In this document: one piece after another, positions 1-64,000 of the stretch
Numbering within the stretch: position 1 is the first letter of the stretch
Layout: each line of letters starts with the position of its first letter
Assembly (NCBI GenBank): GCA_965645245.1
Contig: OZ287069.1
Location: forward strand, 3,162,001-3,226,000
Source: Massalongia carnosa
Taxonomy: Eukaryota
Direction of reading: 5' to 3'
DNA length: 64,000 nt
Position numbers and translations under genes: made by a program
The notes under the pieces: generated by a model
What the model was told of the DNA's origin: nothing
Databases searched by the model: none
Seen by the model: only the letters and a program-made list of their open reading frames with translations

Positions 1-1393
1 AATTATGGATGAAACAGGTTTCCTACAAGAAGGCCAAGTATACTGCCCAGTCCAAGATGAAAAAGAGAGTAATGTTCTTACAGGAAGTGTCGTGGTGACA
101 AGATCTCCCGCTTTACATCCGGGGGACATTCAGGTGGCGGACGCAGTTGAAGTACCAATAGACTCCCCATTAAGAGCTCTACACAACTGCTTAGTCTTTA
201 GCAGTAAAGGCGAACGTGATCTCCCGTCTCAACTCAGTGGGGGTGATCTAGATGGAGATTTATATAACATAATCTACCTCGATAGTCTCTATCCACGGAA
301 GCCAGCAGATCCTGCCGACTACCCTATTGCCCCCCCGCTTGACATTAGACGGGAGGTGGTCCGCGCGGACATGACGACCTTTTTTATATCCTTCATGGAG
401 AACGACCAGCTAGGTCGAATCGCAACGATGCATCAGACAGTTGCAGACCAGCAGGATCGGGGCACCTTCCATCCTGACTGTATCCTACTTGCCAGCCTGC
501 ACTCTGCAGCGGTGGACTTTTCCAAAACCGGAATTCCCGTGAGTCGTCTCTATTGGTGAAACGACATTCATTGCTAAGATAATGCATAGGTCGATTTATC
601 AAAAATGCCGCGCCATTCAAATGTCCGACCAGACTTTCAAGCACCGGGGCCCCGAGTCTTGATCGACGAAGAAATTACTCTGCAAGATGAGGATAAGGAT
701 GAGTTTGAGGACAAGGATGACATTGCCGAGACCTCGATGCCCAGAATCCGATACTATGCAAGCAAGAAAGTGCTCGGGAAACTGTACCGAGCGATCGACG
801 AGCAGCAGATCTTCGATCAAATTCAGCGGCAATCGAGAGCTCCTCGCGGCAGCTTGAGAGCCACCCAGAATGCCCTCGACGTGATCTGGAAGTATGTAGA
901 GAAAGCGACGGCATTAATTCAATGGCATCATTACGAGGAGTTTGCAAAAGACGTCAAGGAAGCGTAAGCTATGATATCTCCATGAAAACTCTACTATTCT
1001 TTGGCTGATCATAACGGTCACCCCTGCAGCTACGAAGAAAATCTCACGGACACGATGATTAACTACTCAACCAACCCTCCCAATTTCATCTCCGAAATCG
1101 AGGTCTTTTGCGGCAACATCCTCGGCAAAAACGGCGTTCAAAACAAGCGGCAGCGGGAATTTTCTGTCAGCATGAAAGACAAGCACGAGCGTGACGTCAA
1201 TTACACAGTGGCGTGTATTATGCAAGGCAACGAGAAAGACGGCCGCGTGGAGGCGCTGGAGCGCTCGATTGCGTGCTTGGCCATTGCGTGTCGCACGTCG
1301 CGCGTACGGAGAAAGGTAGGTACGCTGGTGAGCTTTGGGTGGATCGCGGCGGCGGTGTGTTTGAAAGAGGTGGAGAAGTTCCAAGGAATTTAA
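1..1393 (+). CDS. Cellular RNA-dependent RNA polymerase (RNAi RdRP, QDE-1/SAD-1/RRP family), 5'-truncated by the window edge
   Basis: Contains VVVTRSPALHPGDIQ and the catalytic LPSQLSGGDLDGD motif, plus LHSAAVDFSKTG. GT-AG introns at 539-589 and 964-1029 join three ORFs in frame; stop TAA at 1391-1393. Confidence 0.95.
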
Positions 1394-1919
1394 TAGGGAG
1401 TGTTTTCTGAACTTTTCCTTATCTTTTTCCTTCTATTTTCATTTCTTTATGATGTTCATCCATAGCGAGTGGGAAGGAGAATATTTAGTCCTCACCAGAT
1501 GAACTGGAGAAAGCAAACGGGATCGGTAGGTTCTCATCATGTCGACCACAATTCTCTTTGGAACGATCATGCCCATGTTTGACGAGACCACTTGGCATTA
1601 TGTACCTAAAGTCAATCCCCCGTGCCAAACTCCCTTTTTCTTTCCTTGCCCCAATAGGTAGTTGTCAGTCACAAGACCACAAACGATCACGAGCCGCTTT
1701 TCCCGAACCCTTATTCCACGTGACAACCCCCCCAGCTGATCGCTTTTAATCACCACCTCCCCCTACTTATCTTATCATCCACAACTGCAAAAACAACTCA
1801 TCGCAATCCCAAAATTCAACCACCTTACCCCGATCTCTTCCCCTCTCATCTTGTCCATCACCCTAGCTATTATCAAAACCGGCCTGAAACCCTCAGAATC
1901 CTTCAGAACTGCACGGAGG

Positions 1920-2218
1920 ATGGAAGACGCACGACTTGAAAACCATTCCTCGTGCCCGAAATGTGGCGCGGGCATTAGCGAGGGGAAAACGTGCGGAAGT
2001 TGTGGGAGTGTGAGTGCTTTTCTTGCTTCTGTCTTGGGTTCTGTTCTTTCATTGGTCTTTTTTTCCTTTCTACCTCCTTTCTTGCTTGCTTCACAGATCT
2101 CCTTCCCACACGAACCCCCGGCCAGCGCGTACTTCTCCGTAACTCATGATTTCCATCAAATTCAATGAGAAATAAGCTGATAGATTGCTGTTACCCTCTC
2201 TAGACATGCCCTAACTAA
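1920..2218 (+). CDS. 34-aa Cys-rich microprotein (double CxxC, zinc-ribbon/metallothionein-like): MEDARLENHSSCPKCGAGISEGKTCGSCGS|TCPN
   Basis: ATG at 1920, exon 1920-2009, donor GTGAGT at 2010, branch GCTGAT near 2176, pyrimidine tract and TAG acceptor at 2201-2203, exon 2204-2218 (ACA TGC CCT AAC TAA). C-rich leader upstream and G-rich trailer downstream. Confidence 0.7.
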
Positions 2219-4248
2219 TTAGCCGAGCCCTTGAGGGGGCTTAGGCTTCTTCGGCGGGAAAGGGAGTTGTGAAGTGGGGATATGGAGGAGCTGAGAGCAG
2301 TGGTGAAGGTTGGAGGTGGGAGGTGGGAGGACTGACTGGGAGGATAAAAGGATGGGTTTGCAAGGTGCCAGTGCTTTGGGATTTCTCTCTACGAGAGGGG
2401 GGGGGGTTATCATGCCGATATTGGCGATTTCTTGTTCTTATTTTTCCACAACGGGAGTAGCAGCAATTAGGCCTGTGTTGAGGAATATGAGGAGGGGGGG
2501 GAAGGGGAGGAGAGGGCGCTTTAGGTTCATTCTGACGAGCGGCGGGTTCAGTGAAGGCAGGATGGGGGGACCGGTTTTAATATTACGTACTGATTGGTCA
2601 ACTGATGAATGAAATGGAATAATTTTCTCTACTTGCTGCTGACCGATTCTTCCTTTTCTCATGTAGAATTTTTCGCTCTATCTCTCTCTCTATTGTACGC
2701 TTGGTTACCCTTCCCTTTCATTTCGATTCCGTTCTATAATATTTTATTTCTTTTCCTTTTACTTTTGTCTGCGATGAAAGTTTCTCGACTATATGAATGC
2801 ATGAAGAAGATTTTCCTTTTCCATTGCTCTTGCTCGCACTTCTTCTTTTCTGTTCTTCGTTCCTGCTAAGTTTTCTTTTATATAGACTTACTATTATTTC
2901 TCGGTTTTTGAATCATTTTATTTAATCTCTTTCTTCAAGTCTCTTCATTTCTCGCACCGCTTCTGGTTTTATATCGAGAATTCATTCAGTCCGTATCTAT
3001 CTCCTTTTAGAAAAACCCTAGAAGGGAAGTGTTATAATCTTGAGAATCAAGAACTAATAGTTGAGGAATTGAAAAATGAAAAATGAGAAAGATAAGAGAA
3101 GGTTATGAAAAAGGAGGAATTTTTAGGTGTGAGAGTGTTGAAAGAACGATCAGCGAGAAGAGAAAATGATCGGATTTTTCTTGAGAATCGAAAGTGTGAA
3201 AGAAACAGGAAGACGAAAGAGACGAGAAGTAGAATCTAATGTTGAAAGTGAAAGGGCGTTTGATAATGCCATCTCAGTTTTAGTCTAAGTAGTCGGACGA
3301 GCTCAGCTATGGTGTTAGTAACCAAGGTGTTGAATAAAAAATCAACCAGGCATACGGCAGCGGGATGCAGGAGAAGAGGGTCTAGGGCTATCAAGGATAG
3401 GCAAAGAGAAGTGCTTGGCAAACGTGATGCAGGTACTCCGTATTTCCAGTGAAGATACTCCAAATTTAGCTATCTGCTGAACTGAATATGAACGACTGAA
3501 TATCTAAATTACATGAGGAATCACCGTCTCTTTATACTGCTTGAGGGCCTCCATCTCGGCCTATATCAAATGCATGAACCTGCTTCCTTTGAACCTTTTC
3601 AGCTGGGCAAAATACACCTTATTGCTGACCGGAGACACCGAGACACTCAGTGATCATGAACAGCTAAATTGCGTCCGAAATGTAGCATTTTTGCTGCATA
3701 CCTTTGCCTCCTCGTAGTTGCCGAAGTCGTGCCGATATCTGAAGCTTTTCGCATATAGCATATGATTGCCTAATCTGGAAATTAGTAAGCAGGAGGCAAA
3801 AGAATCTCGGTCGCAAGTATTCAGGTATCTCGGCACATTCCAATACAAGGAAGTTACCGTATCGATCAACATTCAGGTACTCGGTACACTATTCTATAAT
3901 TTGAAAATTTCGACGTGAATTGATACCTTTCTCGCTGGATATATTATGTGATGAGACTGTCTGTTGAATATGCGACGGCATCACTTGTTTCAAGATATAT
4001 ACGACAACGTTAGTGCAGTTGGCTCCGATACTAAAGGCGGATGGACACTGCAAATCCGAAGATTGGTTTCATAACGGTGAAATACTACCAGCTTTGCTAG
4101 ATGATCATCTTCCCGTTGCGGGATGCAAAGCCATCTAAACACATGTTGATGCGGGGAAACTTCCCTGTCGTGTCGTTGTTTCTTTCTCTTCCGCGTCACT
4201 TCATTAATTCCTTAGAAAACTCGCAGCGAGGGAAGCCGGTTGATTGTT

Positions 4249-4961
4249 ATGCATTTTCTCTTCCTGTTTACTGTTCTGACCGTGACACTTGTCTTGGCTA
4301 TTCCTCAAGTCAAGATTGACTTGCCTGACCCAAACGACAGCGATACCGCAGCTACCGACAACCTGCTGGCATCAGCGTGGGCAACGCCAAATTCTTCAGA
4401 AAAATCTGGGACTTCCTCCAACAGGGATATTTCCATGAACTCAGATCAAGGTACCTTGGCAGAAAATGGCAAAACAGGTCAGCCTTTCGGTCCTCCCGAT
4501 TCGGGCAATATTGAAGGTAAGCCTGTCGATATGATATGGTTCGTTGCTGAGCAAACTAGCCTATTGCAATAATCATGGCTTCGGCAACAGGAATATCGTG
4601 CCACCAGAGATTCCACCACTGTGCCATAACGGAGGAGGGCCATTTTGCTGTTTCGGAAAACTAGACGCCATAGGAATAGTATCATGGTGCGTGCCATGTA
4701 TGTATAGCCCTTGGAAAATCCGAACAAGATACGTTATTCAGGCGAGAAAACGAAGGGTTTCTTTTAGCTGCTCACTCATGTGCGTAGATGCCTACGAAAA
4801 CTTAGTATGTTGGGCTGTGCGGGCGATATGTTGTGTAGGACTTACCGTAACCACATCTTTTTACTTTGTTTAATGCGTGTTTTCATGATTAAATGATGAC
4901 AATATTGACTTGACATATTCTCCAATTCTAGTACGAGAAGCAAGGCCACGGTTGTTATTGA
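4249..4961 (+). CDS. Secreted Cys-rich protein A (164 aa) with a hydrophobin-like 8-Cys C-terminal core
   Basis: Signal peptide MHFLFLFTVLTVTLVLA, then an acidic Ser/Asp/Asn spacer. Exons 4249-4516, 4560-4697, 4788-4846, 4932-4961 total 495 nt in frame. Core spacing C-x7-CC-x12-C-x9-C-x6-CC-x11-C, ending ...KQGHGCY*. Confidence 0.75.
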
Positions 4962-6397
4962 TCATTCAGTTTCATCGTTACTCTGGTCTTCTATATTTTG
5001 GAAAGGCAAACGTACGTTACCGACCCAACTCGAATCCCTCTGGAGGAGTAACTCCATTCTCCCACGGTCTTACCAACTTTCAGTCCGTTGAGGGAACCCT
5101 CATCATTTCTTCGGACAGCTAGTGGCGCAACGGATTAGAGTCCCACTGACTCAGGATAGCCATGCATGAGAAGACTTGTAGTGTGGCTGAGAAGCAGACT
5201 TCTATGCTTCCGGGCTACGAGGCTAGGCTACTGGTATAACGCGGCAGGAGTGGCCTCGAAGTGCTCTACAAATACACTCGTTGAGCAAGGCACAGACTTT
5301 AATATACCCCAAACCATGAACGACGGCGTTAGCCTTCAAACTCGCCCTCGTCCTCCTTCTAGCATCTATCTTTCTAAAAAACCCCCCACCAGCTCTTCCC
5401 GTTTCTTCCTCTTTTCCACCTCCTTTCATTATCTACTCCTCTATCCATACTGTACCAGAACCCCCTTTTGGACGAAAATCCCAAACCAACCAACCTCTCC
5501 TATCCCCCCTAAAACCTAGAAAAACCACCGGTCCCAACCCCTGGTTCATTCAATCAAGGCTGGGCTTTACCCGCGGAAGCTTAGATAGGTATGTAGTAGT
5601 ACCTCTCGAAGCTGGAAATCAGCTCTAGAGATTTGCTTTAGGGGTTGGTTAGCTGTTACATATCGCTGTGAATAGTTAAATGTGTCTAGTTAATTTTAAT
5701 CCTACCTTTTCACAATTCTCTTGGTAGATACAATAAGTGTAGGTCCTAAATACTAGGTCCTAATAGTCCGCTCTCCAAACGTTTTTCTTCTTCGCCCCCC
5801 TCCCCCCAAACTTGACTCCCTGATTATGAGTGAGTATTTGATTCGGGCGGTAGTCTACCCGTTTCGTTATAAATACTCTAGCGCTCCTGTCTTCGACCTG
5901 TCTATAGCTGTTTTTCTTTTTTCTTTTTCCTTTCGTTGAAGCTTTGTCCATGGGGTCTATGCCATCTCTGGAATCTTTGTGTCCGGTCTTTGGGATTATC
6001 TGTTATGGGTTGTAGTGTAGGTATGATGAAGGATGAGGATTCTTTATTTGCAAAGCTCAGGTTATATCTCTCTCACTGATAAATTGACAGCCCCCCTTCC
6101 ACCGATTATTTTGTTCTACGGTTCCACTGCCATCCCGGCCTGCCGACTTAGCCAAATTCCGAGCCGTTATGAGGATTCAGGGTTTTACATACACCCAGCC
6201 TCTTAGGCTCCTTTGTGAATTTCGATACACTCCTGTCTCGAAACTTATCATGAATAAAATTCTTGCAATGTTCCTTTGCCTGGGGCAAGTTCTTCCCTAA
6301 TTTCCCCGTCCATCACCCCATGGAATATATATAGGCCGTACCAACCAAGGTGGATTGTGTCAGAAGGTCAATATTCGTAGCGGCTGTGTCCTTTCGC

Positions 6398-7794
6398 CGA
6401 GATGCTTAGGAACAGTCCCCCCCTGTGTAAATCTTTGCTAGTAAACAGCCATTTCACTGTGCATCCAGGGTGCGTACAAGCTAGTAATGCAATTGCCAAC
6501 AGCACATTAAACTCTTTTCGGTTTAAATCGTATGACGTGTTATTGCTACTAATAATTATCCTGCTCGGTCTGATAAAGCATACACTCACCCTTACCCTCA
6601 CTTATCATTTGCCCTTGCCCTTGTCCTAACCCTTTGCCCTCCCTGAATCTCCCTTTCCACTTATGCTATAAGTAATTCGGCTAAGGCGAAAGGTAATGCC
6701 GGGACCGAGTGGAGGCAGGCCGCGAAACAGCCGACGAAGGCTGAAGGCCGTGGATAGCCGAAGGACCAAGTGGAGGCAGGCCGCGAACAGCCAACGAAGG
6801 CCGAAGGACAAAGGAGGATGATGTCCAAAATAGTTGGACAAACAAGGGAGAGAAAGGGCATAAATAGGTGGCCTTTTGGCACTCTTCTCCTCATCATCAC
6901 CATTGATTCGGAGTTCAGCACCAAAAGGTCTTTTGCCGACCCACCTACTCCCTGAATCAGCCGCATAGGTAGATGGAGTTTTTCCCATCACTGCTGCCAA
7001 AACAAAGCCATTATATGTTCAGCTGACACGATGGAGCCCGCGAATTACCCTCATATTATATATTTTACTACTCCTTATCGCGATGGAGTTCGATCCTACC
7101 TCTTTGGATGCACGGAAGCAACATGCCATTGCTCTTCTACCCCCCACCTTACCTCACATCATAGTAGGGACCCTGATCGAACAGATGCCCTAGATCAAGG
7201 AAAGAGTCTCCGTGCATCGTCAACCTAATATGGCCAAGCAGCGAGAATATTACGAATTCAAGGACTTCGTCTGTCGAGGAGCGATTATTGAAGCCTCGTC
7301 GGATTCGCTCGAAGATATTGACGATGTGCTTGTCAAACATAGTCAAAAAGCCCTACCTCAGGCAGCGCCGCCTTCATCTCTTTATAGTCTTAGTCAAAAA
7401 CGTGCGCGCCAGTCAAATTCTCCCTACTTCCTCTGCAACAATGCGAAGGTCTCGGGTTGTGGCGAAGAAATCAAAGGCTCAGTTGGAGTTGGAATCTCAG
7501 CAAAGAGTCGAGAAATTAGTCAAACAGGCTAGGGCTCAAGCGAGAAAGGAAACGGCGATGAGAAAGGTGACTAGAATCATGAAGCCTAGAAAAGATGATG
7601 TATCGCAAGTGACTGACGAGTTTTTGGAGTTGAAGTCATCGCAATAGGTAGATTTGTAGACGTTGAATACACTTAGTCAGTAACAGCAACATTATTAATA
7701 CATAGTGTAACTGCTAGCTTGTACGCACTCTGGATGAGTAGTAAAATGGCTGTTTACTAGTAAAGATTTACACAGAGGGGGGGTAAGCATCTCG
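6398..7794. mobile_element. Non-autonomous Mutator-like (MULE) DNA transposon, 1397 bp
   Basis: Imperfect TIRs of about 90 bp (CGAGATGCTTA...TGTGTAAATCTTT.CTAGTAAACAGCCATTT...GTGCGTACAAGCTAG) at 6398-~6485 and ~7712-7794. Perfect 9-bp TSD TCCTTTCGC at 6389-6397 and 7795-7803. No intact transposase ORF inside. Confidence 0.85.
6704..6807 (+). repeat. Two-copy ~44-bp direct repeat inside the MULE
   Basis: GACC(G/A)AGTGGAGGCAGGCCGCGAA(A)CAGCC(G/A)ACGAAGGC(T/C)GAAGG at ~6704 and ~6764. Confidence 0.8.
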
Positions 7795-9590
7795 TCCTTT
7801 CGCAAGATGAACGGGAGAAGTCCCCCGTCTAAAATATATACGAGATCGCCTTCTCGGGTCTCTCTAGGACAACCTCTAATGCTGTGATGCTTCGTCCTGG
7901 TGATCCGTTGATTAACGTGACTTGACTGAATTGATATTAAAGATGTAAAGTTGCTTGGTGTCATTGAATTACTTTCGCTTAATCATTTTTCGTAGTCTTT
8001 CGGCATCATCCTACGGTACTTCTTAGGGTCGTAATCGGTCATAATGTCTAGGAACAGCGTCCGCCACATATAATCACGAACGTCTTCAGCAGCTTCGTCA
8101 GCTGGAGCCAATATTGTGTCTACTACCGCTATTTCACTGCAGTGCTGGAGAATTTCCAGATAAAAGCTGCGGCTGTTCTCGGCATTAGGACGCATAGGAG
8201 TATCCCCAAAGAAGAAATCCGAAGAAGTTTTAGAGATGCTGTCAAAGTGGATTCCTTGAAATGATACCAGACCACTTCCATCATCAGGTGCTAGAGTGGC
8301 CCGTTTGTCCTTACGCGCAGAAAACATGCCTTGTAGCTGACTGATATCAGCCCCCAGTTTTAGGCCCGGTGTAGAGTTGTCATAATATGACCAGTCGGGT
8401 ACCCAAGAGGGTAGCTTCAACTTCTTGTGTGAGAGAAGTAGCTTGAGTCGGTGCCTCTAGTGATCCGGATTGTGAAATGATAGAACGAGCGGTACGTTCA
8501 TACGTGGCTTCAACGGATAATGAGTAGTCTGCGTCAAGTTGTAGAGTGCGGGTGAGGCCAAGGGTCTCATAGACTTTATCATGAAGATGCGATGCTTGGA
8601 GAAAGCGGAAATGATTTAAAGATCACGAGAGCGTGAGGTTTTCTGACCTATGGACTCGTTGACACAGCTCGAATTGCCGGTATTTCTGGAAGTACAACCG
8701 ACCCAATATATCAAACGCCTGTGTGTAACTCGCAAGCTTGAAGCCGCAGCAAACCGCGTGATTCCCACCTAGTTAACCACACCCGCCAAGTCATTCCATT
8801 CACAAGTCCCGTTGGTCGTAGCAAATCAGAGCCCGGTGCGCCAAAGCAGCCTCTTGAACCACTCAGATCCAATCCCACCACGGGTTTTGAATGATGATCT
8901 CGAGAGGGCGAAGAATGACGCTTAACTCGTTGTCATCCAGTAAGCTTCCATCTGAGCTGCGAATGGTAAAAGAGAGCTCGTGATGATGGTGCGGAAGAGT
9001 AAAGAGTGGTAATAACTCCATCGTCATGTCGCTTTCATTAGACTGAGGTCCAAACCATACTAATACATTTAAAGCTCGATAATATATTTCTCACATAAGT
9101 AGAAGCTGCTCATTTCGCTCTTTGATGTTACTCTGATCAATGCTAATTTGCGTCGATCTAGGGTGTCGTTGACGAACGGAGACCTTCAAGCGCACACTTG
9201 AGGTTTGTGGTAACGTGGAAAAGATTCTTGTTAATAGAGATTGGAGTGGTGATATTCTTGTCGCCCTAGACGTATTAAAGAGATTTAAATGTAGGACAGC
9301 TATCATGAGGCTTGATTAGTTGCTCGCAGATGATCTCATCTATAGCGTTGCCCAGCAACATCTGTACCAGCGGGAGCTTTCTTGTTTCCTTGCACTCTTA
9401 ACCATTTCGTCATCCCGTTTATTTCATTCTCATAAGATATCTTTGACGTTGGAGTATATGTTAGCGATGATGTCAATTGATGACTGTATATTGTCAAACA
9501 CATTATCCTCAGTTTACTGATAAAAATTCAACTGCAAAATAAATCAAAACTTTTATTCATCGTTGAGACGCCGTCAGAAATCTGTTGTTT

Positions 9591-9972
9591 ACACCTCTTT
9601 GCAAAATGGTTGGCCGAACTTTGAACTTTTAAAAAACAGGCCGCAAAAAAATTCGACGATCAACACTCCTTTTTAGCTCCTCTGTACCTCCTTTCGCAAC
9701 CCCTTTCACAGTTTCTTTGCACTTACATCAATATTGCTGATTAGACATGTTTATGTTTCATTCGCTCGAATTGCAAGTTGATAAGTTGAATAAATCATTA
9801 TTTATCTGATGTTTTTGATTATAATCATGATTGGGGTTGCAAAGAGGTTGCGAAAGGAGGTATGTAGGAGGAGGTACATAGGAAGTAAAAAGGAGCCTTG
9901 ATCGGTGAATTTTTTTTTGCGCCTGCCTTTTTAAAAGTTCAAAGTTCGGCTAGCCGTTTTGCAAAGAGGTGT
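9591..9972. mobile_element. MITE / foldback element (~380 bp) with long TIRs, possibly Tc1/mariner-derived
   Basis: ACACCTCTTTGCAAAA..GGCCGAACTTTGAACTTTTAAAAA... at 9591 is mirrored by ...TTTTAAAAGTTCAAAGTTCGGC..TTTTGCAAAGAGGTGT ending at 9972. About 120 bp of inverted similarity around an AT-rich core. TA on the left flank, TG on the right. Confidence 0.8.
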
Positions 9973-10380
9973 GATAAAGTCGACAAGTTAATCAATGACT
10001 GATTTAGCGATGGGACTGCCTAGCAATTAACATGTTGCAAATGGAAATATGCTGCAAATGAGGATGAATACGAGAAGGTAGATAGGCATTTCTGTTGAAT
10101 GGGATTACTGTATCTGGATACCTAACTACCTACGTAGTAGGTATTCGGATTCGAGGTAATAGGAAAGGAGAAGCGGGTATCTCTCGCCAGATAGGCTATG
10201 TGGCTATATAGGTTGATAGTAAATGCGGGTTTAGAAATGGTTTAGAGAACGAGGCATGAATTATAACCAGGCGTTGGAAACTATTTACCTACCTATTACA
10301 TATGCTCTCAATCGCCGCCAAGAAAACCAAGCCGCGCACGGTTAAGCAACCAAAGCGCAACGATCCCCCAATCCCGCCTT

Positions 10381-12263
10381 TCAAGGCACCCATCCATAGT
10401 TTGGCTTCGCCACGTCTAAACCGTTCCACACGGCCATGTCCGTACCGTGCTTGCGCACATAGGCCAGTTTCTGGATATATTGGAGAACGGCAAGCGGGAT
10501 GTTGTTGCTGCTCCGCAGCCTGTCGCCCACCACGTCGAGGGACAGGAAATATGCGGCCAGGCCGGCGACCATGGGCGCCGCGAACGAGGTTCCTTGGCGG
10601 AAGCCCGAAACTGCCCCTGGCGCCGAGTTGGCGCACTCCACGATACCCGGGGCGCTGACTCGGAGCGAGGGGCCTCCCATCGAAAATGGGAGGGTGGATC
10701 CATCGACGGGGGAAACGGCGCCCACGGTGATCAGGGAAGGGAACTGTGATGCCAGCAGCGCTGGCATCACGTTGATTTCCGAGAATGGCACCTCGCCATT
10801 TTCTACGTTGCCGGCGGCGACTATCACGACTATCTGATAATCCGTCAGCAATTGCCTGATTACGTCTGCGAGCTCTTGCTCGCTTTCCAAGTTAGAGTCC
10901 TTTTTCCAGCCCATTTGGCACGTGACAACAGTGTATCCAGCTATCATCTGCCCCAGACGTTTTCGCCTTGCGAGATCGTTGACGATCTTTTGAAATCCGT
11001 TGATAAGAGAACTTTTGATCGCGTTAACCTTTACGATAACTAAATGAGCCCGCTTAGCGACTCCAAACCGGGCTCCAGCGACCTTTGAGGCAGCGCATCC
11101 CCCGTGCCCGGGAAATTCCTTGCGGTCGGTTCTGGTCCGGCTAACACGCAAGCCATATATCCAGTCCGTGATGGCCTGATGGGTTGTGAACTCTGTATGA
11201 CCTGGCTCCGCGCCACTGTCAACAACATAGACGGTAATGCCTTGACCGGCCTCTGAAAAATAGTAATATCTGGGCGGGTCAAGGTAATCTGGAGCCCCGG
11301 TATACGGAGCCGACGACATGAAAGCCAAGTCATTATAAACTTGACGTTGGACTTCAACAGCGTCATGTCTCTGCAGGTGGCGGCCTTGTAACTCTAACAC
11401 GGAACGGATTGATTGATCTTGTGTTAAGAGAGGCGCAGTCGAAATTTCATTGAACTCCACAGGCGCATCAGGCACAATAGCCCGAACACCACCATCGGGT
11501 ATCATGGCTTCAAGCCGTTTGATTTGATTTTGCGTTAAACTTGCCGCATAGAATTTCGCTCCGTCATCACGGTCCCTAGAAGCCTCCCATCCTTCGGGCA
11601 GATGCATATCATCCAGGACTTCTTCAATGGCTAGGTTCAGGGCTATCCTGGCCGGATCTACAGTAAAGATGATCTGAGCAGTAGCAACCCCACATTCGGC
11701 CTAGGAGAGAGTGAGTAATAACAATATTTGACACGCTTGCACTGTTGAAGTGGATGTTCTTAAGGGTGACGAAGGATGTTACTGAATAGGATACCCACTT
11801 GGTCGGAATTGGGGTTTCTGTCGTTGCTGCATTGTTCAGTCGCCTCATTTGTTCCAGGTGTCAAAGCTGGCATTTGAACAGGAATTGAATCAGGGGTTCC
11901 AGTTACAAAGATATCTGTGGACGGGGTCGGCTGGGCTTCAGAGTCTTGGGAAAATTCCGAGAAGTCTGCACTCGGGTCGTCTTGAGTTGTCGTGGCGGGC
12001 TTCGATTGTTGGTCTCCTTCAGACACAGCGTTTGGGTCTGGTTTGACTAGGCCTGTGCTATCCAGCAGCCAGCCACCAAGAGCCCCAAGTACACCCAGCG
12101 TAGTAGCTCCAAAAGCACCAACGCCAGTCACCACGTCTCCAGCGCTCGGTAAAGGCCATACTGACTCGCCTTGACGCACAACCAAAGATGGAAACGCGGT
12201 GGCACAATCTAGAGAAAGGAACGACAGAAGAAAAAGGAAGACGAGGATGCGTTCGCTGAGCAT
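10381..12263 (-). CDS. Secreted subtilisin-like serine protease (S8), 594 aa
   Basis: Signal peptide MLSERILVFLFLLSFLSLDCATA. One intron at 11798-11701 joins the two ORFs in frame. Catalytic triad motifs VVDSG, GHGGCAAS and GTSFAAP; oxyanion motif AAGN. Confidence 0.92.
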
Positions 12264-12504
12264 AATGCCCGACGAGCTTTATTCTGAGAAGATGACATTG
12301 TGGGGTTGTCGTTTTCATTTCAATACTGAGGACCTGCTCTGCCGCGACCACGAGTTTATATTTTCGCTTACTTATGAGCCGTTAGTGGTACGAAACACTA
12401 TCTTCTCCGCCGTCATGCAGGTGATGTTGTTTCAGCTAACCTAATGAACATCGGACTGTTGTCATGACGAGCATTATTTTGCCTTTCTTCATCCCCCCAC
12501 AGCT

Positions 12505-13520
12505 ATGACGGACATAATTGACTTCAGCAAATCCCTCGACACGGCTCTTCTTGCTGGGAAATGCGTACTCATCACTGGAAGCGCTTCCGGTCTGGGAGCC
12601 TTGACTGCTGCCAAGCTGGCTGGCTATGGGTGAGACTTTCAGGCTAAGCGGCCAAGATAAAATGAGTGCCTAACAGGTTCAGAGCATTCGTGACCGTCGC
12701 GGACATCAACGAGGAGCTTGGTAAGCGATACGTGGTTAATGAGTATTCGCTTGAAGTTTGGCCAGAGTCCAATTATTCAGACCGATGTGGCCTCCTGGGC
12801 CTCACAAATCAATGCCTTCAAGTCTGCGATAAACTTTGCCGCTAATGGATCAATCGATGTTGTCGTTGACGTCGCCGGTATATTCGGAGATCCCACCGTT
12901 CCTTCTCAAAACGAATCACCATCCTTAGCCAAAGACCCCGTCCTAACACCCTTCTTTGATCGTGTAATAGACATCATCTTCAAGGGTAGATATTTACTAG
13001 CCGGCTTGCAATACATTACTTTGGGCTACCAACGGTATCCGGGAGATCATCCTCTGTTCTCAAGTCTCTCACCCTGATTGGGTCTCTCGTCGGCTATATT
13101 GACTTCAGCCAGAAGCCTGAATATGCCGCCTCCAAATGGGCCATAAGAGGTTATTTTCGTGCTATCCGGTCGCAGATGGAGAAGCAAGGTATTAGCGTGA
13201 ACCTCGTAGCGCCGTGGATCATGGAAACCCCCTTGGCAGCCACGACCATACCGTTCTTCCGACAAAATGGTAGGCAACCCGAAAGATGTTGCCGAGACCG
13301 TGCTTAGGTGCACTGCGGATGATGCTATATGAGGTACGTTGAAATTGATCCGTCAGAATCTTATAGATATTGATCGTATTTGAAGGATGCGCAATTGGAG
13401 TTGAAGCTCCAAATGTTTTTGACCTTCGGGATGATTTTGAAGGCCTCAGCAGTGATTTAAAGTCGAAAAACTACTCTGAGGGGGAGGGAAAGACTTTGCC
13501 GATTTTTTCCATATGATATA
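12505..13520 (+). pseudogene. Short-chain dehydrogenase/reductase pseudogene
   Basis: VLITGSASGLG Rossmann motif, then QTDV, SIDVVVDVAGI, YAASKWAIRG (YxxxK) and VNLVAPWIMETPL, lying in different frames. Frameshifts and a TGA stop are present; the 3' end is approximate. Confidence 0.8.
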
Positions 13521-14344
13521 AGCCGTCGAGCGTGAGATGGTTGTTTCGCAATACTTGTCGATTAACACTTACGATGCTGACGATGCTCTTCTTTTCCAGA
13601 ACCTTCGTCACCAAGGACAGCGAGGGCCGCTCAGCCTGACCATCTGTGTCTTTTCAGGAATAATAGTATTTCTTCGAGAAAAATACTGCTATCGCAAACT
13701 CCTTAGGGCAGGGGCGCTGACTGACTGAAATTTTCGAGGTGACGGGGCATGGCATCAGCTGCTGAGATGCTAGTTGCGACAGAACGTTTGATTTTTCGTT
13801 TGCGTCGAGAGATGGATCCTAATTCTTAATACAGCAAACGAGAGTTGTATTTCCATATTTGGCTCCGTCTCTACTCTATGCAGTTGCATACTCTAAAGTA
13901 TCCCCAATCATACATCAACTCAGCTGCAGGTTCAGAGCCCCATTTACTCACGCAGATTCATTTGTTACGGCGTTGATAGACTTGATTACAGCAATTTCTC
14001 TTCTCACTTTACTCTACCTTTTGCCTGACTTTAAACCTGTTGTTATTAACTTATTAGTCTTAGTCATTACAACTGTTGGAGGCGGAAAAACGCATCCTTA
14101 AAATCATAACTGTTCATATATGTGTGGAAGAGGCGTGGGATTGCTGGGTTCCAAAGCCTTGCGAGAAACTCTAGCGTGGTACCTTCGGACCTTTAGCGTG
14201 CCGGCATTACGCTCGCCACCTCTAGTTTAAACAACTCGGCCCGTCCCCTCCGCCAGGGGAACTCCTTGTGTGGTAACATTCTAAAATGTCGATGATGTAT
14301 ATATTGTACTATATCTAGACATTATCAGACCAGACGAGTGGAGA

Positions 14345-14667
14345 TATCATGACGGAGACATCAGAGCTGAATCTCCTCTAGCTAAGCCAAGAACATGAGG
14401 GATTTAGGCATACCAACCAAGCCAGACATGGCCAGTAAGATGGAAGATTCAAGAGAGTTGGGTGGTTCTCCCTCGATGTTATGGGTCCAAATAAGCCTTT
14501 TTCCTCTTTTCTTGTAGAGCCATAGAGGCACGGCTCGGGTGTAGCTCTGTGGAGTGATCTGTTTTAAGACTTGAAGATAAGACATCAATGGATTATGTAC
14601 GTGTTAAGAAGCTGACAAGCCGTGAACTATAAAGTAACATTAAATCCCGTTTCTAATCGTCATGACA
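14345..14667. mobile_element. Possible degenerate solo LTR
   Basis: 323 bp bounded by the inverted termini TATCATGACG (TGTCATGACG with one change) and CGTCATGACA. No matching TSD found. Confidence 0.3.
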
Positions 14668-16177
14668 GTCTATTTTCAGTTGATTTCATCATCAAGCTTT
14701 AAGGTTAAGTATCTCTTCGTTTCTTGAAACCAACGCTCTTCATCCATAAGTAGTTCGATTCCTCCGCAACCCTAGCAAAAGATCGACAGCCACGATGTCG
14801 AACATCGAATTCGAAACGAATGCCGATAAGGCTTCCAGACCGTTTGCGAACATAAGGCTCGGAGGTCTATGCGGTTTGTTTCCTCCCGTCACTGGGCTCT
14901 CACTGGAAATGTCGAGTAATTAACAAGCCCTTGAGTTTGGCTGGGAAAATTGCGGCTTTTGATGTTATATGTAACCTTCACTGAAATTTGATCTCTTAGG
15001 TTCTATCTATCACAGAGGCTCCTTTGCTTGAGTGCTCTGCACCTTTGTGGACCGAGTGTTAAATAAACAGTTGATGGCATAATGTTCAAATTACTACGGA
15101 GGTGACTGCTTATAGCAGTCACGGCAGCCTGCAGGGCTGAGCTAGAGGGCTCGTACGAGACTGACTCGTACGAGATTGAGAAAATACTCATATTTAAGGG
15201 CCTTAATACTCGAAGGAAGTGTACGCTTTGACAAGATCACAGATATCTCTGTTCGTGTTCTTTCAACTCCGATAGTGTGTCGCAGTATGAAAGTCCGCTT
15301 GACAACTTAAACGTACCCTGGGTCGTAGCGTTCTTCCCGCAAGGAACATGACCTCGAACTCGGATGTCATTGACTAGTTTGCAGCTTCTCGCACCGATGC
15401 ATCTGCGACACACTCTACTTCGCGTTCACATCCAGACGAGGATAAGGGAGCTCGCTTTTTTGAATCCCGTCATGACGTAGATCAAAGATATTGGGGAATC
15501 AGGTAGTTTGAACTGCTCTCTTACGTACGACTGAATACATGGATAACGGATATGGAGTAGGTATCTTAACGTCTCCTGATTTTCCGTAATGATTGGATTT
15601 GGGTTCGATAAAAATGAACATCATTTCTGGACGAACCTGTTGTGGCTTCGTTCTTGTCTGTGTCTTCCACACGTCTCTACGAAGTACTTTTTACGTCGGA
15701 GTTGGAAACGTGGGATCCGCTAATGCGCGTGCTCGTTCCCACTCCGAGATCGTTTCATGCTTTTATTTAAAGTTGGTAGAACTATGCGAAGCTTTTTAAT
15801 CACGACAGGGCTCGCTAGGTTGTGCTTGCTCACGACACTATTCCGACCACAATGTAGACGGATCCCATAAACCGATTACCTCGTTACCATGAATGTACGG
15901 AGACCAGCCGCTGGAATTGTCCCTGGCCCCCTTTATATACAATAGCATGGAAATGATATTCATGCGAAACCGTAGGTTGAGTTTAGATTCTATTACGCAA
16001 TAGAAACGCAACCGTCTTTCGGATCTTCCTTCAACAATATGACCATGAAATGTATTAAAACATATAGCTACTCATTTCCTTATCATTTTGGTCTTAACGA
16101 ACTCATGGTCTATCTCCGCATTGTCTCGAATCTGCACATTTAAACTTTCATTTTTTTTCGAAATCGATGGTTTCATC

Positions 16178-17133
16178 ATGCGCTTGCTTCTTCTTGTAAT
16201 TCTTATCGTCGTAGACGCTGCAATCGCAAAACCAGTCCCAGACAAGCCCTGCCCTGGGAATCTACCTAGAAGCCTTTCCGAGACGGCTATCAACACTGAC
16301 GGCTCGCCGACCCTCGGCCTGACCGCAAACAACATCGAAAGTCCCAATCCTGATGAACCTGATGGCAGTAATCCTCTCATCGAATCTGAAGCTCCTGGCG
16401 TGTCACTGCCACGCCCCGGGAACATCCTAAGCGAATCTGGAAGCCTACCTTTAGATGCATCCTACGCCCCGGACCCTTCATTCACGACCGCCAGCCTTGA
16501 AATAGGTGACTCCACCTCGGTGGTCTCTGCTCATCAACTTCCAAATGTCGATAGTGGGAGCTCGGATCCATCTCTGCCTTTCCAGGAAGACTTAGCCCTG
16601 GTCCCTTTCGGAACCGATAATAACAATGTCGAGCCTGAAGTGGAGGACACCCCAGTCAACCCAAATGATCAGGCATGCCCTGCTCCAGGCCTCATCGAAC
16701 CATATATAGAATACCCTACTCAAGTAAGAAATCAACGGGAATGCAAAAAACCTTCCGGTCTAGTAGTATATCCTAAACCGAAATGCGGGCCGGCGATCGT
16801 TTGCTGTAAAAAACCTATCTCTCCGATTACCAAGAATCAAGAGGAATGCACCCGCTGTATGTGTTCTTCTCGTTATGATCCTTTCGTCGCGCAAAGACTT
16901 ATGTGTATCCGTATAGATGATCGCCGGAATGACCGGTGCGCATGTTTTGTAAGCTGCTGTTGGAAATTCTGGGTAAGCCACTTCGAATCCATTACCGTTA
17001 CTCGCTTTGCAAGGGAACAATTTCCGTCGACGCTTCAACTGCTCTCCGTTAAAAAGTGCAAAGTTAACGCAAAGCCTGTGTACAGAACCGCTTCACAGGC
17101 CAAGGCATCCAGTGTGTCGCCGCCAAATATTGA
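16178..17133 (+). CDS. Secreted Cys-rich protein B (260 aa) with a hydrophobin-like 8-Cys C-terminal core
   Basis: Signal peptide MRLLLLVILIVVDAAIA, then a long acidic Pro/Ser/Asp spacer. Exons 16178-16856, 16917-16972, 17086-17133 total 783 nt. Core spacing C-x5-CC-x13-C-x9-C-x5-CC-x13-C, ending ...TGQGIQCVAAKY*. Confidence 0.75.
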
Positions 17134-18332
17134 AGCAAAGGTGGCTGTGTTGATAAGACTCTTTATTTCCCTTTTTTCTTCTTTTTTTCTTGGGGAAGTT
17201 AGGAAGCAGCGGGAAGTGGAAATTGAAGTCAAACAAAAAGCTTGCTCACAGAGCACGGTTGAGTCACAAATCGCACCAATTTCTGGCACTGCTTGCTCGT
17301 AATTCATTTGGCCACGGACACGAAGCCACAGCGCCGGGCTGGGGTTCTGGATCTGGTTACCTATCCTTTCACCAAAAATGTATTGTTACACTGCCACGCG
17401 GGAATCGGGACTGGGAATTTTTGCTCCGAGGCAGGAAAACTACTTTCACCTCATCTTTCATCTACCCTCAGAACAATCTATTTCACTCACGAGATACGAA
17501 TAACTAGCGATACTAGATGTAAACAGCATGTTTTTCCCTTTCACCTCTCTTCCGAGTCTCCAAATTGCGATTCCACCAAGATGATTGACTGGAGAGAATA
17601 CCGCCTAAAGGGGCTTAACTGTATCCGTATATAGATTAGGCATTTGATTGTACTTTTCTTTACTACGTCATGAGCTCCACGCGTTTTCTTTAACTTGGCT
17701 TTCTTCTTCTTCATCGCAGTGTTTTCAACTGTCGATGGAGCAATGCAGAGAGAAAGTCTCATTCTGTAAAACATGTTCCTGAAGGTTATGCATGAAAGAG
17801 AGCGATAACCAACAGGCAAACGATTGACAGCTGCCCATATGAATTGCCCAAGAGAGGGCGCTGGAAGCAAAGCGGGGTTGAGCAACTCTCGCAAGACAGG
17901 TATCTATCTGGATACTCTATACTGGGTTGTGAACCGAACGACCACTCCCGAAAAGAGTGAGTAGTTGATGCGTTGGGCATCATTACTTTCTGCGAACCAT
18001 TTTCTTTTTTACCAGCCCAATATTCTTCTGTTTGATTCAGTTATCAGAGCTCCTCGTCGATCGGAATGGGCAAAAGGCTTCCTTCTCGCGCCTGCAGGAG
18101 TGTGGCGTGGGGACCAGTTTATTTCGTCTAGAGCGAGGGGGGAAATCGATTGGATGTTCTGCCGTCGTCTTGCGTTCGTTGAATGATCTAATGTGCTATC
18201 TCCTCTAGGTGGAGAGAAATAAGTGATTGTTGCGTTTATAAAGCACTGCCTTCCTACATCTTCTTCTTCCAGTTGTCCTCCATTTGGGTTGGGAAATGTT
18301 CATCTTGACTTGGTGGGTTTTTGACGGGTAAA

Positions 18333-19408
18333 ATGACTACCTTCAGTAGATCATTCACTACGCTTACCGGCATGGTGGATCCTTTGCCCACGACGAGCGC
18401 AGTAGAAAGAATATCGAATGGAGACTTCTCAATTAATGCTCCAATGTGTACAGGCTGCGCAATTGCTGCAAAAGGAACTGAAGTCAAAGGGACCGGAACA
18501 GCAACTGATTTGTACGTTGAAGTTCCTGTATATAAATTCCCTTTGAAAGCTGAGTCCGTCCAATAAGTGTTTTGATTAGCGCATACGCAATAAATTTGGA
18601 ATCCTTACTGGGCGGTGTCTGTTCTATACTTACCGGCGAGAAAATCACCCTACAGACTAGGTTCTCGATCGGAAAACCTGACGCATCTACTTCTCTTAAC
18701 GATGAATCCTTTACGCAAGAAGTCGAAGCACAGTTTTTTCAGCTTCATCGGTGCGATGTCGTGTTCAGGGGGAGGCATTTCGATAGTACCGAATGCATTG
18801 TTCCTAGTGGGAGGTCCAAACTCTACAGCGAGAGCAACCACATATACCTCAGCTAATTCCACGCCTCGCTTATATACGCCTTCACCCTCCAAGTCTTTTG
18901 TAGCATCAACGACTTTATCTTTTTCGCGGGCTTCCTCAATACCATCAACCCCAACACTTTCCCCATCATTTCAGTCCAATCAAACCTTATCGTTCTCCCC
19001 ACGAATCAAGATTATCATTGGGTCTACGACCCCGAGCGGTTTAATTATATTCATGATACTCGGGATCTTTCTCTGGCGCAGATATCGAGCCAGCCGACGC
19101 ACGCCGACGATTCACAAAAATTTGTCCTCTTCTAACGACTCACCGCCCCTTTCTTCCAGCAGAAATCCGAGTTACATGGAAATCAATGCAGGCACGAATT
19201 AGAAGCGGAGCATAGGAGACAAGAAGCGGCAGCGGGAGAGATGCGGCATCAGATGTTGGGGGACGAAAATAGGCTTGAGCTTGAAGGAGATCGTAATCCT
19301 CACGAGCTCGAGGCACCTGTACTAACTACTAGAAAGTCGGCAGCTAATATTCTTACAACTTCTTGGCCTGCCAGCTTCTTGATCTTAGTATTTGGAAGTG
19401 TGTTCTAG
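18333..19408 (+). pseudogene. Frameshifted single-pass membrane protein (Ser/Thr stalk, TM helix, cytoplasmic ELEA/ELEG repeats)
   Basis: Ser/Thr-rich stretch, TM segment LIIFMILGIFLWRRYR, then in another frame FFQQKSEL...HELEA...LELEG...HELEAP. At least two frameshifts. Confidence 0.55.
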
Positions 19409-20861
19409 AAATGTGTTCCACCTTTCGAGCAGGAAGTAATCTAAGTCCAGAGAATGTTATCATACTTCCCCCTTTCGATGACATTGATTGATTCCTACAA
19501 CTCCATACCATTTTCCGTTCACTTTTCTCGTTATGTCCCCATTAACGAACTTAGTTGAATCATTCCACCTATACTTTCTTCCACCAAATTCAATGCTTAC
19601 AAGCAGGAGACAGGGATTCGCTGCTTTTACACATAGAAAAATAAGCTTACGTGTGGGGAATAGTGAATGAAAGAAAAGCAGCAAGCAATCCAGATGAGTA
19701 GATCGGTGGCCTAAAGATCGAGCTTTGGACAATACCTTGAGAAATATGGCTCATGGTTTAGAACAAAAGATGATTGAGGCTGCGGACAGAAATTATGTAA
19801 AACTGATTTTGGGTCCCTTACAATGGGAGGTGGTGCGAACAAAAAACACGGATCGAGCCTCATGACACACGATAGCAAGGCTTTCACACCAAGCATCGAA
19901 CACGAGGTAGCGCTGAACCCCACAAAGTCCTGTTTCTTCGGTTTCTACTTTCTATCTAAACACTTATTTCCCATCAAGGTCCCTGGAGCAGACTAGCATC
20001 TCCGCAACTCACATAATCGTAGCCATGGTCGCAGCCGTGGTAAAACTTAAAGCAATACACCAACAATGAATTTCCGGCGAAGCGGGATTTCCCCTTCCAG
20101 GTAACAAACCCAGGAATAGGAATCGATCGCTAAGGGAGTCAAATCCGAACGCCAAGAGACTAGGCCAATCAGCCAGCGCGAGGCTTTGAAGCGGCTTACC
20201 CATCTCGCAAGGCCAGCAAGGCAAAACTTCAGGGGAAACCTAACTATGCTCGAGGAGAAGTCATCTACGAAAAGGATAAATGCCTTAGACTTATATTCCG
20301 GTGGATTTGGGTGGGGGGGGGGGAGTTCCATGGATAAATATGCCGATTTGCAAAAACACCTGTGGTAACGAGGACGGGACATATAAATTACACTAACGCT
20401 GCATATCCCAAAGGGGGGGAGAACTGCTGGCGGAAGAAGAAGTATTGAAGGGGTTCGTCAGATGAGTTAACTAGCTAGAAAAAAATAGAAAAGGAAGGGG
20501 GGGTGAACTGGGTTCGAAGCAACGGTTGAAGGTTATTCTTTGATTTAACTCTAATAAAGAGATTATTTAACGCTCGGATTCTAAATAGAGACTCTAATAT
20601 TGAAGTAGATGTAACCAGGTATGTTGAACAATAACCGAATAGGTTAGCGAGAGGTGGGTGGGTTGGGGGAGTGAAATATTTAGAAAACCTTAATTAAATG
20701 TCGATTGTTAATTAACTAGATGGTTATTATATATCAACGCTTTCTATTGCTCGTAAATATAGCTAGAGCAGCCAATTAACTAACTAGCTGATAGGATTTA
20801 ACTTCATGTAGCCGAGTCGGAGTTTCCGAGACAAAACGCGCGATGAAAGCACCTTAGTTGT

Positions 20862-22888
20862 CTATCGCTCCCCGTACAGATTCCTATACTCGTCCACCAG
20901 CCCCGCCAGATCTCTCGCGAAGCACGGCCCGAACAGGTTCCCCCACCACCCCTTCCGCCGATGGCTGCGCAACCCCAGCTGTTCCAGCAGCATGTCCGTA
21001 TAGCTCACGATGTCGTAGTAGAACCAATTCCCCGTCTGGCCCTTGGCCAGGTACCGTCGCCGGCACCAAGCGATCGTGTGGGCCACGTCTTGCTCCCGCT
21101 GCCGCGTCTCGTCCGCGAGATCGTCAGCACGAGGGAGTTTCCCGTCAAGATAGGCGACAGCCCACAACGCTTGGATTTCAGCCAGGCGGAAATTGTTCCC
21201 GACGGTGAGTTTGCCGAGGAAGACGAGCGAGTGGTCCGCCGCGTCTGAGAGTGGGGCCATTGCCTTGTATAGTCGCCATGGCGTGTTCCGGGGCGCTGGG
21301 CTGTGGTGTTTAGGTGGGTGGCGTAAGATGGGGAACTGGGAAAGGATGGTAGCATCCCAAGTTTTTTCGCGTTTCGTCCATTGGATTTCGGCGTCTTGGA
21401 TTTGATCGGAGAGCGGGACGGGGAGGCCAAGGGAATAGGCGAGTGAGGGAGAGAAGAGAGGGTTTGTGGTGGTCCAACCCGTGCAGTAGACTATGGCGTC
21501 GAGATAGATGGTCTGTGGTGATTGTAACTTCGAGCTCGCTTTGGGAGATAAAACAAGCGCGTTTGTGGAAATATGGTCGACGGATTGGCGGTATACGTGG
21601 ACGTGTTTGGCGATGGTGGAGTAGAAGTCAGGGCGTTGATTGACGCCAGAACTATCGTTTTGCCAAAAGATGCTAAAGTAGCTTGTTGTAAGCTACCAAA
21701 AAGCCGCAGTAGGCAAGTCTTACTCACGGTGTATCTGGTTCCAAATTCGCGAAGCCTCTTTTCCGGCCTTCCTCCCTGTTGAAATCGGCCTTTCCTCTCA
21801 AATCTCTATCCATGCCTTCCCATAGCTTGCGCACCAACCACCTCCCCACTCTCGTTCGGTGCAGAAACATTGACAGTACTGACGGCTTCCCAAACGGACA
21901 GGCAAGAAACGCACCTAATAGCCTCGTCTGTACCGTCTCATTAGAATTGGCGTACGGCCCGCTTCCTTCGGGAGAAAAGAAGGCGGCCGGTCCACTGCCT
22001 TCCTCGCGCAAGATCCACGAGACCGTCTTACCGGCCTTCGCGGCGGCGTACGCCACGTCTGCGGCCGATTTAGCCCCGCCCAGAACGGCAAGATGCTGGG
22101 TTTTAGGGTCTGCCAAAAGCATGGACTGGCCAAAGTCTTTGTGGTGAACTGCTGCGCCTAAAAATTCCGCTTGGCCAGGGATTGAAGGAATACTAGGGAG
22201 AGACGTCATACCAGTGGCGTCGATGAGCTTCTCGGTGCTGAATGTTCTCGTGGCGCCTTCGCAGAACACGATCCAATTGCCCGCGGATTTCTTGACGCGT
22301 TCGATGCGCGTGTGAAATAAAATTCTCTCGCGGAGGGTCTTGCCGTTGTAGACATGGTTATCGACATACGACTCTAAGTATGCGGTGACGTACTTGGCGG
22401 GGAAGAACCCCCAGTATTGGTCTGCTTTCGGTGGTGGGCTCATGGTTCTGTCGGAGAACTCGGCCATGCCGACGGGAGCTTGAGTCCAGAAAGCATCATA
22501 CATTCTTTCTTAGTTCACCCGTCAGTATATACGAGGAATTCTCGTGATCACAATGTGCCTTGCACTTCATGGTTGTCGAACTTGCAAACTCCAAAATGAG
22601 AACAAAGCAAGAAGACTAGACCGATTGTGTTTTGCTCTTCAGAACCGAGAGAACAAACTAGAAGAAACAAGGGTGGTTACTCGACCCCCAAGTTCCCCCG
22701 ACAACATCATCCCATTCCAGCACCAGAAGTTTAGCATTGGGATGAATGTCAAGATAGGTCCGCGCTGCTTGAATGCCATAAAGCCCTGAAGCACTTTATG
22801 AGAAGACGAACTTGAAATTGAGAAGTAGACTTCAACCTGCACCAATCACAATGACATCCCAGCCATTTGAGCGAATTTCTCCATCCAT
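20862..22888 (-). CDS. Class B flavin-dependent monooxygenase (FMO-like) #1
   Basis: DVIVIGA|GLYG FAD motif split by an intron, VGGTW, ATG, FLGAAVHHKDF (FxGxxxHxxxF fingerprint), GGAKSAAD NADPH motif and CTGW. Three introns; reading frame intact. Confidence 0.9.
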
Positions 22889-23691
22889 GACCACGGCGCA
22901 GTTAGCCTGAGGCGGACGTTTTTTCGATTCAAGTCGTGTAGTAATGTATGGCCTAGCGATTCAATAAGATTTACAGCACAAAGTGTTGAGATTAGCATGA
23001 AGAGGGCATCGGGATGCTACCTCGAAAATAGTTGAAGTGGAGGTTTGATCCTCGTGTTTGTTTCTCGGCCAATGGAAGTTAACTGACGTGCTGACAGCTC
23101 AAAAAGCACGTGATCCGGCGAGACACTAGTACGTATAGAGTATAGCTACGTAGACTACTACGGATACTGTGTTAGTACTCTTACGCGTTAAACTATCCAC
23201 GTTACTCAAGCGAGCTCAATGTTATCGTCGGGGTTATAAAGAGAGTCGATTCTTGTCAATAGACATGAAGGATTCCTGACAGGGCCAATGTCGAAATCAT
23301 AAAGTGACATGACGCCTCGCAGCGAGTCAGCGAGACTCCGCCTCCAAACCCAAACACCTAGATGAAGGATCTCCCATATCTGTTGATGTTATAATGTGCT
23401 AAGACATCAGTAAATAGAGTAGATAAAGTATGGAGATATGACCTTGAACACATAGCAGCCGGTCGTCCCAGGAATCAAGAGTAAGAGTTACTTTTTGGAA
23501 GACATCAAACACTAAAGGCCATTTCAGTCCTCCGATATAACTACCACACCCCACAAAGGCATAATGATTAAAACTTTGGCGGTACTGAGTAGAGCTTGCT
23601 CTAAAAGACCATGGTTTTGCGCTAGTTATTCGTCTATAATGCTATACAATTTTCATTCTCGTATCATGAGCACTAGAGTACTGCAACGGCT

Positions 23692-25020
23692 ATGACATAT
23701 CTACCCTCTTTTTAGACCATGTCGAGGATATCGAGCTGTATCGACCGGGTGGCTTCCATCCAGTACACCTTGGAGATACCCTTGCCAGTGGAAGATATTG
23801 AATAATTCACAAGCTAGGTTTTGGCGGCTATTCCACGGTTTTGCTAGCCCAAAAGGAATTCGAAGAACGATACATTGCACTCAAAACCATGGCCGCTGAA
23901 GCTTCTCTTGATTTTATCGAATTTGAAGTTCTCCAGCATCTTGCAACGACCTCATGCGACTAGCTAGCTCGAACATATGTTGCTTCCACCCTAGATCACT
24001 TTAAATCTGAGGGCCCAAACGGAGCTCATATTTGTTTAGTTTTGCAAGTTGCTGGACCAAACATTACCCAGATGTATCACAGCCTAGGTCAAAGTCGTAG
24101 ATTACAAGGAGACTTGGCGCGGAGGTTAGCTGGACAAGCCGCTAAAGCTCTTGTATTCTTGCACTCGAACGACATAGTTCACGGGGGTATGACTGATGTC
24201 CGCATCTCTAACATTCACCACGTTAAATATGATCCACCTTAAAGACTATACAATGTCAAATATCCTTATTCAACTTGCCAACATTAATGGCTGATCAGAA
24301 GGAGAAATTTTGGACCGATTTGGCCATCCGATTAAAGACAATATATCGTCTTTCCCTGGACCGGAGCTCAATCCCTGCATACTTGATAGAGCCAGCGGTA
24401 ATGTTCAATACCGACCCTCAATGGCTGAACAAGGAAATTCTGGTCATTGACTTTGGCCAACCCTTTTTCTCCGGCCAGCCACCAGTACAAGGACTTGGCA
24501 CCCCTCTCTCTTGTAGAGCGCCGGAAGTTATATTCGATCTGCAGGCAAAATTTGGTCGGACATCTGGACTTTGGGCTGCGTCATTTGAAATCCGTTCGGA
24601 AACAACCTTATTTGCCTCTTTTTCAGAGGCTCCACCGAAGTGCTGCTCAAATGGTTCAAACTCTGGGCAAATTTCAGAGCCTTGGTGGAATAAATGGGAG
24701 CAGCGACATACTTATTTCGATGATCACGGGAAGCCAAAGCAAATATGGGCGAATAAAATTCCAATGGCTTTAGAATATCCTTTAGCAGAGCAGATAAAAG
24801 ATATCAGCATCGAGGACGGAGAAGATGGAGAAGATGGAGACGGTGAGGATGACAGCGGGGGCTAGCCTCCTGACGACAAAGGGCAGGAGCTGATGGAAAT
24901 TATGGAAACAAAACTAACAAATGATGAAGAAGATATCCTGGAGAATCTATTGGTGAAAATACTCAAGTATACACCTATTGAACGACTAAGATTGAACAAA
25001 ATAGTAACCCACCATTGATT
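23692..25020 (+). pseudogene. SRPK-like (CMGC) protein kinase pseudogene
   Basis: EDIELYRPGGFHPVHLGD, HKLGFGGYSTV, YIALK, FLHSNDIVHG, IDFGQ and RAPEV motifs. In-frame stops (GRY*IIHK, SCD*LA) and frameshifts. Confidence 0.9.
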
Positions 25021-26013
25021 TCTTCAATAAAGCCAGAGGGGCGAGGATTCTATAACAAAAGTCGCGATAAAAGCTCGACTAAACGGAGTATCTGTAAAGG
25101 TAGGCTGATAGGTCGATAACCTGCCTCCTGTGACCTAACTAACTTGGCTTTCATGTAAACAGGTAGCGTTTCGGATCTCTCCTAATGTATTCGCCAAAAA
25201 AAAAGATAACTTCCTCGAAGACATGTCTATTTGGTCAAAGCAGCTTCTTGTATCGAGTATGCAATTCGCCCACGAGTTATGTTGTGTCCCATGACTGATG
25301 TGAATACCATGAGAGTGCTTCCTTGGAAGCCCATGAAAGCCTTTGTTCAAAGATCAGAAGACCGCAATCGGTCGAAACTATTGACCTTATGCGAAATCTT
25401 GTTCAGTGGCTGGTCGCGAATTACAAATCGAGGGGACTTTACCCAATATTTTAACCTAGCATGCGAATGGTTCCTTCCTATTAACTCTATCGGGGTCTAG
25501 GATGCTAAGGAAATGTCGTCTCTCACTAAATGGTATAGCCCTTACTATTTCCCCTGAGTCAATTTGGTCGTGGAAACAGAAGTAGTCTCGTAATCCCCCT
25601 CAGGCTTGCTTCCGCTACGCATAACCCGCAATCCTGTATGTACCAAATTGTGTATAACTTTAAATGTCTCGCCACGGAAAAATTTACAGCGGGGTGATGG
25701 TAGTAAGACCTGTCAGATGAATCGCTAAACATAAGAGTTCATCAACGGTATTGCTTTATATACTCCCTTAACTGGCCCCTTGTGCCGGGAGCTGGACTCG
25801 CGAGATGGGATATTTATATACCTCTACATTATTTGAGCACAGAATCTTCCCAGAATATGTATACCCTGTACATGTCTCATGCCACACGCCACGCTAGACC
25901 TAAGAAACCCTTCTCTTAACTAATTCAAGAAATTTTCTTCAGCGAAAGCTCGTGGAGAGATCGAGTTCCCGCCCCTGTTCCCGTTCCTGTTTCTGTTGTC
26001 TTGTCATATATTA

Positions 26014-26080
26014 TCTCTCTCTCTCTCTCTCACTCCCTCTCTCTCTTTCTCTCTTACATACACACACACACACACACACA
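26014..26080. repeat. Compound (TC)n/(CA)n microsatellite
   Basis: TCTCTC... run followed by ACACAC... run. Confidence 0.9.
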
Positions 26081-27678
26081 ATAATTGAACTAAACCAAAC
26101 CAAATGAAAAGAGTACGATAATGGGAGTCGAAAACGAGTCGTGGAAGTGACGGAGAAGATCAGAACCATTCTGTACAGGGCATGTTTATAGATATACCTA
26201 TCTATCCCGAAACCACGAAAAAGGGGGAAATGCTCGTAGAATCAATCAATAACCGGCTCTCACGATAGCAAACGTCAAGATGACGTTTTTGGATATTTAT
26301 CCGTACATGCATACTTGTCTAATTTTTCATCGTTCAGAGTTTTTGGGGGGGGGGGTTAAAACCAACCATCTTCATATTCACGATACATGCACAGCTACCT
26401 CATTTTTCTGCCAACTTCATCCTTGCTTATCAATCTTTCTTTTCTTCTCCTCTTCACCCATTTCCTTCTTAACCCCTTCCCCTTTCTACAAGCCATCCCG
26501 TCAAACCCAACACCCCCACCCCTCTTCGTCCAACCATCCAATTCCCAACTCCCATCCCAAAATCTCACTAGCTATCCTACCAAAATTAGCATGCAAACAT
26601 CTCCGTCCCTCCCTCCGCCGTCAGGAAGAGAACTGGGGACAAAACAGAACCAAAAACAACAAAAAACGAAAAAGCCGAATCTACCTACCTACTTACTCAC
26701 TTTACCTATTTTGTCTAGAACCGTCGTCTCCTCGAGATATTTTTTGGTGCATAGCTGAGGGTGGGATGTTGAAGAATGTTGGTCCGACATTGGCTGAGTG
26801 GGATGGGATGAAAAAAAAGCGGTGGGAGGGGCATTTTTTTGTGGTAGGTAGGTAAATCGATATGTGGATAAATCGATAAATGGAATGATCACTTCCTTAA
26901 TGATGGAGGATGACAAGTTCGTTGGTTGTGGTAGGAGTAGGAAGCGGCATGAAGGGGAATTTCTGAAGATTTCGTATTAGCGGCTGCGTGAGCTTCTTGA
27001 TTGTGAATATTCCAAAAAAAAGGCAAAAATGCGAAGATGCCGCGCCCTAGGAGTCTCTCGGTTCAATGCCAAACCTAGTCTGTCAAATGAGTTAAGGAAC
27101 AGTATTGAAGTGTCGACGAAATAAAGCGTAGGAGATGGATTGATTGAATAATACATTAATCGAGTTTGTATGATACTGTACTTTTCTCCCTTCTCCCCCC
27201 CCTTTTTCTTTTTCAAGATCATTAGTTCTCGAACCTCCGTGTCGGTAACTAAGTGGAGGAAGAGGGTGGCGGCTTCATTTTAAGGAGTTGAGCGATAACG
27301 TCAGCGGCCCCAGATCCCTCTTTCCTTAGCTTCAGAGCTCTATGTAGCCAGGTGGATTTGAGTAACAGCTCGATTTGGCAGATTTCATTTGGTACCCTCC
27401 CCTTCCTTCCCCTAAGCCCCGAGTTTTCCGGAATGCTTATGGCGAGAAGAAGACCTGAGGACTTAAATGGCCAAGGGGTTCGTGAGCGGAGAAGAGATTG
27501 AACGACCTTAGGAAGGTTGGAAGTAACCATGTATATGAAGAAGGTATGTGTAGCGTGTTTTTACCTGTTTCAGATTGCACTCTGTTATATATCTTCAGCA
27601 ACGCAATGAATTGAAACAGTCAGAGTAGTTACTCCTCAATGCTCTCCCGCGGACCGAAACCGAATGAGCATTGGTTGA

Positions 27679-28588
27679 TTAGTTGAAAAAATCGAAAACA
27701 TGATGGCCGAATGGACTTTCTGGATGGAAGAAGTTTCGATCGCATACGAAACCCGTTCCTAATCCGGGCTATCCAGATCAACATTCAGAAATACGTTGAC
27801 TTTGGCGGCGTATCTGATGCTGGGGGAACTCTAACGTAGAGACTGAGAATCAAAACACTTACCACGGTAACCTCATGACCCTCGTTCAACACGAACTGCT
27901 TACAGCACCAGACTTTTGTTATATCCATGCACTCGGGACGGAAACAGTTGCCCAAATCTACACCTCACCATGTCAGTTGCGTGTTCTCGGAAACGCACAA
28001 TGCATGAGATGGGATGATATAATGGAGAGAACATGTACATTTCCAGCAGTTGTCAACGAAAGTGTTATACGGGCCGATTTCTCCAACGCAGCACAGCGTT
28101 TCCCACCAGATAAAATTATTCATTGTAAACTTGGGTGGTGGGCAAAGTACTTCAACTTTTAGGCATTCACAAAGTTCCCCCCGCAGTTTGATGGCCCTTC
28201 TACTGTTGCCGGAAAGAGTTTTGCAGAACTTCCCATGTGAATTGGGGCTGCTGGGTATGGCTTGCACCTTGGCAGACTCGGAAACCAAATCTGCGTTTGG
28301 AATCTCTAAGTTGCCGGACATTAAGTCTGTTGACTGGCTGGGAATGGTGATATCGTTGATTTCTGCTGCGGTGGGATTGTTTCCATCTATCTCATCTTTT
28401 TGTGAGCTTGATTTCATCGTTGTATCAAGTTCACCCAGGTTTTCAACTGTTGGCGCCGAGAAAGCAGCAACATCACCAATATCTGCAAGAAAAGACCCAG
28501 TGCTCCAATCCGGAGCCAGCGCAAGAACGAAACACAAGCCAAGTGTTTTGGGGGAAGCTACGAGGAGAAAAATCATCAAGATACGCAT
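27679..28588 (-). CDS. Secreted Cys-rich protein C (244 aa) with a hydrophobin-like 8-Cys core plus extra Cys
   Basis: Hydrophobic N-terminus MRILMIFLLVASPKTLGLCFVLALA, then an acidic spacer. Exons 28588-28039, 27957-27863, 27768-27679 total 735 nt. Core spacing C-x16-CC-x13-C-x11-C-x7-CC-x21-C, containing ...LGTGFVCDRNFF. Confidence 0.7.
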
Positions 28589-28955
28589 GCTGAAGTAGAT
28601 AGTGTAATGTATTAAACCCCTCAGAGAGAAAACGATAAAAAAAGATACAGGGAACGAGCAGAGTCTTTACTCAAACGGAATGAGTTTGAAGATCACATTT
28701 CAAGCCGTCTCCGAGCCGTTTCCTTGACTTTTGGTATTTCTTACGTCTACGATCACCAATGATACGAAGTGATGACAGAATTCTTCAAATCTCACACTAA
28801 GATTAGGCGAGCATCTCAAGTTTCGTATTGGTCAACCACTTCGTACAAAAAGTGCATCGATAGGCCGTCCTAGGTTGACAAACAGGTTGGCGGACGTTTC
28901 AGATTCCGAAGCGCCCCTCCTCGCGCAAAAGCCCCATCCGGATTATCTGACAATT

Positions 28956-30842
28956 CTACTGCTTCGCCTTTGTTCTTTCCAAATACTCTTTACGCGGCGC
29001 TTTGAGATCGGAGGCCGTACAAGGCGAAAAGAAATCCTCGAACCAGCCGCTACGATGACACGATAGCCCGAGCTCGCGCAGCAGTTTGTCGGTGTATCCG
29101 ATAAGATCGTAATGCAAGAAATTACCACTGGCGCCGTTATTGAGATATCTTCGCTTGCACCAAGCGTTTGTGAGCGCAATCTCTGATTGCATGGCCTTTG
29201 GGGAGGGTAGCGCGATTTGTTTATCTAAAAACGCAGTTGCCCATATGGCCTGACACTCGGCGGCCCTGAAGGCGTTGGGTACATAAATATGACCAAGAAA
29301 CACAATCGAGTCATCCTGCGGCGAAGCAATACAATTGTAAAGCCGATATGGTGTTGTGGAGGTGGGCTTTTCGTGATATGCGGGAGGTTTTGCAAGGCGA
29401 GGGAATTGAGCAAGGACTTGATACTCCGCGTCGATCTGGAGTTTGGTCCAATCTGAATCGTCTATCGTAGGTTGATCAAGGCGGTGCGGAAGGCCGAGCT
29501 GTACGATCTGGTCTTGCGAAAAAAAACCGGCGGCGCAAGGCGTCCAGCCAGTACCGCAGAGAAGAACATCGGTGGGAATTTCGGTGCCATCGGCCAAGCG
29601 CACCATATGGTCATCAAGCTCAAGTATATCTTCACGGTAAATTTGAACATTCTCGGCAACCGTTTGCCAGAAATCGGGGTGTTGGATTAACCCTAGGGTA
29701 TCGTTAGACCAGAAGATTCTGGGACTTAAGTCAGTTGTGCTATTTGATTTTCGCAAGGAATGGCAAAATCTACATCGTACTGGGCTTGAGCTTTTTAAAG
29801 CTTTCCAATGCTCCAGGTCTTTTATCAAAGTTGGCCCCGGCACGACTGACGTTATCAGCGGTGTTCCAGATCTGGCTAACCATCCAGTTGCCAACCGCCG
29901 TCTTGTTGAGAAATCTTGTCCACTTAGTCTGGGGGGTGAAGTAGGAAGGAGTAAATGTGCTCATAATTCTCGTGAATCCCAGCTCAGCAGAGTTTTTGTA
30001 ACGTCCCCTGCCCTCAGAGCCCAGAAAGGCCGCGGGACCACTTCCGGATTTCCTAATCACCCATGACACTGACTTCCCTGCTTTTACGCACGAGTAGACC
30101 ATGTCCGCGGCTGATTTGGCTCCCCCAAGAACCGTAACATGTTTATCGCTGGACGTGAGCACCGTGGACTGACCGAAATATTTCTGATGTAATATCATTC
30201 CTTTGAAACTGTCTCGGTTTGGTAAAATAGGCATATTTGGTGTGGATGTCAAGCCGCTCGCTATCATCACTTTGGGTGTATGGAATATCACAGCAGACTT
30301 GCTTTCATTATAGAAACCGTGAACATTCCACTTTTCGTTGACTTTTTCCACCTTAGTCACAGTGAACCCGAAAACCATCCTGTCGCGTAAACTCTGGCCG
30401 TTATACGTGAACTCATCCACATAATTTTCTAGGTACTCAGCAACGTATTTTGCCTCATAGAGCTCATGTAAAGTCTCCTGAGGACGAGTCATTGGTAAAT
30501 CCGAAAACTCGGCCATTCCTAGCCCAATCTGGGACCAGAACGTAGGGTATAATCGCTCTACGTGGCCGATAAATCATTAGCCTTTAGGCATAACACAATT
30601 CTATCCGCCATGTAGTAATATGTTCTTACTGGTATTCCATGAACCCCCCGGGCATGTGTCTTGCTCCAACACGGCTAGTCGGCAATCTGGATGAGCGTCC
30701 ATGTAAAATTTGGAAGCAGCCATGCCGTAGAGGCCTGTTACATACTCGGGTGAGCAAAGCTTCATATCCAGCGGATTAAAAAGATTGGTCGGTTCTTACC
30801 TGCCCCTACCACCACGACATCAAGTTCACGAACGTTCGTCAT
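28956..30842 (-). CDS. Class B flavin-dependent monooxygenase (FMO-like) #2, paralog of #1
   Basis: MTNVRELDVVVVGA|GLYG, PGGSW, FKGMILHQKYF, GGAKSAAD, CGTGW and AWCKRRYL. Three introns at positions equivalent to those of FMO #1. Confidence 0.9.
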
Positions 30843-32203
30843 CTCTAGTGAAGGAAGTATCCCTTGTTGTTCACACTATTTCCTCAAGGATTTTCGAGAG
30901 TCGCTGGAGGTAGTCAAAGACTATTCAGAAATAAATCTTAAATAAAGGAGGAGAAAAGCGATGATAAAAAAATTCAAAGAGTTTGGACTGACAGTTAGAT
31001 GCCGGCCTAGTTATCCGAGGCTTTGATGTTTAGATTCACGCCTTGAACACCGTTTTCTTGTGACTCGAGAGAAATTTAAATAACCTTACACCTAAAACAA
31101 AGACAAAATTCAGCCTACGCAATGAAGAAGAAAATGTCAGAGAAGCACAAAGAGTCCCAGACCAACATGCGTCGCTCTGAGAGACTGTATGCCCCTTGCC
31201 GCATGCATGTTAACGGTTCACTCTAGGTAGCTAATGCAATGCACGTCAGCCTCAATGACCATTGCATCGTCTGAGGTGAGAAAGCTTAATCAAACAAGGC
31301 ACAGCTTTAGTGGAAAGATTATATATTTTGACGAATGAGAGACGACCACACTCAATATTCTGAACGTCGTAATCATTTAGGTTCACGTAAGAATAGATAC
31401 TCTATATACATACCTGGTTATGTTACCACACCTGTATGGTATCTCAGGTATAGTACTTTGTTCCTCTTTCGATAGACAAGTGGCGTTGGCGATTTCAAGC
31501 ATATGTTTCAGTGCATCTGAAGGAACAGACGACTCGGTATGCTTGTTGATTTTCTGCATGCCTCATGCTCAGTGCTAATTTGGATACCCAATGCCATTAG
31601 TGTCTCTTGTACGATAAAATTTGCTAGATTTTATGGTTTCGACTTCGCAGAAGCTTAAGGCTAACCCCCATCTACCTTACTCTATACGTACTACTACTCT
31701 ACTTTGTATTTGGAACTCATATTCCTCATACCTACATTTGATCCCTGGTAGCGTGTTTCTTTGCATGTTCCATCAACTTTCGTGCACAGCACTATTCGAT
31801 GACTTAGCGGCCACCTACATAGCTGCGCTATAGGATGGCTATGGCTATGGCTATGGTGAATCAGCCTTCCGGTTATTCTGGGGCATGGATCATCGGAATG
31901 AAAAATCTGCTGATAGCAAAGAAACACGGCAAATGTGCTCGGCGTGGATTAGAAATTAATCGTTTGAGGAACATGGATGTCTCCATTCAATCGCCGAAGG
32001 CTCCTGTGTCCCTAAAGCTGGACGACGTCCCTGAGCTATGGCCGCCACGGAGATGAAACCTAGTCTAGATCGATCTTCTCAGTTAGCGATGTACTGTGCC
32101 TGCTGCGAGATGGAGGGTTGTCCTTATAACGGTCATGTTCAGAGATCTCTTATGTACCATCACATAGATTCTTTCGTTGTTTCTGTGCTGATCATCACAC
32201 AAG

Positions 32204-34295
32204 ATGTATAGGATATTGGTAGACTTGAATCTTTTATCTCATCTATCTTTACAGATTTTACAATATGTTTCCATTCATTATGCCACTTTATTCATCAACA
32301 GAAAGGTTCAGAGCTACATCTATCCAGTAACAAACTCTCCATCAACCTATATTTTCTCAAATATAGATAATCATCTAATTTTTCTCCAAGAAACATCAGG
32401 GTAAACCTAGCAGTCAAACGACCACTTTCGTCAGTCGATGGATTGAAGCTTTTAGATTTCTTTTCTCTGCGCCAGACCTGTTGGTGAGAAAATATGTACG
32501 GGTACATGTTCCTTGTATGAAAAACCACTTTACTGATGTGTTTTCATTCAGATTTCAGGAGTTCCTTATATCATAGAAACGCCGGAAAGACGCTATGTTG
32601 CTGTATCTTCCGAGGAGCATATCAAAGAATTGGCTCGAGCCTCGGAAGAGCAGCTCTCCTTAGTCGCCACAGCAGAAGAGGTATGAGTCACTCCTCCAAG
32701 AACCTCTTGAGCCTCATGCTGAAATTTATCCTATAAGATGTTCCAACCGAAACATACCATGAATGGCGTTGAGCTTCATCGTCTCAAGATGCAGCATCGT
32801 ATTTTGCGAGTTTTGACTTCAACTCTTCCATCACTCCAATTATCTTTCCAAGAAATCGTGCGAAAAGCGATTTCCGGAGAGATTGCCGGAGGGGGAGATT
32901 CCAATGGTAGGGCTTTTCGACCTTTGGTAGTTGGCATGATAAAATCACTCATTGTTTTGACATCGTAGGTTGGACGACGATTCAAACTTTCCCGGCCATC
33001 AAAAATATCGTGGGGAAATCCAACATCTATTCCTTCTACGGGGAAGCTTATAGTAAGTTCCGCGTATCAAGATACTCCGTATGCTGAATATTTATTTAGT
33101 CAACAACCCTCAATTTCTAGCAGCAGCAATACAATATCCTCAGGATGTTGCTCTTGCAGCCGAGGTCTTACGATGCACCCCAAAGCCACTAGCATCGTAA
33201 GTTATCTAAGCTTACCTCTTGGCTGTTACATCCTGACGTTTCCAGAGTTGTCGCCTACATCGTAACGCGAAGACATAAAGCTTCAAAGGATTTGATACGT
33301 TTTCTTACCCCGATGATTGAGCAACGTTTGCTAGCTAAAGGCAATGATAACCTTCCACATGAGAAGCCTGTTTGTATCCTTACTATCAGTTTGCGTCGGT
33401 ACTAACGTGATCTAGAACGATTATGTTCAATGGACTATTGAGTCCTTTCCCGGAGGAGAGCCTCGCGCAGTTGAAAAGATAGTTAAACAAACTCTTGCTC
33501 TCTGGTTTGCTTCCATTCATCAACCAGCCATGGTAAGCATGCATTGATTTCTTCAACTTTATGAGTTGCTCTAAGTATCCCAAAGAGCCTAGTTTTTGCT
33601 CTCTATGATTTATGTACCCATCCGGAGTACATTGAACCCTTGCGACAGGAAATAGCAGAGAACTCAACAGATGCCGGCACGATGAACGCAGAGAACATGC
33701 CACATCTCGATAGTTTCCTGAAAGAGTCCGCGCGCCTCAACTCATCAGAATCTAGTAAGTTTTATTGGTAATAACTCGGAAGGGTTACAGGTTTACAAGT
33801 CTGAATTGTAGTCACACTCCGACGGAAGGCGATGGTCCCGTACACCTTCCAAGATGGAACACACGTTCCGTTGGGTGATTGGGCTTGTGTTCCGCAACGA
33901 GCTCTCTTGCGCGACTCGAACATTTACCCTGATGCAACTACATTCAACGGCTTTCGTTTTGTCAACACTAGCAAGAAAGACGCACCGAGCGTGAAATATC
34001 GAAAACTTACAGACCTCGACCATCTTTTCCCGATATGGGGTTTAGGAAAGCAAGCATGGTAAGTTCTTCGATTTTAAGCAGGTCGAAAATAAGATTCTGC
34101 TGATCCACCTGCCCAACCCTTAGCCCGGGAAGATTTTATGCCACATTCATCATGAAAATGGTATTTGCACATTTTCTGCAGCACTATGACATCAAGTTGG
34201 CGGACGAAGCGGCTTCACGAACCTTTACATGGCGCTCTGCTACTGTACCATTTTCTCATACCGTGATCTGTATTCGTCCGCGTATGAAAATTTAA
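32204..34295 (+). CDS. Cytochrome P450 #1 (intron-rich, secondary-metabolism type; probably the ent-kaurene-oxidase-like clan)
   Basis: About 9 introns. I-helix LALWFASIHQPAM, ExxR motif LDSFLKESAR, FNGFRF, and heme motif WGLGKQAC|PGRFYA with the Cys codon split by an intron. Stop at 34293-34295. The start codon is inferred. Confidence 0.85.
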
Positions 34296-35538
34296 CTAAT
34301 GATATGAATTTTGCGATGGGCGGGCATAATTGGAGTACATAGACCTGGATATATTCTTGCTGTTTCTGTAACTCTAGAGATAACTCAAACTTTTCGTTAC
34401 ATGATTGCCGACAAGAAGGACTTACATTCATGATCGTATGATAAACCTGTCTAACTAGGAAGCAACTTCATCCATCTAGCATCTCATTTCGTCCTATCCA
34501 CGCCGCCGGCGTACCCCTAATAATTCCCTCTAGTCTCGGCCTTACTAATTTCATCATCAGCGCCTAATCCCACTTCACGTCAAGATCTATTTCCGAACCA
34601 GCCATCTCTACAGCTCCTGCGCCTGATCTCCCGTCTATCTCTGTACGACCTCATCCAACGCAGTCCTTATCCCCTTAGCCGCAGGTACCATCATGTTGGG
34701 GGCGGGCTCCACAGGATACATTCTAGTTTTGTTCTACAGCCTAGGATGGAAGGAACTAAGGATGTACAGAATGTGTTGGATACTTTGTTTTCCAACTAGA
34801 GGTGCGAGGATGCAAGGGTGCAAGGATAGGTCGGTTCGGGCCTTGCCTAGGAAGTGTTGGTGGAGGAGGGCTCAGACTTGCGGTTAAGCAGGTCACCGGA
34901 TCAGCCACCAACATCTTGTGCATGTAGGTTACTAGAGTAGTCGTGGGTGATGCTTAATTAAAGTGGCTTTTTAATAATTCCGCTAGGGTCGTGGTTACTA
35001 CCGTAACGTTATGTATCGAAATCTATATATAGTATGTACACGGCATTAACGAGTATTCTAGGTCTGAACTCAATCTGTGCGTATTAGCCCAATTCCTCGT
35101 CTCAGCTCAAACTCAGACAATACGCAATACGAGCGAGTGGTGCTGGGAAAGCTTTTCTCAAGATGAGCAGGACAAGCTGCCGCAGCCACAAGGATAGTGA
35201 CCTAAGTCTAGAATGCTGGAAGAGCTTCAGATAGAGTAATATCTCCGTTAGATTTGCTGTGCCTTGCAGCAGGAGATGACAAACTGCAAACTACTCAGGC
35301 CAGTGAAGAAAAGACAGAAAGCCTAAGGTAAGTATGACTCGATTGTCACCTTTCATCGAAGATTCCCGATGCTATTGATACTTCGAATAGCGTAGTGCTT
35401 CTGGATGATTAGTATTGCAGGATAGAAAACTAAAGATACTCATTTATCTCTATTGCTGCTACGTGTAATAGCAGGCCAATTTCTACACACTTAGATCGTC
35501 TACCTTTAGCATCGGCGATTTTATCCTCATCACCCAAG

Positions 35539-37415
35539 ATGTTTCAAGAGCAGTTTGATCATCTGCTTAACAAGTTGATTTTGCTTGTCCAGAGAATCGA
35601 CAGCCGTGGCGCATTATTGGTTTTGCTCTCAATTACTCCTTTTCTTGTCCTAGTGCTTTGGCGACTATGGAGGTTTTCAGTTATGCCTTTGTTTCATCCT
35701 GATAAGCCCAAGGAACTACCATATTGGATACCATGTAAGCAGAACCTCAAGACTATACCTATATTGATAGAATCTAATGAGCTTGAAGATTTAGGTAGGC
35801 TCCATATCACTGTACAAATAATCCGTCTGACGGAGTCAACCTGATCTATAGGCCATGCCATTCAGTATATCAAAAATGGCCAAGGCGTACTCACATATGG
35901 ACGGTAAGTCTAATATGAATCTCAATAAAGTGATCGATTGGGTGTACTGATTAAATCGATAAGAGAATATTTCCAAAACAGCAGAGAACCATTCACGATC
36001 ACTCTCGGTGGTGAAAAGCTCTATATCTTGACTTCACCGGAGGATGTAGCCGTTGCTTACAAAAACACCACACACCTTACTTTTGACCATGTTGTCTACG
36101 AGCTTTCAATTACATTTGGAGTCACGCATGCTGCCATGGATAAGGCTTATCGAAAACCCACCCGTGACGACGATAAACTGAGCCTGAAATTACGGATCAA
36201 CAACCCTCAACTTAAGAGCTTGACTCAGCTGAACAGCGATTTTTATAAGCAACAGCTCCACCCTGGCGAAAAATTCGATCTCCTACAAAAAAGATTTCTA
36301 GAATTGATAGATAAATCCATCCGCCCAGAAAGTCTCTCGTATCCATACGTCTTATCCTCGACTTTTGATGAAAAGATTGTTTCGCTACAAGGTTGGTGTC
36401 AGGATATCTTGTTGAATGCAGGCACAAAGGCTTTCTTTGGAGAAAAGATCTTGCAAATTGACCCTGATCTGATGCGGAACTTTTTAGATTTTGACGCTGA
36501 TAATTGGAAGTTGTGGTACAAATGGCCCCAGGCGAGAGAAATGCACGCGGCCAAGGCCAAGGTCACGAAGACTCTCCGGGAATACCTGAGGCTACCCCAT
36601 CATGATCGTGCGGACGCCGCTTGGCTAATTCAAAACATGGAGGCTACGCAGAGAGCAATCGGTATGGATGACCAGGACATTGCAACAGTATTGACTATGG
36701 TATATTTTGTGTATGAAAACCCCTATTTCAAATATCTTATAAACGTCTCTACTTTTGGAGGCTCGGTCACACTTTGCTAACCTCGGTAAATGCCCTCAGA
36801 GTCAATACAAACACCTATAAAGTTTGTTTCTGGGTAATGGCTCATCTTCTCCACTCTCCCACCCTCTACGAGACAATCCGCAACGAAACTGCCGCTGCAG
36901 TCCTCCCCCATGGCGGTATCAACACACCTTTTCTTCATGCAAGCTGCCCACATCTTGAATCCCTCTTCAACGAAGTCCTGCGCTTCGCCAGCGCCTCTTC
37001 CTCCATCCGCACCGTCACAGCACCCACTGCAATCGGGGGCAAGAAGTTTCCCAAGGGCGCCAGAGTCATGATCCCCTTCCGACAGCTCCATTACAACGAT
37101 AATGTGTACGGTGCCGATGTTATGAGCTTCGATCCCGATCGCTTCTTTCGCAACAAATCGCTGGCGCGTGGAAGCAGCTATCGGCCTTTCGGTGGGGGCA
37201 CTTCGTATTGCCCGGGTCGCTTCATTGCTCGGCAGGAAGTATATTACGTCGTAACGCTGGTGTTGCATCGCTTTAGCGTTCGTGTTGTGGGACCGGTTGG
37301 AACGGATGGTCAACCAGCGTTCCCTCGGATGGATGAATGGAGGCCTACCACAGGGTTGATGAGTCCAGTTGTTGGGGAGGATGTTTTGATCGGCGTGAAG
37401 GCGTTTCGCGGATGA
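35539..37415 (+). CDS. Cytochrome P450 #2 (CYP7/CYP8-like type)
   Basis: N-terminal TM anchor, PKELPYWIP(YL)GH, I-helix VNTNTYKVCFW, NEVLR, FDPDRF and heme motif PFGGGTSYCPGR. Confidence 0.92.
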
Positions 37416-38220
37416 GCGCTGTGTACATATTGTTTTCTTGGGGGGAAGGGGGGTGCCATTTCCTGAGATATAGCATTTGTGCTTTGAGACATTGTATCAT
37501 CGCTGTCACTGCATTCGAGAACTCAGTTACTTCCTCTACAAATACTCAATCATCGATCTACTCTATACTCTGTAGATTATCTCCTTGTAAAATTCATAGC
37601 AGTTTGCGCCACAACCGCATCGAGGCCCCCTAAACAACCCCCTCGTCTACAACCCCCCTCGTCTACTTGCTTCACTCCCCAGGCAAATCCCTGTATATGG
37701 CACCTTAGCGCGGGAATCATGCTCGATGAATGCATCCTCGCCGTTAGATAATGGAATGGTAAAAATGATGTACATATTGGTAGCAGCCCTAAATTAGGGT
37801 TCTACTATCGAGGGCGGGGAATGATGACACAACATATGGAGGATCCTGATCTATATTTAATCGGCTTTAAGTTAAGCCACCGAGAGCTCTGATCCGCTAA
37901 CGAGCTCCAAACCTGTATGCAATGTATTGATCCTGTTTCAATACGATACTACGTACATATCGTATATCAAATCATTGACTTTGACCTCGCACAATGCAGG
38001 CCAACATGTACTACGCAGAGTCATGCCACCTGAATGCATGGCAATTAGGCTGAAATAGAAATTGAATTTTACAGGATGGATTCATAAAAATCATCTTCCT
38101 GCGCCATGCGCCCACGACCATCTTATGTCTGCCTTTCATCCTTAGATAATCTACTGGATTTTCCATCGTAACAAAGCATCCCCCAGGCTTCAAAATCTTC
38201 CACGCTTAGAATAATCAATC

Positions 38221-39617
38221 ATGAGTCTTGCTTCAATTCCTCCAGAGCAGCTTGCGTTGCTCCCCGCTGCCCAGCCTCCGCCGGGGGTGAAGCCTAATTT
38301 TGTGAACCCAGAGTCATGTGGGACGGCGGTGGTGATTGGTCTCGCCATTCCTTCGGCGGTCATGAGCATTGTGGTGCTGCTGAGACTGTACACAAAAGCC
38401 TACATTGTGCGTTCGCTGAGTTGGGATGATTGTGAGTCTTTACGATAGAGGATTTAAAGGTGTATGGACTAATCTCTGTCTGTAGATATCTCTGTGGCTG
38501 CAACGGTATTGAATCAATTGTAATGCCTTCATGCTCAAGTACTCATATGAGTGCAACAGATTGGCTCGCTTGCATACTTTGGCCTCTTGACTCATGGTAG
38601 GTTCTCTGTGCAACTCCACCTCCAAGCGTGGAGAAATTGATTCGACACAGCATTTACCCATGGCCTTGGAATCCACCAATGGAACGTCTCCGCATTGCAA
38701 CTTCTTTCCATGATAAAGGTTAGATGCTCTACTAATGGGCCGCATTTCTGCCTGGGACTGACATTTCAATAGGAATTGAACGCCATCAATTACCTCTATG
38801 GCCCATTCATGTTCCTCGCCAAACTGGCTATATGCTTACTATTCTTCCGCTTGTTTTCCCCAAATCGTAGAATGCGATGGCTTATCTACTTCGCTATCGC
38901 CTATAATTTTGTCCTTCATCTTGCCGGTACCCTTGTCGCCATCTTCATCTGCCTCCCCGGAAGTGCAAAGTTCTGGACTTGCTCCGGCAAGGTGACCACA
39001 TTGGACATTGTCATCAGTGGCATGAATATTTTCAGTGATTTCTATCTGTTGATTCTGCCCGTATTTGCTGTGTCGAGCTTGCAGATGCCAGCGGGAAGAA
39101 AGCTTGGGATTATTGCTGTCTTCTTGACTGGAGCTTTGTGAGTTTTGTTGGCTTACCTGGAATATGGACACTAGACACTAACAGCTCCTACAGTGCTTGC
39201 ATATCAAGCATTCTTGGTGAGGTGTACCGAGTACAGCTAGCGCGTAGCCCCGACATTACCTGGAATATCGCCTCCGTCTTGATCCTGGCGCAAGTGTCAC
39301 TTTCTAGAATCTCTTGCTTCAAATACTAACCTACACTTAGCGTACTTGAAATTGAAATTGCAATCATAGTTGGTTGTCTCCCGATACTCCCTGCCTTCTT
39401 CAAGCAGAAGAAATTGTTCTCGTTCAGCTTAGGATCTTTGATATCTCATCGTTATGGAAAATTCCGATCGAAGGGTTCAACGCCTTCCAAAGATCATCGA
39501 TCCAGCCTCTCGGATGGCACAGCCTCAAACAAGAATCTTGCCAAGGCAAAGAACTCGCTGTCGGAGAAGTCTTCCATTCAGTCTGAAAATGGCCATAGTT
39601 ATAGCGAGGCTGTTTGA
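38221..39617 (+). CDS. PTH11/SAT4-like rhodopsin-domain integral membrane protein (no CFEM domain)
   Basis: PPPGVKPNFVNP, LRLYTK...WDD, GLGIHQWNV, AKLAICLLFFRLF, NIFSDFYLLILP, LQMPAGRKLGI and EIEIAIIVGCLP across several small exons. Confidence 0.88.
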
Positions 39618-40293
39618 AATTTTAAGGATTCGCATTCTTGAAGGTTGTGATATATTCATAAAATTTGAATTTCCTTATGCTATTGTTATTGTAACTTAGA
39701 GCTAGTTTTTTAAAACTGCAATCAAGTACATAAGGTCCTTGGCAGATTGAATCACTGATCTGTTTCTTCATCATCCAAATTCATCCCCGACATGTGCAAA
39801 TCCACTTAAGATTTCATGTCTACTCCCTTGAAATAGAAGAAGCAATTCTTGAGAGACAATCACGTGATGCAACCCACAATCGCGACACCGTCTTGAATGA
39901 TCTTTTCTCTACTCTACGCCGCAGCCAGCCCACTTCTTAGGCTGCTGACTGCATCTGCGGCCCAAACGATATGAAAGTAAACTAAGTGGTGCAACATACT
40001 ACTGCAGCAACTCAGCCGCAATATCGCCAGGCGCTCTGCAATGTCGACAGCTAGAATCTTGCATTGGTACGTTGTGCAGCATTTAGATCGGGTTCCAATT
40101 ATTGAGTTTTTTGTCGTGTTATTTACTGGAGGTGGAGAAGGATGCAAGAACTAAGTACTATTATTATTGACTGTGATCGTTTTGAATTGTGTTATTATGT
40201 GGAACTATTAACTTAATAACTTTGTTAGATTGTATGTTAGAGAGTTGAAGATTGCTAGATACGATTTTGTTGAAAGTTTTCATTCGCAAGACT

Positions 40294-42149
40294 ATGAAGA
40301 CAGCGAAAATGCTACTTTCTAGTTCAACCTTGCTTGTCGTTCTCACCTTGGGCATTTTATACAATGTTTTCCGTCGAGTCTATATCAGGTTCCGATACTT
40401 GAGCGATATTCCCGGGCCAAAATGGGCTGCCTACTCCAGATGGTGGATTATAAACGCTTATGCATCGGGAGACTCGGCACATCAACTCTTGGAAGTAAAC
40501 AAAAAATATGGTATGTACAAAAGATCGGATTACGCCAAGCGCAACACGTTTCGCCTTCATCTCTAGCATCTGATAACTGAATGAAGGTCCTCTGGCTCGA
40601 ATTGGACCTAATCATGTCCTCACGAACGACCCCGATGTCACTTCGAGAATTCTTGCTGTGCGCTCGCAGTATGAGCGCGGACCGTGGTTCGATTCTCTCA
40701 GGTTCGACCCTCATTTCAGTAGTATCGCCTCGGAGAGGGATCCGAAGAAGCATGATGCCCTGCGGTATAAAGTGACCGCTGGGGTAAGTGACCCAATTCC
40801 GAACGCGAAGGAAAGATCAAAGTTAACAGCCACCTAGTATGCCACGAAAGAATTCTCTACACTAGAAGGATCAGTGGACCGATGCTTCTCTGACTGGATG
40901 GACCGAATAGATAGCGAGTGGATAACTACCTCTGGACTCGTTCGGCAGTATGATATCGCCAGAAGTGTCCGCACCTTGACCATGGAGATTTCCGCATACG
41001 TCTGCTTCAGTGAAGGACTCGGTTTTACAGACGAGCAAAAGCAAGTGGACGACTTTTGGGGGAGTATAGAGGAGAACGCTCCGTATGGGCAATATCTTTC
41101 CGTGATTCAGGGATTGTTTCAGGCGATCTACACTTTGACGAAGATTCCTGGGATGAAAGAGCGATTGATTTTGACTGAAGACAACAATCCTGGCATTGGA
41201 AAAATTATAGGGGTGCGTTTGTTCTTTCTTGCCAACCTGAGGCCGGCCAGGCGACTGGGTCAATGACTTACAATCTATCCAGATCGCCAGGAGGATCACC
41301 GAGCAGCGGTACCACCCCAACTCCAAACCTCGACATGATATGCTAGGCTCATGGATCAAACATGGTTTATCCCCCGCCGAGTCCGAAACGGAGATATCAA
41401 TCGCTCTGTAAGCTCCTACCGAATTCCATCCCAAAACACCTGACCAACAGACACACTCAGCGTAACCGGCGCCTTCCCCGTCGCCGCCGCCATTAACTTC
41501 CTCCTCCTTCACATTGCGACAAATCCGAAGATTCTCGCCAAGCTCCGCCGTGAAATCGACCAGGCCATGGCCTCCGGTCTCCTCTCGTGCCTTATCGTCC
41601 AACACGCTGCAGCGAAAAAATTGCCATACCTCCAAGCCTGCATCCACGAAGGCCTGCGCAGATCCCCACCCATCACCCAGCTGCGCGAGCGCGTAACTCC
41701 CCCGGCCGGCGACACTATCTGCGGACGCTTCATCCCTGGTGGGGTCTTTGTGGGTTTCAACGCGCACGGCACACAAATGAACCCATGCTTTGGGGCGAAC
41801 CCGGAGGTGTTTGACCCGGAGCGGTGGTTGATTGATGATGCGAAGAGGCTGGAGGAGATGAAACGGGTACAGACTTTGGTGTTTGGTCACGGGTCGACGA
41901 AGTGTCTGGGCATGGCGCAAGCATTCATGGTGCTGAACAAGGCTATGGTCGAGGTAGGTTTTTCCCGTTGCTTTTCTTCATTCCTCGACGTGTGAGAACC
42001 ATGTGCTAAATTACCTCGCCAACCAGCTGATCCGGAGGTACGATATTACGGTTCTAGACCCGGCGAGGCCATGGGTGGATCAGTGCAATGGGGTCTCGTT
42101 CCATCGGGAGTTTTTGGTGTCTCTGGGCAAGCGAGAAGAAACTAGTTGA
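40294..42149 (+). CDS. Cytochrome P450 #3 (pisatin-demethylase-like type) with an atypical I-helix
   Basis: TM anchor, LSDIPGP, KYG|PLARIGPN, LPYLQACIHEGLR, FDPERW and heme motif FGHGSTKCLG. Five introns, with the frame intact as read. Confidence 0.9.
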
Positions 42150-43130
42150 TTTCGTGTCGTACTGTACAGAGTAATCCGTACTCGCACCGAACCATGGTTT
42201 TGATACATATTACGCAAGAATAGTACTTTAACTAGCCGTAACGATCGTCATAACCATGTACATACAGCTTTAATTACAGTGTACCGAGTATGTATTTGAG
42301 GAACTAGCGATCCGACCCCTTCGTTGCTCGTCAACGAAGTACTGTAACCTTATCCGGTTTCTATTTTCACATCCTCTCATGTAACTAGGTAACCACCCAC
42401 TGACTTTGGACTATAAGTACAGAGTATGAGAGATCCCGCCCCCAACAACCCTTTCTTGCGTGGCTGCCAACGTCCGGCAAACCTAAAAAGCAATTAATTC
42501 TGCATAGCTTACCCCTTTGCGCGCCTGGGGTACCTACACAGCCTCACCCCATCGCTTTCGGAGCCAGGAACGAGTTTAACAACCATCGACCTATTAACCC
42601 ATCCACCCGTTGAACCCCCCATCCCATCCATCTTATGCATCTATTGGACCTTCCCGAAACCGAATTGACAGGAACGAACCGAGTCTCATCCTGGTAAAAT
42701 CGATACACATTCTATATTCTATATCTGTTGGAACCAGCGCACGGGCTCATCCGTTCCATCCTCCATCCTCTCGGCTCCCATCATCTCTATTCTTGTTTTC
42801 TGTTCTCGATCTTCGCTTCTTTCAATATTTGTTCTTGGGTATTCTTGATTGTGCGTGAAGCGGCTGATGTAAGAAGGGAGGCGTAGCGTTTTTTTCTAGC
42901 AGAATTTGCGATGCAATGCGAAAGCTTGTTTTTATTATGGCTTTCAAGGTGAGGGTTGTTTTTGTATTCGTGCCGATAAGATTGAAGATTGAAGATGGGG
43001 TGCTGGGTGGTGTTGGGGGTTTAAGTTGTAGTCTTTTCGCCTCTATCTCCTCGTTCTTCATATCACTCATTGCTCGTCATCCATCGCCACACCCCTTCCC
43101 AACCAACACCGTCCACCCCCACCTTTCACA

Positions 43131-43725
43131 ATGTACCTCACCCGTCTCCTCCCTTCTCTCCTCTTCCTCCTCCTTGCCCCCCTCACTAACTCTCATCCCA
43201 CCCCCATCACCCCCACCCTCGAAATCACCCGCCTCCTCTCCTTCTACGCCCAGACCATCGACGCCAAATCCTACGCCCCTCTCACCCAGATATTCTCCCC
43301 CAACGTATCCGTCACCTACCCCTACCCCCCGCCTGACGACCGCATCTCCTCCCTCCCGCAGCTCCAGGAAGTGCTCGAGCGCCGCCTGCGCGGGTTGCAG
43401 ACGATGCACACCGTCAGCTCCACGGTGGTCGACTTCGCCGGCGGCGCGAGGGGGGAAGTGGCGAACAGCAGCGCCTACTTGGTCGCGAATTATTTTGGGC
43501 AGGGCAAGAGAACAGGCGAGGTGTTGCAGTATTTCGGCGTGTATCGGGACTCATGGGTGAGGGAGACGGCCGGGTGGCGTATTCGGAAGAGGGTGTTGGA
43601 GCGTTTTGTGAGTTTTCCTTCAAGAACAATAAGGTACGCGGGGAACAACGATTGCTAACAGAAAATTTGTATAGGGTCCAGGCACGATTGGCGACTTGGG
43701 CATCTTTGGCGACCCGACCATTTAA
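43131..43725 (+). CDS. Secreted SnoaL-like (NTF2-fold) protein, 175 aa
   Basis: Signal peptide MYLTRLLPSLLFLLLAPLTNS. LSFYAQTIDAK, TMHTVSSTVVD and GVYRDSWVRETAGWRIRKR are typical of SnoaL_4. Intron at 43608-43674; last exon GPGTIGDLGIFGDPTI*. Confidence 0.82.
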
Positions 43726-44529
43726 AGGGCGTGTTTTCTTCCATGAAACGTTCTATTTTTTCATTTGTTCTTGCAAGATGCGGCTTTCGCCTGTCTGACA
43801 ATGGATGAATAGATGGATAGACGGTTCTCTTTGGATGCTTAAGTGCATTGGCGGATAGGCTACGCTAGGCTGTCTTTCAGCATTGCATTGCGTTGGGCTG
43901 GGCTGGGCTGGGCTGAACCGTACTGAATCGATTGAGCAGTCGAATAGCGAATCACATTTACTAGCGACAACAGTCAAACAATCGAACCCAAATTGATGCA
44001 TGAGTGTCCCATTATTCATTTCGACTTCTCTCATTCAAAGTCTTTCTAAACCTACCCATTCCTCTTCTTTTCATCCCTCTTTCACACACTTTCTCTTATA
44101 CACATACACAGACATACACAACGCTACCTACCTAGCTAAAACCCCCCGGAACTGCTTTCTCTCCTGAACCTCCCCTCCCATTCCCCGTTTTTGGGGGCCT
44201 TTTCCCCTCGAGGTTTTCGTTTTCGCTGGGAGGTGATGTATCGTATCATTGTCGTTCGTTCCCCCTTCTGCTCCTCGGGAAACTTTAGGCGCTGGTTCTG
44301 TTCTCTTAAGTCAGTGACCTTTTTTTCGGGGGGGTTTTTTTTAGATAGATGGATAGGTACTTTCTTCACTTTTTTTATTTAAGTTCTTCTTCATCGTCAT
44401 CATCATCGTATGAACATCATATTAATTCATCATGAAGCGCTGCTCTAGTCATTTCAAGAAGAGAAAATGTCTTTCTCTCTCTCTTTTTTCTTTTTTTGCT
44501 TTTTTTCTCTTTTAAAACGACCACCATCA

Positions 44530-44635
44530 ACATCGTCATGATTCATTATCTATTTATTTATTCGTCATACTAGGCATGTAACATCATCATCATGATTCAT
44601 TATCTATTTATTTATTCGTCATACTAGGCATGTAA
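44530..44635. repeat. Tandem duplication of a ~52-bp unit
   Basis: CATGATTCATTATCTATTTATTTATTCGTCATACTAGGCATGTAA occurs twice, head to tail. Confidence 0.9.
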
Positions 44636-46624
44636 TCTAATCCAATCCTACAGAACCAATCCACAGATCATGTCACGGTTCAATCCACCCAAGGCCAATC
44701 ACAGGAAAGTACGGCATCTGCCGGCGCACTAACCGCTTCCGTTACTCAACCCTTTTAGCAATCATAGGGGCAATCAACGGGGGTCTGAAAGGACTGAAAG
44801 GGACGCATCGGAACGACATTCTAAAGCAAACACAAATGGATAAAAGGGACAAAGGACAGAAAGACTGTTTGACCAAACTGTTCACTTATTGATGAAGACA
44901 CAAGCAGCTGGATCGGGCCAAGCGATTATCTATATAGACTCTCAGAGAGGGCACCCTTTGCTTGTTTCCTTTCTGCATCTTTGATATTTTCTAGTGCATA
45001 GCTTCCCAGTAGATAGTCAATTCCAATCCTGGTTGAACCGTCACAGATCAGATCAGATCAGACCTAACAAAACCAAACCACATCACATCACATCACATCA
45101 CATCATATTTAAATCAAACCAACCCAGTCCAATTCATTCATCCATCCCCGATCACCGACCAAGACCCGAGTACCGGTTTACTCAACCGCTCATCCCATTC
45201 CCCCCTCTCACACCTTCTACGTAACCCCCCCCCCCAGAACACCCAAAAAGGGGGAAAAGGGTTATTTATACACATGACGCTCTCATTCGTCCCCCCCACC
45301 ACTCCACTCTCCAAACTCCTCTGTCATCCCACCCCCCAGAAGAATATTCAAGGGGAAAAGGTGATATGGACGCTCTCGCGAACAGTGACTGGTGCAAGAG
45401 AAAAACAGACAGACACATACATATCTATCTGCCCCCCCACCCCTTTCCTGGACCAACCTCCTGTGTAGTCTCATTCTCGTCCTCGCCGCATTCCGTTCCT
45501 GGCTCGTTAATTCCTTCTTTTCATTTTCATTCTCATTTTCATTTCATTTCTGCTCATTTCACACCCACCCTCCCACTCATTCTGCTCCTCCTAAGCTCAC
45601 TCGCACCTTCCATTCCCCTTCCTCGTCTATCATTCACGGTTCATGGCTTAAAACTATAGAGATACATATGGCCCAAACATATCGTCCCACATCCTTGGCG
45701 GTCGTTACTGTCAATATAGTCGGTTTGGTTTGGTTAGTTGGTTGGGGATGCGATTGGGGGAAGGAGAGAAAGGAGAGAAGGGGTCAAGGGAGGAAGAGAA
45801 GGATAGGACATGAATGGAAGAGGTACATAAGTAAGCAGAAAAAAGGTAGAGGGGAGATAAAGAAGAGAAGGAGAAAAGAGAGCAGCGGGGGGGGGAACAT
45901 TAACAGCGCCAGTATTACATCAATAATCGAATGATGAATAACGAGAGATAGTTCAATTAATGGACATATTGTCTCAGTTGCACAAAATGTTCAAGAACCA
46001 ACAACAGTTCCTCCATATAAAGTCAGGAGAGGGAGTGAATCTAGACATTCACCGATGTATTATTGTTATTATTTTTATAGGAGGAGTTAAAAGGAGACTC
46101 TGGTTGCAGGTGATCGCATTGACTATGAAGCTATCTAAAAGGAAAAGAGCAGACTTTTCACCAAAGGGCAAAGCACGCTAAACCTAAAACCTTCCTAGAG
46201 AAGATTAGACTACCCGCTATCCACGTTATAAGGCAGTGAGCCCAAGCCATTATAACCATAATCGCAACCGCCATTCAACAGGAGGTGCTGTTTTGCCGCT
46301 CTGCTGTTTGTTTTATCTTCTGGATGGATGAATGGATGAACACCTTTTCATCAAGTACCAACTCTAGAACCCAGAAAAAAAACCCAGATCCTATCCTCTG
46401 ATTACAGAAAAAAAGAGCCACAAACAACTCATTTTCCCTTACCCATCCCCCCCCAACCGCAACGCTCTATTCCGTTTCCCCCGGAGCCCAAACACATTGC
46501 CAGCGCATACAACCATCAAAGCATCAATCCGTTCCGGGGAAGCCATCTCGATAACCTAAATACCCCAACCGGTGAGAGATAGTATGTTATCCGGGAGGAT
46601 TTTCTTGGCTGTCGCTGCCTGATG

Positions 46625-49482
46625 ATGATGATGATGATGTATTCATACTCCGATATGACACCGGCCGTAGGCCGGCCCATGCGGGCAAAGCTATCTAAGT
46701 TATGTTACATGGAAAACCTTTCACAGGTGTAAAAACCATGTCCCTTGATACCCGTCCGATGTGACTACGGGTCGACGTCGGGCGGGAGACGCAGTTCAAA
46801 AGACGTGTGGGAACTGTAATGCCTTGTGAAAAGAGAAGAAAGAAAGAAAGGTTCAACTATTGTTGATTTTACAATAATGTTGATGCTAGTGAGAATTGAT
46901 TCAATAAGCCTGTTTTCATTAGCCAAGCAGTTAGTATCTTCAGAGTTTTTGATGATTTGGTCAGCTGCTGATAGTCGCTCGTGCCGGCGGCGCGAAACAT
47001 CTGTTCTCTATTGTCAATAAGTCTGCAGAACATGATTACATGTTCTGGAGTTTGTCTGTGCCAGCCACATGAGCAGGCCGGTGAGGCGACGGAGGGCACC
47101 CGTCGCTTGTAGAGGAAGTCAGCTAACCCGATCTTGCCAGTGCGGATTTGAGTTGTTAGAGCGCTTTCTGCCTTTTTTAGCTGCGTGTGTATTTTCAGCC
47201 GTTTTTTGCTCAGTGGGACTGATTGTGCTATGGAGGGTTCGATGACGCGATTTTGATATGCGCACCACGAGTCGTTCCAGACCTTCATTTGTCGTGCTTT
47301 GATTGTTTGCATCTGCTTGTGTCGGGCCGTTGCCGCAACGGTAGCTTCGCGGTGCCACGCCGGGTAGAATTCGAACCATGGTGGGTGTGCCTTTGGTGGT
47401 TGAACTATTCTTGAGTCGATCAGTAGGCTTTTGGCCCAGATGTGTTTCAGCTTTCCCGGGGTGGGCTTTTGAAATCGTTTGCGACCTGCCTTGCCTCGAA
47501 GTTTGTCAGCTATTTTGTTGCATGCGGAGGAGATGATCTTCAATTGGCCTCCGGCTCGGAGCCGGTGCCTTGCCTGTGCTTGTAGCATGTCGAGATGCGT
47601 GTCTATGGGCGCTATGAATGTCTCTGCTTCTAGTACTGAGATGGGAGTGGCTTTAAAGGCACCGGCTATGGTGCGAAGGCAATTGTTTTGCATGACGGAG
47701 AGCTTGCTCGTTGACGTTTTTGACTTTTTGACTTCTTTGGGCATGTGCCATACGGTTGACCCATATGTCATGGCCGGACGCACCACGGCACTGTAAACCT
47801 GCCTTGCCTTGGCGAAGGTGGCACCCCAGGTTGATGTGGAAATTTTTGTCAATGCCATGGATTGTTTGACCATTTTCTCTTGCGTTTTGCGAACGTGCGG
47901 TCCCCATTTCAATTTGGTGTCGATTTGTAGGCCCAATACTCTGATGTCCGTTTTAGGTTCAATTTCGGTGCTAGCAATATTGATGGATGCAGTCATGTTG
48001 AATCTTTTGGGATTTCTGGACAAGTGTATGAGTTCGTACTTCGTCGGAGCGAATACGGACCCGTGCCGGGAAGCCCACGTCTCACATTGTCTGTGTATTG
48101 CCTCTAGAGTTTTGCAGTTTTCCTCGGTGCTTTTTCCATATGCCAAAATGTTTGCGTCGTCTACGAATCCTATGGCACTTGTGTTTTTGCCTGGTCGATC
48201 ACATATTTCCAATAGATCTGCATTGTAAAATAGGTAAAGAATGGATGACAGGGGAGAGCCCTGCGGGATACCCGTTCTTACCGCAAACCGCCCAGTGACT
48301 TTTCGATTTATTGCTAAAGTGGTGCTTCGATCGCTCAGAAAGCTGTTTAACCAGTCGGTGATCCATTTTGGAATTTTTCTTTTCCGTAGGTTGTGCGTTA
48401 GTCGTTGATGTGATACCGTATCGAACGCGCCGGCGACGTTCATGCTTAGCAGTGTGGCTACTTTGTCTTTTCCCTGTCCCCAAATCGTATGAACCTGTTC
48501 AGTTAGCAGTTCCAGTGCTGACTCTGTGGATCTGCCCTTCCTTGCTCCCATCTGTGTATCGGGTAGGAGCCGGTGTTTTTCCGCCAGATAGGTTATTTTC
48601 GATCCAATGATGGATTCCATAACTTTACTGAGCGTTTTGAGCAATGCAATTGGTCGGTAGGCTTTCGGCGTGGTATAGTCTCCTTTGCCTATTTTTTTCA
48701 GCGCTATTTTGTTTGCCATTTTGAAGGCCCGCGGGTGGTACGAGTGTGTGACGCACGCCTGAAACAGAGGTGTTAGTAGTTCGACAAGTATTTCGCTGCA
48801 TGCTTTGAGTATTCTGTTAGATATGCCGTCTGGGCCCGGTGCCCTATCGGACTTGAGCCGACTCAGGGCCGTCGATACTTCTGACTTGGTGATGATTATT
48901 GGGCAGTGCGGCGATGTAGGATAGAAGGATCCTTCTATGTCGCTTAGGTCGGCCGGTGGTGGTGCGGGAAAGAAGACACCTTTCAGCATTTCGGCTTTTT
49001 GGTCAAACGTGTCTGCTACTTGGTCATTGAATTTTAGCATCGGCATTTTGGATACTTCTCTAGATTGATGACTTTTGTCTTTGGCCCATTTCGCTAGCCG
49101 CCATAGTCCCTGAGGCGTTTCGGTGGCCTTATTGATTTCTTGACGAAAGTTTGTTCTCTTTGCCTTTCGAATGATTTTCTGTTTTTTATCATTGGATTTC
49201 ATATAGATAGACCAGTCCGTTAGGTCTAACGTGCTGGACCATATGCGGCGTAGTTTCCGTGTGGCTTTGGTGGCAATGCTGCATTCTTCTGTCCAGAATG
49301 GCTTAGCATATTCGCTAGATTTTGCCCATGGAACTGCTTCGTTGATGACATTTTGTAGAAATTTTTGAATCGATTCCGTGTACGCATCAATCTCGGCAGT
49401 GGTACGGGGAGACTCCGGTATAGGGGCGAGTCGTTCGGCCTCCCTTAATTTTTCCAGGTTTAGAAGTTTCCATGCTCTGCGT
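46625..49482 (-). mobile_element. 5'-truncated Tad1-clade LINE (non-LTR retrotransposon)
   Basis: RT-encoding frame; 3' end ...GAATA(CAT)n on the minus strand; perfect 15-bp TSD TGTCGCTGCCTGATG at 46610-46624 and 49483-49497. ORF1 and the endonuclease domain are absent. Confidence 0.95.
46869..49480 (-). CDS. LINE ORF2 fragment: reverse transcriptase plus C-terminal CCHC-type finger, no RNase H
   Basis: APGPDGI, YRPIALL, QMGARKGRST, GIPQGSPLS, FVDD, RVLGLQID and CSCGW..TPEHVIMFC. The frame is open from the truncation point to the stop at 46869. Confidence 0.9.
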
Positions 49483-51357
49483 TGTCGCTGCCTGATGTGG
49501 TGGCATTGAAAATCAATTCGGGTCGGTGGTCCTTTCGGGGCATTTTTGGGGTACTGTTTAAGAGGTGTGAGATTTGGGGGAAGAAGGGGGGTTTTGGGAA
49601 AATTGTGCTGAGGAAGAGGGTGAGAGATATATCGTTGGAAGGTGGAAGGAATGGAACATGTATCAAATATGATGATTCTCCTTCTTCAACATACATCTTT
49701 CCACAACCAGAGATAATCAAAAACTCGAGAAGGCGAGTTACTTAAGCGATCCGAAACCCTTTCCGTGTCCGGAAAAATCGCTGTGAGAAAGCGATCTAGC
49801 AAAACTGTTGATTGTTACCATGAAGCAGAAAGGGCGCTCGAGATGAGGAAGAATCTTGAGAGAAAGACGATTGATCATCAATTGCGCGGAAAAGTCGTAT
49901 CGTTGGATCGCGAAACTATCGAGGAAAGTGATACATGGAGATATGTTCGTTGACCTTCGTGGGAGCACCACTTCCCAATATTGACCGTGAGGGAGGCTTG
50001 ATACACATCGAGCACTTGTGATATAAGCCATCACTCCGGACTCATGTCCGGATCTGGAAAGCCCAATGCTTGATTTCCCTCCAAAGACCCCATCCCCCTC
50101 CCCAACCAGAACATAAAGAAAAGGAAACGGACGGCGAAATACGTCAGAAAAAACCTGATCTCACGAATGTATCCCGAGTTTACACTGGAAAATCACACAA
50201 GGAATTCAGAAGCGGATTTGAGCAATCCTTGCGCAAGAGAGATTTTTTTTTTCGCGTAGGATTTGGAGTTTGCCTATTGATCTCAGATGATCCTAGAGTA
50301 TTGTGCGCTTGATGCTGTTTTGCGGATATACGTTTTGGTCGACGAAAGAAAATACGGTATCCAGATTTATCCGAATATTTCAGATGATGTCACATATCGC
50401 ATCGATCCTGATCGGGATTTCGTCATGATGTCAGATAATCGGCTGAGCACACTTCACCGGTTAATGATCGCCGTTCAACCGCCTCCACGATTATTTCCAC
50501 GCAGATGAATAACGATCGTGCAAGTCGATTGGCGTATTCGAAACTCACACGCCACGCGAGATCATGAAACTCGAAAGATCCGCTCCAAATCGACTTCGAG
50601 AAGATGAGGGAAAAGTGCCCCGGCAAAAGCTCGGCAGGGGGGAATGAACTGACGCGAAAGGGGGCGTCGGAACGGGGAGCAGTGGGACGGGAAAGGGTGG
50701 AACAGAAAGGAGTACCGAGTAAATAAAACACGGGAACTGGAGAGGAGCGAACCATCCGAAGCGAGACATGGAACGTTGATCGGGCAGAGAAGGGGATATC
50801 ACAAGCGGTGCATGCATGACACGAACAGCCCTCACGAGAAAGGGAAGATGTGTGGGCAAACCGCAACGATTCACGATCATCGTTTTCCATGCATGTCGTC
50901 AGCGAGAGGAGAGGGGATTGTGTCTCGATCAACGGTCACCAAGCCGAGAGAACCAATCTAACTCTGTGACGACCAACCACTCGAATCTGTCCCTGCCCGC
51001 CAAGCGATATCACCACACACTAGTTAGCATCTCCCCAGGTTCCACTCGACTCCCTCATCGTCGCAGATTTGAAATTAATCGCGCTCTGCCTAGCCCTGAT
51101 GAGGAATCGTCGGCAACGAGCAACCAACGAGCAACAACTTCATGGATCACACAGCCAATCAATAGTTTAGTTCAGAGACGAACTGAACTAATCATTCACA
51201 CGATCCCCATCTTTTTGATGTCGTTCACCCCTGGTCGCCTTTTGATGGAAGGTGTGTGGTCCCCGCCACGCTGGAGACGCGGGAGACGCGGGATGTGAGA
51301 TGAATGGTTCCATGGACGAAATTCTGACACGATCACGAGGTACCGCTGACTACTCGA

Positions 51358-51472
51358 TACGCTGTATTCTGTACGCTGTATTCTGTACGCTGTACGCTGT
51401 ATTCTGTACGCTGTATACTGTACGCTGTATCCTGTACGCTGTATTCTGCACTCTAAACTCTGTACTCTGTAT
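51358..51472. repeat. Minisatellite with 7/14-bp period (TACGCTG TATTCTG)
   Basis: Repeated CTGTACG / CTGTATT units upstream of the permease. Confidence 0.9.
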
Positions 51473-51955
51473 CGTCGTTCAAGATTGATGGGCGAACGAT
51501 GATGATGATTGACGGTTGATCCGAGTTCCTACTCTTCCAAATTCCCCGTTCGGCATTAGTGCAGTGGCGCGCCAGCAGAGGATCATGCAGAGTACTCGAC
51601 ATATCGCGTGGCTAGTTTGTCGATAAATCCTTCCCCCACCGCCTCCCGTTTCTACTTATTCTCGCTAGCAAGCCGCGGTCCTGGGATTCTCCAATAGATT
51701 CCGATTGCACTTCCATCATCCCCCATTCCATCCCATCTCTCCACCATCTGCAAACAATCTCGGCGTCCCTTTTAACTTTTTCCTTTTCGTTAGACTTTCT
51801 GTTCCATCCATGTTGATTGATCCAAGTGAATTAATTGTTGTGGTTATCTCCTCCCCCCTCCCCCTCCCCCTCCCCCACCAACTCGATTCTCTCTCTCTCT
51901 CTCTTTTTTTTTTTTGAGGCATCCCTCGTTCCGGTCGAATATCATCAGTTTAGTT

Positions 51956-53944
51956 ATGACTGCCCCTTCGACTGCAAATGGCAATGGCGACGCCTCGGGG
52001 AAAACCCCGGTGCATGCGTCGATGAGCGAGGTGTCGAGACGTTATAATATCGACGGCCTCGACGACGACGACGGATATGACGAAACCGACTCGCGCCGTC
52101 GCGGTCACACCCGTAAAGATCAAAAAGACATGCGCCGAATGGGCAAGCGACAAGAACTGATCGTAAGCAGTCGCGCTATATCAGCGCGAAAGCGCATTGA
52201 AGAAGCCTTCCTAACTATCGCACCAGAGAAACTTTCGCCCGCTCTCCGCGCTGAGTTTCGCGGTGGTGCTGCAAGCCACCTGGGAATTCCTCTTGATGTA
52301 AGGTTTTGTCGCACAACGGCAGCGTCGGCGAATCGAAGACTGACAGTGCCGTGGGGCAGTTCGAATACCCAAGGACTGACCGACGGGGGGTTGGCCGGCC
52401 TGTTCTGGACCTATTTATGGACATTTATCGGCTTCGGCTTCGTGATGTTTTCGTTGGGCGAAATGGCATCCATGTGAGGAGCATTGCGTCTTTTCCACCT
52501 TTTCCCACCCCGTCTCGCAATCCTTTCTGACCATTAACTTCCCAGGGCGCCGATTTCTGGAGGTCAGTATCATTGGGTGTCGGAGTTTGCGCCGCCGCAA
52601 TACCAGAGATTTTTGAGTTACATCACGGGTAGGTGGGTTCCGGGAAACCCTTTCCCTTTCCTCCGACAAAAATGCCTCCATGTCTAACGGACACGCCCAG
52701 GGTGGATGTCAACTCTCTCCTGGCAAGCCGGCACCGCCTCGGGCTCGTTCCTCACCGGCACCATCATCCAGGGTCTCATCTCCGTCAATCACCCCAGCTA
52801 CAACAGCACCCGATGGCAAGGCACCCTGTTCGTCTTCGCCATGGTGGCGTTCATCTACATCTGCAACATCTGGGGCGCCAAGGGCCTGCCGATGATCCAG
52901 AACTTGCTGCTGATCGTGCACATTTTCGGCTTCCTCGTCGTCATCATCGTGCTCTGGGTGCTCGCGCCCCGCCAGTCGGCCGCGGCCGTGTTCAGCGGGT
53001 TCTCCAACGGCGGGGGATGGTCCTCGATGGGTCTCAGCATGATGGTGGGGCAGATCTCGGCCATTTACGGATCTATCTGTACGTGCATCCCCCCCCCCCC
53101 CTTTCTCAAACCCTTCAGCGCGTAAACCGCCCCGCTAAACACCTCTCCGTCAGGCTCGGACGCCACCGCGCACATGGCGGAAGAAGTCAAAGACGCCGGT
53201 CGCAACGTGCCCAACGCCATCGTCTGGTCGTACGTCGGCAACGGCCTCCTCGCCCTCGTCTTCCTGGTGACCTACCTCTTCTCGATCCCGTCGGTGGACG
53301 ACGCCATCAACGACCCGAGCGGCTTCCCGTTCATCTACGTGTTCCAAAAGGCCGTCTCGACGGGCGGCGTCAACGCGCTTACGATCATGGTGCTGGTCCT
53401 CGTCGTGGCCAGCAACGTGTCCTTCAACGCGTCGACCTCGCGCCAGACCTTCGCCTTCGCGCGCGACCACGGCCTGCCCTTCTCCGCCTGGATCGCCGCC
53501 GTGCACCCCACCCGTCAGATCCCCGCCAACGCCGTGCTGCTCTCGTGCCTCATCAGCGCCCTGCTGGCCTGCATCAACATCGGCTCCGACGTGGCCTTCA
53601 ACGCCATCATCAGCCTGCAGGTTGTCGCCCTCATGTTCACCTACGCCATCTCCATCTCGTGCGTGCTCTACCGCCGCCTCTACCACCCGGACCTGCTCCC
53701 GCCCGCCCGCTGGAGCCTCGGCCGCTTTGGCGTCCCCGTCAACGTCGTCGGCCTCGCCTACGTCTCCTTTGCCTTCTTCTGGTCCTTTTGGCCCAACGTC
53801 ACCCCCGTCGACCTGCAGAACTTCAACTGGTCCGTCGTCATGTTCGTCGGCATCGCCGTGCTGAGCGTGGCTTACTACTACGCCCACGGCCGCAAGGTGT
53901 ACGCGGGGCCCGTCGCGACCGTGGAAGGGAGGCGGGAAACTTGA
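51956..53944 (+). CDS. Amino acid/polyamine permease (APC superfamily, GABA/choline-permease-like)
   Basis: DMRRMGKRQEL, GGLAGLFW, SLGEMASM|APISGGQYHWVSEFAP, HMAEEVKDA, SRQTFAFARDHGLPFS and FNWSVVMF. Five introns. Confidence 0.93.
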
Positions 53945-54458
53945 AAAGGCTGGGGGGGTTTAGGGGTTCGTCTTCATCTTCTTCTTCTTCAGCGGCAGGG
54001 ATGCTGCATGTGTATATTTGTTTGGCAACAGTCACCAAACGTGGACTCGTCCTTCGGGGAATCCCTTCGCGTGGCTTTATTGGCTTGGCTGGCTTCCGTG
54101 AAAGGAAGGGAAAGGAGGAGGGGCGTGGGGAATACTTGATAAATAGTCATCGTCTACTTTCATTGGGTACCTACTACCTAATTCATTCATCTAGACACGT
54201 GTAAACGTGGCGAGTTTTGTCTCTTCTGTATCACGGAACCCACCCACGCCCCGTAATCATCATCTCGGTCCTGCAGCCATCTCCGCTTTTCACTCACTAG
54301 CTCACTCACTTATTAGATTTCCTAGTTAGTTACTCCGCGTTTACATCACCAAGGTATGTATTATACATGTAAGACCGCTTTTCGTTTCGTTTCATGTCCG
54401 GTTCAGCTCCTTTCAGTTGGCAGAGAATACGTTACACGTAAATCCACCTCCATCACTG

Positions 54459-54515
<57 letters not shown>
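54459..54515. repeat. (ACT)19 microsatellite
   Basis: Uninterrupted ACT repeats; a shorter copy lies near 54762-54780. Confidence 0.95.
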
Positions 54516-56140
54516 GATGAGTATGATGATTCACGTGCAGGTATGATAGCATGATTATCATTGAAGGTAATTATCTATGTGGGCTATCTACCTGCTTTCA
54601 TAGCAGTCACAAAAAGCAGTCACATGACAGTGATGCCGTAGGCCTCCCATAGCTGCCTGTTAGGCACCTCCTATAAGTGCCTGGCAGGCACTCACGATAG
54701 ATGCCTATACTGGTGGTAGTCTGACCATCTAACCGATGGTAGCCTCACCATTGAACAACTGCTACTACTACTACTACTACATAATGTATCTATCTATAGT
54801 ACCTACGTACGTACGTTAGCCTACATCCTCCAACCATTCCCCAGATCTCGTTCGTGTGCATGCATGCATGCGTCACATCCGTTCCGTCACCCTCTATAGG
54901 AAACCAAACACCGTCATATTATTACAACCCACAAACGTCATTTTATAATGCTGGTAAAAAGAAGAAAAAAGGGGGAAACCTTTCAACTTTCAAATGTCTC
55001 GTGATCGTCGGACCCTCGAAGTTTGGAGACATGTTTGTTTCTCTTTCCCCGTATCGCCGGGGGGAGTTAAGTTTATAGTTTAAGTAGTTAATTTGGAAGT
55101 ATTCCTCCGAACGAAGCCAGATCGGATTGATAAGGAAACTGGGTTAAAAACGAAAAGTGAAAAGTGGAGGGCTACGATAACTAGTTACTACTCTGTATGT
55201 CATGAGATACCTAGGCGTGTTCTCTGGATACAGAATATTCTGTACAGAATACTCTATATAGAGCCGTGGTTTTAACTAGTTAGGTAACTAATCTCCACAC
55301 TCTCCCAAAACTCGCGCCCCTTATGGTATTGTTTGTTAACTAATCCAAAGAACCGCCGGAAGCATACATTAGTATGTAAACTAACTGGTTAAGTCCGAAG
55401 CTCCGAAATCCCCGAATCCCGGAATCGGGATCTTAAACCGAAAAAGGAAACTGAGGGGAGTTGGGGGAGGTAATGGGCGGGGAGCGGGGATTGGGGTTGG
55501 ATGGATGAGTTAAAAGAGTGAGTGGAAACAGGATGAGGATTAGTTCGGCCGTTGGGAAGGGGTCGGGAAGTGCGGGCAGTGACGAATATATACACACAGT
55601 ACATACATAAAATCCTACTTATCTAATCTGTTATGTAGAGAATGTTGTTGGTTGGATGGAAGATGGAGGTGGAAAGACGGAGTATGGGGGAGGTGGTGAA
55701 GGTGGGGCTTAGATGGATAGATGTGTGTGCGCGACTGGGTAGAGTTGATTTCCTCGGGGTTTGGAATGGGTTCAGTCATCGGCGGGTTATGTAACTCTTC
55801 AGCTTGTCGATGATTTGTTTAGCAGGACGAAAGCCCAATTCCGAACGCGGGGCGGGATGGATGATGTATATACAAAGGTACTTGTGAAATGTAATACCTA
55901 GTTCTAAGGATTGAGGGGGTTCCCCCCCCCCCCCCACACCAGCTTCTAAATGTCGTAACGTCGTGATCGTCCAGACGATAGATCGATCGATCGAGCGAAT
56001 CCGCACCGGAACTTGACGGCGCTGTCGAGGCCCAGGTCTATGAAGCGCGGTCTTTTACCACGCAGTCCGTCTGTCCCCGCCGACCTATAATTACACACGC
56101 ACACAATGCATACAATCAGCCCCCGGCGCAGATGACATGG

Positions 56141-57559
56141 TCAGGGAGTCGTCTCGGTCACCCTCACAATAGCATCCGATCCCTTCTCCTCCACCTCGTC
56201 CCGCTCCACCGACCACTTCACCTCCTTCTTGATCACCATGTCCTTCCGGATGATCATCTGCCTACTGTCCCCGCTGTCGATGCTGCCACCGTCCTTCTTG
56301 GACGCGTCCCGATGTGAGACCGTGGCGCGATACATGGCCTGATCCGGCCGTAGGGCGTCGTCGCCATCCGGGTCGCCGCCCGTCGCCGAGCGCATCTTTT
56401 TGCTATGGTTGGAGCCGTACGTGGTGAATTTGTAGCTGCCGCCTGAGTGTCCGCCGCTGCTCTTCTGCGGGGGCCGCAAGGGACCTTCGTACGCAGACAT
56501 GAAGGGTTTCAGGCATGGGATGCTGCTGGCCATTATGCCGTAGCCGAGCTCGAATTGGGCGCAGATGATGGTGTAGGTGCCCACAAGGGTGGGGTTGAGG
56601 GAGAGAGTTTGAAGGTGTAGGTAATGGAGGTGCAGAGCGGCGGCGACGATTACACTGGAGAGGGCGGGAAAGGTCAGTGGGGGACGTCAATGAAGAAAAG
56701 TGGGTGTTGCTCACGGAAGTCGAACTCCAAACGCTCCCACGACGATAGCTTTAGATTTCATAGACATTTGCAGCCCATACACCAGATAAACAGACATCGA
56801 GAAGAGAGCTATATCGGTGAGGATGTCAAGGATGCCGATGAACAGCCAACGGGAAAACTATTGACGGTTCAGGCGGATGTTTTGATGAAAACTCTGGAGC
56901 TGGGCTCGGCTTACATAGCTTTGACATTGTACTCCCATGTCTGACCACGGATGACTGGGATGACACCGCAGAGCCACCAGAAAAATCGATATTATGGCCC
57001 ATATGGTCGAAGCACCCATTATACTCCAGGCAACCGAGTTGTGACCGCGACCAGGCGTCAAACGTAAATACAAAAATCCTACGCAGCATTTCGAAAGATA
57101 TAGCGCAAATATGTACAGAATGTCGGTAACATAGGCAGTCTAAAGCTTTCATTAGCCCGATGCTCTTCGACCCAGATCTCGGATCATCTGAATGTAGCTC
57201 GTTCCCACCTTCTCGAGCGACAGGATTTTCGAGGGGTCGATCAGTTCCAACGAAGTGCCGAAACCCTTGTGAACTTGTAAAAATACAATGGCGGACTGAA
57301 CACAGGAAAACAGCTGATGCTCGTCAGTTCAGAAGACCGCTCACAGAGCATCAGGAGACAGTACCGTAGCAGCCGTTAGAACGCAGTCATCCAGCCTGAA
57401 ACCACTGATGGCCATTCGAACGTACATTCGAATAAGAAATGCCACTAGGACAAAGCACAAGGTCAAGGCCGTGATGATCACGATTAATCCGCCCTTGTTG
57501 GTATCAGAAACAGAAAAAAGCGGTGGTGCCACGCCGGGCAGGCTCGATGGAGCGGTCAT
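56141..57559 (-). CDS. PTH11-like rhodopsin-domain integral membrane protein #2
   Basis: N-terminal TM helix ending LIRMYVR...LDD, YLRLTP, ALRCHPSHPW and QFELGYGIMASSIPCLKPF, with a polar cytoplasmic tail. Multi-exon. Confidence 0.82.
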
Positions 57560-58669
57560 AACAACCAGCTCACAGATATAATGTACACTTCGAGGCTGAA
57601 CACAGCGACACAAGGAGAATGACGGCGAAAACTATGGTTTAATCATAAGAACGAGAAAGGGGATGCGCAGCAAGGAAACCTGGCAAAAGTGTCGAATCGA
57701 GACGGCCAACTTGCCGTAGTCGAACGAAAGAAAGTTTAACATTTATTATTTTCCTCGTTTTCTTTGCTCAAAACCTCAATCTTATCTTCACCTTCCCCAC
57801 GATTGTAAGAGAATAAACGGGATGACTAGTTGAACGTGGCAGAAGAGCAGGAAGGCTGCCGCAGTTAAGGACCATCTCTACCAGCTCATTGGCACAGGGA
57901 ACTCTGCGGATCCTCACCGCTTCGGCGAGTCGGCCGGCCTTCTCAAATTTGGCAGCGTTACCTCCCACTTCCCGTCTTGCGCATGCATGAGTAATGCAGT
58001 AGCGAAAAACTTTCTTTCGACGAGATCCGCCGGGATTCGCGAGGCCATAGCTTCCGTGCACTTCCATTGGAAGTTTCCTTCCCCCTAGGGGAGATCACAT
58101 ATAAACCCTCCCGGTGAAAGCATCCATCGGAACGTGCGTGCAGCACACGGGTGGGCGTGCAATTTGCCTCTTGGGTCTGCCGGGCGCGTTTGGTCACACG
58201 CCCGTGTTCCTGAAGTACATGGTACTTTCCTAGAAACTCCTGGAGCAGGTCCGATCCGTTGGACCTTGGTGTTTGATATGAAACAGTCTTCGCAGGTACT
58301 CTGTACTCGGTACTCGGTATGCCCGTATCGAGTACCGGGGAAGCAGCAGAAGAAGCATTTTTCGTTAATGGAGTTGGTACCTCAAGTTACCCAAAAGGCT
58401 TGCCGGAAACAGTTAGATTGCGTTTTATGCATGACACATGAGTGCATAAAGTAAATGTAGATAGGTATATTTTGGTTACCGGAGACTCCCTTACGGCCAA
58501 TCATGCCCTCACATATCTCGCTCTGTACAGAGTAGTTTGACATGACGCGTAACGACCAATGCAGACTCATCAAGCTCCGTTCCCATTCCCGCCCTGTCAT
58601 GAAGTTGCTTTCAGGGCGTTAATATTCATCTCATCCTGATTGATCGAAATCGCAGCTATTAGTGACGTA

Positions 58670-61008
58670 TTACCCAAGATCATGAGCGCGCATGCTGAAG
58701 GCGATGAACAACGCTAGGAGTGAGCCAATCAACGAGATTGCTACAATGAAAGCAGCTATCAGTTTCTGAATGCCAATTGAGAGTGCCGGAGAAAGGCAGG
58801 CTTACTATGGGTGTACTCAAAACTTTGCACGTAGGAGTCCACAACAACTTCTCGGGTGCGGCCACTCAGAGACTTGACGTATTCGAGATCCGATAATATT
58901 CGATGGGCAATCTGGCTCGTACATATGTGTTAGGCATGTCATCTGCCAAAACGCCCCGGAAGAAAATGATAGGAACGGGAGAGGGGTACCGTGGTATGAT
59001 CTGGAAATCCTTCGAGTCTTGTTTTCAGCTCGTTTCGTAGACTGGTCTGAAGCACTGAGCTCGCAAGGCTTGTGCCAATGAGACTGCCTATGTTCGCACT
59101 CAAATAAATGCCTGTGCTTGCAATCGCCATGTGCGGCTCGTCCACGCCAGCAGAAAGACAGACAAATGTTGTGGCCATCGCAACCCCTGTTCCAAAGCCA
59201 CCGGGCCCGATATATAAAGATTCCCAGATATTGGTATGTCCTCGCCAGAATGCTATCAGGAGAAGGTACGCTGTCGAGGAAGCAACTTGACCGAATATGG
59301 TTAATGCTTTGTAGGAAGCAGTCCTGCAAGACGTAAGCCTTGGAAATTCCAGCATGAGGGCGCAAACGCTTACTTCTTGATGTAGACACCACTGATCAGG
59401 CCGCCAATGGCATTGCCAAACACCGCAGGGAATAGATGAGCTCCCGCAGTGGTGACTGACGTTCGTGCGGTGACCTGAAAGTACAAAGGGGCAGAATACA
59501 TGACCTATAAAAATCAGCCGAGGACCGCACAAAGCTTGATCGGATGTGTAGAGCACTAACCGCCACCTGTGCACCGGTTTGCAAACCCACAATAAGATAC
59601 GCAGTAACGACATCTCTATGAACCAGAAGATGCAGCGGAAAATTGGGCTCGTGCGCTAAGCATGCTTCCACTAGCAAGAAAAGGATTCAGCAAACAAAGG
59701 AGACGGCAAGGAGAATCCATATGATCGGATGCGTCCAGGACACCTTTTGACCTCCTAAATCAAGGGCAAGTAAGAACCCGGTGATGGTGACAGCAAGAGT
59801 CAACGAGCCAAGGAAATCGACTCGTCGAAGCTTTCTCTTGATCGAGTTGGCCGAATGATACGACAAGGAGGGATTTGGGCTATCAAGCTTCCAGACAACG
59901 AGGAAAATTGCGGCGATTGCTAAGGGACACTGTATATAAAACGACCTGCCGGAAAAATCAGAAACGATGCAAGCACACTACAAATAATGTCTCGGACTCA
60001 CCATCTCCAACCTATCGTGTCAGCTAGATAACCGCCCATCGGCCCACCAGCACTTCTTCCTAAAGTGCTTGCAATGTTGACATAACCTCTCCACGTTGCG
60101 ACATCGCGTAAAGGTACTTTTTCTGCGCAATCGAGCTCAGTCACCACATGTGATTGGGTGGGTCTTACACCATACCTACGATCAAGATGGATACGAGAGC
60201 AGTCATGCCAGCACCTCCAATTCCACCGATTGCGCGGCCAAGCACCACCAGCCACAGAGTGGTACCTGCACCACTATGAACGTATTAGCTTGAAGTCTGT
60301 AGGTCCCATGAAGCATATTCGCCAGGGAATGAAATACCAGAGAACGCAGCCGAAGGCAAAAAAGGAGTAAGCCACGATCAAAGTAGATTTACGACCGTAA
60401 ATGTCACTGAGTTTGCCGTACTGCCCGAAAGAGAGATTATTAGTTGAACTCGATCTTCCAAGTCCCAATGTGAGAGTACGGTCCGCATGTACCATAGGTT
60501 GAACCGCGCACATTGACAACCAATATGTCACGACCAGCCAGCTCGCGCTCTCCAAACTCCCGAGCTCTGATGATATGGTGGCATATGTGGCCAGTACAAT
60601 AGAGCCATCAGCGTTTGCGATGAAAACTCCTGATATTGAAGCGGACCTCAATCGTTAGGTAGATTCTTTTAACCTAGCTAAGCAAAGTCTCCACTCAGCG
60701 ACATCGGGACGAATCAGCTCACCTAACAGCAAGCAAGAAATCACCCCGGCAATGTCAACAAGAGGCTTGGAACATTCTCTGCCATCAATGGAGTTTGAAT
60801 TCGGATTCAGATCTTGCTTGTTCGACAGTTTCGAGTCATGCTGTCTCAGTGACTGCGGGCGAGAGGCGTCCATCAATGCTCGTAGATCTTCATTCTCATG
60901 ACTAGGTTGTGAAGCCTGTTTTAGCAACGGCGTCTGTTCGTGCGGAACCTGCAGATCAGCATGTTCAAAGGACCTGGCGATGTTTAAGTCAACAGAAGAG
61001 GCAGTCAT
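58670..61008 (-). CDS. MFS transporter (DHA2 / vacuolar basic amino acid transporter-like)
   Basis: GVFIANADGSIVLATY, YGKLSDIYGRK, GIGGAGMTALVSILI, GRSAGGPMGGYLADTIGWRW and LRRVDFLG. Last exon ends ...MRAHDLG* at 58670. Confidence 0.88.
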
Positions 61009-61659
61009 GATTATGAAGATCGTTAGAAGAGGATGTATGTACTAAGGTTTTTTTGCACGGGATTATAATATCTACGTTAAGATATCCTGTATTCTATCCT
61101 GTTCTCCTACTTCGGCCTCCAAGATGGAGCGAAGTCAAAAGTTCAACATAATTTTGTCATCGATCAGCAATGCATAGGTCTTCGTTTTATGGTTCATACA
61201 TATCGTTGACCAATGATATATTTGGAGGGGTAGACTACACATGCACAATGATGGCAGCTGATAAAAATGAGGAGATGAGAACGAATCATGTATAACCATA
61301 TTCATTTCTCCTCAAAATGCTCCTTTCGGCAATGTTAATATCGCAGTTCGCATGCTTGGCGTCACATGTAGGAAGTTGAAAAGACTCCTGGATATGCGAT
61401 TGGCTACTTTTGCCGATGCGACCTACCCGTACTTATCTACCGACTCTAAGTGCTTCTGACATAATCGGATCTCCCTATCTGTAATCCGTACTCGGTATGA
61501 CCAGAGAGTACACCCGAGCACATCTACATAATCCATTTCATGTATCTTTAGTTACAACTAATCTATCCCCAAAGTACCTCAAATTTAGGCTTACGGCTAA
61601 GATCACCCCGTGGTGAAGACAGGACAATATGTACCCTATCGCATCTTTAGAAGCGCCTA

Positions 61660-63258
61660 CTTTTCGCCACGCTCATGTCTATGCGCTCCATGGTAAACCG
61701 TGCCGAATAGATGACCGCATTTAGGGGCCCCTCGGCGTCGACGATATACCCCGGTTCGCAACGGGAGAACTCCACCTTGCGTTGTTCGATCTCGTAAAAT
61801 TCATTGTAGCGTGGATTAGTGCATCTTTGAGATCTAACACGTCTCCGAGAGGATAAAGTACGTGCCATGGCCGAATACAAGCTGAACCCTTGCAAGACTT
61901 CAACACCAACAGGAGAGCGTCGAGGCGGTGTACAACACGAGAGATAGGCAGTCTCAATAAGGTGCGATGCTCATGACATGAATAGATGGAGTTCGTATGT
62001 TGGGTAGACGGATGGATGTTATGAAGCTGGTGTGGATCCGTCTAGATTGATGCATTGAGTTCATGTAAGATAACGACGAGTAGAAGATAAAAGCAAGAGA
62101 AGGAACATCTGCAACATACGGTAAGGTCATACAGCTCATGTTAATTGTTGCATCAGACAGAGTAATACAGACTATAGTCTTGCGAGATCACTCGAATGGC
62201 TTTGTACGTATTGTTCCATTGAATGTTGGCTATGAGGTCAGAAGTCAGTTTTGCTCTTGATCGTCGACTGATGTAGGTAGCCAAAGGAGTTGAGTTATCT
62301 TCAACTTTTCCATGCTTGAATTCCGTAAGCTCCCTCTGCAAGGGCGAAACCCCAATATTCAAGGTTTACGTGTTCGCGCCTGAGGTTATTTATCTGTCGG
62401 AGCTCTTGACTCGTCAGAGGAATTGGGGCATCATCAAAGTCATCTCTTGGTTTTAATCCATATAGATCAAAGATGGTAGATGCTAAATCGTTGTGAGAAC
62501 TAACTTGATCCGTGACCGCATCTTTTGGGATTCCTGTACCGCGGATGATAAGCGGTACGTTCACGTCCTCTTTGTAGCCACATTCTTTCCCAGAAGGTAA
62601 ACGATGTTGTCCGATATGGTATCCATTGTCGGCAGAATATAATATACGGGTATTATCGAGAAGGCCATGTTGATCGAGAGTTTTGATAACTCCATCAACG
62701 AGTTCATCGACGCCCTGAAGAGCACGGAGACGTGAACGGTAGAACTCGTCATTATAATCGACTTGGGTCTGGTTCAGTTGAGCCAATCGACGAATCCAAC
62801 TGACTCCGCTGGGCTATATACGTTATGAGCATTTGGTCGGTGCATTATTTAAACAGGGCGATCTAAACTACCTCCTCCGGGTTGAAGTGATCCGTACGCG
62901 ACATCGTCAAATTTGGGAACAGGCGCCTATGTCTCTCAGCAGGTATCAGCGGGGAAACTCTCATATTCTGTTAATCCTTAGGGTTATCCGTATTGAACTC
63001 AACGTTGCTGTGAGGCGCAACGGGAGCATAGTCAGCAAGAAAGGCCTCTTGGCCGCAATGGCGTCCTTGAGAAACTCATTGGCCTTTGTGGCTACAACAT
63101 CGGTTGTATAATCGCCCTTATAGTTAACCGGTTTCTCACGATTTCTCTGCCAGGTGCTATTGAGGTACTGGTATGTATACGGGTCAAGGAGGAAGTCGGA
63201 TCCTGTAAACCCAGGCGCATTGTAATTTTCAACCGTATGTGCATTGAAGAATTTGCTT
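61660..63258 (-). pseudogene. Arylsulfatase pseudogene, 5'-truncated
   Basis: KFFNAHTVENY, FLLDPYTYQYLN, RLRALQGVDELV, SADNGYHIGQHRLPSGKECGY and NNTYKAIR...YSV*CNN*HELYDL. Stops and frameshifts; the N-terminal CxPxR motif is missing. Confidence 0.88.
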
Positions 63259-64000
63259 CATTTGCAAAATCAATCTCATAGTCAACGCAGATATTTCCTC
63301 AAAAACTGCTGTAATGCTATCTGTTGAAATAGGTATATGACTATGACTATATGACTATGTAATAAATGACAATGTGTATGACCCTGATGCATAAGATGAA
63401 AAGTTGCTATGGAGCAGTCTTCTCCTTTTAAGTGGTCACCCTCTACTAAGCGAAGTGATAATAGTTTATCCGAGCCTAGGTTGCTTAAGACACCGCTAAA
63501 GGTCTTAAGTAGCCGATACGGTTAGACTGGAACTGATCTAACTAACCTAATCTGTTGTGCTGGTAGAAGTTGAACATTCAACAAGATTGGATCAAAACTC
63601 CTACCGTTGAACAGCTGAATGAGAAAAGAAACTCGTTGATGTTGAAGGAAAGATATGAATGAAGTCATCAAAAAACTTGTCAGGGTCTTAGGAAGTTCAA
63701 TGAACATGCTTAGCGAAGGGAAAGGGGCACATCACGGGAGCACGTGCACTAGCGCGACCCACGGTGATAATATCGCACAGTAATTTTCTCTTTTCCTCTT
63801 TGTATATAAATTTTGGTTTAATAGTGGTTGATTAGATTTGACGACAGCTTCCTTACACAATTTATCTACCTTCTTATCAGAACTCTCTTGGGGTAGACAC
63901 CCGTTCCAGACAATTTCCAGATAGGGTGAAAGCCTGTTTCAGCATCTTCCAGATCAATCAATCGTGCGGATCCGATTGATAATTTCCAGAAAATTTCAAG

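What the first reader, a model, noticed from the sequence alone, without database searches (positions are those of the whole stretch)
4249..28588. Hidden three-member family of secreted proteins with an acidic stalk and hydrophobin-like 8-Cys head, sharing two introns
Seen: the genes at 4249-4961(+), 16178-17133(+) and 27679-28588(-) look unrelated in the ORF track. Once spliced, each gives a signal peptide, a long acidic low-complexity spacer and a C-terminal C-CC-C-C-CC-C core. All three have a phase-1 intron splitting a Tyr codon (T|AT) three codons after the 4th core Cys, a phase-0 intron after the second CC, and a last exon with G-x-x-C (KQGHGC, GQGIQC, GTGFVC). Established: C-CC-C-C-CC-C is the hydrophobin Cys pattern, but these spacings (12-13 between C3 and C4, 9-11 between C4 and C5) fit neither class I nor class II cleanly, and the core of B is strongly charged. 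Inference: an expanded, fast-diverging surface or effector family (possibly at a host or symbiont interface) that automated annotation would likely mis-splice.
Basis: partly seen in the sequence, partly recalled or inferred. Interest (0 to 1): 0.8.

Follow-up and report, generated by a model that had tools for sequence, protein, structure and literature searches.

The report
Expanded fungal hydrophobin-derived secreted protein family
Three look-unlike fungal genes are members of a family of dozens of exported proteins descended from hydrophobins (the fungal water-proofing proteins) that have mostly lost their water-repelling face and may now serve as varied binding or signalling proteins, possibly in a lichen partnership.

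Summary
They are not a three-member family: pattern searches found 37 candidate genes genome-wide (rough estimate 50-60), about 10% identical outside cysteines. Descent from hydrophobins is supported by intron positions. Among 88 resolved class II hydrophobin genes from metagenomes, 74 of 75 first introns lie in phase 1 of the third codon after C4, and 67 of 68 second introns in phase 0 four codons after C7. These are the family's positions. They are not class II or class I members: spacings differ, no profile matches, and the aliphatic loops are largely lost. Half carry a Cys-bracketed basic loop enriched in Kex2-type sites. One neighbouring gene points to a lichen-forming ascomycete. Best reading: a repurposed, sequence-diverged hydrophobin-fold family acting as variable surface or partner-binding proteins. 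Fold, expression and function were not tested: no structure prediction was obtained and no RNA run was listed. It is a new variant of a known kind, with parallels in rust fungi, Botrytis and Trichoderma.

The parts
4249..4961 (+). Gene A, 164 aa: signal peptide, about 70-aa acidic S/T/N stalk, one extra Cys, 8-Cys head (core GRAVY 0.48, the most hydrophobin-like of the three)
   Evidence: family profile
4517..4559 (+).
4698..4787 (+). Gene A shared intron 1 (phase 1, third codon after C4, 90 nt)
   Evidence: homologous position in class II genes
4847..4931 (+). Gene A shared intron 2 (phase 0, four codons after C7, 85 nt; rival donor at 4835)
16178..17133 (+). Gene B, 260 aa: signal peptide, about 140-aa P/S/T/D/E stalk (23 D/E, 3 K/R), two-Cys loop, basic hydrophilic 8-Cys head (GRAVY -0.47)
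   Evidence: unspliced 374-aa form is what the protein collection holds
16676..16744 (+). Gene B Cys-bracketed loop between stalk and head (R-x-x-R only; no KR, RR or LxxR)
16857..16916 (+). Gene B shared intron 1 (phase 1, 60 nt, in frame and stop-free)
16973..17085 (+). Gene B shared intron 2 (phase 0, four codons after C7, 113 nt)
27679..28588 (-). Gene C, 244 aa: long bipartite signal region, about 90-aa acidic stalk, Cys-bracketed basic loop, 8-Cys head with extra Cys (GRAVY 0.08)
   Evidence: paralog L029 shares the N-terminal Cys module and last-exon motif
28169..28225 (-). Gene C Cys-bracketed basic loop with RR and K-L-R (candidate Kex2 site)
27958..28038 (-). Gene C shared intron 1 (phase 1, 81 nt, holds an in-frame stop, so it must be spliced)
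27769..27862 (-). Gene C shared intron 2 (phase 0, 13 codons after C7, 94 nt; nearer rival acceptors exist)

Best explanation
A, B and C are three members of a family of about 40-60 genes that arose by repeated duplication and rapid divergence of an ascomycete hydrophobin gene, most simply of class II type. Each is secreted (inferred from the N-terminal hydrophobic stretch). Its head probably keeps the hydrophobin disulfide cage (C1-C6, C2-C5, C3-C4, C7-C8; pairing recalled, not tested). The C4-C5 helix segment is shortened, and the aliphatic loops that make a hydrophobin a surfactant are mostly replaced by aromatic and charged residues. The heads therefore most likely work as variable binding modules at the hyphal surface or in the extracellular matrix, recognising or modulating partner cells, matrix polymers or microbes, and not as a water-repellent film. 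The disordered acidic stalk acts as a spacer, or as a pro-region: in about half the family it ends in a two-Cys loop with a K-L-R-x-R-type site that Kex2 could cut, leaving the stalk held only by a disulfide. Shown: gene structure, family size, intron homology, loss of hydrophobicity, motif enrichment. Inferred: fold, secretion, processing, binding function, lichen context.
For: Intron homology: class II genes have intron 1 at codon 3, phase 1 after C4 in 74 of 75 cases and intron 2 at codon 4, phase 0 after C7 in 67 of 68 (one such sequence hits PF06766 at 93.8 bits). In the family, members found through intron 1 have a phase-0 second intron in 21 of 22 (10 at exactly four codons by automatic call). 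Loci found through intron 2 alone and having a first half carry intron 1 at codon 3, phase 1 in 13 of 14; the 14th lacks it. Weak sequence leads point the same way: the best PDB match of the first-half profile is HFBII (E 0.024), and the Atlas first hit for member L023 is an Eas-type hydrophobin cluster (0.76, lead only). L023 beats 199 of 200 shuffles on a class II profile. Repurposing: core GRAVY median -0.17, 22 of 35 below zero, against class II median 0.42; aliphatic share of the C3-C4 plus C7-C8 loops 0.08-0.41 in 22 members against a minimum of 0.48 in 67 class II cores; aromatic share 11.6% against 3.3%. Basic loop in 18 of 37; LxxR in 7 of 18 loops against 2.3 shuffled, p 0.003. Precedents: the hydrophobin-like expansion in Puccinia graminis (PMC9816061) and extended N-termini in class II genes (PMC2253510).
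Against: A, B and C score no better on a class II profile than Cys-fixed shuffles (129, 86 and 60 of 200 reach them), and profile-profile probability is 0.4%. No Pfam match for exon pieces or for the member lacking intron 1. Class I intron positions were not measured, so class II ancestry in particular is not proven. Gene A is as hydrophobic overall as a class II core (0.48), has no basic loop, and may still be a surfactant; 6 of 35 cores have GRAVY of 0.3 or more. KR or RR alone is not enriched in the loops (8 of 18 against 6.3, p 0.25), the K-L-R pattern was chosen after looking, and paralogs are not independent. There is no expression, structure or function data.
Confidence: 0.6

Rival explanations
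1. The family is still a set of working hydrophobins of an intermediate (Eas-like or pseudo-class I) type. The heads assemble at air-water or wall interfaces, for instance lining gas spaces of a thallus, and the acidic stalks make the coated surface wettable or tie it to the wall. Divergence tunes the surface rather than changing the function.
For: Full 8-Cys pattern and hydrophobin introns are kept. C4-C5 median 9 and C5-C6 median 7 resemble OmSSP1-type spacing (PMC5938622). The Atlas lead is the Eas family. A and five other cores are hydrophobic. Some described hydrophobins are fairly hydrophilic yet surface-active (PMC8596622). No canonical hydrophobin was found in the genome (insensitive, split genes).
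Against: 22 of 35 cores are net hydrophilic, and none of 22 reaches the lowest class II aliphatic loop content. About 10% non-Cys identity across dozens of copies is unlike the purifying selection reported for class II genes (PMC2253510).
Confidence: 0.2
2. The heads are antimicrobial or killer-toxin-like peptides built on the hydrophobin scaffold. The acidic stalk is a charge-neutralising pro-region that keeps them inactive until Kex2 cleavage, and they shape the bacterial and fungal community around the fungus.
For: B joins a strongly acidic stalk (23 D/E) to a basic head (9 K/R, 4 D/E). Kex2-type sites are enriched in the loops. Aromatic-rich heads. An antifungal hydrophobin is in print (Sa-HFB1, seen in the search listing and a table passage).
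Against: The heads of A and C are neutral or acidic. A has no candidate site and B only R-x-x-R. Several members have no stalk, or a C-terminal tail instead.
Confidence: 0.12
3. The C-CC-C-C-CC-C pattern is convergent. The heads have another disulfide-rich fold and the intron match is coincidence.
For: No profile similarity to class II beyond the cysteines for A, B and C. No database homolog. Many unrelated proteins share the 6-Cys pattern (10.1101/2022.08.19.504535).
Against: Two introns match in interval, phase and modal codon. With roughly 27 and 30 possible positions in the two intervals, a double match by chance is about 1 in 800 (my estimate). The independent weak leads are both hydrophobins.
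Confidence: 0.06

Closest known systems
Class II hydrophobins (PF06766; HFBI, HFBII), including those with extended N-termini such as HFB6 and QID3
   Same: 8-Cys order; both intron positions and phases (two positionally conserved introns also stated in PMC2253510); short C3-C4 loop; small residue three before C8 (G in 23 of 34 here; A or G in 50 of 67 there); P/D-rich N-terminal extensions of 64-133 aa are known.
   Different: Spacings 12-13 / about 9 / 6-7 / about 12 and variable, against fixed 11 / 16 / 8 / 10; aromatic residue in place of the conserved Pro at C4+3; no profile match; aliphatic loops lost; dozens of copies at about 10% identity; Cys-bracketed basic loop.
Hydrophobin-like proteins of Botrytis cinerea (e.g. 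BC1G_04521, BC1G_03277; PMC3032640)
   Same: Secreted, 111-120 aa before C1, intermediate spacings (7-10-10-9 for BC1G_04521), hydrophilic core.
   Different: Six genes in all there; no introns compared in the passages read; homology to this family not tested.
Hydrophobin-like sequence-unrelated, structurally similar effector family of Puccinia graminis (cluster 25; PMC9816061)
   Same: Lineage-specific expansion of a hydrophobin-derived scaffold beyond sequence recognition; proposed repurposing.
   Different: Basidiomycete pathogen, 128 members, Y/F/WxC motif, grouped by predicted structure; here an ascomycete, all 8 Cys mostly kept, link shown by introns, with stalks.
Eas-type / short-loop class I hydrophobins (PF22354; OmSSP1 of Oidiodendron maius, PMC5938622)
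   Same: Short C3-C4 loop, C4-C5 about 8, low-complexity region before C1; OmSSP1 is symbiosis-induced; Atlas lead for L023.
   Different: OmSSP1 is single-copy, hydrophobic (GRAVY 0.53) and has one intron; PF22354 found nothing in this genome (insensitive).
Kex2-processed pro-domain (K2PP) effectors (PMC8528282)
   Same: Disordered N-terminal region ending in KR, RR or LxxR before a Cys-rich domain (C and many paralogs).
   Different: Here the site lies between two extra cysteines; absent in A, weak in B; cleavage not tested.

Membership tests
Hydrophobin superfamily | C-CC-C-C-CC-C order of eight cysteines | tested here: met
   A, B, C after splicing, with 1-4 extra Cys; a few paralogs lost one doublet Cys
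Hydrophobin superfamily | N-terminal secretion signal | tested here: inconclusive
   Hydropathy only: strong N-terminal stretch in A and B, bipartite in C; 26 of 37 members pass a crude test; no dedicated predictor available
Hydrophobin superfamily | Four-stranded barrel with C1-C6, C2-C5, C3-C4, C7-C8 disulfides | not tested
Hydrophobin superfamily | Amphipathic core with exposed aliphatic patch | tested here: not met
   B -0.47, C 0.08, A 0.48 (borderline); loop aliphatic share 0.19, 0.29, 0.32 against at least 0.48 in 67 class II cores
Hydrophobin superfamily | Self-assembly at interfaces | not testable with these tools
   Needs purified protein
Class II hydrophobins (PF06766) | Two introns at conserved positions (C4+3 phase 1; C7+4 phase 0) | tested here: met
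   C's second intron sits 13 codons after C7, same phase
Class II hydrophobins (PF06766) | Fixed spacing C3-x11-C4-x16-C5-x8-C6C7-x10-C8 | tested here: not met
   A 12/9/6/11; B 13/9-11/5-3/13; C 13/11/7/21; family medians 13/9/7/12
Class II hydrophobins (PF06766) | Profile match | tested here: not met
   Own class II profile on spliced cores: A -2.5, B -4.5, C -0.3 bits, within shuffles; genome search gave one chance hit below cut-off
Class I hydrophobins (PF01185) | C3-C4 loop of 17-39 residues | tested here: not met
   12-13 in A, B, C; consensus from PMC3032640 Table 1; a few paralogs reach 16-21
Class I hydrophobins (PF01185, PF22354) | Pfam match | tested here: inconclusive
   No match on unspliced pieces or in the six-frame genome search; spliced proteins were not scanned against Pfam
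Class I hydrophobins | Intron positions | not tested
   No class I gene set fetched; Tricholoma class I genes have one splice site inside C5 (PMC5147985), which differs
HFS hyphosphere proteins | Eight single cysteines, C-CxxxC-C-C-C-C-C | tested here: not met
   Two CC doublets here; pattern from PMC8596622
K2PP effectors | KR, RR or LxxR after a disordered N-terminal region | tested here: inconclusive
   Present in C, absent in A, only R-x-x-R in B; 13 of 18 family loops against 7.5 shuffled, p 0.003; cleavage untested

The most novel reading that the evidence does not exclude
A lichen-forming fungus has turned one hydrophobin gene into a repertoire of about 50 non-surfactant recognition proteins, many made as precursors whose acidic stalk is cut by Kex2 inside a disulfide-closed loop and stays tethered until reduced. 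The repertoire acts on the photobiont or the thallus microbiome, a mutualist counterpart of the rust hydrophobin-like effector expansion, and it can be traced in any genome by its two introns when protein similarity is gone.
Probability: 0.22. Interest if true: 0.78.

Novelty: new variant of a known kind. Interest (0 to 1): 0.52.

Why it matters
If the host is a lichen former, this gives a concrete, countable candidate family for the little-known secreted proteins at the fungus-partner interface. A third of the Xanthoria secretome was left without annotation (205 of 608; 10.1101/2024.08.16.608140), and stalked proteins like these tend to fail structure filters. It also answers, for one family, a question left open by a kingdom-wide survey (10.1101/2022.08.19.504535), namely whether hydrophobin-like proteins descend from hydrophobins: intron position shows descent where protein profiles fail, and the test is cheap to repeat on other genomes. 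Without a function or expression data it remains a divergent branch of a known superfamily.

Tried and rejected
Homolog searches found nothing usable: B core, self only; L051 exon, no candidate; first-half profile against 1.84 billion proteins, 2 hits, both unrelated repeat proteins; Atlas on unspliced B, no usable hit; single-exon searches of the own genome gave only self, plus one weak hit each for B and C (the one for C, L029, proved a real paralog). These blanks show low sensitivity, not absence. No RNA holder was listed; the four runs laid gave no splice joints. No structure prediction was obtained. A fourth member in the window at 18447-18503 (minus) was considered and rejected: no C1, no signal, no second-half exon, and it lies antisense just beside a plus-strand S/T-rich membrane-protein frame. 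An excess of intron-1 lengths divisible by three (9 of the first 12) shrank to about 17 of 36, p 0.06; rejected. A recent tandem origin of A, B and C was not supported: 9-16% non-Cys identity, no grouping in 200 bootstrap trees, but the tree is saturated and largely unresolved; their clustering within 24.4 kb is still unlikely by chance (p 0.005-0.02). A search for members without intron 1 was swamped by simple repeats. The second-intron pattern gave fewer hits than its reversed control (36 against 80), so only its gene-structure read-out was used. A plasmid search with a neighbouring gene was uninformative. Earlier scan notes gave nothing relevant.
Full report
Observation. Reading the three regions and splicing by coordinates gives open frames from ATG to stop: A 164 aa (exons 4249-4516, 4560-4697, 4788-4846, 4932-4961), B 260 aa (16178-16856, 16917-16972, 17086-17133) and C 244 aa (minus; 28588-28039, 27957-27863, 27768-27679). 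All 7 introns are GT..AG. Each protein has a hydrophobic N-terminus (hydropathy only), an acidic stalk (D/E against K/R: 8/3, 23/3, 15/3 in the stretches measured) and a C-CC-C-C-CC-C head ending G-x-x-C. The shared phase-1 intron splits a Tyr codon three codons after C4; the shared phase-0 intron follows C7 by 4, 4 and 13 codons. A needs a third intron of 43 nt. Rival splice sites exist for A's last donor and C's last acceptor; the choices made match paralogs but are not confirmed by RNA. No RNA holder was listed. Four runs laid over 15800-28900 covered it like DNA, with no differing letters listed and no splice joints, so B and C are not assembly artefacts; three of the four runs are from one study.

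Family. A pattern for CC-x12/13-C-x-x plus donor gave 25 hits in the 52-Mb genome against 6 for the reversed control; a wider one gave 65 against 20, many in repeats. Gene modelling of the fetched loci gave 22 members. A reciprocal pattern built on the second intron (36 hits, control 80) and one allowing other residues at the split codon (14 hits, control 12) added 15, for 37 candidates. Of these, 35 cores were modelled together, L221 separately and L245 stayed unresolved. Overlap of the two searches suggests about 48-60 genes (rough, assumes independence). Non-Cys identity among the first 22 has median 10%, maximum 30%; A-B 13%, A-C 9%, B-C 16%. Yet each of A, B and C matches a profile of the other 21 (25.4, 14.2, 26.2 bits), which 0 of 200 Cys-fixed shuffles reach. 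Architectures vary: long N-terminal stalk (21 of the 26 with a signal in the open frame), almost none (L023, L051), or a head-first form with a tail of over 100 aa (L018, L024, L042). Degenerate copies with stops or frame breaks exist (L019, L210, L227), as expected of birth-and-death evolution. The tree is saturated and does not group A, B and C, though three members in 24.4 kb is unlikely at random (p 0.005-0.02).

Origin. Protein-level links to known families are weak. Pfam found nothing for the unspliced frames of the three genes among 28 window frames, one chance hit among 36 pieces, and nothing for the member lacking intron 1. Genome searches with PF06766, PF01185 and PF22354 found no real gene, but these are insensitive on split genes. 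The first-half profile's best match among 177,635 PDB sequences is HFBII (E 0.024; HFBI E 1.2), and the Atlas first hit for L023 is an Eas-type hydrophobin cluster (0.76, lead only). I therefore tested gene structure. A recalled class II motif retrieved 111 metagenome loci, 94 distinct and 88 resolved; one scores 93.8 bits on PF06766. Searching all positions and phases, 74 of 75 introns between C4 and C5 lie in phase 1 of the third codon after C4 (13 genes have none there), and 67 of 68 between C7 and C8 lie in phase 0 after the fourth codon (20 have none). The family has the same sites by two tests not built into the searches. Among the 22 found via intron 1, the best donor in any phase after C7 is phase 0 in 21, at four codons in 10. 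Among 31 rows examined from the intron-2 search, 14 had a first half; 13 carry intron 1 at codon 3, phase 1, and one lacks it (5 of the 13 were already known; 9 rows had no standard first half, two of which later proved members that lost a Cys; 8 were read as out of frame, one of which later proved a member). PMC2253510 (passages) states that Trichoderma class II genes have two positionally conserved introns, with exon 2 coding the helix and third strand. Class I positions were not measured; PMC5147985 (passages) reports a different site in a basidiomycete. So hydrophobin descent is well supported and class II ancestry is likely, not proven.

Not a member of class II or class I. Family spacings have medians 7/13/9/7/12 and vary (31 cores parsed), against nearly fixed 8/11/16/8/10 in 67 class II cores; the class I loop of 17-39 (PMC3032640 Table 1, passages) is not met by A, B or C. 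On a class II profile A, B and C score within their shuffles; only L023 stands out (1 of 200), and profile-profile probability is 0.4%. Core GRAVY has median -0.17, 22 of 35 below zero and 6 at or above 0.3, against 0.42 for class II. The aliphatic share of the two loops that carry the class II patch (role recalled) is 0.08-0.41 in 22 members against at least 0.48; the charged share is 0.21 against 0.11 and the aromatic share 11.6% against 3.3%. A (0.48) is the exception among the three.

In 18 of 37 members the stalk ends in a loop between two extra cysteines, with median K/R 18% against 3.5% in the stalk. The published Kex2 motif LxxR (PMC8528282, passages) occurs in 7 of 18 loops against 2.3 in shuffles (p 0.003); KR, RR or LxxR in 13 against 7.5 (p 0.003); KR or RR alone is not enriched (p 0.25); K/R-aliphatic-R, chosen after looking, in 9 against 1.1. 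C has it, B has only R-x-x-R, A keeps one Cys and no site. I infer that many members are cut in the Golgi with the stalk left disulfide-tethered; this is untested.

Context. Neighbours include a stalked subtilase, two flavin monooxygenases, P450s, a LINE reverse transcriptase and a sulfatase. The monooxygenase beside C has its best relatives in lichen-forming ascomycetes (Xylographa 71-68%, then Pycnora, Stereocaulon, Trapelia), so a lichen former is likely, on one gene. The contig ends in rDNA 66 kb beyond the window. The only database copy of B is the unspliced 374-aa frame.

Mechanism. Most likely (0.6): secreted, disulfide-caged hydrophobin-fold heads that have traded the surfactant patch for variable aromatic and charged surfaces and act as binding or modulating proteins at the cell surface, on a spacer or pro-stalk. 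Rivals: still surfactants of intermediate type (0.2), pro-region-masked antimicrobials (0.12), convergent fold (0.06). Gene structure, family size, intron homology, hydropathy and motif counts are shown; secretion, fold, processing and function are inferred.

Comparison and novelty. Known parallels, all seen as passages: class II genes with P/D-rich extensions (PMC2253510); hydrophilic hydrophobin-like proteins with 111-120 aa before C1 in Botrytis (PMC3032640); a 128-member hydrophobin-like family in Puccinia graminis (PMC9816061); the symbiosis-induced short-loop OmSSP1 (PMC5938622); 996 unplaced hydrophobin-like proteins whose relation to hydrophobins was not investigated (10.1101/2022.08.19.504535); HFS proteins with another pattern (PMC8596622); a review noting intermediate classes (PMC13514795). 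Ten library searches showed no description of such an expansion in a lichen fungus. The Xanthoria secretome study (10.1101/2024.08.16.608140, passages) names no such cluster in the passages read, but its supplementary cluster table was not seen and could hold relatives; subscription papers are not searched. Verdict: real, larger than reported, a new variant of a known kind; interest 0.52.

Noticed in passing
window 10381-12278 (-): Secreted S8 subtilase whose first exon has the same kind of signal peptide plus acidic P/S/T/D stalk ending in a Cys; acidic stalks may be a shared module of this genome's secreted proteins.
   Followed up: no
window 20862-22509 (-) and 28956-30573 (-): Two paralogous flavin monooxygenase genes flank gene C; the second matches lichen-fungus proteins best.
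   Followed up: partly
window 46869-49685 (-): 938-aa open frame of a LINE-type reverse transcriptase.
   Followed up: no
window 24233-24865 (+): Fragment resembling a protein kinase by eye, with no Pfam match, probably degenerate.
   Followed up: no
window 7983-8456 (-): Frame with an LPSWVPDW motif typical of HET-domain proteins (label recalled; no Pfam match on this piece).
   Followed up: no
window 18594-19202 (+): S/T-rich frame with one transmembrane stretch and a basic tail, like a wall sensor or mucin; the rejected fourth-member match lies antisense just beside it.
   Followed up: partly
window 43032-43658 (+): Secreted protein with a SnoaL/NTF2-like look (label recalled; not scanned).
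   Followed up: no
L258:1-3000 (start of contig C3): Telomere array mixes CCCTAA units with a longer variant unit containing GGCGTA.
   Followed up: no
L257:1-4000 (end of contig C3): Contig ends in rDNA (SSU, 5.8S, LSU), 66 kb beyond the window.
   Followed up: partly
L018, L024, L042 (own genome C7, C14, C4): Family members with the head first and a 109-118 aa tail after C8, the reverse of the stalk-first layout.
   Followed up: partly
L209, L236, L254 (own genome C1, C13, C20): A supported-looking subfamily that lost one Cys of the first doublet yet keeps both introns.
   Followed up: partly
L253 and L067 (own genome C15, C22): Members that each lack one of the two shared introns.
   Followed up: partly
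L063 (C14) and L255 (C17): Two tandem pairs of members 2-3 kb apart, each pair a supported clade.
   Followed up: partly
own genome, e.g. L034, L057, L060: A dispersed repeat of at least 70 bp appears on many contigs in the pattern output, probably a transposon family.
   Followed up: no
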